From NCBI GenBank assembly GCA_036172245.1, contig JAYWIR010000120.1, positions 62,001-104,491 of the forward strand: a stretch of DNA of 42,491 nt. Reading direction: 5' to 3'. The notes beneath the pieces were generated by a model. It was not told the origin of the DNA. It worked only from the letters and a program-made list of their open reading frames with translations, and ran no database searches. The stretch is from Raillietiella orientalis (taxonomy: Eukaryota). A program made the position numbers and the translations under genes. Shown in pieces: positions 1 to 42,491 of this stretch; within the stretch, counting starts at the first letter, position 1; each line of letters starts with the position of its first letter.

Positions 1-1907
1 TAGATGCTGAAGAGCAAGGGGCTGAGGCTGTCACCCTGCCGGATGCCACGACGAACCGGCACGCCGAACACGTGCCGGCCGCTGAAATTGATATTGATGA
101 GCGCGAAGCGCCAGCAGGAGCGCAGGTAGGTCAGAAAGACGGCCGGAAATCCCAAGCGTTCCAGGAGCTCCAGAAGGAGCTCCTGGTCGACGCAGTCGAA
201 AGCTTTACGCAAATCGACTGCGACCGCAAGGGCTCCAGGCACCGCATCTTCTTCCCGGCTTCCCTCCCTCCTATCAATAGAGAGTCCAGGACCTTCCCGA
301 CGTAGCTGCGCCTCGCGTTGCTGCAACTGCCAGAATGTGCTGGCGAGGAACAGGTTGGCCTCCAAGGTATGTCTGGGAACAGCGTATGTCTGTTCCGGAC
401 TGACCACGAAGTCCGCAATCCTTGCCAGGCGCTCAGCTCACAGTTTGGCGAGCAACTTTGCGTCCGCATTCACTACAGTGATGGGACGTCAGTTGCCAAC
501 GTTGCGCAAGTCTCCTCCCTTAGGAAGGAGACGTACTCTAGCTGACCGGAACGAGTTGGGGACAACCCCACGTTCACGGATCAGCATACATAGTTTTAGC
601 ACCAGGGGGGCCAGCTCTGCCGCGAAGTGTTGGTAGAATTCAGCTGGCAGGCCGTCTTCCCCTGGTGCTTTGTTTTTTCTCAATTTAGTGATGGCGGAGA
701 TTATCTCCTCCATTGTGAACTCTTGGAGGAAGATGTTTATTTCTTCCTCCCTCAACGCGGGAGCACCCTCTGGCAGCAAACGCTGCGCAAAGGAGCGCTC
801 TGGTGGTCTCAGCGCGTAAAGGGAGGAATAGAAATTCCGCAGAATGCGGCAAACCTGCTCTGAAGATGAGTGCTCCTGGCCTTCTTCGTCCAGCAAGCAG
901 GCAGACCCGGATTGCCAGGCCTGCCTCTCCGCTCCAGCCTTGATTTGCGCCAGGCGACGGACGTCGGGCTTGTTGGAGAAACGACGGGCCTGGAGATAGT
1001 TCCTGTCGTTCCTCACGCCTTTGCCGAAACCTGGAGGAAGTTGATGGAGGGGAAACTGGTCGCAGAACTCTCGGACTGAGCGTTTTATTTTGTCCCAGTC
1101 AGCGAGAGTCTGCAGTTCGCAACTACGCAGGAATGCGCGCAGATGTTCGCGCGCTCCTGCGAGTCGCAACCAGTCCCCCGGCAGGCGCCACGCTTCGGAG
1201 GGTGGACCTCTGTCGCGCGGATGAATGTTGATCACTAGCCGAGGGTGATCGGACAGCTCCGACGCAATTGCTCCTCGAGTCCCCATCCGCGTACACAAGT
1301 GGTTATCGAGGAACACGTGGTCGATTCTGCTTCTCGCCCCGGCTTCATCTGCCAACAAGTTGCGTGTGTGCATAGCCGCACACAACTCGTTGACCAATTG
1401 TGCTCGTATGTCGGGCGCTTCCGACAGCATGCGGACGTTGAAGTTTCCCGCTATCAGATGCGCCCGCCGCACGCCTGCTTCGACCAGCCAGTCTCGCCGC
1501 AGGGCTTCGAAGAACGCAGTGCGTTCTGCGCGCCTGTGGCTGGTGCAGGGCGCGTACAGATTCGTGACTACGAGGTCGATCGATTTTGACCACTTGAGGA
1601 CAAGTTGTCCGACTCGACCTTCCTCGTTGAACTGTGCACTGCGCACCGCATTGGCGACGTCCGGCTTCAGCAGGAAGGCCACTCCGCGGGAGTGGTCTCC
1701 TCCACCACGCCAAAGTAGCCTCCCCCCTGTGAGCCTCTCGATTTCCTGGACGTCATCTGCTCTGAGGGCATGCACCTCTTGGGGAAGTGCCAGGTCGAAT
1801 GGTCGCAGGGTGTCGGCCACGCTACGCCTCTTGCTTTCGCTACGCAGCTCGTTGACATTCCAACAGGCTATACGCAGCTGCCGGCAAGAGGCGATTCCAC
1901 GCATCAT
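1..1907 (-). pseudogene. A ORF2 (APE + RT N-half)
   Basis: WNVN, QE, NLYAP, GNFN, RIDH, SDH; KAPGEDG, KAFD, RQGDSLSP; in-frame TGA at 491-489 and 440-438. Confidence 0.92.
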
Positions 1908-3535
1908 ACTAATGATGGTGGTGGCGTGTGTATTGCCGCCTCCTGTTCGGGAGGCGGCTGGTCGTTGTCCATCTGCGGTGGTGGCGTTTCGGCAACGACC
2001 GGAACGTCTGCAGCCGGACTGGGGTCGATAGGAAGGACCGACCGGATGCTGTCGATAGAGGGATCCCGCGACCTCGCGGACATCGCCTTCTCGCTATCCG
2101 AGCGCATCTCCTCCTCCTCAGCCTGAGGGGGAGCGACGCGCATAGGGTTACGCGACTTCCAGGCCGCCTTCCTCTGCGGGAGGGCGACGGTGGGAGGGTT
2201 CCCGGCTTCTGCCTCGGACACGGAAGTTTTCGGGCCCTTCACTTCCGCCGGACGTCTGACGGCCTTCTTTGCAGCCTTTGGCGTCTGCATTAAGGTGGCC
2301 GCGAGTTCCTCCGCCGCCTTCGCGAAGTTTTTCTCGTCGCTGCTGCTCGCGTGTTTGTCGCAGGATTCCTGCGGCGGTTCGGCGGCGTTCGCGACGGTTG
2401 CGGGAGTCGCGTTCGCCGATCGACGCTCGATCGACGGAAGGCACTCGATTGTAACGCGGCATTCCTTTATGGACTCGCGCGGCGAAATTTTTGGTTTGCC
2501 GACCGCGGGTTTTTTCGGAACGCTCGCGTTCTGATTTTTGTTATTTTTTGTAGGTGTTTTTGTTTTTTTTTTTTGTGTTTCTTTTGCTTTTTTGTTTGAA
2601 ACGACTTTCCAGTTTTCCTCGTCGGCAGTTGGCTCAGAAGTCTCCTTTGGAGGCTCCTGCTCTTTGTGCACGACTTCTTCTGAGGTCGGCTGTTGGTCGC
2701 TTCTTTTTTGGTTTTCTGCCTTCTTCCCCTCATTTGTCGAAGGGGCTGAAGGCGTTGTCGCGCCGTTTTTCGGGCACACAGCACTAGTGTGGCCCTTCGC
2801 GCCGCAGGTTGGGCATGTGGAATCCGGGCATCTCTTTTTAAGATGCCCGAATGTGTTGCACAGCCCACAGTATTTTTCCTTCCTTACGTACCAGAGGTCG
2901 ACGAGCTCGTCGTTGACTTCAAGCTTGTGGGGAAGTTCTTTGTTTTCGCGGAGAGTTACGCGCGCGGCCACTCGCCCACTGAATGAGCCTCGATAAGTAA
3001 AGGCGTTGGGCTTTGACCACATCGCGTATATCTCCGCGAATTTGTTGATTTCAGTGCGGATGGCTTAATCGGTCATCCGCACCGTTGTACCCGTGAGGTG
3101 GATCACCATAGAGTGATCCACCGTGTGTGGGAGGAGATTCCGCCCTTCGAACGGAACGAGCGTGCAGAGCAGTTTGTGTGTGAGCGCTGCATCTTTGCAG
3201 ATCAGCTCCGCGAACTGCCCGCCGCTCCGAATCGAGAAGCAAAGTATCTCCTCGTTAGAGATTCCCATCCTACGGATGGCGTTTCCAAATTTCCGCGTTG
3301 TGAGCGGTGAATAAAGATTCCCTACCTTGTAAAGGAGGGCTGGGTTGTAGCCCTCCTTTATGTAGGCCTGCACTTCGGCGGCCACGTCCGGCGGAGCCGC
3401 CGCGGCCACCTTGTTCCACGCCCTCGCCGGGGTGGCGGGGGATGATTTTCTGGTGGGGCATGACCCCACCTCCATAGGTTGGGGAGACGTGGGCCTCACG
3501 TCTCCCGTCGCAGGTACTGCGGCGTCTTCAGGCAT
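1904..3535 (-). pseudogene. A ORF1 (RRM-like + 2 CCHC + low-complexity tail)
   Basis: CGLCNTFGHLKKRC and CPTCGAKGHTSAVC; frameshift near 3065; stop overlaps ORF2 start (ATGA). Confidence 0.88.
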
Positions 3536-3629
3536 TTCTGCCTTCCAACGGCCGCACTTGCAATCCACACAACACCTACTTTTGGCTTCGCTCACGGGAG
3601 CTGACCAAAAACGCGTGCGGCACCGGCGC

Positions 3630-4290
3630 AGTTCTGCCGCATTCTGCGGGATTTTTATTCCTCCCTTTACGCGCTGAGACCACCAGAGCGCTCCTCTGCG
3701 CAGCGCCTGCTGCCAGAGGGTGCTCCCGCGTTAAGGGAGGAAGAAATAAACATATTCCTCCAAGAATTCTCGACGGCGGAGATAATCTCCGCTATCACTA
3801 AAATGAAAAAGAACAAAGCACCACGGGAAGACGGCCTGCCAGCTGAATTCTACCAACACTTCGCAGCAGAGCTGGCCCCCCTGGTGCTAAAACTACGTAT
3901 GCTGATCCGTGAACGTGGGGATGTCCCCAACTCGTTCCGGTCAGCTAGAGTACGTCTCCTTCCTAAGGGAGGAGACTTGCGCAACGTTGGCAACTGGCGT
4001 CCCATTACTGTAGTGAATGCGGACGCAAAGTTGCTCGCCAAACTGTGAGCTGAGCGCCTGGCACGGGTTGCGGACTTCGTGGTCAGTCCGGAACAGACAT
4101 ACGCTGTTCCCGGACATACCTTGGAGGCCAACCTGTTCCTCGCCAGCACATTCTGGCAGTTGCAACAACGCGAGGCGCAGCTACGTCGGGAAGGTCCTGG
4201 ACTCTCTATTGATAGGAGGGAGGGAAGCCGGGAAGAAGATGCGGTGCCTGGAGCCCTTGCGGTCACAGACGATTTGCGTAAAGCTTTCGA
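3630..4290 (+). mobile_element. A' host fragment: A-family ORF2 linker/RT (QxCRIL...DLRKAFD)
   Basis: Near-identical inverted copy of about 196-855; bounded by the A 5' end and the B1 3' end. Confidence 0.9.
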
Positions 4291-4508
4291 TTTTCACCCG
4301 GATTTCCCCGGGGCGTTTATTGGAAAATAAACTTTTACAAAGACGTGCGGTGGCTGGACCATTGCTCCAGCCACGCACGAAGAAACACAGAGCCTCCCGA
4401 GTCACCGGTTCGCAGATCGGTACGGTCCACCACGGCAGCAGGGGGAAGGGGGAAAAACAAAAAGCAAAACAAAAAAGAAAAGAAAAGTTGGGAGGGTAAG
4501 GGAAGGGA

Positions 4509-7500
4509 TCAAAGTTGCTGGTGGGGCCGTTGCATCCTTTGCAGGATGCCGTTAAGCTCCTTCTGTATTTCTGGATCAAGGTGGGGCCATCGAGACGCCC
4601 TCCTCAGGAACAGGGAGGCTGGCTGGATGGCACCCTGGTCGCGTTGTCCTCCCGTAGCCTTGCACCAAGCGGTGACGATCCCGCGTAGGCAGCACAAAGC
4701 TGCTAACGAGGCCGCTGGCCGAAGGGCGTCGGCAACGAAGAGGGCTTTCAGTGCGTTCCTGGGGTTGCCGCAGGGGATTCCGATGGCCGCGGCAAAGCGA
4801 AACCAAAGGGGCCGAAGGGCAACGCAATCCACTAGCAAGTGGGGGAGGGAATCCCGTTCCCCACACCTGACGCAATTGGGGTCCATCGCTCCCCAGGTCC
4901 AGTGGTGTGGGCGGGCGTTGCAGGGGAGTCCCCAGTGCTGCAACAGGAGAGTCCACTCCTGCCATTTTAAATGGAGGGCGGAAGTGTTCATGAGCACCGG
5001 GGGCCACTTCAGATGTTCAATGGGAACATCGAGCAGCGTGCCCCAGCGCAGAAGTACATTGGGAGGCGTACTCGGGGTCGCTGCGTCTGTTAACTGGCCC
5101 GTCTTCCACTCTCCCTGCTTCTTCTCCTTCCCGGAGATTTTTATTGTAACCTCCCACTTCGCCGCAACATCGCTGTCCTGATGTTTCACTAGGGAGTCCA
5201 GCGCAGCAGCGAGGGGGGTTCTTCCTGACCACGCTCTCTCCTTAGGATCCTCCAGGATCTCGCGGAGCGTGCAACTTCTGTAACCCCCAAACAGGAACCT
5301 TCGTTCCTGTTGGGAGCGTTGCATGCGGAACTGTGCCCACGTTCGAACAATTTCCTGCAACCAGGCACTACCGTTAAACGGGCGTCAGGTGAACAATCCT
5401 GGGATTTTCCGATACAGCGCAGCCACCCTCCGTAGCTGGAGTCCGCATCGGTTGACGCGGCGACGGAGTGCAAGAAACGACGTCACTCCCGTCTTGCCGG
5501 TAGCTTGCTGGAGAAGGAGACGTGCAGGGACGCACCAACAGGTGCACCACAACTCTGGAACGAGTGCCGACAAGCGGAACTGCAGCTAAAGCTCCAGCCG
5601 CTCCAGCGTCAGGAGGCCCAGACCACCATCCCGACGAGGATCTCACAAGTCCTTTAAGCGGACTCGGGCCCTCACTTTGCCCCAAAGGGCGATACGGAGG
5701 AGGTCCTTTGTCCGCTTTTTAATCCTCTCTGTGAGGGGGCAAACAAAAAGCAGGGGCTGGTGGAAAGGAGCCGCGAACGTGTTCAAAACCGCGGCCCGTT
5801 TAGGCAGGAACAACCTGCCGCCTCGGAACGGGCCGATCGCCGTATCTACTTTTTGGAGGAAGCCATACCACGCTTCCGCAGGGGAGTAGTCCCCCAACGG
5901 CACACCAAGGTACTTGAAGTACCTCACCGTGGGGATCCCCAAACGGACCCAGTCCTGCTGCCCTGCCCACGCCGCACCAACTGGCATCACGGACGACTTC
6001 GCCCTGTTCACCGTAAGTCCGGTTCCCCGATGCAGCAGGTCGAAGAACTCCTCGACCGCCGCAGCCCGGGGTGGACATAGAAAGCAGCAGCAGAAGGTCG
6101 TCCGCGTATGCTGAAACGGCCGGCGTACCGACACAGTCGTGCGGCAGGTGCGCCAGAGTTCCCCTGTACGCTCTCAGTACCAACTCAAGGTAGGTACTGA
6201 AGAGCAAGGGACCCAGGCTGCCAACCTGCCGTATCCCACGCCGCACCGGCACGCCGTGCACGGTCTGCCCGCTGAAAGTAACATTGATGAGCGCGTCGCG
6301 CCAGCAAGAGCGCAGATAGGCCACTAATGAGGCCGGGAAGCCCAAGCGTTCTAGAAGCTCCAAAAGGAGATTCTGGTCGACGCAATCGAATGCTTTGCGC
6401 AAGTCGACTGCGACCGCAAGGGCTCTCTCCCCCACTCGACCATCCAACCCCTTGCCGGCGCACGCACCGGAATTCCGGCTGCCCACCAAGCTCCTTTCTT
6501 GTTTGAGCTCTCGCCAGGTGGAAGCGTGGAACAGGTTCGTCTCCATGCTTCGCCCGGGAACAGCATATGTCTGTTCCGGGCTGATGAAGATGTTGACAAC
6601 ACGTCCCAGACGCTCTGCCCAAACCTTAGCCAGCAACTTGGCGTCCGCATTCACTATTGTGATGGGATGCCAGTTGTTCATGCTCCTCAGATCTCCTCCC
6701 TTAGGGAGGAGCCGCACCTTTGGCGAACGAAACGAGGCGGGAACGTCACCTGTTTCGCGTATCAGCAAGGTGAGTTGCTGTACCAAACGGGTAAGCTCAG
6801 CCGCGAAAGTTCGATAAAACTCCGCGGGCAGGCCGTCCTCCCCTGGAGCCTTTCGCCTCTTGAGCTTTCCGATGGCCGAGGGGTTCTCGTCCATCGTGAA
6901 AGGCTCGTCGATGGTCTTTCTCTGCTCCTCCCCGATCGCTGAAGCGCCTTCCGGAAGCAGGAGTCGTGAGACGTTCCTCTCCGGAGGTGCCCTGGCATAC
7001 AGGGAGGAGTAGTAACTCCGCAGCAGGCCGCGGATTTGGGCAGGTGCCGAGTGCTCCTGTCCCTGATCGTCCAGTAAGCTGGCCGATCCGGACTGCCAGG
7101 CTTGCCTCTCGGCTCTTGCTTTGTATTCCGCCAGCTTGCGGATGTCGGGGGTCCTGCCGTAACGACGGGCCTGCAGGTAGGCTCGTTCGTTACGGACCCC
7201 GGTCCCAAAACCCGTGGGTAGGCGGTGCAGAGGAAACTGGTCGCAGAACTCTTGGACCGACCGCTTGAAGCGGTCCCAATCCTGGAGTGTCCGCAGACTG
7301 AAGCTCCGTATGAACGTGCGGAGATGTTCCGCCGCGTCCGTGAGCTTCAGCCAGTCCCCTGGGAGACGCAACGCTGACGAGGGGGGGCCTCTGTCGCGCG
7401 GATGGATCTCGAGGACTAGCGGGCGATGGTCGGACAGCTCGCACGGAAACTTGCCGCGCGTGCCCACGCGAGGGCACAGGTGCTCGTCAAGAAACACGTG

Positions 7501-8091
7501 GTCAATGATGTCTTCCATCCCCGGTGCACTGGCGAACAAATTACAGGTGTGCACCGCCATGCACACCTCGTTGACCAGGTCACGCTCGACATTCTGCTCA
7601 TCTGGTTTCAGGCGAAGGTTGAAATCGCCTGCAACCAGATGGGCATTCCGCACGCCTGCTTTGGTCAGCCAGTCTCGCCGGAGGGCAAGGAAAAACTCTT
7701 TCCTCGTCCTCCTGTTCATCAGGTCCTTGCCGCTCAGTGCGTACACTTTCGTGACGATCAGATCGATCGAGTCGGACGACCTGAGAGTCAGCTGGCCGAC
7801 ACGACCGTGATCGTCGAACCGCACGCCCCGAGTTGCGGCCTCGACGGCTGGCCGAAGCAGCTAGGCGACACCGCAACTTTTCGCTCTCCCACACCTGTAC
7901 CGTAGCCGCTCTCCGGAGAACCGTTTGATTTCTCGCGCTTGTTCTACAGAGATCACGTGGATCTCCTGCAGCAGCGCAAGGTCGTAGGATTCCAGAAGGG
8001 CGGCCATGTCTCGTCTCCTGCCGGCGTCTGTCATGCCGTTCACGTTCCAAACGGCGATGCGCAGACGACGGCAGGAGGAGATTCCCGGCAT
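4509..8091 (-). pseudogene. B1 ORF2 (APE-RT-Cys/His finger), frameshifted
   Basis: WNVNG, LLQE, GDFN, DHVF, SDH, KAPGEDG, DLRKAFD, YADD, FKYLG, CVRCGERDSLPHLLVDC. Confidence 0.93.
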
Positions 8092-9766
8092 TACTGCTAG
8101 GAAGATTAAGGTGTGGGGGAGCCCTACTCTTGCGAGGCGGGCGGGATGTCCATGGGGGTTTCGGCCTTCTCAGGCACCTGAGGCACCTGTTCGGCCTCCA
8201 TCCCCTCCATCCCCTCCGTGTCCGTGCGTGGGAGTCTCTCGGGCGACGGGTCTTATGAGTTTCCCACGCTCATGGCACCCCCGCTTGCGGAAGCCATCTC
8301 TTCCCCTTCGACGTGGGAGACGAGCTTCCTTGGCTTTGTGGACTTACGTCCAGCCTTCTTGAGCGGTGCCGTGGAAACGGAGGCTGCGCTTCCGGCCTCC
8401 ACCTCGGGGTCGGAAGTGGGGGAATCCTGAGGAGAGGCCGGACGCCTTAAGGCCTTCTTGCCAGCCTGGGAGGGTTCTGGCTGCAACGAGGCTGCCAGCT
8501 CCTCCGCGGCTCGCGCGAAGGCTACGTCATCGATGTTGGTGTCGTTGACGGACGCCGCCGCCGGCTCGCTCCCCTCGCTGTTGACAGTGTCAACAGAGGG
8601 GAGGTCATCGGTAGCGGCGAGTTCTTTCCGGCAGCGTTCGGCAACATGAAGAACGCGTTCGACAACGACCCTGCACTCTGTAATAATCGCGCTACCCTGC
8701 TCTTTCTTCTTCTGTTGGTAGGCGATTTTCTTTTCCATCCTCCTCTCCTTTTTGATTTTTTGGCCGTTGCCACTTGCCACCCAGTCTCCTGGCCTGCTAC
8801 CTCAACTTTTTCGGCGTTCGTCGCCGGGGTCTCGGGTGCGGCCTGGGTTTTGGGCGCGGGTAGCACAGCCTTCGCGGCAGCTTCCGCCGCCAGCGTTTTC
8901 TGCAGAAGCCGGGCGCGTTTTTTAAGGTTTCTCTTGGAAACCACCCGCACTGCTGCTTTTGGTCACACGTCCCTCGTGTGGCCCATTGTGCCGCATACTT
9001 GGCACTGCACATTGGGACACCTCTTTTTGAGGTGGCCCGACGTATTGCAGAAGCCACAGTATTTCGGCTTCCTTACATACCAGAGGTCGACGGTTTCGCC
9101 TTCGACCACCAGTTTGTGGGGAAGAGTGCAGCCCTCCCGAACGGTCACGCGCGCAGCAGTTAGGCCGTGTTGCAGCCTTGTGTAGTCCTCGAAAGGACTT
9201 ACTTTCGTCCACTGCGCGTGGACCGTTCCGAACTGTTCCAAAGCGGCGCGAACCTGTTCTTTGCGCATTCGCGCGGTGACGCCTAACAGGTGGACCACCA
9301 TGCTGCGGTGCGCCGTAGTGGGGAGGAGCCTGCGCGTCCCCATCACAATGGGGGTTTTAAGCAGTCGTTGGGCCAGCTCTGCATTTTTGCAGATGACCTC
9401 AACGTACTGACCCCCGCTGCGGATGGTCATAGCGCTGAGCTCCTCCTCTTTCACATCGAGAGCGCGCATGCCCTTCGAGAAAGCGCGCGCGCTCTCTAAA
9501 GAATATAAATTGCCGACCTTGTAGAACAATGATGGGTTGCACCCCTCCTCTACATAGGCCGAGAATTCCGCCGCGGCTGCAGGCGATGGCGCCGACACAA
9601 CGGCGCTCCACGCTTGCGCTGCAGCGGGGACCGATTCTGTGGGGGCGGATGCCCCCACCTCCATCGCCTCTGGGGGCGACGTTGCCGCCGCTTCCTGTCT
9701 CTCCATCGCCTCTGGGGGCCGCGTTGCCGCTGCCCCCTGGCCATCCTTGGTGGTCGCGTCAGACAT
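8091..9766 (-). pseudogene. B1 ORF1, frameshifted
   Basis: CGFCNTSGHLKKRC and CQVCGTMGHTR..; TAATG junction at 8093-8089. Confidence 0.88.
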
Positions 9767-9860
9767 CGCTGCCTGATCGACCACCGAACCACACGACGCT
9801 TGCACTGGGGGAGACTTCCTGGCACGAGGAGCACCGAGAAAACTCGTTCATCCTGGAGCG

Positions 9861-11978
9861 CACAAGGCATTCGACTTTATAGACCAGGAACTCCTCTTGG
9901 AGCTCCTGGGTCGCATGGGCTTCCCACCCTCCCTGATTTCCTACCTGCGCTCTTGCTGGCTGAATGCGATGATTGCTGTCTCTATCAGCGGTCACAAGGT
10001 GTATGGCGTGCCGGTGCGGCGGGGCATAAGGCAGGGAGATAGCCTCAGCCCCCTGCTCTTCAGCACCTACTTTGAGTTGGTGCTGAGAGCGTATAAGGTG
10101 AGTTTGGCTCCCTTGCCCAGCTCGTGTCCCGGCACGCCTGCCGTAGCAGCGTACGCCGACGATCTTCTGCTCTTGTTGCCAATGTCCACCCCGGCAAAGG
10201 CTGTCGGGGACTTCTTCGATCTGCTCAGTCGCGGGACCGGACTGCAGATCAACAGGGCTAAGTCGTCGGTGGTGCCAATAGGTGCGGCGTGGGCATGGCA
10301 GCAGGACTGGGTCCGTCTGGGGATCCCCATGGCGACGTGCTTCAAGTACCTTGGTTTGCCGTTGGTGGACTACTATCCTGCGAAAGCGTGGTCCAGCTGC
10401 CTTCAAAAAGTCGAGACGGCGATTGGCCCGTTCCTGGAATGCAAGTTTCACTTGCCCGAACGGGCCGCGGTTTGGAACACCTTCGAGGCCCCCATCCTCC
10501 GCCCCTTGCTTTTTGTTTGCCCCCCAACCGTAGAATCGAAGAAGAGGACAAACAAAATCCTCCTCCGTATCGCCCTTTGGGGTAAGGGGAGTCCATGAGT
10601 CCCTCTGAAGGAGTTGAGTGCTCCGCGTCCGGACGGCGGTCTTAGCCTCCCGACGCTGGAGCACGTGGAGAAGCAGCTGCGGTGGCGAACCCTCGCCATC
10701 GCAGCGAAGATGTGGAGCACCCCTTGGTGCACTCCGGCCCGCCTCCTGGCCAGCCGTGTGTCCCGGTGCGATGGACTCGCGTCTTTTCTTCTGAGCCGTC
10801 GCTGGAAGATGCGAAGATGCGGCCTACTGCTAGGGCGCATGGCAACATTTTCCAAGGAGAACAGCTGGATGGTTTGCTGCCCCGCCAACTCCCCCGCCTG
10901 GCTGGAGGAGAACATCGGAACGTGGGCAGTGGTGTACCAGAGGAGCCACGAAACGTGGAATCGTCTCCGATGCAGCCCCTACGCCCGCTGCACGCTGCGT
11001 AATCTCCTGGAGAGTCCAGCAAGATGCACGTGGGCAGAGACGACCTGCCAACTTCGGCGCTGCCCTTCCTGAGGAGGGCACTTTACAGCAGCCGGACGCC
11101 AAGTTGGCAAGTCTCCTGCTGCATTGAGGGACGCGAGAAGTTAAGTAGCGGCTGGACAACAGGAGAACTGGCCGACTCCACGACCCCGAGCGTCCAGCCG
11201 CAAGGATTAGCAGCATGGGGCGAGCTGCTCGCCATCCCCAGGGATGAGCTGAAGTGGCCCCCGGTGATGAAGGAATCCAGGATCCTGCCCCTCAAGTGGC
11301 AAGAGTCGGCGTTGCTTTTGTTGCACTGGGGTCTATCCTGCAACGCGCGCCGCTTCCACTGGACGAGGGGAGCTGTGGATCCTGCGTGTGCCAGGTGCGG
11401 GGAGCGGGAGTCGCTTCCCCACCTCTTAGTTGAATGCTCTGCCGTCCGGATTCTTTGGGATCGTCTTAAAACGGCTTTCGGGATACCGGATGGTGGCAAC
11501 GTAGGATGTGTTTACAGTCTTGTCTTCGTGCATAACGGCGTCAGTCCAGCTGCAGCCCTTGCAACACTTTGCTGCATTCGTGGTATAATGGCAGCTTGGA
11601 GTGATGTCGAAGATGAAGACTGCATCGTGAGGAACGTCATCGAGTATGCTTTTCGCTTTTTACAGAGAGCTACCCGATGGCTTCATCTAGGGAAATTGAA
11701 AATGGAACTAGAAGGCATCCTGCAAAGGATGGGCTCTCCTAGCAGTTTTCTGTGATCCCTTCCCGGCCCTCCAAACTACTTTTTCGTTTGTTTTTCTGTT
11801 TTTATTTTATTTTTGTTTTCTCCCCCATCCCCCTCCACTGCCGAGGAGAGCCACACCGGGTTGCGTCCCGGTGTCCCAGCAGTTCCTCTATTGCGTGGCC
11901 GTCAGTGGTGCCTTGTACCAGGTTCTGTACTGACTGTTGAAATGTTTTTAATAAACGTCCTGGCGTATCCGGGTGGCA
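9861..11978 (+). mobile_element. C: 3' half of a LINE (RT from HKAFD to 3' end)
   Basis: RQGDSLSP, YADD, FKYLG, CARCGERESLPHLLVEC, stop 11755, T-rich 3'UTR, AATAAA 11950. Confidence 0.92.
11950..11978 (+). terminator. 3' terminal signal: AATAAA + hairpin (representative of 7)
   Basis: AATAAACGT-CCTGG-CGTAT-CCGGG-TGGCA. Confidence 0.75.
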
Positions 11979-11988
11979 TCGCCGAAAG

Positions 11989-12230
11989 TCGGTGTGGGAG
12001 GACGTGTTTTTTGGTCGCTTCGTTAGCGCTTGTCTGAGAAGCAACCGGAGTTTTTAGTGTAATCAGGTGTAAAGTTTGGATCGTTGGTGTCCGATGGCAG
12101 CCGTGCCAGATGACACCGCGATGGATGTAGTCGTGTGGGAGGCATGTCCTCCCACACAACCTGTAGCTACGGGGGCAGCAGCCCCTGGACCGTCTGGCGG
12201 CCTCAATGTGGGGTTGCCGACTTTCCCTAC
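11989..12230 (+). mobile_element. F': 5'UTR + ORF1 start fragment related to F
   Basis: GGACGTGTTTT at 12000; ATCGTTGGTGTCCGATGGCAGC shared with 29374-29395; boundaries approximate. Confidence 0.7.
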
Positions 12231-15014
12231 TGGTAACTAGCGAAAATGCTTTGTCGCCTCCGGGTGACTAAGCTAGTCTGCTGGCATCCTCCAAACACAG
12301 TTTGGAGGACCCTTGTTTGGCGGGAGCATCTCGAACTTGAGCCTGTTGTGGTCTGAAAGCACAGACGGCATGGGACCTCTCCGACCCACTCGAGAGAGCA
12401 AGTGTTCATCGAGGAATACATGGTCCGGTGATGTCGCCATAACAGGGTCGTTAGCGAACAAGTTGCACTCGTGCACGGACGCGTCCATCTCTTCCACTTG
12501 CAACTTCTCCCTTTTGTGTGCGCTATTCTCGGTCAGCAGGTGGACGTTAAAGTCCCCCGCAAAAAGATGCGCAACAGTAGGGTGAGAACGAGTAAGCCGC
12601 TGGCTCTGCAGGGTACCGAAAAACTAAATCCTTTCGGCAAATCGTCCAGCACAAATCGGCGGGTACACGTTCGTTACGACAAGGTCGATCGAGTCGGACC
12701 ACTTGAGTACAAGCTGTCCCACACGGCCTTCCGTGTCGGAGCGAACGCCGCGCACCGCTTCCGCCAAATTTCCTCGCACGAGGAAAGCGACGCCGCACCT
12801 GTAATGTAGCTTTCCGCCTGCACGTTATTCGATTTCGGCAGCCTGCTCTTCGGAGATGCTGTGAATCTCCTGCAGGAGCGTCAAGTCGAAGGCACGCAGA
12901 GCGTTAGCTACTAGTCGCCTCTACTCGTCGTCTTGGAGACCGTTGACTTTCCAGCACGCCACGGCAACACGACGAGAAGACGCGATTGCCCTCATCACGG
13001 CTGGGAAATTGAGGCCGTGGTGCTCGCCTCATTCGGCGAGCGGGCAGTAAGCAGCACGACGGGGTGGAGGGCGCGGTCACCACTGGCCTCCACCGTGCTC
13101 CGCGTAATCGAGTGCTCCTCCCCGGGTGCAGAACCTCTGGGTTCCGGGGTGAGCACTCGCCGTTCCTCAGCGAGTGTGTCACGCCTCAGGGCTTCAGCCT
13201 TGCGGGAGCTCGCTCCGGCGCGAGTAATACGTCGTTCAGCGGCGTTATCGGACTCCTTTACGGAGTCTGATGCTTGCGCAAACGAAGTGCGTTTGCATCC
13301 GTCCGATCGCAACGGAATCGTCTTCTCGGCGCTCACAGAGGCGGACTTGCAAGCGTTGACGGCGCTGGCTTTTTCCTGGGCAGAAGAATCCTCCGCGCGT
13401 GTTTTCTTGTTCAAGCGGCTGTTCTTCGCCCTCCAAGAGCTCGCAGATGGAGGTTGCGAAGTCTTCTTGGGAGATTTTTTTTTCTCCTCTCCACAACCTT
13501 GCATTCTTCGTCACGATTTTCGGACGCTTCCGCGACTTTCGTCCCGGAAACCTCCGGAGTTTTCTCTGTTGCCTCTAGGGGCGTTGCTTTCGCTACGCCT
13601 TTAAAGGGAGGCACTGAAGTCACCTTCTTGGAAGTCGGGAGATTGCTCCTCTCTTGCCTAGTCGGTGAAAGGGCGGCTGCATGCAGCGTGTTTTTGCGCG
13701 GCGCGCCGCGGCTTGCTACGAGTTTTGTAGCCGCTGCAGAGATCCTTACGTTGGATTCAGGGTTTGCCGGTTTGGGAAGGGATAGCGGGTTGGAGCTGGA
13801 AGTCTTCGCCCTATGGCGATCTTCTTGCTCACCTATCTTTCCTACCGAAGTTCTTCGGATATTTCTCGGTTCCTGGCTTGGAGAGGTGCTTCCAGTACGG
13901 CAGCGAACGCAGGCACGGAACGCGTCTAACCCTCGCGCCCCTTTTCTATTGGCTTCCCTGCCGCGATTTCTCCCTTTTGTGGCGTAGCGGGCTGGTGCGC
14001 CTTTTGTATTGCCGCGTATTGCTTGTCTCTTTTGCCAAGACTCCGCGGACACTGCTTTTTCTTGCGGGCAGCGGCCTTTTGTGCGTTGGTATCTTGAACG
14101 CGACGAACTTCCGCTGCTGCGCTTTTCTTTGCAAGGACCGGGCACTTTTTTATTTCGTGCCCGGTTTCTTTGCAATAGCGGCATTTCCGGATGGGACATT
14201 CCTTTATTCGGTATCCTTCTTGGCCGCACTGCTACCACTCGCGAGTCTGTCCTAGAAACCACAGGTGAACGACCGTGCCGTTCACCTGCAGCTGCTCGGG
14301 CACAACACGCCTGTTCGCGACGGTGATCCGCGAAAACGATTGACCAATGCGGACAGAGGGAAAATCGTTTAGAGGATTTGGCCTCCTCCACAGGGCATGC
14401 ACGGTGGCGAACTTCGCCAGCACACTTACGACATCGCGGATGCAGATTTCCGGCTCGATGTCGCACAATTGGACGACAAACGAGTCGTCCATCACGAAAG
14501 GCAGGACTTCCTTGCCACCGATAGACAACGGAGTACAAAGAAGACGCTGCACAAGTGCCGCGTTTTTACACCGTACCTTGGTGTATTCCATCCTGCCCGC
14601 AGGCATGATGGCAAGGAGCTCCTCCTCCCGAACGCCGATCCGGACGAGCTCATCTTTGAGCTCACGCCCGGACCTCCCGTTAAGGGGCCCACTGACCTTA
14701 TAACGGAGTGCGGGCATGTAGCCGGATGCTACATTAGCCCGCAACTCCGCATCGCAGGGTCCTGTTCCCTGGGAGGTGACGGCGGCGTAGCTCCTCACCA
14801 AAAGCGAGGAAACCGTCACGGAGGATGCGGCCGCTTCCATTCCTATTGAATTGGATTCAACGGCCGTCTCCTCCACACCATTCCCAGAAGTGGCCATGCT
14901 GCACAACGCTGCTTGGTTGACTCCCAAGAAACGCACAAGTGCGAGCGAAAATCACGCACAAAGATGTTCGATCCAGGACGCGGAGAGACGCGAAAACACG
15001 TCTACACTGTGTGA
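12231..15014 (-). mobile_element. G: 5' half of a LINE (ORF1 about 14897-12995; ORF2 APE 12995-about 12231)
   Basis: AGACGTGTTTT 15003-14993; RRM-like ORF1 with decayed knuckles; TGATG junction; LLQE, GDFN, PDHVF, SDH. Confidence 0.88.
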
Positions 15015-15324
15015 GCGCAGGAGATCGAACGGATCTCCGGAGGGCGGCTGTGGTACAGGTGTGGGAGAACGAAAAGTTGCGGTGTCGCCTACCTGCTTCG
15101 GCCAGCCGTCGACGCCGCGGTTTGGGGCTTGCGGTTCGACTATCACGGTAGTGTCGGCCAGCCTACACTCAGGTGGTCCGACTCGATCGGTCTGATCGTC
15201 ACGAACGTGTACGCACCGAGCGGCGCGGACCTGATGAACAGGAGATCGAGGAAAAAGTTTTTCCTTGCACTCCGGCGCGACTTGCTGACCGAAGCAGTGC
15301 TGCAGGCGATTTCAACGTTCGCCT
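15015..15324 (+). mobile_element. B2a: B-family APE fragment (host)
   Basis: AQEIERISGGRLWYR...AGDFNVRL, matching B3 at about 35293-35622; resumes at 26886. Confidence 0.88.
15309..15324 (+). repeat. 16-bp TSD, left copy (ATTTCAACGTTCGCCT)
   Basis: Exact match to 26886-26901. Confidence 0.92.
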
Positions 15325-16698
15325 TCATACGAGTCGGACGTGATTTCGTGTCGCTCCGTGGTTCCGCTGTTTGGCTGTGTTTGTGAATCCCACTGCACAT
15401 CCCTAAGGATGAGCAGTGAACAACGCAACGTGGAAGACCTCGAGCCTGTGGTTCAGGAACTTTTCGCAGCTGGAGTGATGGCGACAACGTGTGCGAGCCC
15501 GCCCCACCGGCCAGGAGCTTTGCGGACGTGGCTTCTTCTGCAGCCGTACAAAAATAGCTCCCCGACTAGGCGGAGATGCAAGCCCATGTAGCCCAGGGCT
15601 ACAAGCCTGCTCTCCGCTATAACGTAATTGGTGTAGGAAAGGCTCGGGAGGAGTTCGCGGACGAACTCTACCGTGTGGGAGTGCGAGAAGAGGACCTCAT
15701 AGCACTCATGCCTGTTCCAGCATTGGGCTATGTGAAAGTCCGATGCAAGCAGGCTGCACTTGTGCAGAGGCTTGTCCGCACTCCTTTGACTTTCCGCGGA
15801 AAGAAAGTTTTTCCTTCCGCGATGGACGAGTCTTTTGTCGTTGTTCTCTCGGCCATGGAGCCGGAGATCAACGACAAACAGTTGATGGACGCGTTGGCGA
15901 AATTCGCAACCGTTCATGCGTTGTGGGGGAACGAGAATTCCTACAGGAAATTCCCTTTTGTACACACAGAATTTGCTGCGATTAGGGTAACCGTTCCTAA
16001 CCGCCGCACGCTGTCTGCCACGCTACAGGTCAACGGCACGGTCGTTCATCTGTGGTTCGTTGGCAAAACTTGCGCGTGCGAGCAATGCGGCAAAGAAGGG
16101 CATCGAGGTAAGGAATGTTCTTCCCCGAAGTGCCGCTACTGTAAGGAGTCCGGGCACGAAATTAGAAAGTGCCCGGACATAAAGAAAAAAAAAGGAGGCT
16201 GCTAGACTCCGGCGTGCCAAAGAGTTCGCAAAGGAGGAAACAGCATCCTCAAAAAAAAAAAAAACAGGGAGGCTCGCGAAAGGCCGAAGATAAAAAAGGC
16301 CCGAACGCGGTCTCAAAGTTGGCTCCCTCAGCATCAAAACCCAAAAAGAGCAATTGCGCGGTACGGAAGCCATTTTGAAAAGGGCGAGAGGGCTCCGCGC
16401 GTACCGTTACTGTCCCAGTAGCTGATCGAGGAAACGCTACTCGCGAAATGGAATCAGTTACACCAGTCGCTCCGTGCGACAAGGCGAAAGAAGGATACGC
16501 GGGAGAAAATTGCGTGGTAACCGTCTCCTTGAGGGCTCTGTCCATTTCGGAGGCTTCAGTCAAAAACCTCACGAAGGCGTTTGCAGGTTCGTCGAAAAAA
16601 GCCAACGAAAGCTGCGTTCCGTCGCCTCAAAACACGCAGCAACCAGCTGCATCCTCCCCAACAAGACAGGTTTCTTCAAGTTCCACAAGGAGTGGAAC
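15325..16698 (+). mobile_element. D 5' part: 5'UTR + ORF1 (ATG about 15409)
   Basis: GGACGTGATTT at 15336; CEQCGKEGHRGKEC and CRYCKESGHEIRKC. Confidence 0.88.
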
Positions 16699-16770
16699 AA
16701 ATTTATTTTTCAAGAATTTTTCTACAAAAACATTCACGCTACAGTCTCATTCATACCATTTGCACTGTTT

Positions 16771-19700
16771 TTACCACCCTGAAGTCCATGGGTTCACATG
16801 TTCTGCACTAATGGTGGGTTTCCTGCTGTTTGGTCTCGAGCGTCGTCTATCTATCCTCTTCAGGATGAATCGGAACGTCCAGGCTTGGATTTTCCCACAG
16901 TTTCTAACGCCGATTTCCCTCTTCAGGAGCCCTTGTAGGATCTCCATCGGTGGTGCGGCTCTGCTGGCTTTCCTCATTTTCCACCACCGCACAAGTATGG
17001 CGGTGATGAAGAGGGCGATGGTCGTCCTCACCATGGGATTGTAACAGGGAACATTACCATCCCCCTGAAACATACCGGAGAGGATCTCCATTACGGATCT
17101 GTTCGTGAGTCCGATGATCCTTTTCAGGATCAGTCAGTCATGAAGCAATGTGGGTCACGTCAAGACGTGAAGTCTCGTGTCGTTGTCTCCACATGCCGTG
17201 CAAACTCGATCTTCCCGTCTTCCAGTATAGTACTGCAATCGGGAATCACTCTGGATTCCTCCATGATAAAACATCAGGAGGTCATCCTGGGTGCTCCGCG
17301 GAAGGTCACTTCTCCAGAGCATCGTGCCGATCGCTAGCAGGTTGACCCGGTCGCTTCCGTAGCAATCGGCGGCTTCCTGGAGGGCACTAATATCACTGTG
17401 TTCTTCTTGAATTAGTCTTCGGAGGTTTGTTCTGGTTACCCTGGACCACGCAAAGTCGTTGTGGTTGATCCACACCTTGCAAGCCATGTGGGAAAACCTT
17501 CCTAACATCATCTCTATATACCTAAGTATACGAGTGTGATGTAGGTACCCTCCTCGTTTCCAATCCTGGAATCGTTGTAGGGTAACTCTGGACCGCTGGT
17601 GGATCCAGCTTCTCGTGTCAGGTGGGACAGGAAGCATCCAAAGGATCACCAGGATGGACTCGTCCTGCCAGAGTTTTCTACTTCTCAGCACGATCTTGAT
17701 TTTGTGCCTTCGCACCAGCCGTTGCTTCTTCGTTCAGGTTAGGTCGATTTTTTTCCATTCGCCTGCTCGGCCTAGCAGCGCAGTCATCAGGCCTTTCGAG
17801 AAGTTCAACAACAAAGCGTAGGCCCTGTGCGCCGCATACGGCCAGTCATCCCAGTGAGTGGCAATGTCCAGGATGTGTCGCGTATACATGATTTCTATGG
17901 AGTGTGCAAGCGACTACATCCCGGAACCTCCTTCTTACCTGGGACGACACAGGGGTTTTAGTCGAACTCTTGGGCGATAGTGGCCCCACAGTGTTTTTCT
18001 CTGCATCTTGTCGAACTCCCTCGTGGTGTCCTTGTTCATCCTAGCGAAGGCCGTTCCAAAGAGCACTCTTGGAAGGACTACTCCGTTCTAATATGTTGGC
18101 CTTTCGTTTCATTCCAATGTCCGTTCCGGTGTACTTCGCTGCTTCCTTGGCCGTTTTCCCTAGGATCTCGGTCCACAATAGCTTCGACGCGGAGTGGTAG
18201 CCAATGTAGACACCTAGGTACTTGGCCGTGTTCACCGTTCGGAATCCTCTCCCCGCTAGAGCAAAGAGATCGAGGATTCCAACGGGCAAGAGCTGGCTTT
18301 TCTGGGCGTTGATCTTTAGACCCAGGCGTTGATCCATCAGGTCTACCACATCCAGAAAAGCTCGTTGATTAATCTCTCCCTTGATAAAGAAGAGTAGATC
18401 ATCAGCGTATGCCAGTTGAGTAAGACGCTGGCCATCGATTGTTATGCCTTGCAGTCGTCCGCTCTTCTCGATAAAAGACGACAACGCCTCCATGTAGATG
18501 ACGAACAGCATCGGACTTAGCGAATCGCCTTGCCGGACTCCCCGTTTCATCCGGATTGCTGCCGTCTCCTGGTTGTTGATTTTGATTCAGCAGTTCTGGT
18601 TCTGGAGTACCACTCTCACGAAGTTGCTAAAGTGTTCCGGAAGGCCTGGCTTCTCCAGAACCTTCAGCAACATCCCTTGGTCGATGGAATCGAAAGCCTT
18701 CTCCATGTCAGTGAACACCAGCGACAGGTTCTCTCCGATGTATCGACTGAGTCCAACAGTGGCCTGGGCACACTTGACATTGTCCGATATGTGACGTCCA
18801 GGAACTGCACACGTTTGGATCGGAGAGATGAGCTTCCACATGACCCTGCCTAAGCGGTTGGACCAGATCTTCGAAAACCACTTGGCATCGGAGTTCAGGA
18901 TTGAGATTGGCCTTCATTGAGCGATCTCTGTTGGGTCGCCTCCTTCCGGCAACAATCTCATCCGACTCTTGTAGAAGCACTCAGGTAGTCTGCCTTCTTA
19001 ACGGATGCAGAGGGTCAACTGGTGGAACAAACGCAGGTAGGCATGCAGGTACCGCTGATAGTGCGTGATGGGTACGCTTTCAGGGCCCGCTGCCACGTCC
19101 TTGCGTTGTTGACCAAACGCAGCCTTCACTTGTCTTCGGAGAACTCCTCCTCCAGTCTAGTCCGCTGGAGATCGTCGGTCCTCTTCTCGAGATAGCTCAG
19201 AAAGGCCTGTTGACTAGATCGACAGAGATGTTGTTGCCTGAAGTGCTTCGTGTAATGCCTTTGATAGGCTTCCACGATGTCCTCAGACGACTGTCGCTTT
19301 TGACCGTCGTACTGAATGCAGAAGATATCTGTTGCGACATTTCTCTTCTCCAGCACGCCGACTTCTTCTTTTATGTTCTTGAAGACGTACCGACTCTCGT
19401 ACTGATCGAAGTACTTAGAGAGTGAGCGATCTTGGATGTTCAGCTCCCGTTACGCCTCCTGCCTCATGCGCCTATCTCCGAACTGCATGTTTGCAAACAG
19501 GTGTATCCTGTGTTTCCGGCTGTCCCAGTCGGCGCCTTTTCGGATTGTTGTTGACTTCAGAATCGTCTCCAGGACAGCCTGATATCCGGGATGGGTGCCG
19601 AACCAGGCAAGCATGCTGATGAGCGCCTCCCTATATCCTTGCCTCCGCCGAGGATTCTCCGTTATTAGGGATCACCGCACCAAGGGGTGATGGGACAACG

Positions 19701-20328
19701 TGGTCATAATGTCTCGAAAACCCTGAATGCGATTCCCAAGTTCGGTGCTGTGGAGGACGTGATCGATCGGCTTGTGGCTTGCTGTTCGCCACATCAGTCA
19801 AAACTCTTCCGATAGCCGCCGATACGCCGTCCTTCCTCTGGCGTCTTGTGAATAGGTGATCTCATCCAAGATGTTGAGATCGCCAGCAACAATCACGAGG
19901 TCCTTGGGGGCAACCTTTTCACGGAGTGCTCCATGAAGTGCCTCCGCACAACGAAGTTTTAGCCTGTGCGGCCCGTACACGTTCACCAGTATAAGGTGAA
20001 CAGTTGCGGACCAGGCCAGTCGCACGCCGATGATTCGTCCGGGTTGGGGACAGAACACTTCCAGGATAGTGGGGGCTAAGTGGTTCTTTATTAGCACCGC
20101 CACACCCTTCGTGTTCCGTTCTCCTTCGTTGAGGAACATCTGCCCGTTGAATCGCCGTTCCATTCGCTGGCTTATCTCCAGACCCATCCTGTAAGTCTCC
20201 TGCAGGCACACGATGTCTTGTTGTGCGATGGTCCGCACAATCCTTCTTCTTTTTCCCTGGTCGACCACACCGTTTACGTTCCAGGAGGCGATGTTCATCC
20301 CCCTGGCGGTCGATAGGGAAGAGGCCAT
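16771..20328 (-). pseudogene. J ORF2 (APE-RT-finger)
   Basis: ASWNVNG, CLQET, NVYGP, GDLN, IDH, DMEKAFD, RQGDSLSP, YADD, KYLG, CTACG; many stops/frameshifts; 3' end approximate. Confidence 0.88.
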
Positions 20329-20341
20329 AAAAGGGGAAGAC

Positions 20342-22090
20342 CTATCTTTTGGCCTTCCTGAGCTTCTTCTGTCTGAGAGAGCGTGCTCTTCCAGACAATA
20401 AAGAAGCAGGGGGCTTCTCGCTGCCGGCGTCACTCTCCGTACCTGTGAGGTCGGTAATTTCCGCCTCCTCCGTCGCGTGTTCGGCCCGCGCGATCAGTTT
20501 TCGAGATAGCGTCTCTATCTCGACCTTGGCGCAGAAGTTCGCCTTTACTTCGAAAAGCTGTTCCTCTATCTTCTCGCGCTCGGTGACCTCCACAACCTCG
20601 TTGACCTCCTGTGGATTGCAGATCTTCTGCAAGATGTTCTCTTGCTGGGAACCGCTCTGCACCTCTAGGAATTTATTAGCCAGTGTTGCCAACTCCTCCA
20701 TAGTCTGCAGAGCCTCCTGCGACACTTTAGTGGCTTCCTGTCTCTCTTTCTTCGCGCCTTCCTGCGCTACCTCCATCTTCTCGCCTTCCTGCTCTGCTGC
20801 TTCCAGGATTTGAGGCGTTCTTTGCTCCTTGACGAGCATCCTCCTCTTTCCCTTCTTTCCCACTTCTATGAAGCCGTCCGCCGACACCGGGACGGCTTCT
20901 TTCACTTTTTTCTGCCTTCCTGCCTTCTGAGGCTGTTCGGCCTCCTTGATGTTTCTCTCTCTCACGGGAGAGAGACCTCGAATCCTTCTGCAGTTTTCAA
21001 ACTCCGGACAGCTCCATTCCGCATGTCCGTGTTTCTTGGAGAAGGAGCACACCTCCGGCTGCGGGCAGTTTCGGACTTGATGTCCTACTTTGCCGCAGCG
21101 GAAACAACGACACGTTGGGCAAGCGCCGGCTCTGTGGCCGAACTGCTTGCACCCGGTGCAGAATACCGGTTGTTGCCGGTAACGCACATCCACTCCCTGG
21201 GATTGTTCGTCAATAACGGCCAATCCAGGGATCACCGCTCCCTCCCTCAACTTCATCTTGGCGATCATGTCGCCAGAAAATATGTTTCCAGAGAAGTTCT
21301 GGAAATCAAGGTCCAGAACTTCCCCAAACTGCTCCAAGTAATTCCACACCGCTAGTTGCGGTGTGAGGATGGAGATGCCGTTTAAAAAGACGGTTGTGTA
21401 TGGCATCTCGCCAATACCACAAACCATCCGTCCTTGTATATTGATCCCCTTCTGGATCAATCGCTCTCTAATGTTTTCACAGTCTGTAAAGACCTTGTAC
21501 GATGGAATGATCGCCTGAATGCGAACAAAGTCTATGTCCGTCTTGTCGAGGGACAAATAGACCTCCCTGATGTTATTAAATTTTATTAGCCCCGTCATGA
21601 AGATAATGAGCTTCACGTTGGAGCCAATTTCGACTATTGGTCGGTCCACTTTTAGAACTTTTCCGCTAAGCGGCTTACCGAATTTCCTAGGTGGGTGGAC
21701 ACTCGCCTGTCCAGCCGCCACCGACGCATAAGAAAAGGGCTGCGACGCCGCAGCCGAACAAGATGGCGTCGCTCCCTGCACCGCGTGGACGCCAACGGGT
21801 CCCGCCTGGGACGCCACCGCCGCGGGCGCAACCCTCGACGTCGCCACCGTTGCCGCCGCGGGCGTCACTCTTGGCATCGCCGCCGCAGGCTCGACCTTCC
21901 CCGCCGCGGGCACGATCCTCGGCGTCGCCGATGCGGGCACGACCCTTTTAATCTCCGCCGCCGGCGCAGCAAAGCCCGCCGCGGGCGCGATCCTCGACAT
22001 GCCTGCCACCGCCTCGCTGTTGCCGCACGTTACCTCCATGGTTTCCATTGGGGACGGCGGTCTCTCTACTCCTCCTCCAGGTGCCTGCAT
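20342..22090 (-). CDS. J ORF1 (Ala/Pro repeats, RRM-like, 3 CCHC-type knuckles), frame open
   Basis: CTGCKQFGHRAGAC, CFRCGKVGHQVRNC, CSFSKKHGHAEWSC; first ATG inside the element at 22090. Confidence 0.85.
   Translation of the reverse strand: MQAPGGGVERPPSPMETMEVTCGNSEAVAGMSRIAPAAGFAAPAAEIKRVVPASATPRIVPAAGKVEPAAAMPRVTPAAATVATSRVAPAAVASQAGPVGVHAVQGATPSCSAAASQPFSYASVAAGQASVHPPRKFGKPLSGKVLKVDRPIVEIGSNVKLIIFMTGLIKFNNIREVYLSLDKTDIDFVRIQAIIPSYKVFTDCENIRERLIQKGINIQGRMVCGIGEMPYTTVFLNGISILTPQLAVWNYLEQFGEVLDLDFQNFSGNIFSGDMIAKMKLREGAVIPGLAVIDEQSQGVDVRYRQQPVFCTGCKQFGHRAGACPTCRCFRCGKVGHQVRNCPQPEVCSFSKKHGHAEWSCPEFENCRRIRGLSPVRERNIKEAEQPQKAGRQKKVKEAVPVSADGFIEVGKKGKRRMLVKEQRTPQILEAAEQEGEKMEVAQEGAKKERQEATKVSQEALQTMEELATLANKFLEVQSGSQQENILQKICNPQEVNEVVEVTEREKIEEQLFEVKANFCAKVEIETLSRKLIARAEHATEEAEITDLTGTESDAGSEKPPASLLSGRARSLRQKKLRKAKR
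21800..22010 (-). repeat. Degenerate GC-rich coding repeats (RI/VxPAAA units) in J ORF1
   Basis: RIAPAAG, RVVPASA, RIVPAAG, RVTPAAA, RVAPAAV. Confidence 0.7.
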
Positions 22091-22981
22091 CCTGGCAGCT
22101 GGTCTTGCTGCACGGGACCACTGCAGGTCTTCCGCCGAGATCTCCTCGGCGCTTCTTATGTAGTTTCGTCTGGAAACTTCCCCTCTCCGGGCACACACGA
22201 GCACAATTAACTGATTAAGTTGTCGTGCGCACAATGCTCCGAGCCGCGAAGCGAGTTCACCGACTCGGCAGTTGAGGAGCAATCTACCAACTGTCGCGTA
22301 GGCCGCGCTTTCGCCGCTTTTTCAGGGTGCAGCGAAAGCTGCGCCCAACACGGTTGGGTAGGAACGTTCGGAGGCGTCTCTCACGAAAGTCGAGGAGCGC
22401 TCAGAAGAAACGGACGGTTGGTGGACGGTTGCGTTGAAAGGGAGAAAAATAAAATATCCCAAAAATTCACCGCAACCTAGTTCCAAGAGCCTCTCCAAGG
22501 CAAAGAACAGTCGCGCGATGCAGAAGACTCGCGCGAAGGTTCCCTCTGCCGCTGCAAAGGCTACCGCGGCGGTCGCGAATGACGTGAAAGTTGCGATCGC
22601 TATTGACGATGTTCCGGTGATCGCGAAAAAGGTAGTGTCCGCGTTTCCATTCGCGAGCACCTCCAAACCGACAGAGCAGGTGAGTCGCGAAGCGCCTGCG
22701 CTTCAATCAGACTCCCAAACGGAGTCTGAGATCACCGACGCACGTCGGATCACACGCGCGGAAGCCGTAGCGCCACGGGCTAAGACCCTGAGGCGCGCAG
22801 CGCAGGTGGCGAAGGAGCGAGAGCTCATCCCAGAGCGTCAAACGAAGTTACGCGGAAATGAGCTCTCGAATTAGTGCAGCACCAGGGAGGACGGTGGCGA
22901 CCGTGATCTCCAGTCAGCAGTGCTGCTCACCGTCCGCTCGCCGGGTTAAGCGGGCAAAATGCCGCCAACTTCCCAGCATTA

Positions 22982-25900
22982 ATGCGGGGAATCGCGTCTT
23001 CTCGTCGTCTGTCCGTAACGTGTTGGAACGTGAACGGACTACAGAAAGAAGAGAAGGGGCGATTACTAGCCAACGCCCTGCGCCCCTTCGACCTCGTGCT
23101 CCTGCAGGAGATTCACGTAATCTCCCACGAGCAGGCAGCCGAAATCGAGGAGCGCGCAGGCGGAACGCTACTTTGGCGGTGCGGCGACCCACACACGTGC
23201 TGCCACGCGTTCCTCGTAAGAGGAAAAATGGCGGAAGCGGTACGTAGTGTTCGTTTTGACGACGACGGACGCGTGGGCCAACTTGTTGTCAAGTGGTCCG
23301 TGTCCATCGATCTTGTCGTAACGAATATCTACGCTCCGAGTGGCTCTCGCTACTTCGAAGAAAGAATTGCGCTCTCTGAGGAAGTGAAATGCCACTGGCT
23401 TAACAACTCCGGCTCCCAAGTGGCGCACCTCGTCGCAAGGGACTTCAACGTCCACCTGCTCTCTGACGATTGGAACTGCCCGAGGGAGCCACGTAGGCCA
23501 TCGAGATGTGCGCGTCAGTACTCCCTTTCAACTTGATGGTCGGCGTACCTGAGATGGAAAGGTCGCCGGATCACATCTTCCTTGATGAAAACCTGCACCC
23601 TCGTGTGGGAAGAATAGGAAGATTGTTGTCCGCTCTCTCTGACCATCACAGGTTGGAGTTCGAGCTCCTTCTTCCAGGCAAGGGGCCTCCGTTAAAGAAC
23701 TGGAGGATGCCGGCGGATTGGCTTAGCCATCCGGAGGCGGCGGATCATCTCCGTCAGCACCTCCGGACCTTCGTCATCCGCGAACTCGCGGACTGGGATC
23801 ATTTAAAGAGTTCAGTCCGCGAGTTCTGTGAACGTTTTTTCTTGCACCGGCTTCCACGAGGCTTTGGTGAAGGGGTCGCCAACAGCAGGACTTTCCTGCA
23901 GGCGCGCACCTTTTTGAGACGCGCGGATGTCAGCCGACTTGCGGAATACAGGGCGAGAGCCAAGCGCCAGGACTGGCAGTCAGGAGCATCTTCCCTGCTC
24001 GATGAAAAAGTCCTGGAATGCTCGGCACCAGCCGGTATTCGCCGAATAATAAAAAGTTATTACTCCTCGCTATACGCGGAAGCACCAACGGAAATTATCT
24101 TTTCGGAGATACTGCTTTTCCAGGTTGCTGCTGTAGTTAGCAAAGAGGAACGCTCACGTCTTGACGAGTCCTTCACGGAGGAGGAAATTTCCTCCGCAAT
24201 AGCGAAGCTCAAGAGACGAAAAGCGCCAGGCGAGGATGGGCTGCCTGCGGAGTTTCATCAGTGCTTAGCGGGGGAGCTCGTCCCCCTGGTGCATCGCCTC
24301 TCGTCGCTGATGAGGGTTTCGGGGGATGTCCCCAACTCCTTCCGCTCAGCGAGGGTGCGTCTCCTTCCGAAAGGTGGAGACGCACGCCATTTAAACAACT
24401 GACGTCCGGTCACTTTGGTGAACTCGGACGTCAAGTTGTTCTCCAAGATGTGGGTTGCGCGCCTACGGAGAATCGCGCCGTCCTTGGTGAGTCCGGTGCA
24501 GACTTACGCTGTTCCCGGGAGATCCATGGACGCGAACCTCCTGTTTCCACGCACCTGGATGCAGCTGCCGGAGCGCGTCGCGCAGCAAAGTCGATCCGTG
24601 ACAAATGCCACTGCTCAAGGCACACGGTATCGACAGAAGCGGCAAGAGGGTACGCCGGGTGCCTTGGCGGTCACAGTCGACCTCCACAAGGCGTTTGATT
24701 GCGTGAACCAAGCACTCCTATTGGAGCTCTTGGAACGCCTAGGTCTCCCGGCTCAACTCCTCAAGTGTTAGCGCGCATGCTGGCGCCACGCGCTAACTTG
24801 CATTTTTTTTAGCGGCTGCCACGTGTACGGTATTCCCGTGCGCAGTGGCATCAGGCAGGGTGACAGTTTTTGCCCGTTGCTCTTCAGCATCTTCTTTGAG
24901 TTGGTGCTGAGAGCGTACACGCTGACGTTGGAATTCCTGCCTAGCTTTTGCCCGGGAACGCCTGCCGTGGCTGCCTATGCAGATGACCTGCTTCTTCTGC
25001 TCCCCATGTCCACCCCGGCGTCCAGTGTCGAAGATTTCTTCGACCTGATTCGTCGGGAAGCGGGCGTGAGCGTGAACAGAGAGAAGAGCGTGGTCTTTCC
25101 TGAGGGTGCGTCGTAGGAGGGGCAGTCCGACTGGATCCGCCTAGGAATCCCCACGTCGGGGTACTTCAAGTACCTTAAGGTTCCGTTGGGCGACCTCGGC
25201 GCTGCCGAGGCGTGGTCGGACTGCCTTCATAAGGCCGAGTTGGCCGCCAGCCCGTTCATTAAAGGCAAGTTCAGCTTGCCGAAACGGGCAGCTATTTGGA
25301 ACACCTTCGTGGCCCCCCTCCTCGGACCACTCTTTTTTGAATTGGACCCCCCCTATGCGGCCAAAGAGCAAGCAAAACGCCCGTTTAGGAACGCTCTCTG
25401 TGGTCCGTCGCGATCCAGGATCCGCCTGAAAGACCTCACTGCTCCACGTCGGGATGCTGGGCTTGTCATCCTGACGATGGAGAGAATCGGACTGCAAGTG
25501 CAGTTCCGGATGCTCGCACTTTGTGCCGAGCTATGGACTTTCCCTCTGTGTGCTCCTGCGCGCATTCTCCTAAGGGAGTGTGCAGGCAGTGAAGAATTAC
25601 TTTCTTTGTTGCCTGGCTTGCGCCACAGGAAGCAAGGATTTCGCTATCCTTTGAGGAAAATCGCCACCCTATTGAAAGCCAGTACGTGGATTACCTGCCG
25701 CCCAATGAACTATAATGCTTGGAAGCAGGAATCAATTGATTCGTGGGCTGCATTCTTAGGAATGAGCCGTGAAGATCTTCGCCCCGTACGTCGATTCCAG
25801 CCTTGGTCACTCGAAGATGTCATGCATGACGAGGTGAAGCTTTCCTTCTTGGCCGCCACCCCCCTTGTCGAAGCACTGTCTGTTCTCGAGGCTCGAGATG

Positions 25901-26574
25901 ACAGTAGCCATCCGGCAAGGTGGGAGTTCTCCTGCACCATCGCAGGAAGAAAAAAACCAGTTGGCGAATGGACCACGAGCCAGCTTGCGGATGCCGCCAC
26001 TCCTCGTGCTACATCAAAGGGGTTTCTTCGGTGGGGAGAAGCTCTTGGTGTTGCCCCCGAGGAACTGATAGTCCATTTCTGCTGTTTGGACGGTTCGGTG
26101 TTTCCCCTTGCATGAATGCAAGATGTTTTGCTTTTTTTGCACTGGGAATTGCGCTACAACCAGCGGCGCCACCGAGTTTCCGGTTGGGTGGCTTCTCCCT
26201 ACTGTGCCCGGTGCGGAGCGACGGAGTCGTTACCGCACCTTATTATGGACTGCGGTGCCATCCAGGAACTGTGGAGGAGGCTAGCAGCAGCTCTTCCGTC
26301 ACCAGGAGACACCGCTCGAGAAGTGCTGCGACGGTTCTTCCAGACACAAGGACTTTCGATGGCTGCGACGATTTCCACTGTTGGTTGCATCCGCGCCATC
26401 GTCACGGTCCGAGACGTGCTGGAGAATACTGGACAGCAATGTTGTGTCACCAAGAAGGCAGCTGACTTCATAAGGTCGGCAACTGGGTGGCGACACTTAT
26501 ACGAGGACACAACGGAGGAGCTAACCGTTATCCACCGCCGGATCAGCAACGGCTTAGAACGACGAAATCAATGA
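22982..26574 (+). pseudogene. D ORF2, full span, few lesions
   Basis: WNVNG, LLQE, NIYAP, DFN, PDHIF, SDH, DLHKAFD, YADD, CARCGATESLPHLIMDC. Confidence 0.93.
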
Positions 26575-26770
26575 TCCGCCCTCATTTTATTTTCGACTGG
26601 TTTTTTTGTTCTCGCGTCCTTTGCCCGATACGCTCCGCAGTCCTTTTGGTGCTAGAACTTTTGAGTTTCTGGGTGAGTGCGGAGCAACACCAAAGTTCCC
26701 TGGAACACTCCTCCCATTCACAAATTTTTTTTTTTTGGACTCCCCTCAGTCGTCCATGTTCTTCCGTTTT

Positions 26771-26788
26771 CCTGGCCTGCGTGCCAGG
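26771..26788 (+). other. 3'UTR RNA hairpin with CUGCGU loop (representative)
   Basis: CCTGGC-CTGCGT-GCCAGG; equivalents with different stems in other lineages. Confidence 0.72.
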
Positions 26789-26885
26789 GGTGAATCTCCG
26801 ATGCATGTTTTCAGAGTTGAGAGCTCGAAACAATTGTTTTCAGCTCGTTTATGTCAATAGACGTCCCAAAGTGACCGGGTGAAAA

Positions 26886-26901
26886 ATTTCAACGTTCGCC
26901 T
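26886..26901 (+). repeat. 16-bp TSD, right copy
   Basis: Exact match to 15309-15324. Confidence 0.92.
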
Positions 26902-27880
26902 GAAACCAGATGGGCAGAATCCCGAGCGTGACCTGGTCAACTAGGTGTGCATGAGGGTGCAAAGCTGAAATTTGTTGGTCAGTGCACCGGGAATGGAAGA
27001 CAGCATCAACCACGTGTTTCTTGACGATCACCTGTGCCCTCGCGTGGGCAGACGCGGCAAGTTACCGTGCGAGCTCTCCGACCATCGCCCGATAGTCCTC
27101 GACATCGATCCGCGCGACAAGTGCCCCCCTCGTCAGCGTGGCGTCTCTCAGGGGACTTAATGAAGCACTTAGACGCGGCAGAACATCTCCGCACGCTCAT
27201 ACGGAGCTTTAGGCTGCGGACACTCCAGGATTGGGACCGCTTCAAGCGGTCGGTCCAGGAGTTCTGCGACCAGTTCCCTATGCACCGCCTACCTACGGGT
27301 TTTAAGACCGGAATCCGTAACGAACGAGCCTATCTGCAGGCCCGTCGTTACGCCAGGATCTGTGACATCCGCAGGCTGGCAGAATTCAAAGCGGGAGCCG
27401 AGAGGCAAGCCTGGCAGTCCGGATCGGCCAGCTTGCTGGACGATCAGGGCCAGGAGCACTCGGCAACCCCCCAAATCCGCGGCCTGCTGCGGAGTTACTA
27501 CTCCTCCCTGTATGCCACTGCACCTCCGGAGAGGAACGTTTCACGACTCCTGCTTTCGGAAGGCACTCCAGCAAACGAAAAGGAGGAAAGAAAGACCCTC
27601 GACGAGCCTTTCACGATGAACGAGATCCTCTCGGCCATCGAAAAAGCTCAAGAGTCGCAAGGCTCCAGGGGAGGACGGCCTGCCCGCGAAGTTTTACATA
27701 ACTTTCGCGGCTGAGCTTACCACCTGGTACAGCAACTCACCTTGCTGATAAGCGAGAGAGTTGACGTTTTCGCCTCGTTTCTTTCGGCAAAGGTGCGGCC
27801 TTTCCCTAAGGGAGAAGATCTGAGGAGCATGAACAACTGGCGTCCCATCACAGTAGTGAATGAGGATGCCAAGTTGCTTG
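26886..27880 (+). mobile_element. B2b: continuation of host B2 ORF2 to NEDAKLL
   Basis: Collinear with B1/B3 ORF2. Confidence 0.9.
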
Positions 27881-29299
27881 TTGCCACCCGGTCACGCAGG
27901 GGCGTTTATTACAAATTCTCTATGATTCGTGGTAAGAGGCTCCACTACGGCCAACTTGACTGGACCTGCCGGGTCGCCGGTACGAAGACAGGCGCGACTC
28001 TCCTCGGCAGAGGAAGGGGGTGGGGAAAAAACAAAGAGATTTGGGAGAGTTGGGCAGTGATCACTGAACACTAAAAGAAGGGTCCATCCTTTGCAGGATG
28101 CCCTCGAGGTCCGTCCGTATGGTTCCCAGGTGGGGCCATCTGGTCGCAATCCTCAGGTAACGGACTCCAAGTACGACGGCATCCTAGTCGTGCTCGGTCT
28201 GACGTCGCTCAAGCACGTCACAATCCCGCATACGCAGCAAAGTGCAGCCAGGGCAGCGGCGGGATGCAGGTCATCCTGCACGAACAGAAGTCGAAAAACG
28301 TCTCTGGGCTGGATGCCCTCCTGGATCCGTAGGGAGGTACGAAGACGTTCCCACAGGGGTCGGAGGGCAGCACAATCAACAAGGTGTAGAAGGGTTTCCC
28401 GTTCCCTACACCTCATGCAGGTAGGATCTATTCGACCCCTGGTCCAGTAGTGGATGCGTGCGTAGCAGGGTAGATCCCAATGCAACAACAAGAACGCCTA
28501 CTCCTGCCATTTCAGGGGGAGGATCCTAGAACCAATTAATACCGAAGGCCACTTCAGGTCAGCCAGCTAAATGCCGAGTAGCTCGCCCCATCTCTGAAGT
28601 CCTCTCGGCTGGAAACTAGGGGTAGTGGATTCCGCCAGTTCCTTCGTGGACCAGCCGCTTATCAACTTCTCTTTGCCTGCGATGCAACAGGAGACTTGCC
28701 ACCTAGGCTTGCGGCTGCTGGAGAGCGCCCTCATCAGGAAGGGCATCGCCGTAGCAAGAGGGGTTGTCTCTGCTCACGTGCTTCTCGCGGGACACTGGAG
28801 TATCTTCCGCAGAGTGCAGTGGGAATCGGCGCCGCGTCGCAGGCAGTTCCACATTTCTTCATTTCTTTCATTAGTCTTCGCCCACGTGCCAGCTGTCTCC
28901 TCCAGCCATGCGGAGGAGTTGGCGGGGCTGCGTACCATCCAGCCGTTTTCCTTAGCCAGAGTTGCCATGCGTCCCAAAAGATGTCCGCATCTCTTGATGT
29001 TCGAGCCACGGCACAGAAGATAGGACGCGAGACCCTCCGTCCAGGATACACGGCTGGCAAGGAGTCGGGCCGCAACGCACCAAGGGATGCTCCATAACTT
29101 CGCTGCGATGGCGAGGGTTCGCCATCGCAGCCTAGTATCCTAGCGGGAGCCGAGTGCTTCCGGCCCTGGCTGTCAAGCAAGCTGGCCGACACGGATTGCC
29201 AGGCTTGATGTTCGGCCAAGGCTCGGTACTCTGTCAGGCGACGGACATTGGGGTTCCTCGCGTAACGACGGGCATACAACTACGCTCTTTCGTTACGGA
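27881..29299 (-). mobile_element. C': C-like element with RT deleted
   Basis: RNERA..HSAPARIL fused near 29132 to LRWRTLAIAAK; CMRCRERETL finger; 3' motif 27910-27881. Confidence 0.85.
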
Positions 29300-31333
29300 A
29301 GGACGTGTTTTTACTTAGATCCCAAGTGAGTCGACAGGAAGCGGTTTTTTCTGTGTGTTTTTTTGTGTGGAACATCGTTGGTGTCCGATGGCAGCGATGC
29401 CTGACGACACCACGATGTAGGTAGGTGTGAGGGAGGCTTGCCCATCCCCAGAGCCTACAGAAACAGGGTCGTCCGCCCCGAAATCGTTCTCGCCGCTCAA
29501 GGCAAGGAGCTGGAGCGCCATGGTGGCCGCGCCGAGCGCAGAAACCATGGCCGAGATAACAGCCTACCGGGCAGCTGGGTACAAGCCCATTCTGGCATAC
29601 CAGGTAGACAATCTCTTTGACGGGCGAACTGCACGCGCTTTTTCGAAGGCGCTGCAGAACGCCAACGTATTAGAGAAGGATCTTGACGGTCTATCCGTGC
29701 TCAGCGGGGGTCAGCGCGTCGAGGTTGTCTGCAAGGACATCACCTTGGCGCAAAGCTTGATTACTACCCCGCTGAACGTGGGCGGACGCAAGATCCTGCC
29801 AGTCACGATGGACCGCTCCGTAGTGGTACATCTGACAGGGATCACCAGCCGCATGACGCGATCTGCGTTTGATGATAAGCTGAAAAAATACGGAGAAGTT
29901 CACGCGTTATGGCCAAAGGCCACAATCTTTTATGGCTACTGTAGCCTTTTCGGAGGGCAGGCCGCCGCGCGTGTGACGGTGAAGAAGGATAGTGGGATTT
30001 TCCACAAACTAGAGGTCAATGACGAAGTCGTAGACTTTTGGTACGTGGGGAAACCCCGCATTTGTGGCTACTGCAATCCAGTAGGACACTTGTGCAAGCG
30101 GTGCCCGAACATTGTGTGCCACTTATGCGGGGAGAAGGGCCACGTGCGCCGCGTATGCCCTAAACGCCCCACTCCGGTGCCACCTGCCGCAAAAAAAGCG
30201 CAGGCAAAACGCGGAAAATTGGTCGAAACACCAAAGGGAGATACTGGCTGGCAGCAGCCGCTAGCCCCCGTTCCTCAGACACAGGCGTCGGAAGAAAAAC
30301 CTTCCGAAGACGCGGGAGTCCAGGACGGCTGGCAGCTGGTTAAGGCCAGGAAGGAGAAAAAGGTGTCCCCAGCGGAACCCGCGAAAGCGGTCAAAAAGAC
30401 AGTCGGCAAGGCGGAAAAACCTGGGCCGCTCTCCAAAACCATGCGGGAATGTACAATGGCACTGGAACGCATAGCCGTTTCCGAGACTGCCACCCGGGAC
30501 GACGAGCCTCCTCTCGCCGTTTCCGCCGCGCCCGAGGTTCGCGACGGCGAACCCTCTGTTTAAACAGAGGGTGAGCCGCGCGAAATAGCGACGGTCGAAG
30601 TCGAGGACGCCGCGTTCGCGCCGGCGGCGGAGGAGCTCGCGGCCACGCCGGCCGAGCGTGAGAACCACTCGCGCAAGGCCGTGCGAAGGCCGTCTTCCGC
30701 AAAATCGGTTCCTAAAGGTGAGTTGGACCTGGGGGACGGAAGTACATCCTCCTCCTCGGAGGCACCCCGCAGGAAGTCGAAACGCAAGTCTCAGAAGCCC
30801 AGGAGGCGCCTTCCCTCCACCAGCGAGTAGAAGCAGGAAGGTAGCGGAAGCGTGGGAATCCAGGAAAGGGAACTCCCACGCTCGAAAGCCGTCGAGTCGG
30901 CCACCCCGCTGGAAAAGGGTGAGCAGGAAAGCGAAGTCCTCCCTGCAGTCGCGGAGCCTGAACAGCCCGCCTCCATGGAGGAGGGCCAATAGGTAGGCGC
31001 GAACCCACCTGAGGTTTACCCGCTCGAGGGGCCGTTACCCATGGAGGAGGAAGACCAGGTGCACGCAACGCCTGACCCTCCTCCTCCACCTAGCTTCCCG
31101 CCCCATTAGGTGGCGGACGCCGCATCGACATCTTTCCAGGAGTAACACCGGTGCTCGCCAGTCGCCGTCGGATTCGCGCCGCCTGTTCGAACGACAACGG
31201 GATGCGCGACGACGGTAACAGGCGAGATACGGCCGACACCCTGCGTAAGCTTGACCTGGCCCTGCTGCAGGAGATCCACGTGATCACCGCGGCAGACGCA
31301 CAGGAGATCAAGACGATCGCGGGGGGTCGGTTG
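29300..31333 (+). mobile_element. F: 5'UTR, ORF1 (about 29388-31145), start of APE
   Basis: GGACGTGTTTT 29301; CGYCNPVGHLCKRC and CHLCGEKGHVRRVC; LALLQEIH...AGGRL; 5' junction between 29290 and 29300. Confidence 0.88.
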
Positions 31334-33415
31334 TTTGTCACCCGGGTGCGCCGAAGCGTTTATTACAAACTATCCGGGAACAGAGTTCCCGGACAAAGGG
31401 GAAAACGAGATACGAAGGAAGTGGGATTCCCGACAGGCAGGTCGATATGCTGAAAGTCCGGAACGGGAGGGATGGGACCACAAATACACTACTATAAAAA
31501 ATAAAAATAAAAATATGGAGGGCAGATGATAGGAGTCTTTGGTGAGTCCGTTCCTTCCTTTCAAAACCGGTGATGGATGCCAGCGATCTCTCTCCTTACG
31601 TCCTGTGGAAGATGGGCCCACTCGGCAGCCGACGACATGCTTGCGCTGGCTAATCCGGTGGGATGACGAACGATGGCCAGCCTCTCCAACTCTCAATGGG
31701 CCTTGTCGATGGCGCGAATGCAACACACGGTTGCAACGACAGCACCCGAAGACTGACGTGAAGAAGCGGCGCATCAATTCCCTCTCGGTGTCCCCCTGGT
31801 GCAAGAGAGCTGAGGCCAGCCTCCGCCAAAGTCTTTGGAGGGCACCGCAGTCCAAAAGCAGGTGCGGGAGCGTTTCCACTTCCCCGCACCGCTTACAGTT
31901 TGGTGAGACGACTCCCCCGGAAACACGGTTCTTCCGCTGGTTGAAGTGACAACCCCAATGCACCAGCATGATGACGTCCTGCTTCCACGAAAGGGAGAAC
32001 ACAGTAGTGTTCAAACAGGAGGGAAGGACCACAAGTTCTTCGGGGGGCTCACGCAAGTGTTCGCTCCATCGAAGGAGTCCCTTCGAGATGTGGCGAGGCG
32101 TGGCGGCGTCTGCCAGCTCGCGAGTCCTCCAGCCGCCAATAGGTCGTGTTGTTCCTGCAATGGTGCAGGCGACCTCCCATCTCGCTGGTTCGCAGCTGTC
32201 ATCTCTTGCCCTGAAGGCTGACAGTGCGTCGGCGAGGGGGGTGAGAGCCAGGCCGGTCCACTTCTCCTGGCTGCTTCAGACCTCATCCACCGTGCAGTAC
32301 GGGGAGAGGTGAACGCAACGGAGTTCCAGGAAAGAAACATCCTGGTGCTTTGCCCAGCCATACAACGGTTCCTGCCGCCAGGCTTGAAAGTTCGTTGGGC
32401 GGCAGAGGATCCATTCCTGGGCTGCCAGGAGCAGGTAGAGGGGTTTCAACGGGAAACCGAAACTTGTCGTGGGGTGCTCCGTGTGCGGACGCAGCGACAG
32501 AAGTCCATCGCTGCCTGTGCAGCGCCGCAGAAGCAGGCGCGCGGGAGCGCACCACGGAGTGGACCAAAGGTTGGCGCACAGGGCCAACATCCGAAGCTGC
32601 ACCTGCAGCTCGATTCTCTATAGCGTCAGGATGCCTAAGCCAGCATCCGGACGCGGAGCCGCCAAGTCTTTCGGGCGGATCTTGGACCTTGCAGGACCCC
32701 ACAGAGCGTTCCTCAACAGGATATGCGCTTGGAGCTTCGCCGAGTAGGAAGGCGGGCAAACATAAAACAGGTGGTGCAAGAGGGGCGCTACGAAGGTGTT
32801 CCATATCGCAACCCGCTCCAACAGGAGGAACCTGCCATGCTGGAACGGGCTCAGCGCACTCGTAGCCTTCCGAAGGCAGTCCGACCACACTTCCACTGGG
32901 CTGATGTTCTCTAGCGGAACTCCCAGATATTAAGTGGACGAAGCGGCCGGGATCCCCAGGCGGATCCAGTCGGACTGCCCCTTCCACGCCGCAGCAATAG
33001 GTACGACCACGCTCTTGCTCCTGTTTACGCTCATTCCGGCTCCCTAACTGATCAGCTCGAAAAAATCCTCGAGACTGGACGCCGGGGTGGTCATGGGTAA
33101 CAGGAGAAGCAGGTCGTCAGCATAGGCCACCACGGAGGGCGTTCCAGAACAAAGGCTCGACAGGTTGGCCAGCGTCAGCCTGTACGCACTCAGCAACAAC
33201 TGAAACAAGATCCTGAAAAGCAACGGGCTTAAACTGTCGCCCTGCCTGATGCCTTGCCGCACCGGCACGCCGTACACGTGGCAGCCGCTGAAAGAGATGG
33301 AAATAAGCGCGTGGCGCCAGCAAGCGCGCAAATACGCCACGAGGTGCACCGAGAGACCGGGGCGCTCCAGCAGCTCCAGCAGGAGATCCTCATTTACGCA
33401 GTGGACCGCCTTTCG
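31334..33415 (-). mobile_element. H: 3' half of a LINE (RT from RKAVH, a decayed KAFD, to 3' end)
   Basis: RQGDSLSP, YADD, CKRCGEVETLPHLLLDC, AATAAA 31364-31359. Confidence 0.9.
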
Positions 33416-36400
33416 TGCTCCAGGGTGGCCGTGTTTTCTCGGTGCTCCTCGTGCCAGGAAGTCTCCCCCAGTGCAAGCCACGTGTGGTTCGGTGATCGAT
33501 CAGCAGCGATGCCTGACGCGACCACCAGGGATGGCCAGGGGGCAACGGAAACGCCGCCCCCAGAGGCGATGGAGATGGGGGCATCCGCCCCCACAGAATC
33601 GGTCCCCGCTGCAGCGCGGGCGTGAAGCACCGTTGTGTCGGCCCCATCGCTTACAGCGGCGGCGGAATTGTCGGGCAATGTAGAGGAGGAATACAACCAC
33701 TCATTGTTCTACAAGGTAGGCAATTTATATTCTTTAGAGTGCGCGCGCGACTTCTCGAAGGGCATGAGCGCTCTCGATGTGAAAGAGGAGGAGCTCAGCG
33801 CTATGACCATCCGCAGCGGGGGTCAGTACGTTGAGGTCATCTGCAAACAAGCAGAGCTGGTTCAACGACTGCTTAAAACCCCCGTGGTGATCAGGACGCG
33901 CAGGTTCCTCCCTATTAAGGCGGACCGCAGCATGATGGTCCACCTGTTAGGTGTTAACGCGCGGATGCGCAAGGAACAGGTTCGCGCCGCGTTGGAAAAA
34001 TACGGAACGGTTCACGCGCAGTGGGAGAAAGTAAATCCCTCCGAGGACTACACGGGGCTGCAACACGACCTCACGCCTGCGCGCGTGACCGTTCGGGAGG
34101 GCTGCACTCTTAACCACAAACTGGTGATCGAAGGCGAAACCGTCGACCTCTGGTATGTGGGGAAGCCGAAATACTGTGGCTTCTGCAATACGTCGAACCA
34201 CCTCAAAAAGAGGTGTCCCAATGTGCAGTGCCAAGTATGCGCCACAATGGGTCACATGAGGGAGGTGTGCCCAAAAGAAGCAGTGCGGATGGTTTCCAAC
34301 AGAAACCTTAAAAAACGTGCCCGGCTACTGCAGAAAAGGCTGGCGGCGAAAGCTGCCGCGAAGGCTGTGCCACCCGCGCTTAAGGCCCAGGCCGCACCCG
34401 AGACCCCGGCGAACAACGCCGAACAAGTCGAAAGAACTAGCCAGGAGCCTGGGTGGCAGGTGGCTACGGCCAAATAATCAAAGAAGGAGAGCAGGATAGA
34501 AAAAAAAATCGCCTACCATAGAAGAAGAAAGAGCAGGGTAACGCGATAATTAAAGAGTGCAGCGTCGTCCTCGAACGCGTTCTCGATGTTGCCGAACGCT
34601 GCCAGAAAGAACTCGCCGCTACCGACGACAAATCCTCTGTTGACTCTGTCAACAGCGAGGGAAGCGAGCCGGCGGCGGCGTCCGTCATCGACACCACCAT
34701 CGATAACGTAGCCTTCGCGAGAGCCGCGTAGGAGCTGGCAGCCTCGTTGCAGCCAGAACCCTCCAAGGCTGGGAAGAAAGCCGTAAGGCATCCTGCCTCC
34801 CCACAGGAATCACCCACTTTCGACCCCGAGGTGGATGCCGGAAGCGCAGCCTCCGTTTCCACGGCAACGCGCAAGAAGGCAGGACGTAAGTCCACAAAGT
34901 CAAGAAAGCTCGTCTCCCCCGTCGAAGGGGAAGAGATGGCTTCCGCAAGCGAGGGTACCATGAGCGTAAGAAACTCTCGGGACCCGTCGCTCGAGAGACT
35001 CCCACGAGCGGACACAAAGAGGATGGAGGAGGTGGAGGCCGAACAGGTGCCTCAGGTGCGTTAGAAAGTCGAAATCCCCGTGGATATCCCGCCCGCCTCG
35101 CAAGAAGCGGGCTTTCCTACACCTTGATCTTCCCAGCAGTAATCCCGGGAATCTCCTTCCGCCGACGTTTGCGCATCGCCGTTGGAACGTGAACGGCATG
35201 ACAGACGCCGGCAAGAGACGAGACATGGCCGCACTTCTGAAGCCCTACGACCTTGCGCTGCTGTAGGAGATCCACGTAATCTTCGCAGAACAAGCGCAAG
35301 AGATCGAACGGATCTCCGGAGAGCGGCTATGGTACAGGTGTGGGAGACCGAAAAGTTGCGGTGTCGCCTTCTTGCTTCGGGAGTCTGTCGAGGCCGCGGC
35401 TCGGGGCACGCGGTTCGAAAATCAAGGTCGTGTCGGCCAGCTGACTCTCACATGGTCCGACTCGATCGATCTGATCGTCACGAAAGTGTGCGCACCGAGC
35501 GGCTCGGACCTGATGACCTGGAGGGCGAGGAAAGAGTTTTTCCTTTTCCTCCGGCGAGACTGGCTGACCGAAGCAGCCGTGAGGAATGCCCATCTGGTTG
35601 CAGGCGATTCCAGCGTTCGCCTGAAACCAGATCGGCAGAATCCCGAGCGTGACCTGGTCAACGAGGTGTGCATGACGGTGCACACCTGTAATTTTTTCGC
35701 CAGTGCACCGGGGATGGTAGACAGCATTGACCACGTGTTTCTTGACGAGCACCTGTGCCCTCGCGTGGGCAGGCGCGGCAAGTTACTGTGCGAGCTTTCC
35801 GACCATCGCCCGCTAGTCCTCGAGATCCATCCCCGCGACAGGGGCCCCACATCGTCAGCCTGGCCTCTCCCAGGGGACTGGCTGGAGCTCCCGGACGCGG
35901 TGGAACATCTCCGCACTTTCATAGGGAGCATCAAGCTTGGGACACTCCAGGAGTCGGACCGCTCCAAGCGGTCGGTCCAGGAGTTCTGCGACCAGTTCCC
36001 TCTGCACCGCCTACCTACGGGTTTTGGGACCGAAGTCCGTAACGAACGAGCCTACCTGCAGGCCCATCGTTGCGTCAGGACCCGCGACATCCGCAGGCTG
36101 GCGGAATACAAAGCGGGAGCAGAGAGGCAAGCTTGGCAGTCCGGATCGGCCAGCTTGCTGGCCGATCAGGGCCAGAAGCACTCGACACCCGCCCAAATGC
36201 GCGGCCTGCTGCGGAGTTACTACTCCTCCATGTATGCCAGGGCACCTCTGGAGAGCAACGTCTCACGACTCTTGCTTCCGGAAGGCGCTCCAGCGATCGG
36301 GAAGGAGGAGAGAAAGACCTTCGACGAGCCATTCACGATGAACGAGATCGTCTCGGCCATCGGAAAGCTCAAGTGTCGCAAGGCCTTAGGGGAGGACGAA

Positions 36401-36713
36401 CTGCCCGCGAAGTTTTACCAAACTTTCGCGGCTGAGCTTACCCCCTGGTATAGCAACTCACCTTGCTGATACGCGAGACAGTTGACGTTTCCTCCTTGTT
36501 TCTTTCGGCAAAGGTGTTGCTGCTCGCTAAGGGAAGAGATCTGAAGAGCATGCACAACTGGCGTCCTATCACAATAGTGAATGAGGACGCCAAGTTGCTA
36601 GCTAAGGTTTGGGCAGAGAGGTTGGGACGGGTTGCCAACATCTTCATCAGCCCGGAACAGACATATGCTGTTCCCGGGCGAAGCATGGAGGCGAACCTGT
36701 TCCACGCTTCCAC
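33416..36713 (+). mobile_element. B3: B-family 5' part (ORF1 33509-35142; ORF2 35142-36713)
   Basis: Leader TGCTCCAGGGT-GGCCGTGTTTT; collinear with B1; ends at NLFHAST. Confidence 0.92.
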
Positions 36714-36747
36714 CTATGTATCTCCTGCTGCTGCAGGAGATACATAG
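36714..36747. repeat. Perfect 15-bp inverted repeat at the B3/K junction
   Basis: CTATGTATCTCCTGC-tgct-GCAGGAGATACATAG. Confidence 0.9.
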
Positions 36748-37668
36748 CATCTCCGAACGGCAGGCATCGGATCTGGAAGAGCGCGCGGGCGGGACGCTAC
36801 ACTGGCGGCAAGGCTCCGCGCACACGTGCGGAGTCGCGTTCCTCGTCCGAGGCAGGGTGGCGGAGGCGGTGCGCAACGTTTGTTTCGACGAGGAAGGTCG
36901 TGTGGGCCAACTTGTCCTGAAGTGGTCCGAATCGATGGACCTGGTCGTTACGAACATCTACGCGCCGAGCGGCGGCCGGCATCACGCCCAGCGACTTGCA
37001 TTCCTGGGTGGCCTGTGCAGCCGCTGGCTCGCTGACTCGGGCCCTAACGTGGCGCACCTCCTTGCAGGAGACTTCAACGTCCACCTGCTAACAGAGGAGA
37101 GACGCCGCTTGAGGGAGAAGCAACTGGTGAGCGAGGCATGCGCGTCCGTGCGCGTGCAAAACTTGCTTGCTGATGAGCCCGGGATAGAGAGATCGCCGGA
37201 CCATGCGTTCCTCTATGAACACCTGCTCTCACGAGTAGGTCGGAGAGGGCGCCTGCTGTCCGCGATTTCGGATCATCCGAGACTGCAGTTCGAGCTCCTT
37301 CCGCCTGGCAAAGGGCCTCCGATAAATGTCTGGAGGTTGCTGGCCGACTGGCTTAGCAATTCGGAGGCGGCGGAGCATCTTCGCCAACACCTCGGGGGCT
37401 TTGCAATCCGTGAACTAGAGGACTGGGACGATCTCAAAAGATCGGTCCGCGAGTTCTGCAGCCGATTCCCCTTGCACCTGCTTCCCCGCGGCTTCGGAAA
37501 GGGTGTCGCGAACAGCAGATCCTATCTGTAAACACGTACCTTCTCCCGATGCCCGGACGTCCGGCGTCTGGCGGAGTACAAGGCCAGGGATGAGCGCCAG
37601 GTTTGGCAGTCTTGAGCGGCTTGTCTGCTCGATGACGCTGGCCAGGAATGCTCGGCTGCAGCCGAAGT
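36724..37668 (+). mobile_element. K part 1: 5'-truncated ORF2 (APE + linker), D/G-like
   Basis: LLLQEIH, NIYAP, GDFN, PDHAF, SDH...ECSAAAEV. Confidence 0.88.
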
Positions 37669-38840
37669 TTGTCACCCGCATATGCCGGGGCATTTATTAT
37701 TCTATTTTTTTATAAAAATTAGATAATAAAGTCTTGAGAAAAATGTTTTCTGTGGGGGAACACTGGGTTCTCCCACCTTGCTCGACGTGTCGGTTGCCGG
37801 TGCATAGACCGGTTAGGTCCATTCCCAAGGCGCATGGGAGGAGAAAACTGGAACAAAAACAAACAAAAAAAGAGATAACGGGTTGGGAAACAGTTATATG
37901 GGGAGAGGGGGGGGGCAGGGAAGGGATCACTGGGCGCCTGGGTCGGTCCTCCGCATCCTGTTAAGGATGCAGTCAAGTTCGGTTTTTATTGTGAAAGGTA
38001 GACGCCACCTTGTCGCTGTCTCTAAAGAGATCGTCGTTTAGTGGATGGCGTCCCTGCATCTTGGGCCTCTTCTTCTGGCGTGCCACCTTTGCACAATGCC
38101 GCGCACGCAGCAGAGGACTGCTAGAGACGCAGCGGGGCGCAGGCCGTCACTCAGAAAGAGGCGACGGTAAATTTCCTTAGGGTCGCCTACTGGAAGATGG
38201 AGGATTGGGGAGATTGGACTCCAGAGTCCATCCAGGGCGACCCACTCGAGGGTGAGTTGCGGGAAGGTTTCTCTTTCTCCGCACTCGACACAGCGGGCAT
38301 CCACATTCCCCAGTGTCCAGTGAGACAGGCGTGCTCTGCTTAACAGTCCCCAGTGCAGAAATAGCAACGTTGTCTCCTGGCACTCCAACGGGAGTGTGCC
38401 GCAATCCCAACACGCTGGGGGCCACTTCACCTTCTCCGGAGGTATTGCGAGCAGCTCTCCTCAGCGCGCAAGTCCGTGAGGCGGGACGCTCGGGGAGGCA
38501 GCGTCCGTGAGCTCCCGAGTCGTCCACACCTTTAAAGGTTTTTTCCTGCATCGGATGAGGCAAGACACTTCCCACGATGCCCGCTCGTTGCTGCTCCTAA
38601 TGTTTTTTAGGGAGGACAGAACGGGGCAAGGGGGCTGAAAGAAGCCCACAGAAGCTTCCGGGGCGTGTTGATAATATCCTGCAGCGGCTGTCGAGCCTAC
38701 GGTCCTCGTCGTAGGCAGTTGTATTCCGCCTCGCTCGTGCCGTTGATCTTAGCCCACGCGGAAGCTGACTCCTGAAGCCAGGCAGTGCAGTTCGCGGGGA
38801 GGCAGGAGATCCAGGTATTCTCCCTCATCAGGGCGATCAT
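37669..38840 (-). mobile_element. I: 5'-truncated LINE 3' end (about 1.17 kb) inserted in K
   Basis: KWPP..LFLHWG..CVECGERET; AATAAA 37698-37693 + hairpin. Confidence 0.87.
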
Positions 38841-39128
38841 CTGGCGCAAAGTACACCGCGTAGTCAAGCGCTACTACTCCTCGTTGTACGCGGAGGAGCC
38901 CACGGAACGCAGTCTCTCCAAGCTGCTTCTTTCGACGGGCAACCCTGCTATCGAGGAGGAGGAACGCGCCAGATTGGATTGGCCCTTCACGGCGGAAGAA
39001 GTGTCTTCCGCCATAGCGGGCCTGAAGAGGCGTAAGGCGCCTAGGGAAAATGGCCTGACCGCGGAGTTCTTTCACTGCTTCGCGGCGGAGCTCGTCCCCC
39101 TGGTGCTAAGCCTTTCCTTGCAGATGCG
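38841..39128 (+). mobile_element. K part 2: linker/RT start (KVHRVVKRYYSSLY...LQMR)
   Basis: Resumes the frame interrupted at 37668; KAPRENG. Confidence 0.82.
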
Positions 39129-41244
39129 TTTTGAACTCGGTTGCGCCGGGACGTTTATTTGTAAAAGCGAACCACAATCTTCAAGGCAAATTCATCCTTT
39201 CGAGACACAAGAAACGCCCATACAGTAAGTTCAGTTCAGAAAGATCACCGGCACGCAGGGTGCCTTCCAAAAGAAAGGAACGGAAGGAGAGGGATGCAGA
39301 ATAAACAAAACATAAGGGAGCAAACAAAAAAAAACAGTGAAGGGTGGGGTCAGGGATCTTTGGTAGCAAACGTTCCTAATCTTTCTAGAAGCGCTGTTTG
39401 ACAATGGCGACTTCCCTGGAGACTTTTCTGGGCAGATGAGGCCACCTGACAGCTGTTTCATAAGGTTCGCAGCGATTCTGGCGGCGTCCGTTCGCTGCGA
39501 GCTTCCTTTAAATTTACGGCGGGCGATCACGATGGCGCGGATGCAAGAGATTGTTGCGATAACAGCGCCTTTATCCAGTCCGACTTTGCTGAAGAAGCGT
39601 CGAAGCAGGTCTGTGCCAGTGTCCTGAAAACGACGTAGTGACTAAGCAAGTCTCCGCTATACTCCCTCAAGTCACTTCACTCAAGGAGCAGGTGCGTAAG
39701 CGATTCTATCGCCCCGCACCTGAGGCAGTTCGGGGAGACGACTCCCCCTGTAACCAAGTTTCTGCGCTTATTGAACTGGAATCCCCAGTGCAGAAAAAGA
39801 AGAACATCCTGTTTCCATCGAAGCGGGAACACGGAGCTGTCCACACACAAGGAAGGGACCACGAGATCTTCGAGGAGTAATCCAAGAAACTCACTCCAAC
39901 GAAGAAGTCCCTTTGCCAGGTAACGAGGAGTGGCAGCGTCTACCAACACGCTCGTTCTGCAGCCGCTCAGCAGTCTTCTCACTCCTGCAATGCTGCAGAA
40001 GAGCTTCCACCTTGCCGGTTGGCTACTGTCGTTGTTTGCCCTGAGAGCAGACAGCGCTGCGGCGATGGGTGAGACGACTATCCAGGACCAAAGCGACCAG
40101 TCCTGTACGATCACTCCTAGCGGTTCGCGTAAGAGGCCCTGTAAGGGTCGCAGTTGCTCTGGGCGTACATCCAAAGTTGACGTCCAGTGCTCCAGAGCTT
40201 CCTGCTGCCAAGCATTCCAATTGGAGGGGCGGCAGGAAATCCAGGCATGGGCTAACAGCAACGAGGACAAATGCCTCAGCGGGTAGCCAAATCCAGTTCT
40301 CCGGCGAAGGTTGGGCGGCAGCAACGAAAGCAATCCTGCACTGCCGACACATCGCTGGAGAATATGACGAGCCGGAGCACACCAGTGACTAAACTACAAT
40401 TTCCCACATAGGGATAGAAGCCGGAACTGCACTTGCAGTCCAATCTTCTGGATGCTCAGGATGCTCAGATCTGCGTCCTGGCATGGCGCCACCAAATCCT
40501 TAAGGCGAACCCTGGATCGCGCAGCGCCCCACAAGACCTTACGTAGCAGACGCTGCGCCCGGAGTTTAACCACATAGGGAGACAAGCAAACAAAAAATAA
40601 GGGGTGGAGGAGAGGGGCAAGGAAAGTGTTCCATATGCACGCCCTTTCCGGAAAGACGAACTTGCCTTCCAGGAACGTGCCTAGAGCCATCTCTGCTTTT
40701 GAAGACGGGCCGACCACGATTCAGACGAGCAGAAGTCGCCCAACGGTACGCCAAGGTACTTGAAGTACCTGACCGTGGAAATCCCCAGACGGATCCAGTC
40801 GGCCTGTCCCTCCCACGACGCTCCCACCGGCACGACGGAGCACTTCGCCCTGTTAACGCTCATGCCCGCTCCACGACGGATCAGCTCGAAGAAGTCTTGG
40901 ACCGAGTCCGGCGGAGTAGACATGGGCAACAGAAGCAGAAGGTCGTCGGCGTATGCTGCCGCGGACGGAGTGCACGGAGAGGCGCTGGGCAGGATGGCCA
41001 GCGTCAGCCTGTACGCTTTTAGCGCCAACTCAAAGTAGATGCTGAAGAGCAACGGGCCTAAGCTGTCGCCCTGTCTGATGCCGCTGCGCACGGCCACTCC
41101 GTACACACGGCAGCCACTGAAATACAAGTTGATAATCGCGTGGCGTCAGCAAAAGCGCAAGCACAGGAGAAGATGATTCGGAAGCCCATAACGCTCCAGG
41201 AGCTCCAAGAGGATTTTCTGGTTTACGCAGTCGAATGCTTTGTG
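39129..41244 (-). mobile_element. E: 3' half of a LINE (RT from HKAFD to 3' end)
   Basis: RQGDSLGP, YADD, FKYLG, CLRCGAIESLTHLLLE, AATAAA 39159-39154. Confidence 0.9.
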
Positions 41245-41266
41245 TGCTCCATGGTGGACGTGTTTT
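41229..41266 (+). promoter_or_regulatory. Putative Inr/DPE-like core promoter spanning the host/element junction (representative copy)
   Basis: gcA(41229)gtc with GGACGTG at 41256 (+28); motif recurs at 3618, 9849, 12000, 15003, 15336, 29301, 33427. Confidence 0.55.
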
Positions 41267-42491
41267 CTCGGTGCTCCTCGTGTCAGGAAGTCTCCCCCAG
41301 TGCAAGCGTCGTGTGGTTCAGTGGTCGATCAGGCAGCGATGCCTGACGCGACCACCAGGGATGGCCAGATGGCAGCGAAAACGCCGCTTCCAGAGGCGAT
41401 GAAGAGCCAGGAAGCGGCGGCAACGTCAACCCCAGAGGCGATGGAGGTGGGGGCATCCGCCCCCACAGAATCGGTCCCCGCTGCAGCGCGGGCGTGGAGC
41501 CCCGTTGTGTCGGCGCCATCGCCTGCAGCCGCGGCGGAATTGTCGGCCTATGTAGAGGAGGGGTACAACCCCTCATTGTTCTACAAGGTAGGCAATTTAT
41601 ATTCTTTAAAAAGCGCGCGCGCCTTCTCGAAGGGCATGCGCGCTCTAAATGCGAAAGAAAAGGAGCTCAGCGCTATGACCATCCGCAGCGGGGGTCAGTA
41701 CGTTGAGGTCATCTGCAAACATGCAGAGCTGGCCCAACGACTGCTAAAAAACTCCGTTGTGATGGGGACGCGCACGCTCCTCCCCACTACTGCGGACCGC
41801 AGCATGGTGGTCCACCTGTTAGGTGTTACCGCGCGGATGCGCAAGGAACAGGTTCGCGCCGCGTTGGAGGAATACGGAACGGTCCACGCGCAGTGGACGA
41901 AAGTTAGTCCTTTCGAGGACTACACGGGGCTGTAACACGGCCTCACTGCTGGGCGCGTTACCGTTCGGGAGGGCTGCACTCTTCCCCACAAACTGGTGGT
42001 CGAAGGCGAAACCGTCGACCTCTGGTATGTGGGGAAGCCCAAATACTGTGGCTTATGCAATACGTAGGGCCACCTCAAAAAGAGGTGTCCCGATGTGCAG
42101 TGCCAAGTATGCGAAACCATGGGACACACGAGGGAGGTGTGCCCTAAAGCAGCAGTGCGGGTGGTTTCCAAGAGAAACCTTAAAAAACGTGCCCGGCTTC
42201 TGCAGAAAAGGCTGGCGGCGAAAGCTGCCGCGAAGGCTGTTCCACCCGCGCCCAAAGCCCAGGCCGCACCCGAGACCCCGGCGAACAACGCCGAACAAGT
42301 CGAGGGAGCAAGCCAGGAGCCTGGGTGGCAGGTGGCTACGGCCGAAAAATCAAAGAAGGAGAGGAGGATAGAGAAAAAGCTCGCGTACCGCCAGAAAAAA
42401 CAGCAGGCAAGCGAGCAAATTAAAGAATGCGGCGTTGTCGTCGAGCGTATTCCCGACCGCTGCGAAAAAGAACTCGCCGCTACCGTCGATC
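41245..42491 (+). mobile_element. B4: B-family 5'UTR + ORF1 (ATG 41339), runs off the right edge
   Basis: Leader TGCTCCATGGT-GGACGTGTTTT; collinear with B1/B3; premature stop at 41935 and another near 42066. Confidence 0.92.

Follow-up and report, generated by a model that had tools for sequence, protein, structure and literature searches.

Evidence that a family of LINEs targets the reverse transcriptase motif A codons of its relatives in a LINE-only cluster of Raillietiella orientalis

RESULTS

One family of LINEs, here called B, appears to use the ORF2 genes of its relatives as insertion sites. In the 42.5-kb stretch of Raillietiella orientalis DNA analyzed here (the window), four B junctions adjoin four victim fragments at the same codon, beside the KAFD codons of reverse transcriptase (RT) motif A, and in the same orientation, and the site-specific use of relatives' ORF2 by B is well supported. 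The overall reading that we favor, and consider probable, is that a LINE-only cluster arose by nested insertion, that B is site specific at KAFD, and that a second site at ORF2 codon 275/276 was probably hit twice.

The tblastn map resolves the whole window into LINE fragments nested in one another, with ~20 L1-type fragments belonging to at least 12 lineages at 55 to 76% identity; a full-length B copy, B1, is the coordinate reference for all element positions. The window is a cluster of L1-superfamily LINEs only, with CCHC knuckles in ORF1 and with APE, RT, and a C-terminal Cys motif in ORF2. Pfam places APE, RVT_1, zf-CCHC, and, weakly, zf-RVT on both strands across the whole window, and on single elements PF03372 precedes PF00078, the APE-before-RT order of the L1 superfamily. 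The closest PDB structure is human L1 ORF2p (E = 1e-33), with R2 at 1e-10. Pfam detects zf-CCHC in the ORF1s of D, E8, and F, and a CCHC pair is visible in that of B1; these CCHC-bearing ORF1s would correspond to the "type I" class. Frameshifts or stops occur in all copies, intact 5' ends in nine elements, and most elements lie antisense to their victim.

A terminal 3' box, AATAAACGyCCCGG..CCGGGTGA(c)AAA, is common to seven 3' ends and thereby fixes the 3' junctions of B1 (4292), V1d (11981), D (26885), C' (27881), H (31334), I (37669), and E (39129), and a 5' box is common to seven or eight elements. Family B begins with GCTCCAGGGTGGACGTGTTTTCTCGG and ends in ...CCGGGTGAAA. The hallmarks of target-primed reverse transcription are present: the 3' box followed by one to four A residues in seven elements, target-site duplications (TSDs) around D and E8, and a 5'-truncated element, I. 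Another 3' box candidate, at 12262-12280, was dropped because it is G ORF2 read antisense. A 3' hairpin with a 5-bp stem is possible, yet covariation was seen in 0 of 5 pairs.

At the left of the window, element A (1..3629, minus strand) has a full-length 5' end at 3629 and runs out of the window with its ORF1, APE, and N-terminal RT half; it is delimited by the tblastn map (B1 coordinates 188-3665), Pfam APE/RVT_1, and the 5' box, and its KAFD site near 200 is uninterrupted. E2 (3630..4291, plus strand) is an ORF2 fragment of an A-family copy (B1 coordinates about 2824-3476), bounded by the A 5' junction at codon 275 on the left and by the B1 3' junction, directly after ...RKAFD, on the right; it matches A 196-858 in inverted orientation at 95.5% identity over 663 nt. 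B1 (4292..9859, minus) is a full-length B with a few frameshifts, CCHC knuckles in ORF1, and APE, RT, and the C-terminal Cys motif in ORF2. Its 5' end adjoins V1d (9860..11981, plus), a LINE of a non-B family that extends from its (H)KAFD codons to its own 3' end, where it meets the 5' end of the LINE fragment U (11982..12239, plus). In U, ~10 nt of flank precedes the initial ~250 nt of an F-like LINE, covering its 5' UTR and the start of its ORF1, with the 5' box and 75% identity to F 29374-29479; the right edge of U, a nonterminal joint to G, is taken to be a deletion.

G (12240..15013, minus) has its 5' end intact at 15013 and carries ORF1 and APE as far as B1 coordinate 2543, where it breaks. 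Beside its 5' end a further B copy, B', begins at AQEIE (left part, 15014..15324, plus; B1 coordinates about 1920-2235; 84 to 86% identity to B1/B2) and, on the far side of D, continues to its end at DAKLL (right part, 26886..27880, plus; B1 coordinates 2235-3231; 88 to 89% identity to B1/B2). D (15325..26885, plus), a full-length LINE in sense orientation within B' at GDFNVRL, is a complete insertion with a perfect TSD, ATTTCAACGTTCGCCT (16/16). Nested inside it, in the ORF1-ORF2 linker, is E8 (16617..22332, minus), a distant, lower-GC LINE with a 659-aa ORF1, APE, and RT; it too is a complete insertion, antisense, with the TSD CGAAAGCTGCG (11/11). C' (27881..29130, minus) is the 3' part of element C, from about B1 coordinate 4280, and its 3' end adjoins the antisense DAKLL of B'. 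K (29131..29300, minus) is an ORF2 piece (B1 coordinates 2656-2834) whose far edge is the F 5' junction at RNERA; K and C' are probably one element with an internal deletion beginning at codon 278.

F (29301..31333, plus), whose 5' end opens with the 5' box, extends as far as B1 coordinate 1958 (GGRL), where it is cut by the 3' end of H, also designated V2 (31334..33416, minus). H is a LINE of a further family, present from its (R)KAVH codons to its own 3' end, and it adjoins the 5' end of B2 (33417..36717, plus), a B copy that extends to B1 coordinate 3347 (...FHAST), where J adjoins in sense. J is in two parts on the plus strand, one from 36718 to 37668 (B1 coordinates about 1881-2825) that stops at ECSAAAEV and one from 38848 to 39128 (B1 coordinates 2823-3104) that stops at LQMR; they are parted by I (37669..38847, minus), a 5'-truncated LINE 3' part inserted antisense at codon 275/276 with a TSD of about AAGT. 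The window closes with E, also designated V3 (39129..41245, minus), a LINE of yet another family that spans its (H)KAFD codons to its own 3' end, and with B3 (41246..42491, plus), a B copy whose 5' end adjoins E and which leaves the window. The junctions other than those of B and of A and I are single nested insertions.

The B junctions at KAFD lie at 4291/4292, about 9859/9860, about 33416/33417, and about 41245/41246, and their positions and orientations, like the TSDs given above and the independence of the victims, are shown by the sequence. The full-length 5' ends of B1, B2, and B3 each adjoin a different LINE at the same position, beside antisense (R/H)KAFD codons; all three of these V parts (V1d, V2, and V3) begin at (H/R)KA(F/V)(D/H) codons and run antisense to B. 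The sole visible B 3' end, that of B1, adjoins the ...RKAFD of E2, a fourth victim fragment. The three B copies are 89.7 to 90.1% identical over about 1.2 kb, whereas the V parts beside them (~2.1 kb) are 55 to 63% identical, and the switch falls right at the B/V junction. The 3' end of V2 lies in F (coordinate 1958) and that of V3 lies in J (coordinate 3104); since these are different victims, the V+B units are not copies of one locus. Altogether, B occupies four of the eight KAFD sites in the window (those of A, B1, D, and E8 are intact), and the probability of at least 4 of 15 junctions falling within 15 nt is 9e-5. Family B thus shows a hallmark of site-specific LINEs, in that insertions that arose independently share both the nucleotide position in a defined target and the orientation.

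B1, the only B copy with both junctions visible, has flanks that do not match: E2 is 95% A-like, and V1d has only 74% identity to A 1-206, while the 15-nt "TSD" agrees at only 10 of 15 positions. This mismatch requires an extra event: either two B copies that sat in different victims recombined, or the adjacent inverted A converted E2. The target also differs between victims (it reads AAGGCGGTCCAC in V2), and this variation means that recognition is loose or located elsewhere. Two sequence features near the site were dropped as general features: the octamer CCTGGAGC upstream of KAFD belongs to the A family only, and the palindrome GGAGCTCC is exact in three of seven RT sequences (V1d, V3, and A), and so in two of the three B victims that carry that stretch.

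Twin priming, which produces the 5' inversions of L1, draws both arms from one RNA, and in element coordinates the inverted arm is the more upstream of the two. The window holds two arrangements that resemble its products, a LINE 3' part head-to-head with another LINE segment and the A/E2 pair, a 95% inverted repeat beside a LINE 5' end. We rejected this origin for the V/B head-to-head pairs, whose arms are different families, and for A/E2, whose two arms overlap and whose "direct" arm is full length already.

A second site is suggested by A and I. At ORF2 codon 275/276, the A 5' junction and the I insertion agree to within about 1 nt, and this shared insertion point suggestively supports site specificity there. 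E2 begins at nucleotide 2 of codon 275, the break in J falls at codon 275/276, and the end of K, at codon 278, places the edge of the C/K deletion three codons from the A/I site. Under a null restricted to the mid-region, at least 3 of 10 points within 12 nt has a P value of 0.02, and the A and I pair alone has a P value of 0.08. The A and I target sequences match at about 8 of 12 nt, counted by eye, and the two elements share no overlapping sequence in the window. This codon lies in the APE-RT linker; A and I probably represent two hits on it, and it may be the mark of a second site-specific lineage. A common site for G and H was rejected, as they lie about 40 nt apart (coordinates 1920 and 1958).

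All nine junctions listed in the original prediction are real, within about 5 nt of where it placed them. It assigned every junction to the APE-to-RT part of ORF2, and by event 13 of 15 do lie there; two or three fall outside, including E8 in the D linker. Those 13 are contained in 28% of the sequence (P = 4e-6, for an interval chosen post hoc), and 15 kb of 3' parts holds no junction. Antisense orientation, claimed for all insertions but D, describes 12 of 15 events (P = 0.035), with two or three cases in sense that include D and probably J, which adjoins B2 in sense; counted by family, the bias (8/10 or 8/11; P = 0.11 to 0.23) is not significant. The fixed orientation of a site-specific element follows trivially from its specificity. 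The idea that junctions mark conserved ORF2 motifs was not borne out, since they show no enrichment there (conservation percentiles from 0.08 to 0.83, median 0.50, over 12 sites). Nor is the sequence to the right of 36717 the rest of F, as had been supposed; it is the separate element J, whose ~25-codon overlap with the end of F is only about half identical. That B is both invader and victim was recognized correctly: G, D, and C' interrupt B', and J cuts B2. B had also been named the only family with replicate junctions, and each other family is indeed seen once, but A and I coincide at codon 275/276.

A protein search with B1 ORF2 gave eight matches, of which P0001 alone is close. A metagenome search with P0001 gave seven loci, all distant (22 to 61% over short stretches), and a metagenome scan with B ORF1 found no relative. 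A 100-aa peptide across the V1d/B1 junction had one match, P0009, which is an uninterrupted RT. Among the 27,777 matches of a representative protein search, the nearest named are animal or charophyte L1-like proteins at 34 to 38% identity, and the ESM Atlas gave generic RT/APE clusters. Sequencing run X1 contains 9% of the sampled window words. For 3630-12300 at 80% likeness, it yielded 452 contigs, mostly of 250 to 500 nt, that cover all 30 bins; these contigs show no pile-ups of ends in that interval, and none bridges a B junction or an empty site.

DISCUSSION

Under the reading that we favor, the cluster would grow as target-primed reverse transcription placed new copies inside older ones. 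The B endonuclease would nick the coding strand of the victim just 3' of the KAFD Asp codon, and the freed 3'-OH would prime cDNA synthesis on the short A tail of B; at the junction, ...AAAGCTTTCGAT is followed by TTTCACCCGG. A cut in the opposite strand about 15 nt upstream would leave a 15-bp duplication of the (R/H)KAFD codons, and the B insertion would usually be full length. We infer the nick positions, the order of these events, and the role of the APE domain as the carrier of specificity.

It is unlikely, in our judgment, that regional accumulation accounts for the pattern by itself, with a chromosomal region, for example a centromere-like or heterochromatic "centrophilic" cluster (compare Zepp/ZeppL), that attracts or tolerates LINEs, which insert at random within it, so that motif coincidences and antisense excess would be small-sample noise combined with motif-based recognition of junctions. 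The window is all LINE, so any new insertion necessarily hits a LINE, and clusters of nested L1-type elements are described in green algae. The position of junctions away from conservation peaks, the lack of a significant family-level orientation bias, and the single junction per non-B family also fit random insertion. Such insertion, however, cannot yield four B junctions at one codon in four victims (P = 9e-5), and it leaves unexplained why 28% of the sequence holds 13 of 15 junctions and the 15 kb of 3' parts holds none (P = 4e-6, post hoc).

Still less probable is antisense insertion guided by homology or transcription, in which R-loops on related copies would expose a displaced coding strand that is nicked as a primer, with no family-specific endonucleases. 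This predicts antisense insertions in the transcribed, shared ORF2 region for all families. In its favor, antisense orientation holds for 12 of 15 junctions, the APE-to-RT part contains 13 of 15, and many families follow a single pattern. The best-conserved RT core (coordinates 3500-4000), however, is free of insertions, D and probably J are in sense, and the nucleotide-exact recurrence of B speaks for sequence recognition. A composite unit, in which V+B was copied as DNA by segmental duplication or transposed whole (for example, with the antisense RT fragment as a B 5' leader) and the junction was inherited, would explain the identical V/B junction in three of three copies and the initial blastn result, a single 4.1-kb match at 84% (B2 versus B1) that spans B together with the beginning of V. 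It is essentially refuted by the abrupt change from 90% likeness in B to 55 to 63% in V, by the extension of each V over ~2.1 kb as far as its own 3' box, beyond which every V has a different flank (U; F at 1958; J at 3104), and by the fact that the 3' end of another element cannot serve as a LINE unit's own 5' end.

A broader proposition than site specificity of B is possible, though doubtful: that a dozen or more coresident L1-type lineages form a self-sustaining community in which several (B, A/I, and perhaps others) have evolved endonucleases for different fixed ORF2 sites in their relatives. If so, LINEs would be one another's safe harbor and parasites, and LINE-only domains would be built without a host-encoded targeting signal.

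If B does land on the catalytic RT motif of other LINEs, that motif would be a new class of target. It would be a clear case of transposon-on-transposon parasitism, in which each insertion gains a harmless site and disables a competitor. It also offers a sequence-level mechanism for the growth of LINE-only clusters, such as those proposed as algal centromeres, and suggests the existence of a natural APE endonuclease whose recognition site is long and defined. Our literature search, which covered few subscription journals or Repbase reports, found no LINE that targets the RT gene of another LINE, and an earlier description is possible.

The known targets of site-specific LINEs are rRNA genes, small-RNA genes, telomeric and simple repeats, and one DNA transposon. 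Tx1L inserts into the DNA transposon Tx1D, and R1, TRAS, and SART insert into rDNA or telomeric repeats. Like these Tx1-type, R1, TRAS, and SART elements, B is an APE-type LINE that keeps to a single sequence within a multicopy target and to one orientation. In those systems the specificity is carried by the APE endonuclease, as would be the case for B, and sequence specificity is reported for the R1Bm endonuclease. PMC6719617 describes Tx1 as an element aimed at another transposon. The target of B, unlike those of the Tx1-type systems, is no DNA transposon, RNA gene, or simple repeat; it is a protein-coding RT motif of other autonomous LINEs, in several families and possibly in B's own. A parallel in architecture is provided by Zepp and ZeppL of Chlorella, Coccomyxa, and Chlamydomonas, which form L1-type LINE-only clusters via nested insertion (PMC8226300, PMC3446292, PMC9940879), and the window is likewise a cluster of nested L1-type LINE copies. 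Zepp arrays are described as consisting of one family, mostly as 5'-truncated 3' ends in tandem. The window, in contrast, lacks that arrangement and holds at least 12 lineages with mostly full-length 5' ends, lying mostly antisense to their victim, with 3' parts that are not hit and, for B, a target that is exact to the codon.

Composition and Map of the LINE Cluster

Apurinic endonuclease (APE, PF03372) and reverse transcriptase (RT, PF00078) domains, CCHC knuckles, and a weak zf-RVT-like C-terminal motif recur on both strands along the whole length of the window, whose GC content is 51 to 61% across 42,491 bp. Of the ORF2 pieces, the one in the best state of preservation (5803-7860, minus strand, 686 aa) matches structures of human LINE-1 ORF2p at E = 1e-33, compared with 1e-10 for R2 proteins, and these domains and the ORF2p matches place the elements in the L1 superfamily. 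The closest database proteins are two metagenome fragments (72 to 74% identity), both with an uninterrupted RT, followed by animal and charophyte L1-like ORFs at 34 to 38%; the outside sequence sources searched yielded no further copies. The best named relative, a sea-turtle protein product of 1,555 aa (P0010), matches the RT in five separate stretches and may be a gene model spanning several LINE fragments.

B1, a full-length copy on the minus strand (4292-9859; ORF1 from 14 to ~1600, ORF2 from 1692 to 5349, and 3' UTR to ~5570), served as the ruler for the map; every fragment was placed on it by tblastn, and the edges were refined by alignment at the nucleotide and local protein levels. Read from the left, and with strands and B1 coordinates in parentheses, the elements are A (-); the ORF2 fragment E2 (2824-3476, +); B1 (full, -); V1d (3462-end, +); U, the first ~250 nt of an F-like LINE (+); G (1-2543, -); the left part of B' (1920-2235, +); D (full, +), with E8 (-) inside; the right part of B' (2235-3231, +); C' (~4280-end, -); K (2656-2834, -); F (1-1958, +); V2, H in the original prediction (3462-end, -); B2 (1-3347, +); the left part of J (1881-2825, +); I (~4430-end, -); the right part of J (2823-3104, +); V3, originally E (3462-end, -); and B3 (1-1257, +), which leaves the window.

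Two conserved terminal boxes make element ends recognizable. The 3' box, AATAAACGyCCCGG...CCGGGTGA(c)AAA, is common to seven elements of different families (4292-4321, 11950-11981, 26856-26885, 27881-27910, 31334-31364, 37669-37698, and 39129-39160) and comprises AATAAA(C/T)G, a possible 5-bp stem (CCCGG/CCGGG), and GTGA(c)AAA, with only 1 to 4 A. Covariation was seen at none of the five stem pairs among the seven elements, and the AATAAA may simply be a polyadenylation signal ~25 nt from the end. The 5' box, GGACGTGTTTT(C/T), lies 0 to 21 nt from the 5' terminus of seven or eight elements (9830-9859(-), 33417-33445, 41246-41275, 29301-29315, 14990-15013(-), 15325-15350, 11992-12010, and 3600-3629(-)); it is carried by B, F, G, D, and U, with a variant, GCACGCGTTTTT, in A, and is possibly an initiator or promoter that these families have in common.

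Family B, a Probable Site-Specific LINE at the RT Motif A Codons of Other LINEs

Four junctions indicate that family B is probably a site-specific LINE that lands in the RT motif A codons (KAFD) of other LINEs. When the three V+B units were aligned with B forward, identity switched abruptly at the junction: the B parts are 89.7 to 90.1% identical, whereas the adjoining V parts are 55 to 63% identical, reaching 70 to 76% in the RT core only. The first bases of B, GCTCCAGG..., start at 9859(-), 33417(+), and 41246(+), preceded by the antisense codons H-K-A-F-D, R-K-A-V-H, and H-K-A-F-D of three different LINEs. Duplication of one composite V+B locus is ruled out, since the three V parts, each ~2.1 kb long, end in their own 3' boxes and border different sequences beyond them (U, F at 1958, J at 3104). 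The sole B 3' end in the window (4292) adjoins ...CGT AAA GCT TTC GAT (RKAFD) of E2. Family B thus contributes four junctions in four victim fragments, at one site and in one orientation (p = 9e-5 for at least 4 of 15 random breakpoints within 15 nt); it occupies four of the eight RT positions of KAFD type in the window, those in A, B1 itself, D, and E8 being intact.

Read in the framework of target-primed reverse transcription, the E2/B1 junction, ...TTCGAT|TTTCACCCGG, would place the first nick immediately 3' of the KAFD Asp codon, on the coding strand of the victim, with cDNA priming on the short A tail of B and a second-strand cut ~15 nt upstream of the first nick. In reverse complement, the first eight bases of B, GCTCCAGG (9852-9859(-), 33417-33424, and 41246-41253), read CCTGGAGC ('PGA' codons), an octamer that A-family RTs carry 25 nt upstream of their RKAFD codons (4248-4255; in A about 250) and that is absent from the RTs of B1 and D; this match is probably due to chance.

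The fragments flanking B1 are probably not two halves of one victim, to judge from their alignments: E2 shares 95.5% identity with A along its entire 663 nt (196-858 versus 3628-4290, inverted), V1d shares just 74% with the 206 nt of A that follow, and the 15-nt overlap of E2 and V1d across B1 matches at 10 of 15 positions. Two explanations are available. Recombination between two same-orientation B copies, one in an A-family copy and one in V1, would have deleted the sequence between them, a reading that entails four independent B events. Alternatively, E2 may have been converted by the adjacent inverted A, the tract being bounded by heterology at both E2 edges. The 663-bp A/E2 inverted repeat, whose E2 arm adjoins the 5' end of A itself, may reflect A-family self-targeting or local gene conversion; all other comparisons between families give 65 to 76% identity.

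Position and Orientation of the Junctions

All nine junctions listed in the original prediction are real and correctly positioned to within a few bases. The insertion of D is a textbook case, with a perfect (16/16) target-site duplication (TSD), ATTTCAACGTTCGCCT, at 15309-15324 and 26886-26901. The sequence right of 36717, originally read as a continuation of F, belongs to a different element, J; about half of the ~25 codons of APE N terminus over which F and J overlap differ. Three junctions had gone unlisted: E8 in D; V1d/U, where the 3' end of V1d lies ~10 nt from the 5' end of U; and J/B2, where the truncated 5' edge of J adjoins B2 at B1 coordinate 3347, in sense.

E8 (16617-22332) is inserted, complete and in antisense, in the ORF1-ORF2 linker of D and, with its perfect 11-bp TSD (11/11), looks like the youngest insert. 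It is a far more distant LINE (25 to 35% amino acid identity to B; GC content of 51 to 52% versus 55 to 60%) with a different 3' end, neither shared terminal box at its termini, and an intact ORF1 of 659 aa with several CCHC knuckles.

Deletions have probably reshaped the cluster as well: the U|G joint (12239/12240), neither side of which is an element terminus, is best read as a deletion, and so is the K|C' joint (~29130), likewise not at element termini. The 258-bp piece at 11982-12239 consists of ~10 nt of unknown flank and an F-like LINE 5' end, joined to the middle of the G APE (coordinate 2543).

Junctions had been predicted to lie in the APE-to-RT part of ORF2, at conserved motifs, and, except for D, in antisense. 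Thirteen of 15 fall between B1 coordinates 1875 and 3480, an interval chosen post hoc that accounts for 28% of the window (p = 4e-6); with B collapsed to one event, 9 of 11 to 10 of 12 do so (p = 1e-4 to 3e-4, same post hoc interval). E8, in its linker, departs from this pattern, and the RT-C-terminal and 3' parts, which total 15.2 kb in eight copies and the initial ~190 nt in A, contain no junction. A preference for conserved motifs is not supported as a rule, although KAFD and DAKLL, each at the 83rd percentile, do fit it: the sites are not peaks of conservation, the 12 percentiles spanning 0.08 to 0.83 (mean, 0.47; median, 0.50), and the best-conserved stretch (3500-4000) contains no insertion. 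Antisense insertions predominate by event (12 of 15; p = 0.035), J joining D in sense, but not significantly by family (8 of 10 or 8 of 11; p = 0.11 to 0.23); at the locus level, element strands are balanced (8 minus, 9 plus).

The proposal that these LINEs insert site-specifically in their relatives' ORF2 is supported for B at KAFD; beyond B there is a hint at ORF2 codon 275/276, which is only suggestive of a second shared insertion site. E2 starts at nt 2 of codon 275 of the reference ORF piece, an edge that is also the 5' junction of A; I interrupts J at codon 275/276 (TSD, ~AAGT); and K ends at codon 278, the edge of a 1.4-kb internal deletion in C. With a conservative null confined to the APE-RT part, at least 3 of 10 points within 12 nt gives p = 0.02; the A/I pair alone gives p = 0.08. 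A and I have no overlapping sequence by which to assign them to one family. The site lies in a poorly conserved linker (24th percentile).

Comparison with Known Systems

Targeting of one transposon by another is known, as with Tx1 LINEs in Tx1D and Tourist in Tourist (PMC6719617), and so are nested LINE-only clusters of Zepp and ZeppL in green algae, presented as self-targeting, yielding arrays of 3' ends, and as a single family in Chlamydomonas (PMC8226300, PMC3446292, PMC9940879). We did not find a LINE described as targeting another LINE's RT motif A codons, in a literature coverage that is incomplete and hence no proof of novelty. The present case resembles site-specific APE LINEs of the Tx1/R1 type in mode of insertion and Zepp in the build of the cluster. 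It differs from both in its target, the RT motif A codons of other autonomous LINEs; in its community, in which many lineages occur together; and in its insertions, which are antisense, full-length copies.

Follow-up and report, generated by a model that had tools for sequence, protein, structure and literature searches.

The 5' ends of non-LTR retrotransposons in the window, by which we mean the whole stretch of 42,491 nt analysed here, carry a common word, RGACGTGTTTT, and comparison of the copies indicates that it is a cis element of the 5' UTR common to at least six related LINE families. We infer a promoter role for this motif, and the position of the transcription start, as the most likely interpretation. 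Specifically, the motif is tentatively read as an element-borne downstream promoter element that would fix the start of the RNA at the first bases of the element, a reading to which we give somewhat less than an even chance. The motif itself, its conservation, the lengths of the leaders in front of it, one TSD of 16 nt and the site-specific insertion of one family (B) are established observations. The original prediction had put forward a promoter split between element and target DNA; its observation of a motif, a leader and a geometry relative to position -27 is partly confirmed. That geometry appears to be largely real, and the sequence itself leans away from a split promoter.

The whole window is a nested cluster of non-LTR retrotransposons encoding endonuclease and reverse transcriptase. 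A domain search of the window yielded matches to PF03372 (E = 1.4e-8 and 2.2e-7) and PF00078 (E = 6.4e-15); PF00098 (zinc knuckles) was matched in three ORF1s, and the match to PF13966 was weak (21 bits vs. a cutoff of 27.5). The elements are APE-type LINEs: endonuclease, reverse transcriptase, zinc knuckles in ORF1 and a TSD together with an A-rich 3' end were all found. Seven 3' ends in the window read AATAAAYG...GGGTGRMAA(A), that of the reference copy B1 being AATAAACG...GGGTGAAAA. ORF1 of B1 comprises an RRM-like region and CCHC knuckles, and its broken ORF2 encodes endonuclease and reverse transcriptase. Reading frames are broken in every copy within the window, and the ORF1 sequences of different families are only 25-56% identical. 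The elements and boundaries needed in the following are:

1..3629, minus strand: element A, 5' end at about 3627-3629, runs past the window start
4292..9860, minus strand: element B1, 5569 nt, reference copy with 5' UTR, ORF1 and broken ORF2
11976: 3' end of element C, 24 nt upstream of the C2 motif
15325..26885, plus strand: element D, host of the nested LINE K
about 17050-22700, minus strand: divergent LINE K, nested in D
31335-33415, minus strand: element N, target of B3
33416..36716, plus strand: element B3, reference positions 1-3346, antisense insertion in N
39126-41244, minus strand: element N2, target of B4
41245..42491, plus strand: element B4, runs past the window end, antisense insertion in N2

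The 5' end of LINE K was looked for and no placement was found; element F was considered as the continuation of G and rejected on inspection of the alignments by eye. A search with a reverse transcriptase ORF returned 13 proteins with a single close one at 72% identity, and a search of protein clusters gave generic LINE clusters only, with mixed taxa. An alignment of seven ORF1 sequences was too divergent for use as a search profile. With an alignment of four, 592 stretches were matched in metagenome contigs, none of which was confirmed. Contigs of one DNA run (X1; word share 0.11) compared with positions 3400-20000 contained fragmentary related copies, the 5' junctions of which were without usable coverage.

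All eight motif sites claimed by the original prediction at 5' ends are present at the coordinates and on the strands given there. The number of mismatches is zero in four copies, one in two and two in the remaining two:

3608..3618, minus strand: motif of A, GCACGCGTTTT, two mismatches
9839..9849, minus strand: motif of B1, GAACGAGTTTT, two mismatches
12000..12010, plus strand: motif of C2 (a 5' fragment), exact
14993..15003, minus strand: motif of E, AGACGTGTTTT, exact
15336..15346, plus strand: motif of D, GGACGTGATTT, one mismatch
29301..29311, plus strand: motif of G, exact
33427..33437, plus strand: motif of B3, GGCCGTGTTTT, one mismatch
41256..41266, plus strand: motif of B4, exact

With at most one mismatch allowed, the window contains seven matches against 1.39 expected, a number reached by none of 100 shuffles; six of the seven lie at 5' ends and the seventh (6596-6606, minus strand) within an ORF2. 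Once two mismatches are tolerated, the word loses its rarity (32 matches vs. 18.6 expected in the window), and the 7-mer RGWCGTG on its own is likewise common (32 vs. 23 expected). ORF1 starts 75-110 nt downstream of the motif in all eight copies, and a profile built from them found no ninth, the next best match having E = 6.8. The motif is the sole conserved block in the 5' UTRs of six families, the remainder of which cannot be aligned, and six of its 11 positions (C4, G5, G7 and T9-T11) are invariant in 8/8 copies. The possibility that it is a target of the endonuclease was rejected, since the insertion sites lie elsewhere than the motif. RGWCGTG corresponds to the old Drosophila DPE consensus. 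The likeness to a DPE that had been claimed holds for the exact form in five of the eight copies and only for the looser RGWYV in B3, while A (GCACGCG) and B1 (GAACGAG) deviate; this consensus is that of Drosophila, and the TFIID of the host may or may not recognise such a DPE.

An 11-nt leader ahead of the motif had been claimed for A, B1, B3, B4, D and G. This is correct for the three B copies and for D, whereas in A the boundary is ambiguous and the leader measures 9-11 nt. In E, where the boundary is also ambiguous, it comprises 10-11 nt. The leaders with sharp boundaries are:

9850..9860, minus strand: leader of B1, 11 nt, with counterparts at 33416-33426 (B3) and 41245-41255 (B4)
15325..15335, plus strand: leader of D, TCATACGAGTC, 11 nt, bounded on its upstream side by the TSD

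Among the B copies identity amounts to 62-75% in the flank, jumps to 92-95% at the start of the 11-nt leader and stays at 92-95% over the 100 nt after it; the leaders themselves have 8-10 of 11 bases in common. The claim does not hold for G, in which homology with the target element reaches 29299, one base ahead of the motif, in all three comparison copies. Judged by this homology, the supposed leader of G is target DNA, and G has no element-borne leader. The copy at 12000 (C2) had been described as not fitting, and indeed another element has its 3' end just 24 nt before the C2 motif.

LINE RNA normally begins where copies begin to agree. Following our preferred reading, a factor bound to the DNA at +12 to +22 would set the RNA start some 9-11 nt upstream, so that the motif, lying downstream of the start, would always be carried in the RNA. 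The length of the leader would be kept while its sequence drifts, and copies would agree from the leader onward as the RNA would start there. The conservation of the motif, its fixed distance from the boundary and the onset of agreement among the B copies at the leader all argue for such an internal promoter. A further point in its favor is the initiator-like TCA or TCG with which the leaders of D, E, G and C2 start, an initiator-like start inside the element that at the same time speaks against a target-derived initiator. The leaders of G and C2 are the most alike of 15 pairs (7/11 matches), which would suggest leader inheritance, and the two sites have no homology beyond -11; yet the support from C2 is weak, as P = 0.012 for that pair becomes 0.18 upon correction for 15 pairs. 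A CGTG-type downstream element is known in insect LINE promoters and in Pr77 of L1Tc, as described in the part of PMC4748587 cited here, and according to the same text the DPE family acts at +28 to +33. Several observations weigh against an internal promoter: the exact DPE form in 5/8 copies, a -27 flank that is initiator-like beyond chance, and a pyrimidine as first leader base in B, D and E. A pyrimidine at the start is unusual for Pol II, and we know of no core-promoter element at +12 to +22.

The flank at -27 bears directly on the model of the original prediction. There, the motif would be a DPE at +28, transcription would start at the first TSD base, the initiator would come from the target, and the RNA would carry 16 nt of target that anneal to the new target, making the 5' junction precise while the element keeps its length. 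It is possible that the remaining half of a promoter comes from the target DNA; the model as a whole we regard as rather doubtful. The target sequences concerned are:

15309..15324, plus strand: 5' copy of the TSD of D, ATTTCAACGTTCGCCT, 16 nt, GDFN codons of an endonuclease gene
26886..26901, plus strand: 3' copy of the TSD of D, identical to the 5' copy at 16/16 positions
41229..41244, plus strand: 16 nt of target just before B4, AGTCGAATGCTTTGTG, antisense to KAFD codons in a reverse transcriptase gene
33400-33415 (at B3) and 9861-9876, minus strand (at B1): counterparts of the 16-nt target of B4

The TSD of D is the sole perfect one found in the window; none was found for B1, MJ, N, P, N2 and C, the junction of P showing just a 4-nt overlap (AAGT). 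The flanks of B1 overlap by 17 nt in reference coordinates, and the two copies, which stem from different target families, agree at 11/16 positions. The seven hexamers quoted at -27 read as stated, and the coincidence of -27 with the first TSD base is true of D only (16/16) and approximately of B1.

Resemblance to TCAKTY is highest at offset 27 of 53 offsets, with a mean of 4.0/6 against a background of 1.93 and 3-5/6 at single sites; since B1, B3 and B4 share the same homologous target, the seven sites are not all independent. P is 5e-5 if the offset is taken as pre-set and 8e-4 given the +1 bases. The family-wise P is 0.003 for five families, 0.018 without G and 0.075 without B. The initiator-likeness of the flank at -27 thus exceeds chance, and offset 9, the element start, ranks joint second (3.4/6). 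It is very improbable that the motif is a functionless inherited relic and the -27 pattern chance. The broken reading frames of all copies in the window, the common ancestry of the families and the framing of the hypothesis after the data had been seen would agree with such a relic, but six invariant motif positions in 8/8 copies of a UTR that has diverged past alignment, and the family-wise P of 0.003, do not.

For a split promoter speak, besides the DPE form in five copies, the rank and family-wise significance of offset 27 and the position of the first TSD base in D and, roughly, in B1, the strict site-specificity of family B, all three copies of which sit antisense at one KAFD column in three target families whose targets are 62-75% alike. 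The B site reads GCAGTC and matches TCAKTY at 5/6 positions. Generic nick sites do not resemble an initiator: against AKTY, the window's seven 3' junctions reach 15/28, which is chance level, so a nick-site preference fails to explain the -27 signal, a point that also counts against our preferred reading. R2 likewise uses target sequence on the 5' end of its RNA, as the cited text of PMC3774820 describes.

On the other hand, a full-length copy arising at a non-identical site would, according to the split model, internalise 16 nt and acquire a 27-nt leader, and this is seen in 0/8 copies. The segment from -27 to -12 is local target DNA in all families, as evident from the perfect TSD in D, from homology to other copies in E and A, and in G; the B copies agree only from -11. 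In the 16 nt upstream, B copies agree at 10-15/16 positions and unrelated reverse transcriptase copies at this site at 10-14/16. The 16 nt of B3 differ at 5-6 positions from those of B1 and B4 and therefore come from the new target. A 5' flank travelling with B was rejected, flank identity being no higher than the target level. Site-specific insertion, as far as these alignments indicate, holds for family B only, A, D, E and G being represented by one copy each in the window. G is without an element-borne leader and C2 does not fit; the invariant T run falls outside a DPE, and the model gives no need for start site and nick to coincide. Priming on the A-rich 3' end leads one to expect an A at the first TSD base in any case; given the +1 bases, P rises to 8e-4, and the family-wise P is 0.075 once B is removed. 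The split promoter would survive only if all families were site-specific and the first 16 nt of the RNA were replaced at each insertion. On our preferred reading, the purine at -27 would instead be the mark of the first-strand nick of the endonuclease, 16 nt (the TSD) before the element, and the initiator resemblance near -27 would be a property of the chosen targets and not a promoter half.

On either reading, the window contains LINE families whose insertion targets are the best-conserved codons (KAFD, GDFN) of other LINEs, a clear instance of transposons parasitising transposons. An extended version of the split model, which we consider unlikely, assumes a guild of site-specific LINEs that would home into the conserved ORF2 codons of other LINEs and would have given up their own initiator. 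The nick would fall at an initiator-like word, the DPE of the element 27 nt downstream would rebuild the promoter only at cognate sites, and the 16 target nt would guide 5' joining as for R2 and 28S.

Could the motif act in the RNA or cDNA rather than in DNA? It might serve as a site for the ORF1 or ORF2 protein in packaging, cis preference, completion of reverse transcription or second-strand priming, which appears quite improbable to us. ORF1 does have an RRM-like region and CCHC knuckles, RRMs typically bind GU- and U-rich words, and the 3' ends contain a word of formal similarity, GGGTG and then an A run. A 6-bp hairpin, GACGUG-loop-CGYGUC, can form in D and E, and the U-to-A change of B1 in alignment column 17 pairs with U24 where B3 and B4 have U-U. 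The hairpin is, however, missing from A, C2 and G, and this restriction to some families favors the internal promoter over an RNA fold. The consensus fold has just -2.41 kcal/mol and six pairs, most of them broken in two to three of the eight sequences, and a role in RNA leaves the fixed distance from the 5' end without a reason.

That the 5' end results from RNA processing, a self-cleaving ribozyme with the motif in its core cutting a co-transcript at the boundary or at -27, is hardly credible. Precedents exist, as R2 does so, in some cases with a cut in the target as far as 36 nt upstream (in the cited text of PMC3774820), and a ribozyme is reported for the 5' end of L1Tc (in that of PMC4748587). 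Here, the whole window contained no Rfam family at E ≤1 apart from three unrelated weak matches, and two 301-nt 5' regions contained no ribozyme family at E ≤10. A test for a 7-bp P1 helix gave 6.21 pairs at -27 and 6.05 at -11, the average for all offsets being 6.21, and no conserved nested structure was found among the sequences of the motif copies. As the covariance-model and P1-pairing tests were both negative, a self-cleaving 5' ribozyme was rejected.

LINE promoters must lie inside the transcript, and to our knowledge the fixing of the start site is known for few LINE families only. Should the motif fix the start some 11 nt upstream of itself, it would be the second very proximal downstream positioning element after the YY1 box of L1, and it would do so in six families. 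A split promoter, if true, would be the first promoter to which a mobile element and its target each contribute a part; expression would then depend on correct homing, and no ribozyme would be needed to account for the precision of the 5' junctions.

Among known systems, HeT-A is driven by a promoter that resides entirely in the 3' end of its upstream neighbour, and Tx1L is a LINE with a specific insertion site in another transposon. Neither HeT-A nor Tx1L splits an initiator and a DPE across a junction. The YY1 box of human L1 is located at +13 to +21 and, as Athanikar reportedly found in 2004, sets accurate initiation at the first base of L1; like the window motif it is a downstream site near the 5' end, while its sequence and presumably its factor differ. 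The cited passage of PMC3286893 describes it as the sole feature common to otherwise unrelated types of L1 5' UTR.

By description, the window also resembles Zepp and ZeppL of green algae, nested clusters in which L1-type LINEs have integrated into copies already present and for which the cited texts give a high GC content (61%) and cluster sizes of 1.5-42.3 kb (PMC3446292; PMC8226300). Those clusters consist mostly of 5'-truncated 3' ends in tandem, whereas the window holds several families with many full 5' ends in both orientations, and AATAAA precedes the 3' end here in place of TGTAA. R2 carries target nucleotides on its RNA 5' end for joining, just as the split promoter would have it, but, as the part of PMC3774820 cited here describes, obtains them by co-transcription and ribozyme cleavage and not from a promoter split at the junction; no ribozyme was found here. 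The insect LINEs jockey, Doc, F, I and G, TRAS1 and SART1 from Bombyx, and Pr77 of L1Tc likewise conserve a CGTG word in the first tens of nucleotides of the 5' UTR, which travels with the RNA and is essential for start-site-specific transcription by Pol II, as the cited text of PMC4748587 states. In these elements the start is the first nucleotide of the element, with the word at about +25 to +34; in the window it occupies +12 to +18, counted from the DNA boundary, and, unlike its insect and L1Tc counterparts, is followed by an invariant T run.

Self-comparison and mapping onto one complete copy of family B (B1, minus strand, 5569 nt) resolve the window into about 17 pieces of non-LTR retrotransposons that are related, occupy both strands, are nested within each other and are partly rearranged. 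No cellular genes were found within the window, G+C content is 56-60% across most of it, and the long open reading frames encode Exo_endo_phos, RVT_1 and zf-CCHC domains as well as a sub-threshold zf-RVT domain. A divergent LINE (K, about 17050-22700, minus strand) nested in element D has a lower G+C content (51-55%) and a 646-residue ORF1 that includes a zinc knuckle; it lacks the 5' motif RGACGTGTTTT, and its word depth in the DNA run X1 is several times that of the other elements. A 663-nt inverted repeat (196-858 and 3628-4290, 95% identical) was also noted, the latter arm of which comes from the interior of an A-family element, lies head to head against the A 5' end and stops at the KAFD site where the 3' end of B1 attaches. 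No relatives were confirmed in metagenome contigs.

The motif is a conserved 5' UTR feature of six LINE families (A, B, C2, D, E and G), the three B copies not being three independent pieces of evidence. All eight predicted copies are present. With at most one mismatch the window holds seven matches (1.39 expected; seven reached in 0 of 100 shuffles), six of which are 5' ends. At up to two mismatches the word is not rare (32 versus 18.6 expected), so that the two-mismatch copies of A and B1 are recognised by position alone. The eight 5' UTRs can be aligned only at the motif, where C4, G5, G7 and T9-T11 are invariant, and around the start of ORF1, which is 25-56% identical between families. A profile built from the eight copies retrieved no further one in the window.

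According to the original prediction, an 11-nt leader separates element boundary and motif, and the base 27 nt upstream of the motif is the first of the target-site duplication (TSD). Both hold for D, whose perfect 16-nt TSD (15309-15324 and 26886-26901), the only perfect one in the window, leaves 11 nt; the second is proven for D only. The leader length also stands for B: pairwise identity between B1, B3 and B4 is 62-75% in the 800-nt flank, rises to 8-10 of 11 bases within the leader and reaches 92-95% further in, and the leader therefore belongs to the element while the flank does not. It is 10-11 nt in E and 9-11 nt in A, where the boundary is ambiguous by 1-2 nt, and fails for G, in which the 11 nt before the motif continue the homology to the interrupted target (three of three comparison copies) up to one base before the motif. 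C2 was rightly named as a misfit, another element's 3' end lying 24 nt upstream of its motif copy. Four of six families have leaders opening with TC, which are otherwise unrelated; they come first in the list below, followed by the B leaders and the target words similar to these:

15004-15014, leader of E (TCA)
15325-15335, leader of D (TCA)
29290-29300, leader of G (TCG)
11989-11999, leader of C2 (TCG)
9850-9860, 33416-33426 and 41245-41255, leaders of B1, B3 and B4
33363-33373 and 41192-41202, target words resembling the B leader

The B leader, YGCTCCAKGRT, resembles CGCTCCAGGAG, a word of the target that precedes the junction by about 45 nt. Leader-like words number 31 in the window, 2.5 times the count for shuffled versions (12.5); the leader may be a captured piece of old flank.

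Family B is a LINE that homes into other LINEs at their catalytic motif. All three copies (3/3) lie antisense at the same column within the codons for KAFD, motif A of the reverse transcriptase, in target elements from different families, only 62-75% alike. D, in sense within the GDFN codons of an endonuclease gene, is a second insertion into coding sequence for a strongly conserved motif. Three junctions, at the 5' end of A, at the inserted LINE piece P (overlap of only 4 nt, AAGT) and between the pieces M and J, cluster within about 20 nt (homologous B1 coordinates 2811-2834), which suggests a second hot spot. An inverted repeat of 9 bp lies in the target site of G (CCGTAACGA ... TCGTTACGG, with arms about 22 nt apart), and B-type copies conserve it.

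9861-9876, 33400-33415 and 41229-41244, target stretches of B1, B3 and B4; also 4276-4291
3628-3650, 37650-37668, 38848-38860 and 29130-29140, clustered junctions
29255-29299, inverted repeat at the G site; homologous 7155-7197, 27323-27355 and 36035-36045
4292-9860, complete copy B1
3628-4290, left flank of B1, 95% identical to A
9861-11976, right flank of B1, only 74%

The B1 flanks thus stem from different families, and its two would-be TSD copies agree at only 11 of 16 positions; this points to later rearrangement, probably by recombination between B copies after insertion.

When the Drosophila initiator consensus TCAKTY was slid across 53 offsets (8-60), the best was 27, where the hexamers had been quoted correctly, with a mean of 4.0 of 6 for seven copies and five independent families alike; offsets 9 and 13 follow (3.4, five families), and random window hexamers average 1.93. 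A sum of 20 from five random sites has P = 5e-5 (8e-4 given the observed +1 bases), and the maximum over all offsets P = 0.003 with five families, 0.018 without G and 0.075 without B. The pattern is therefore beyond chance, although the hypothesis arose from the same data, and the original observation is largely real. Priming on the A-rich 3' end would in any case be expected to place an A at the start of the TSD. Endonuclease preference as the cause gets no backing from the seven 3' junctions in the window, whose agreement with AKTY (15 of 28 positions) does not exceed chance.

Since a LINE copy is the DNA image of its RNA, the RNA normally begins at the 5' boundary of the copy, which here lies 9-11 nt before the motif. 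We lean, tentatively, towards an element-borne promoter element with transcription starting at the element's first bases. This is favoured by the TCA/TCG openings of the D, E, G and C2 leaders, by the position of the invariant T run outside the DPE, by the 7 of 11 leader bases common to the related pair G and C2 (top of 15 pairs; P = 0.012, 0.18 after correction) and by the lack of homology between C2 and the G site beyond -11. It is disfavoured by the pyrimidine opening the leaders of B, D and E and by the missing backing for endonuclease preference; moreover, we know of no element working at +12. The word also has exactly the DPE form which PMC4748587 describes in insect LINEs and, in the shape of CGTG, in L1Tc, and this likewise counts against such an internal start.

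A split promoter, in which the motif would cooperate with an initiator supplied by the target at the first TSD base, seems to us possible but doubtful. The site-specificity of B speaks for it. However, RNA starting at -27 would leave 27 nt before the motif in full-length copies at non-identical sites, as seen in none of the eight. The 16 nt upstream of the leader are local target in every family, B3 showing 5-6 differences from B1 and B4 there, as an unrelated copy of the reverse transcriptase would, and the model therefore needs strict site-specificity in all families and replacement of the first 16 nt of the RNA via annealing to the new target. Such annealing to the target is postulated in PMC3774820 for R2 with a ribozyme cutting upstream in 28S. 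An RNA-level signal such as a protein site is improbable: it leaves the fixed distance unexplained, and a conserved RNA hairpin is confined to D, E and, in part, B. The remaining probability is shared by a ribozyme, which none of the tests run on the window and the 5' regions found, a relic or another cause.

The elements have in common a 3' end made up of AATAAAYG, then a short hairpin of GC type, then GGGTGRMAA(A). It closes with no more than 2-5 A and looks like a structure recognised by the reverse transcriptase and not like a long poly(A) tail:

4292-4331, 11950-11976, 26856-26885, 27881-27920, 31335-31374, 37669-37708 and 39126-39165, 3' ends of the shared type

As a lead only, the window resembles the Zepp clusters of green algae, a likeness not favoured by the conserved AATAAA found here in place of TGTAA.

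Follow-up and report, generated by a model that had tools for sequence, protein, structure and literature searches.

The window, i.e. the whole stretch of DNA that was analysed (42,491 nt), consists in its entirety of LINE fragments nested within one another. This picture comes from a map made by tblastn with translated pieces of B1, the only complete copy of a LINE family here called B, together with a self-BLAST of the window. GC content lies between 0.51 and 0.61 across the window, and the Pfam matches found in 12 of the 47 long ORFs scanned are to RVT_1, Exo_endo_phos, zf-CCHC or zf-RVT only. Each insertion in view has another LINE as its target and, by manual count across the window, insert and host are antisense to each other in 11 of 13 pairs. 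The elements lie as follows:

1..3626, minus strand: element A, with a full-length 5′ end at 3626 and its 3′ part beyond the window start (tblastn map and 5′-end alignment)
3627..4290, plus strand: A′, an RT fragment reaching from ~680 nt upstream of KAFD to the ...TTCGA of RKAFD; left flank of the B1 3′ end
4291..9860, minus strand: B1, the complete B element (5,570 nt; 3′ end at 4291, 5′ end at 9860)
9861..11978, plus strand: host C, an RT that begins at the H codon of HKAFD and has a normal 3′ end, ...CCGGGTGGCA
from 11989, plus strand: N, starting with its 5′ end and separated from C by 10 unassigned nt
up to 15014, minus strand: M, ending with its 5′ end at 15014, next to the left piece of B4
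15015..15324, plus strand: left piece of B4 (B1 coordinates ~1922-2251), adjoining the 5′ end of M (15014)
15325..26885, plus strand: element G, full length, a sense insertion into B4 with a 16-nt duplication, ATTTCAACGTTCGCCT
nested inside G, minus strand: J, a distant LINE
26886..27880, plus strand: right piece of B4 (B1 coordinates ~2235-3251), truncated at the 3′ end of K
27881..29289, minus strand: K and an adjoining fragment, with the 3′ end of K at 27881
29290..31333, plus strand: L, which contains host H
31334..33415, minus strand: host H, RT from decayed RKAVH codons (33415) to a 3′ end ...CCCGGGTGACAAA at 31334; inside L
33416..36716, plus strand: B2, from the B 5′ terminus to B1 coordinate ~3347, where it is interrupted by F
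36717..39129, plus strand: F, 5′-truncated, split by a short minus-strand element; contains E
39130..41244, minus strand: host E, RT from HKAFD codons (41244) to a 3′ end ...GAGTTCAAA at 39130; inside F
41245..42491, plus strand: B3, from the B 5′ terminus to the window end

Family B is thus represented by four copies (B1-B4), three of which retain a true 5′ terminus (9860, 33416 and 41245). The fourth, B4, offers no informative end; its left edge coincides with the 5′ end of M, meaning that M inserted into B4. B is an APE- and RT-encoding LINE: B1 carries, in this order, an ORF1 with CCHC knuckles, APE, RT and zf-RVT, interrupted by several frameshifts. The RT is recognised by Pfam as RVT_1 in the ORF at 5800-7860 (E=6.7e-15), and the zf-CCHC and zf-RVT matches in B1 are weak and below cut-off. 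The APE region of B stays below Pfam detection at E<=0.05 but aligns to the Pfam-supported Exo_endo_phos domain in the ORF of A at 489-2093, with which it shares ~60% identity and in which alignment it retains the WNVNG, QEI, GDFN and SDH motifs. No obvious extra DNA-binding domain was seen in B by the Pfam scan and the APE alignment.

The ends of B are true element termini. The window has eight 5′ ends that are full length (B1, B2, B3, L, N, M, G and A). They belong to at least five lineages and begin ~11 nt before a GGACGTGTTTT-like motif when aligned, the row of A having a 3-nt gap there. This motif is matched seven times in the window at no more than one mismatch, as compared to 0.81 expected matches; the copies of B1 and A have more mismatches and are visible only in the 5′-end alignment. 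The 5′ end of G is fixed independently by the perfect 16-nt duplication of B4 sequence, ATTTCAACGTTCGCCT. In the joints between B and its hosts, the motif is equally far away, which makes the base preceding the H/R codon the first base of B and the 5′ junction base a real element terminus. At the other end, B1 closes with ...CCGGGTGAAAA at 4291, and the terminal consensus AATAAACG...CCGGGTGAAAA is shared by all 7 of 7 aligned 3′ ends, where a 5-bp hairpin is predicted (without compensatory change) and the A tails comprise only 2-5 A. Rfam gave no match at the gathering threshold in the whole window, and the Rfam search found no ribozyme at the precise 5′ termini, with one chance-level match (E=0.67) at the 5′ end of B3. 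That the 5′ end of B might itself be a diverged, antisense piece of RT was considered and rejected, as identity upstream of KAFD amounts to 3/20 residues and the Pfam match begins with the H codon.

All three visible B 5′ termini stand head to head with an RT gene that begins exactly at the H/R codon of (H/R)KAFD, with B in antisense orientation. At the C locus, the 5′ end of B1 at 9860 is followed from 9861 by CACAAGGCATTCGAC (HKAFD), and the RVT_1 match of host C (ORF 9777-10598) begins at residue 29, i.e. the H of HKAFD. On the minus strand of the H locus, CGAAAGGCGGTCCAC (RKAVH, decayed) runs from 33415 to 33401 and adjoins the B2 5′ end at 33416; likewise on the minus strand, CACAAAGCATTCGAC runs from 41244 to 41230 at the E locus and adjoins the B3 5′ end at 41245. 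The single visible B 3′ end lies at the same motif: A′ closes with CGTAAAGCTTTCGA at 4290, after the ...TTCGA of RKAFD, base 4291 (T) being attributable either to the codon or to the A tail of B1. In homologous coordinates, this 3′ joint falls 14-15 nt downstream of the 5′ joints, an offset comparable to the 16-nt duplication of G. The preliminary description had put the three 5′ junctions at one base, antisense and just before (H/R)KAFD, and the lone 3′ junction behind the RKAFD of a fourth RT fragment, A′; the former fall exactly as claimed, the H site being decayed to RKAVH, and the latter was confirmed at 4290/4291.

A three-way MAFFT alignment of the C, H and E loci across the joint, in host orientation and in bins of 100 columns, places the change of sequence relationship at the joint itself, where identity shifts from ~90% on the B side to 60-75% on the host side. 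The B side is 76-97% identical per bin among the three loci, with two exceptions, namely the -183 bin (C-H 53%, H-E 54%, C-E 88%) and the outermost bin (49-53%); the host side is 60-79% identical in the first six bins and lower beyond. By our own arithmetic rather than any tool's output, and taking ~8 homologous sites among 2 x 42,491 positions, the chance that each further 5′ end falls at the same base and on the same strand is about 1e-4.

The hosts C, H and E do not form one clade and are independent lineages. When the 760 nt downstream of KAFD are compared in a tree with support values, C joins B1's own RT (76% identity, support 0.84) and H joins the uninterrupted G (72%, support 0.99), with E as the next branch (support 0.996), the identities of the pairs C-H, C-E and H-E being 64-69%. 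The earlier assertion that the hosts are clearly different lineages was therefore borne out by a tree that interleaves them with B1 and G. Because the hosts are not one clade, the loci are not duplicates of one insertion; segmental duplication, named beforehand as the finding that would speak against the claim, is removed by the host tree. The B copies, for their part, are pairwise 87.6-90.4% identical (1,204-3,300 compared positions), and the ORF1 sequences of B1 and B3 differ at 66 of 882 nt with a dN/dS of 0.41, which places part of their divergence in active lineages and argues for an origin from diverged active sources and against one duplicated block. The B copies are separate retrotransposition products.

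KAFD codons are not always occupied: four of the eight KAFD sites in view are empty, namely those of A, G, the distant J and B1 itself:

209-195, minus strand: RKAFD codons of A, uninterrupted
6401-6387, minus strand: B1's own RKAFD codons (CGCAAAGCATTCGAT TGCGTC), uninterrupted
24685-24699, plus strand: HKAFD codons of G, uninterrupted
18703-18689, minus strand: EKAFD codons of J, uninterrupted

In its match to the target, the site of B itself is on a par with those of its hosts, and hence no discrimination between self and non-self is visible. As to what is recognised, TTCGAY occurs 55 times and GCNTTCGAY 11 times in the window, and six of the latter are KAFD sites, the G site (TTT) being unmatched. 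B ends are found at KAFD sites only, so that specificity exceeds the hexamer, with four B ends resolving it to no more than about 9-10 nt. Other families insert at other positions, their nick sites showing only a loose T/G^ pattern, and even C, the nearest relative of B, sits away from any KAFD site. A scheme in which each family has a motif of its own (G at GDFN, K at DAKLL) found no support, given that the sisters of G and B, namely H and C respectively, have inserted at other places. The proposal that B targets the KAFD codons is partly supported, in that all four visible B termini lie at these codons with offsets that fit one staggered cut of 14-15 nt. Its further part, that B knocks out competitors, is not supported, with B's own KAFD site looking equally targetable.

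Among the B copies, only B1 shows both of its ends, and the flanks, A′ and C, stem from different lineages rather than from one host. A′ (3628-4290) matches A (858-196) without gaps over 663 nt with 30 mismatches (95.5%), whereas C is 73% identical to A over 209 comparable nt. The positions of the would-be target duplication of B1 do overlap by 14-15 nt, but the two copies of the duplication differ at 4/14 positions and belong to different lineages, such that a second event must be assumed. This event may have been a recombination between two B copies or their joining in the assembly, an integration that bridged two cuts, or the formation of A′ as a fold-back of A's integration; the 5′ end of A adjoins A′, its inverted copy, at 3626|3627. 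One sequencing run (Logan contigs, word share 0.19) was compared to positions 3500-12100 at 85% likeness. Among the 6 of 178 loose ends listed for this run, none falls at 4291 or 9860, and the listed pieces bridge neither joint.

Instead of homing, one may think of a hot spot, whereby a regional cue directs B, along with the other families, to the LINE cluster and a short endonuclease preference (~6-9 nt, e.g. GCNTTCGA^Y), nearly unique to KAFD codons in LINEs, does the rest. Set beside the best explanation, such a scenario does no more than shorten the recognised sequence, and it gains from the facts that all insertions in view target LINEs, that the nick sites of other families are only loosely T/G^, that the APE of B is not unusual and that more than half of the few GCNTTCGAY occurrences (6 of just 11) are KAFD sites. 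We nonetheless regard it as unlikely, as five GCNTTCGAY sites outside KAFD and ~48 other TTCGAY sites are without a B end, although with four ends this is a weak test. Still more doubtful is the notion that the joints do not stem from simple insertions, but from two templates joined head to head in one event (in a manner like twin priming, or by a jump of the B cDNA to an antisense LINE strand) or from later recombination, with KAFD as the joining point. Six full-length 5′ ends in the window indeed meet a 5′-truncated LINE head to head, the two flanks of B1 are not one host, and A′, as an inverted 95.5% copy directly at the 5′ end of A, could be a fold-back product. In twin priming (5′ inversion) of L1, an inverted 5′ segment stands head to head with a 5′-truncated 3′ segment, both arising from one RNA and with variable breakpoints; here, by contrast, the breakpoint is fixed and the arms are of different lineage, their identities (~90% versus ~65%) arguing against one RNA.

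The surroundings of the joints likewise disfavour two templates: the outer flanks are not one target, with L and F showing no more than distant similarity where they overlap (local score 56) and A′ being unrelated to the flank right of C, and the complement of the B 5′ end does not resemble the RT upstream of KAFD (3/20 residues). Moreover, an upstream half of RT that ends exactly at KAFD, as found at the 3′ end of B1, is a prediction of insertion and not of twin priming. It is very improbable that the pattern is an artefact, be it a duplicated ancient composite of B and host whose B parts were homogenised or an assembly mis-join of repeats. The region is highly repetitive, and a mis-join inside B could account for the mismatched flanks of B1. 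However, uninterrupted elements fall between the hosts in the tree, which excludes a single ancient composite since this would require a single host clade, and the three junctions differ on both sides, leaving no long common word at which an assembler could jump.

On the strength of only 3-4 events, all within a 42-kb window, B is probably an autonomous APE+RT LINE that enters the RT gene of resident LINEs by target-primed reverse transcription, always at the same defined position and in antisense orientation. Against this reading speak the small number of events, the flanks of B1, the four empty KAFD sites with that of B among them, the ordinary APE of B, the position of its sister C away from KAFD and the fact that antisense insertion of LINE into LINE is common to the window rather than peculiar to B. 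Target-primed reverse transcription is the standard LINE route and forms the basis on which the order of nicks is deduced here. The B endonuclease, as the putative source of specificity, would nick the RT-sense strand within the KAFD codons, 5′-AARGCNTTCGA^Y, and the freed 3′-OH would prime cDNA synthesis on the 3′ end of the B RNA (...CCGGGUGAAAA). A second cut, in the opposite strand, would then follow 14-15 nt upstream, immediately ahead of the H/R codon, and there the full-length B cDNA would be joined. The expected outcome is a B element antisense to the host RT, with the RT split after KAFD and the (H/R)KAFD codons duplicated. In a wider sense, the B joints suggest that B homes to a key gene of its relatives and disrupts it. 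We see about even chances that B is a LINE-homing LINE in the full sense, i.e. that its machinery reads, over a length of >10 nt, the best-conserved RT stretch of its relatives (and of B itself), and that it inserts antisense and inactivates the copy, whereby B would have many harmless places to land and would drive the growth of nested LINE clusters like those of Zepp.

The known targets of site-specific LINEs comprise genes for rRNA, snRNA and tRNA, exons of spliced leaders, microsatellites, telomeres and a DNA transposon. The R2 and R1 elements, for instance, home to one base of the conserved, multicopy rDNA and disrupt it by target-primed reverse transcription with a fixed offset between the cuts, R2 employing a restriction-like endonuclease. 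They resemble B in using one base position in a conserved multicopy sequence and differ from it in that their target is a host gene and not a mobile element. By analogy, B would work like a homing element of the Tx1L or R2 style, but with an RT coding motif as its target and in antisense orientation. Tx1L and Tx2L of Xenopus laevis (Tx1 clade) are APE LINEs with a defined site within another transposable element, Tx1 targeting the Tx1d DNA transposon (Cosby et al. 2019, PMC6719617), and transposons rank among the targets of specific LINEs, the APE-type specific groups being the Tx1 and R1 clades (Kojima & Jurka 2015, PMC4640811). Tx1L and Tx2L are like B in being APE LINEs with a defined site in another mobile element, yet this element is a DNA transposon, whereas the putative target of B lies in the RT coding region of fellow LINEs. 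A search of the searchable literature by literal word matching, which leaves absence unproven, found no LINE with a fixed target in the RT coding sequence of other LINEs.

If the rule is valid genome-wide, B would clearly exemplify a retrotransposon family that lives at the expense of related families and disables them, and its APE-type endonuclease would be a natural one that recognises a long site. Under the same proviso, it would provide a sequence-level mechanism for the growth of LINE-only clusters. Clusters consisting only of LINEs have been proposed as centromeres in some green algae. The window shares with Zepp and ZeppL, L1 LINEs of green algae, the organisation as a nested LINE-in-LINE cluster. 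In the account of Craig et al. 2021 (PMC8226300, citing Higashiyama 1997), Zepp nests by ‘targeting existing copies’, giving rise to tandem arrays of mostly 5′-truncated 3′ ends. Clusters spanning 1.5-42.3 kb with 61% GC are described by Blanc et al. 2012 (PMC3446292). With 11 of 13 pairs antisense and eight full-length 5′ ends, the nest analysed here is not a same-orientation tandem array, and arrays of 5′-truncated 3′ ends in the sense of that account are absent from it. Measured against the same account, the window is further set apart from Zepp by its many full-length copies, its tails of 2-5 A and the presence of one family on one fixed coding motif.

Database searches returned distant relatives for the most part. 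No further B copies came to light in metagenome contigs, where B ORF1 gave 128 pattern matches with 0 relatives and a 23-nt B 5′ pattern gave 0 matches, or in viral contigs, where a 38-nt B 5′ pattern gave 0. The protein Atlas yielded generic APE+RT clusters only, with no usable taxonomy, and residues 1-75 of a junction-spanning ORF have no match in the protein database. In the latter, 10 hits are 23-30% identical, and a single near match, P0013, is 72% identical and uninterrupted across KAFD; used in turn against genome contigs, P0013 retrieved one relative, L001, with 26% identity.

One architecture is common to the eight full-length LINE 5′ termini in the window, which represent at least five lineages. 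The first ~11 nt vary, mostly starting with TC or TG, and are followed by GGACGTGTTTT, while the ATG of ORF1 lies only ~95 nt from the 5′ end in a conserved GCAGCGATGCCTGA context. A search of these eight termini for Rfam ribozymes found none. The 5′ UTRs behind these termini are very short, and the share of full-length LINE copies in the window is unusually high. At the opposite end, the motif AATAAACG(Y)CCC..CCGGGTG(R)(M)AA is common to all seven 3′ termini (7/7), each of which closes with only 2–5 terminal A residues; these termini possibly also form a 5-bp hairpin, albeit one without covariation.

3626(-), 9860(-), 11989(+), 15014(-), 15325(+), 29290(+), 33416(+), 41245(+): full-length LINE 5′ ends (n = 8)
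4291, 11978, 26885, 27881, 31334, 37669, 39130: LINE 3′ ends (n = 7)

The RNA ends are the same across LINE lineages of the window whose RTs are 60–75% identical, and this retention would allow cross-mobilisation between them.

For family B, the LINE whose ends in the window adjoin the KAFD codons of other LINEs' RTs, the only close relative of the RT in the database is P0013 (72% identity over 341 residues). This 619-aa sequence is encoded on a contig of 2.9 kb in public metagenome data, and its reading frame runs unbroken across LRKAFDCVDQ. B's family is therefore present beyond the record of this window.

B copies have themselves received insertions. B4, a plus-strand copy, is split by element G where it encodes GDFN, a conserved APE motif, and the 3′ end of element K (27881) falls within the B4 codons for the conserved RT motif N.DAKLL. 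Because sister lineages insert elsewhere, no rule emerges for the G and K sites.

15309-15324 and 26886-26901: perfect 16-nt duplication from the insertion of G into B4

Antisense orientation predominates across the whole window, at 11 of 13 insert/host pairs (binomial P ~0.01, our own arithmetic), and this bias of LINE-into-LINE insertion extends beyond family B.

The minus-strand element A and the plus-strand RT fragment A′, which flanks the 3′ end of copy B1, share an inverted repeat.

196-858(-) in A and 3628-4290(+), i.e., A′: inverted repeat, 663 nt, 95.5% identity

A′ begins directly at the 5′ end of A, the bearer of the minus-strand copy. A′ may have arisen by fold-back during integration, or it may represent another copy from A's family that acted as host.

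Three further elements, C, N and M, meet at two joints.

11979-11988: spacer between the 3′ end of C and the 5′ end of N, 10 nt only, TCGCCGAAAG
~12240, N side: plus strand, ~250 nt from the 5′ end of N
~12240, M side: minus strand, within the APE-RT linker of M

The N/M joint lies inside N as well as inside M, an arrangement that a simple insertion does not account for and that therefore points to deletion or rearrangement within the LINE cluster. C and N, which share the same orientation, form the sole tail-to-head arrangement in the window.

Follow-up and report, generated by a model that had tools for sequence, protein, structure and literature searches.

The closest described systems for a hairpin in a LINE tail come from several clades. 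The stem-loop of UnaL2, an L2-clade LINE of the eel, is found within the final ~60 nt of the element and adjoins the start site (PMC1636434), and in ZfL2 of the zebrafish, also of the L2 clade, the protein reads the hairpin via the loop, stems are exchangeable and the loops of ZfL2-1 and ZfL2-2 differ by lineage (PMC4176376). In these elements recognition is stringent and not poly(A)-driven, the loop is read by the ORF2 protein, and the ~60-nt tail, which is shared with SINEs, stands next to the terminal (UGUAA)n where the reverse transcriptase (RT) starts. Within the L1 clade, the monocot 1a lineage (LINE1-1_ZM, ZmSINE2/3) carries a conserved 3'-end hairpin with compensatory stem changes (Ohshima 2012, PMC3472496), and the tail of Chlamydomonas L1-1_CR and SINEX-3_CR was included in the same comparison (PMC3472496). 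For SART1Bm of the R1 clade, one report, which cites Osanai 2004 on the SART1 3'UTR, describes recognition of the 3'UTR by proteins of the element, in trans as well (PMC7265360). A 3'UTR stem-loop has also been reported in human L1 and Alu and proposed to aid retrotransposition (PMC5135761).

The window analysed here is the whole 42,491-nt stretch of Raillietiella orientalis DNA (GCA_036172245.1 JAYWIR010000120.1:62001-104491), for which a CUGCGU hairpin of the LINE 3'UTR, here called SL1, had been predicted at seven 3' ends (copies C, D, B1, I, H, C' and E). All seven hairpin strings were found exactly as quoted in sequence, coordinates and strand. A nhmmer search with a profile of the aligned 3'UTRs returned exactly seven UTRs of the SL1 family in the window (next match at E 0.083), which are the seven that the original prediction had listed, so that no selection of copies was involved. 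In the MAFFT alignment of the 3'UTRs, which had been proposed as a check, the hairpin falls into a single column block flanked by a pyrimidine tract and the AATAAA block; SL1 is present in 7/7 family UTRs at this one aligned position. The sample on which the evidence rests consists of seven dead, old and very diverged L1-like copies from one window, with a coding identity between the lineages of only 46-66% (tree), and relatives of the LINE family were absent from the three collections searched.

On the plus strand, copy C (11853-11874; ACACCGGG-TTGCGT-CCCGGTGT) is paired at 8/8 positions and is the minimum free energy (MFE) fold at -15.1 kcal/mol, and copy D (26771-26788; CCTGGC-CTGCGT-GCCAGG) is paired at 6/6 and is the MFE fold at -11.7 kcal/mol; when D is extended to 26769-26790 it has 8/8 base pairs, two of them G-U. 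The other five copies are on the minus strand: B1 (4404-4421; ACCGAT-CTGCGA-ACCGGT), paired at 5/6 with an A.C mismatch; I (37796-37813; ACCGGT-CTATGC-ACCGGC), paired at 5/6 with A.C at the outer pair; H (31430-31445; TCGAC-CTGCCT-GTCGG), paired at 5/5 with one G-U; C' (27975-27994; CGCCTGT-CTTCGT-ACCGGCG), paired at 6/7 with a U.C mismatch; and E (39246-39262; CACC-CTGCGT-GCCGGTG), in which the left arm is short by three bases. Taken without its flanks, E pairs only CACC with GGTG and has three extra bases, and with its flanks it forms a 10-bp stem with a 9-nt loop starting CUGCGU. The conserved loop that had been claimed is near-constant, although exactly CTGCGT in only 2/7 copies (D, E); C, B1, C' and H differ from it by one change and I by three. 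Likewise, the claim that the stems differ and still pair holds in that pairing is kept via compensatory changes, although four stems are imperfect. Mean pairwise identity is 68% in the loop, 50% in the stem letters, 40-46% in the flanking UTR and 53% in the C-terminal coding DNA.

Pairing was then evaluated across the alignment. The seven copies pair with their own arms in 43/56 cells, a value reached by 5 of 5040 arm permutations, and in the 5-bp core the own arms pair in 30/35 cells (p about 0.0012, arm permutation). Paired cells amount to 76.8% against 64.0% in column shuffles, with 0/500 shuffles matching either the pairing or the covariation score, and shifting the partner by 1-3 columns lowers pairing to 28.6-46.4%. 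With a frame of 8 bp plus 6 nt slid along the UTR alignment, SL1 ranks first of 111 (79.6% paired, mean 33.3%, sd 11%), and among the 971 5-bp frames the SL1 core ranks first and SL3, the terminal hairpin described below, second. Changes on both sides are seen in 6/8 pairs, and the loop-closing pair is intact in 7/7 copies, as UA in three, CG in three and GC in one. At least four compensatory double changes map to separate tree branches, namely UA to GC in C, UA to CG on the stem branch of the clade E/D/H, CG to UA in D and GC to AU in H. De novo folding by RNAalifold gave only two helices, SL1 and SL3, in the last 145-180 nt, and SL1, SL3 and one helix in the coding end when the whole alignment was used. 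SL1 is therefore confirmed as a real, positionally homologous hairpin whose pairing has been kept through compensatory changes. With five G-U cells against three A.C cells, a scant excess, pairing on its own does not decide the strand.

Folding of single copies was less distinctive. Within 26 nt of sequence, 6/7 copies have the homologous hairpin as their MFE fold; with 10-nt flanks this applies to C and D, to H (with 4 bp) and to E (as a variant), whereas B1, C' and I then take another MFE fold, a competing 7-bp hairpin being preferred in I. The z-scores of the single-copy folds with 10-nt flanks are unexceptional (-2.18 to +1.32). A covariance model built from C, B1, C' and I recovered one of the three copies D, E and H (D, 11.9 bits, E-value 2.2), with two unrelated sites ahead of it, and the model built from H, E and D recovered one of the other four (C, 15.8 bits, E-value 0.15), both E-values being non-significant.

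SL1 is part of a longer tail in the order pyrimidine tract, SL1, SL2, AAUAAA, SL3 and a 3-8 nt A-rich end, so that there are three modules: SL1 with its conserved loop, SL2, a long hairpin of variable sequence, and SL3, small and conserved in sequence. The gap between SL1 and AATAAA is 64-97 nt, where about 65-100 nt had been predicted, D has AATAGA in place of AATAAA, and SL1 lies 97-129 nt from the element end. SL2 was located between SL1 and AATAAA in C (11901-11934, plus strand; region z -1.85), in B1 (4344-4379, minus strand; about 14 bp, region z -3.55, with 0/200 shuffles folding as well), in H (31370-31396, minus strand; 12 bp, region z -3.40, with 2/200 shuffles as good), in I (37752-37776, minus strand; GUGGG.AGAAC/GUUCC.CCCAC, region z -1.73) and in D (26814-26846, plus strand; 11 bp, region z -1.30).

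SL3, behind AATAAA, has an identity of 73% and is better conserved than SL1. The terminal modules on the plus strand are those of C (11950-11978; AATAAA, CCTGG-CGTAT-CCGGG at 11959-11973, TG and a short tail GCA) and D (26856-26885; the decayed signal AATAGA, CCCAA-AGTGA-CCGGG at 26865-26879 with 3/5 paired, tail AAAA). Those on the minus strand are B1 (4291-4321; AATAAA, CCCGG-GGAAAT-CCGGG at 4312-4297, tail AAAA, after which the host resumes with TCGAAAGC), C' (27878-27910; AATAAA, CCCTG-CGTGA-CCGGG at 27901-27887 with 4/5 paired, tail GCAACA(A)), H (31331-31364; AATAAA, TTCGG-CGCAC-CCGGG at 31355-31341 with two G-U, tail ACAAACAA), I (37665-37698; AATAAA, CCCGG-CATAT-GCGGG at 37689-37675 with 4/5 paired, tail ACAAACTT) and E (39127-39159; AATAAA, CCCGG-CGCAA-CCGAG at 39150-39136 with 4/5 paired, tail region TTCAAAACG). 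The elements end 23-28 nt past AATAAA and, behind GGGTG, the A-runs of 7/7 copies reach at most 2-5, which fits a precise initiation not driven by poly(A); terminal repeats were found at none of the seven element ends.

The ORF2 of the SL1 family encodes an APE endonuclease and an RT, and its closest match among solved structures is human L1 ORF2p (E about 1e-33), R2 being a distant one (1e-10). In this set, which holds no L2 reference, ORF2 is L1-like, and membership of the L2 clade was rejected. A zf-RVT match is weak (20.9 bits, below the cut-off of 27.5), and ORF1 carries two CCHC knuckles. The LINEs of this genome insert at fixed sites within one another, as seen at the junctions in the window, and 6/6 resolved landing sites are in coding sequence and none in UTRs; 0/7 SL1 copies contain an insertion. 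From these sequence features the family is predicted to consist of L1/Tx1-like, target-specific LINEs. No partner SINE or tail copy without ORF2 is present in the window. A distant LINE, family X, has its 3' end at 16670-16707 on the minus strand, with AATAAA, the hairpin GTTCCAC-TCCTT-GTGGAAC (16698-16680) and an A-rich end; this layout is that of the terminal module and the hairpin occupies the same place as SL3, with an unrelated stem, and upstream of this 3' end SL1 is absent.

As a putative tail recognition signal SL1 belongs to a kind already known from other LINEs. With UnaL2, ZfL2-1 and ZfL2-2 it shares a small hairpin in the LINE 3'UTR with a conserved loop and a compensated stem; the UnaL2 loop is GGAUA and that of SL1 CUGCGU-like, and the UnaL2 and ZfL2 loops vary by lineage whereas the SL1 loop is common to all seven. 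A placement of the UnaL2/ZfL2 type was rejected for SL1, from which the element end is separated by SL2, AATAAA and SL3. The monocot 1a hairpin, of an L1-clade LINE such as the SL1 family may be, resembles it in having conserved loop letters and variable stem letters and was read as stringent recognition (PMC3472496), but is found in the last 45-50 nt and has a UCU loop and a CGAG 3' flank followed by poly(A) (PMC3472496). The monocot 1a motif was rejected for SL1, with its CUGCGU-like loop, internal position, A-runs of 2-5 and tails of 3-8 nt; the two hairpins have no sequence relation and SL1 is therefore an analogue, not a homologue. SART1Bm is likewise a target-specific APE-type LINE and has internal stem-loops in a 3'UTR of several hundred nt, but it belongs to another clade, has other stem-loops and needs a poly(A) of ~20 nt for accurate initiation. 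Human L1, an L1-clade element, is also reported to have a stem-loop close to its 3' end (PMC5135761), but is of the relaxed, poly(A)-dependent type.

We put at about one in two the probability that SL1 is an RNA stem-loop maintained by selection in the 3'UTR of L1/Tx1-like LINEs and serves as a cis handle of the mRNA, read by a protein via the loop. A loop better kept than stem and flanks is the pattern that would be expected of such a hairpin, by analogy with the ZfL2 data (PMC4176376). The reader would most likely be a protein of the element itself, ORF2p in the first place and ORF1p with its CCHC knuckles in the second, and the original proposal of an ORF2p recognition element is plausible and in part supported. 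An RNA bound at SL1 would be tagged to enter the particle that performs target-primed reverse transcription. Cleavage of the transcript probably takes place 23-28 nt past AAUAAA, and the RT would start at the cleaved end and not within a long poly(A) tail. SL3, adjoining the end, most likely positions this start and is a likelier start site than SL1, which further upstream would serve for recognition or assembly; the distance of SL1 from the end, the better conservation of SL3 and the hairpin at the SL3 place in LINE X, which lacks SL1, speak against an UnaL2-like role of SL1. A loop common to seven co-resident lineages cannot tell self from sister, unlike the loops of ZfL2-1 and ZfL2-2.

That seven lineages have one loop in common speaks against recognition specific to a lineage, and a host factor fits this equally well. 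For such a factor SL1 could be a binding site upstream that assists in forming the 3' end at the AAUAAA of the LINE itself, or a signal for stability, export or localisation, and not an RT tag. The distance of SL1 from AATAAA agrees with this, and the element ends fall within the normal spacing of cleavage after AATAAA; as no LINE can take along a downstream element from beyond the point at which it is cleaved, it would profit from helpers placed upstream. A loop kept at 46-66% coding identity is also what a single unchanging host reader would leave. However, LINE X of this window lacks SL1 and yet has AATAAA and a terminal hairpin, so that 3'-end formation does not generally require SL1 here; none of the Rfam families matched a UTR at the gathering score, the six weak matches obtained at E up to 5 were in no 3'UTR, and hairpins of the SL1 type are not known to act as poly(A) upstream elements. 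We consider a host reader possible but unlikely. There is in our estimate little probability that SL1 is functionless, a decaying ancestral palindrome ACCGG..CCGGT with covariation due to ancestry, alignment and after-the-fact choice. The number of sequences (n=7), a CCGG/CCGG core partly conserved as sequence, a mismatch or deletion internal to the stem in three copies (B1, C', E), the unexceptional single-copy fold energies and the non-significant cross-clade models are all compatible with such decay. Independent decay of the arms would, however, not favour own arms, yet so few permutations reach the observed pairing; the loop is kept at 68% identity against 40-46% in the flanking UTR; SL1 and its core are the best of all frames of the same alignment, with the same ancestry; and the four double changes are on separate branches, the closing pair being kept with three pair types. 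Still less probable, very much so, is an inverted repeat acting as DNA, be it a protein-binding palindrome or a landing site for sister LINEs. An inverted repeat exists on both strands, the ratio of G-U to A.C (5:3) is compatible with either strand and the LINEs of this genome do insert at fixed sites in one another, but a palindromic site would keep its arm letters, whereas the arms of SL1 vary with compensatory changes and conservation lies in the unpaired centre; moreover, no SL1 copy carries an insertion, and none of the six resolved landing sites is in a UTR.

The lineages have different fixed landing sites in each other's genes and coding sequences diverged to ~50%, and have kept one loop, so that one common reader would serve all. 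That SL1 is in this way a tag shared by at least seven co-resident lineages, with a host RNA-binding protein or a conserved ORF protein surface as reader, is a doubtful extension of the protein-read handle. If true, a conserved ORF surface would permit mobilisation of RNAs between lineages, only the terminal hairpin, the tail and the endonuclease would determine lineage identity, and the RNA would carry a two-part address, in which the signal for RNP entry is common and that for start and target private. In the LINE tail-hairpin literature compared here, such an address is not described for L1-clade elements.

If SL1 is a recognition signal, this would be an L1-like LINE outside green plants and algae that selects its RNA via 3'UTR structure and not poly(A), and would be relevant to Ohshima's suggestion of a stringent ancestor of the L1 clade (PMC3472496); the principle is already well known and the gain is therefore incremental. 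SL1 as a short RNA of defined structure (hexaloop, stem of 5-8 bp), together with the terminal hairpin, would provide a handle on template choice and precise RT start in target-specific L1/Tx1-like elements, and the three-module tail can be used as a marker for 3' ends, and for any partner SINEs, of the Raillietiella orientalis genome. As regards the assembly, contig joints are found at 27876, beside the terminal module of C', and in the terminal hairpin of H both T are read as C in five contigs (run X1).

The window, with a G+C content of 51-61%, consists, judging by its repeats and open reading frames, of nested and diverged copies of non-LTR retrotransposons lying on both strands. ORF1 of these LINEs has two CCHC knuckles, and ORF2 codes for a PF03372 endonuclease of the APE type and a PF00078 reverse transcriptase, with a C-terminal zf-RVT match that is weak, its 20.9 bits falling under the cut-off. 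Among solved structures ORF2 is closest to human L1 ORF2p (E ~1e-33), the R2 proteins coming next (1e-10). The seven copies B1, C, C', D, E, H and I represent seven lineages, their C-terminal coding DNA being 46-66% identical, and this DNA separates them into two clades, B1/C/C' with I and E/D/H. The homologue search of proteins returned eight matches, one of them at 72% identity: the public protein P0001 (619 aa, on a 2870-nt contig), compared with the reverse transcriptase of the copy at 5800-7860 on the minus strand. As the remaining seven are all at or below 26% identity, public protein sets contain next to nothing of this family. In the Atlas the neighbours are EN/RT clusters of a generic kind, and neither these nor the homologue matches provide a family name.

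The tail of the copies is composed of three modules: SL1, the hairpin with a CUGCGU-type hexaloop; SL2, in most copies a long hairpin between SL1 and AATAAA, without conserved sequence; and SL3, the small terminal hairpin behind AATAAA. The observation of SL1 in seven 3' ends is confirmed, all seven hairpin strings of the original prediction being present at their predicted positions. Searched with an nhmmer profile built on the aligned UTRs, the window yields seven 3'UTRs of this kind and no more (next match E 0.083), so that the list was complete (7/7), and MAFFT places SL1 in a single column block, behind a T-rich and then a C-rich tract and ahead of the AATAAA block. The details that had been claimed hold with qualifications. 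The loop is exactly CTGCGT in two of the seven copies and one change off in four, but three changes off in copy I. The stems do differ and pair, with one internal mismatch each in B1 and C', an unpaired outer pair in I and a left arm lacking three bases in E. The distance to AATAAA, predicted as about 65-100 nt, was measured as 64-97 nt, except that copy D has AATAGA in place of AATAAA.

Selection on pairing is supported by several comparisons. As an 8-bp structure with a 6-nt loop, SL1 has 76.8% of its cells paired versus 64.0% in column shuffles, none of 500 of which reached the observed value; controls with slid partners gave 28.6-46.4%. Six of the eight pairs have changed on both sides, and the loop-closing pair is UA in three copies, CG in three and GC in one, and is never broken. 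When right arms were exchanged among copies, own arms paired best (43/56, reached by 5 of 5040 permutations), also for the 5-bp core (30/35, p ~0.0012). Ancestry and composition are retained when the same frame is slid over the full UTR alignment; there SL1 was the top of 111 frames (79.6% paired versus a mean of 33.3%, sd 11%), and its core the top of 971 5-bp frames, followed by the terminal hairpin. RNAalifold predicted the helix on three alignments with no structure supplied. Double changes fall on at least four separate tree branches (C, the stem of E/D/H, D and H). Mean pairwise identity is 68% in the loop versus 50% for the stem letters, with 40% and 46% for the UTR on either side, 53% for the C-terminal coding DNA and 73% for the terminal module.

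Other results count against SL1 as a self-sufficient motif. When 10-nt flanks are included, C, D, H (4 bp) and, as a variant, E have the proposed hairpin as their minimum-energy fold and B1, C' and I do not, with z-scores from -2.18 to +1.32. Folded in a context of 26 nt, six of the seven copies take the homologous hairpin as their best structure (-4.0 to -15.1 kcal/mol), the exception being copy E, which has a shifted hairpin (-7.8 kcal/mol). A covariance model built on all seven copies found no further SL1 in the window (next match 12.3 bits, E 1.8). Models from one clade, a comparison of low power, found one of the three members of the other clade (D, 11.9 bits, E 2.2, behind two unrelated sites) and, in reverse, one of four (C, 15.8 bits, E 0.15). 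The motif is therefore of insufficient size to carry the case by itself, and support for it comes from position and pairing.

A long stable SL2 is found in five of the seven copies (region z -1.3 to -3.55): B1 (4344-4379, minus strand, z -3.55), H (31370-31396, minus, -3.40), C (11901-11934, plus, -1.85), I (37752-37776, minus, -1.73) and D (26814-26846, plus, -1.30). It is decayed or absent in E (region z +0.12) and C' (+1.13). SL3 has the consensus CCCGG-CGUAA-CCGGG and its conservation is one of sequence: pairing holds in 27 of 35 cells and double changes are absent. It belongs to a terminal module in which AATAAA is followed after 3 nt by a hairpin (5 bp, loop of 5-6 nt), TG and a short A-rich tail; no other part of the 3'UTR is as well conserved, and the module shows no compensatory changes. 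The module lies at 11950-11978 (C) and 26856-26885 (D) on the plus strand, and on the minus strand at 4291-4321 (B1), 27878-27910 (C'), 31331-31364 (H), 37665-37698 (I) and 39127-39159 (E). The tail ends in TG and 3-8 nt of A-rich sequence, the longest A-run behind GGGTG being 2-5 in all seven copies, and the element ends 23-28 nt after AATAAA. This is the usual spacing between poly(A) signal and cleavage site, and therefore the element end is probably the site of RNA cleavage, with reverse transcription starting there and not inside a long poly(A). The terminal module is probably a poly(A) signal joined to the site setting that start. This terminal arrangement recurs, with a stem of unrelated sequence, in family X, a distant LINE of lower GC on the minus strand (~22321 to 16670; ORF1 20342-22321, EN 19798-20493, RT ~18041-18913), whose 3' end at 16670-16707 carries AATAAA, GTTCCAC-TCCTT-GTGGAAC and an A-rich end.

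Six 3' junctions were fixed by empty-site paralogues in the window: B1 at 4291 (empty site 195|196), C' at 27877/8 (~36599|36600), D at 26885 (35606|35607), H at ~31331 (~35327 and 7905), I at 37665 (~24035) and E at 39127 (~24313). The C' junction was also confirmed by a contig joint in the DNA sequencing run X1. Each resolved junction interrupts another LINE in its ORF2 coding region. The orientation is antisense for five of the six and sense for D, which lies at the endonuclease motif GD|FN; the B1 site is the antisense of the K-A-F-D codons of the reverse transcriptase. Directly beside the B1 empty site (190-195, plus strand) is ACGCAG, the complement of the SL1 loop, which derives from the D-C-V codons following K-A-F-D. 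The loop as a target guide was rejected, since ACGCAG is present at one of the six resolved sites and at none of C', D, H, I and E; its occurrence at B1 is probably a coincidence.

With variable yet paired stems and a conserved loop, SL1 looks like an RNA hairpin read by a protein. The reading we prefer, at even odds (about 0.5), is that SL1 would act in cis as a handle for proteins that the element itself encodes. ORF2p would be the first candidate reader and ORF1p the second, because of its CCHC knuckles, which often read loop-exposed guanines; the point at which reverse transcription starts would be fixed by SL3, which lies at the extreme end. That SL1 instead binds a host factor in 3'-end formation, stability or export appears rather doubtful: the loop common to seven lineages would suit it, but family X, in the same window, has no SL1/CUGCGU hairpin. 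We hold it improbable that SL1 is without function, and a role at the DNA level to be very improbable, even if G-U cells (5) barely exceed A.C cells (3) and pairing alone therefore does not fix the strand. Kissing of the loops of SL1 (UGCG) and SL3 (CGUA) was rejected: 23 of 28 cells pair, with a double change in copy I, whose loop changes include one CpG-type transition, but the two loops of a copy are no better paired than loops swapped between copies (p 0.44; Watson-Crick only, 0.17).

By analogy, SL1 as a protein handle may work like the stem-loops of stringent LINEs. In ZfL2 it is the loop that determines specificity, and stems are exchangeable provided that pairing holds (PMC4176376). 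The UnaL2/ZfL2 type is defined by a position in the last ~60 nt beside terminal repeats and by the L2 clade, neither of which applies to SL1. The proposal of an ORF2p recognition element is partly supported. The monocot L1 hairpin has a UCU loop, a CGAG flank and a poly(A) end (PMC3472496), a motif which is not that of SL1. Among the titles of the matches listed, a literature search for the CUGCGU loop with 'retrotransposon' gave nothing relevant, and no Rfam family matches the UTRs.

Protein-guided scans gave 596 pattern matches in metagenome contigs, 32 in genome contigs and 94 in viral contigs, with no confirmed relative in any of the three. Scanning metagenome contigs with a DNA pattern brought up 16 loci, and for 13 of them the UTR-profile match extends little beyond the pattern; the UTR layout was seen in none of the five inspected, the three longer matches included, and all 16 were taken as chance. 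Run X1 (share 0.07) contains related copies, with 446 contigs placed at 80% likeness, 249 of them less than 90% alike, and 1471 differences, of which the 40 listed resolved no linked stem variants.

Two further features lie around the end of ORF2. Over its last codons (G-I-L-Q-R-M) a hairpin CAUCC-UGCAAA-GGAUG is predicted in most copies (columns 82-107 of the 3'-end alignment A1, e.g. 11715-11731, plus strand); since double changes are absent from it, it may be explained by conservation of the coding sequence. Directly behind the stop is a conserved box (U)GAUCCCU(U/G)CCC (11756-11775, plus strand; A1 columns 131-145 for the aligned positions), followed by the T-rich, C-rich tract.
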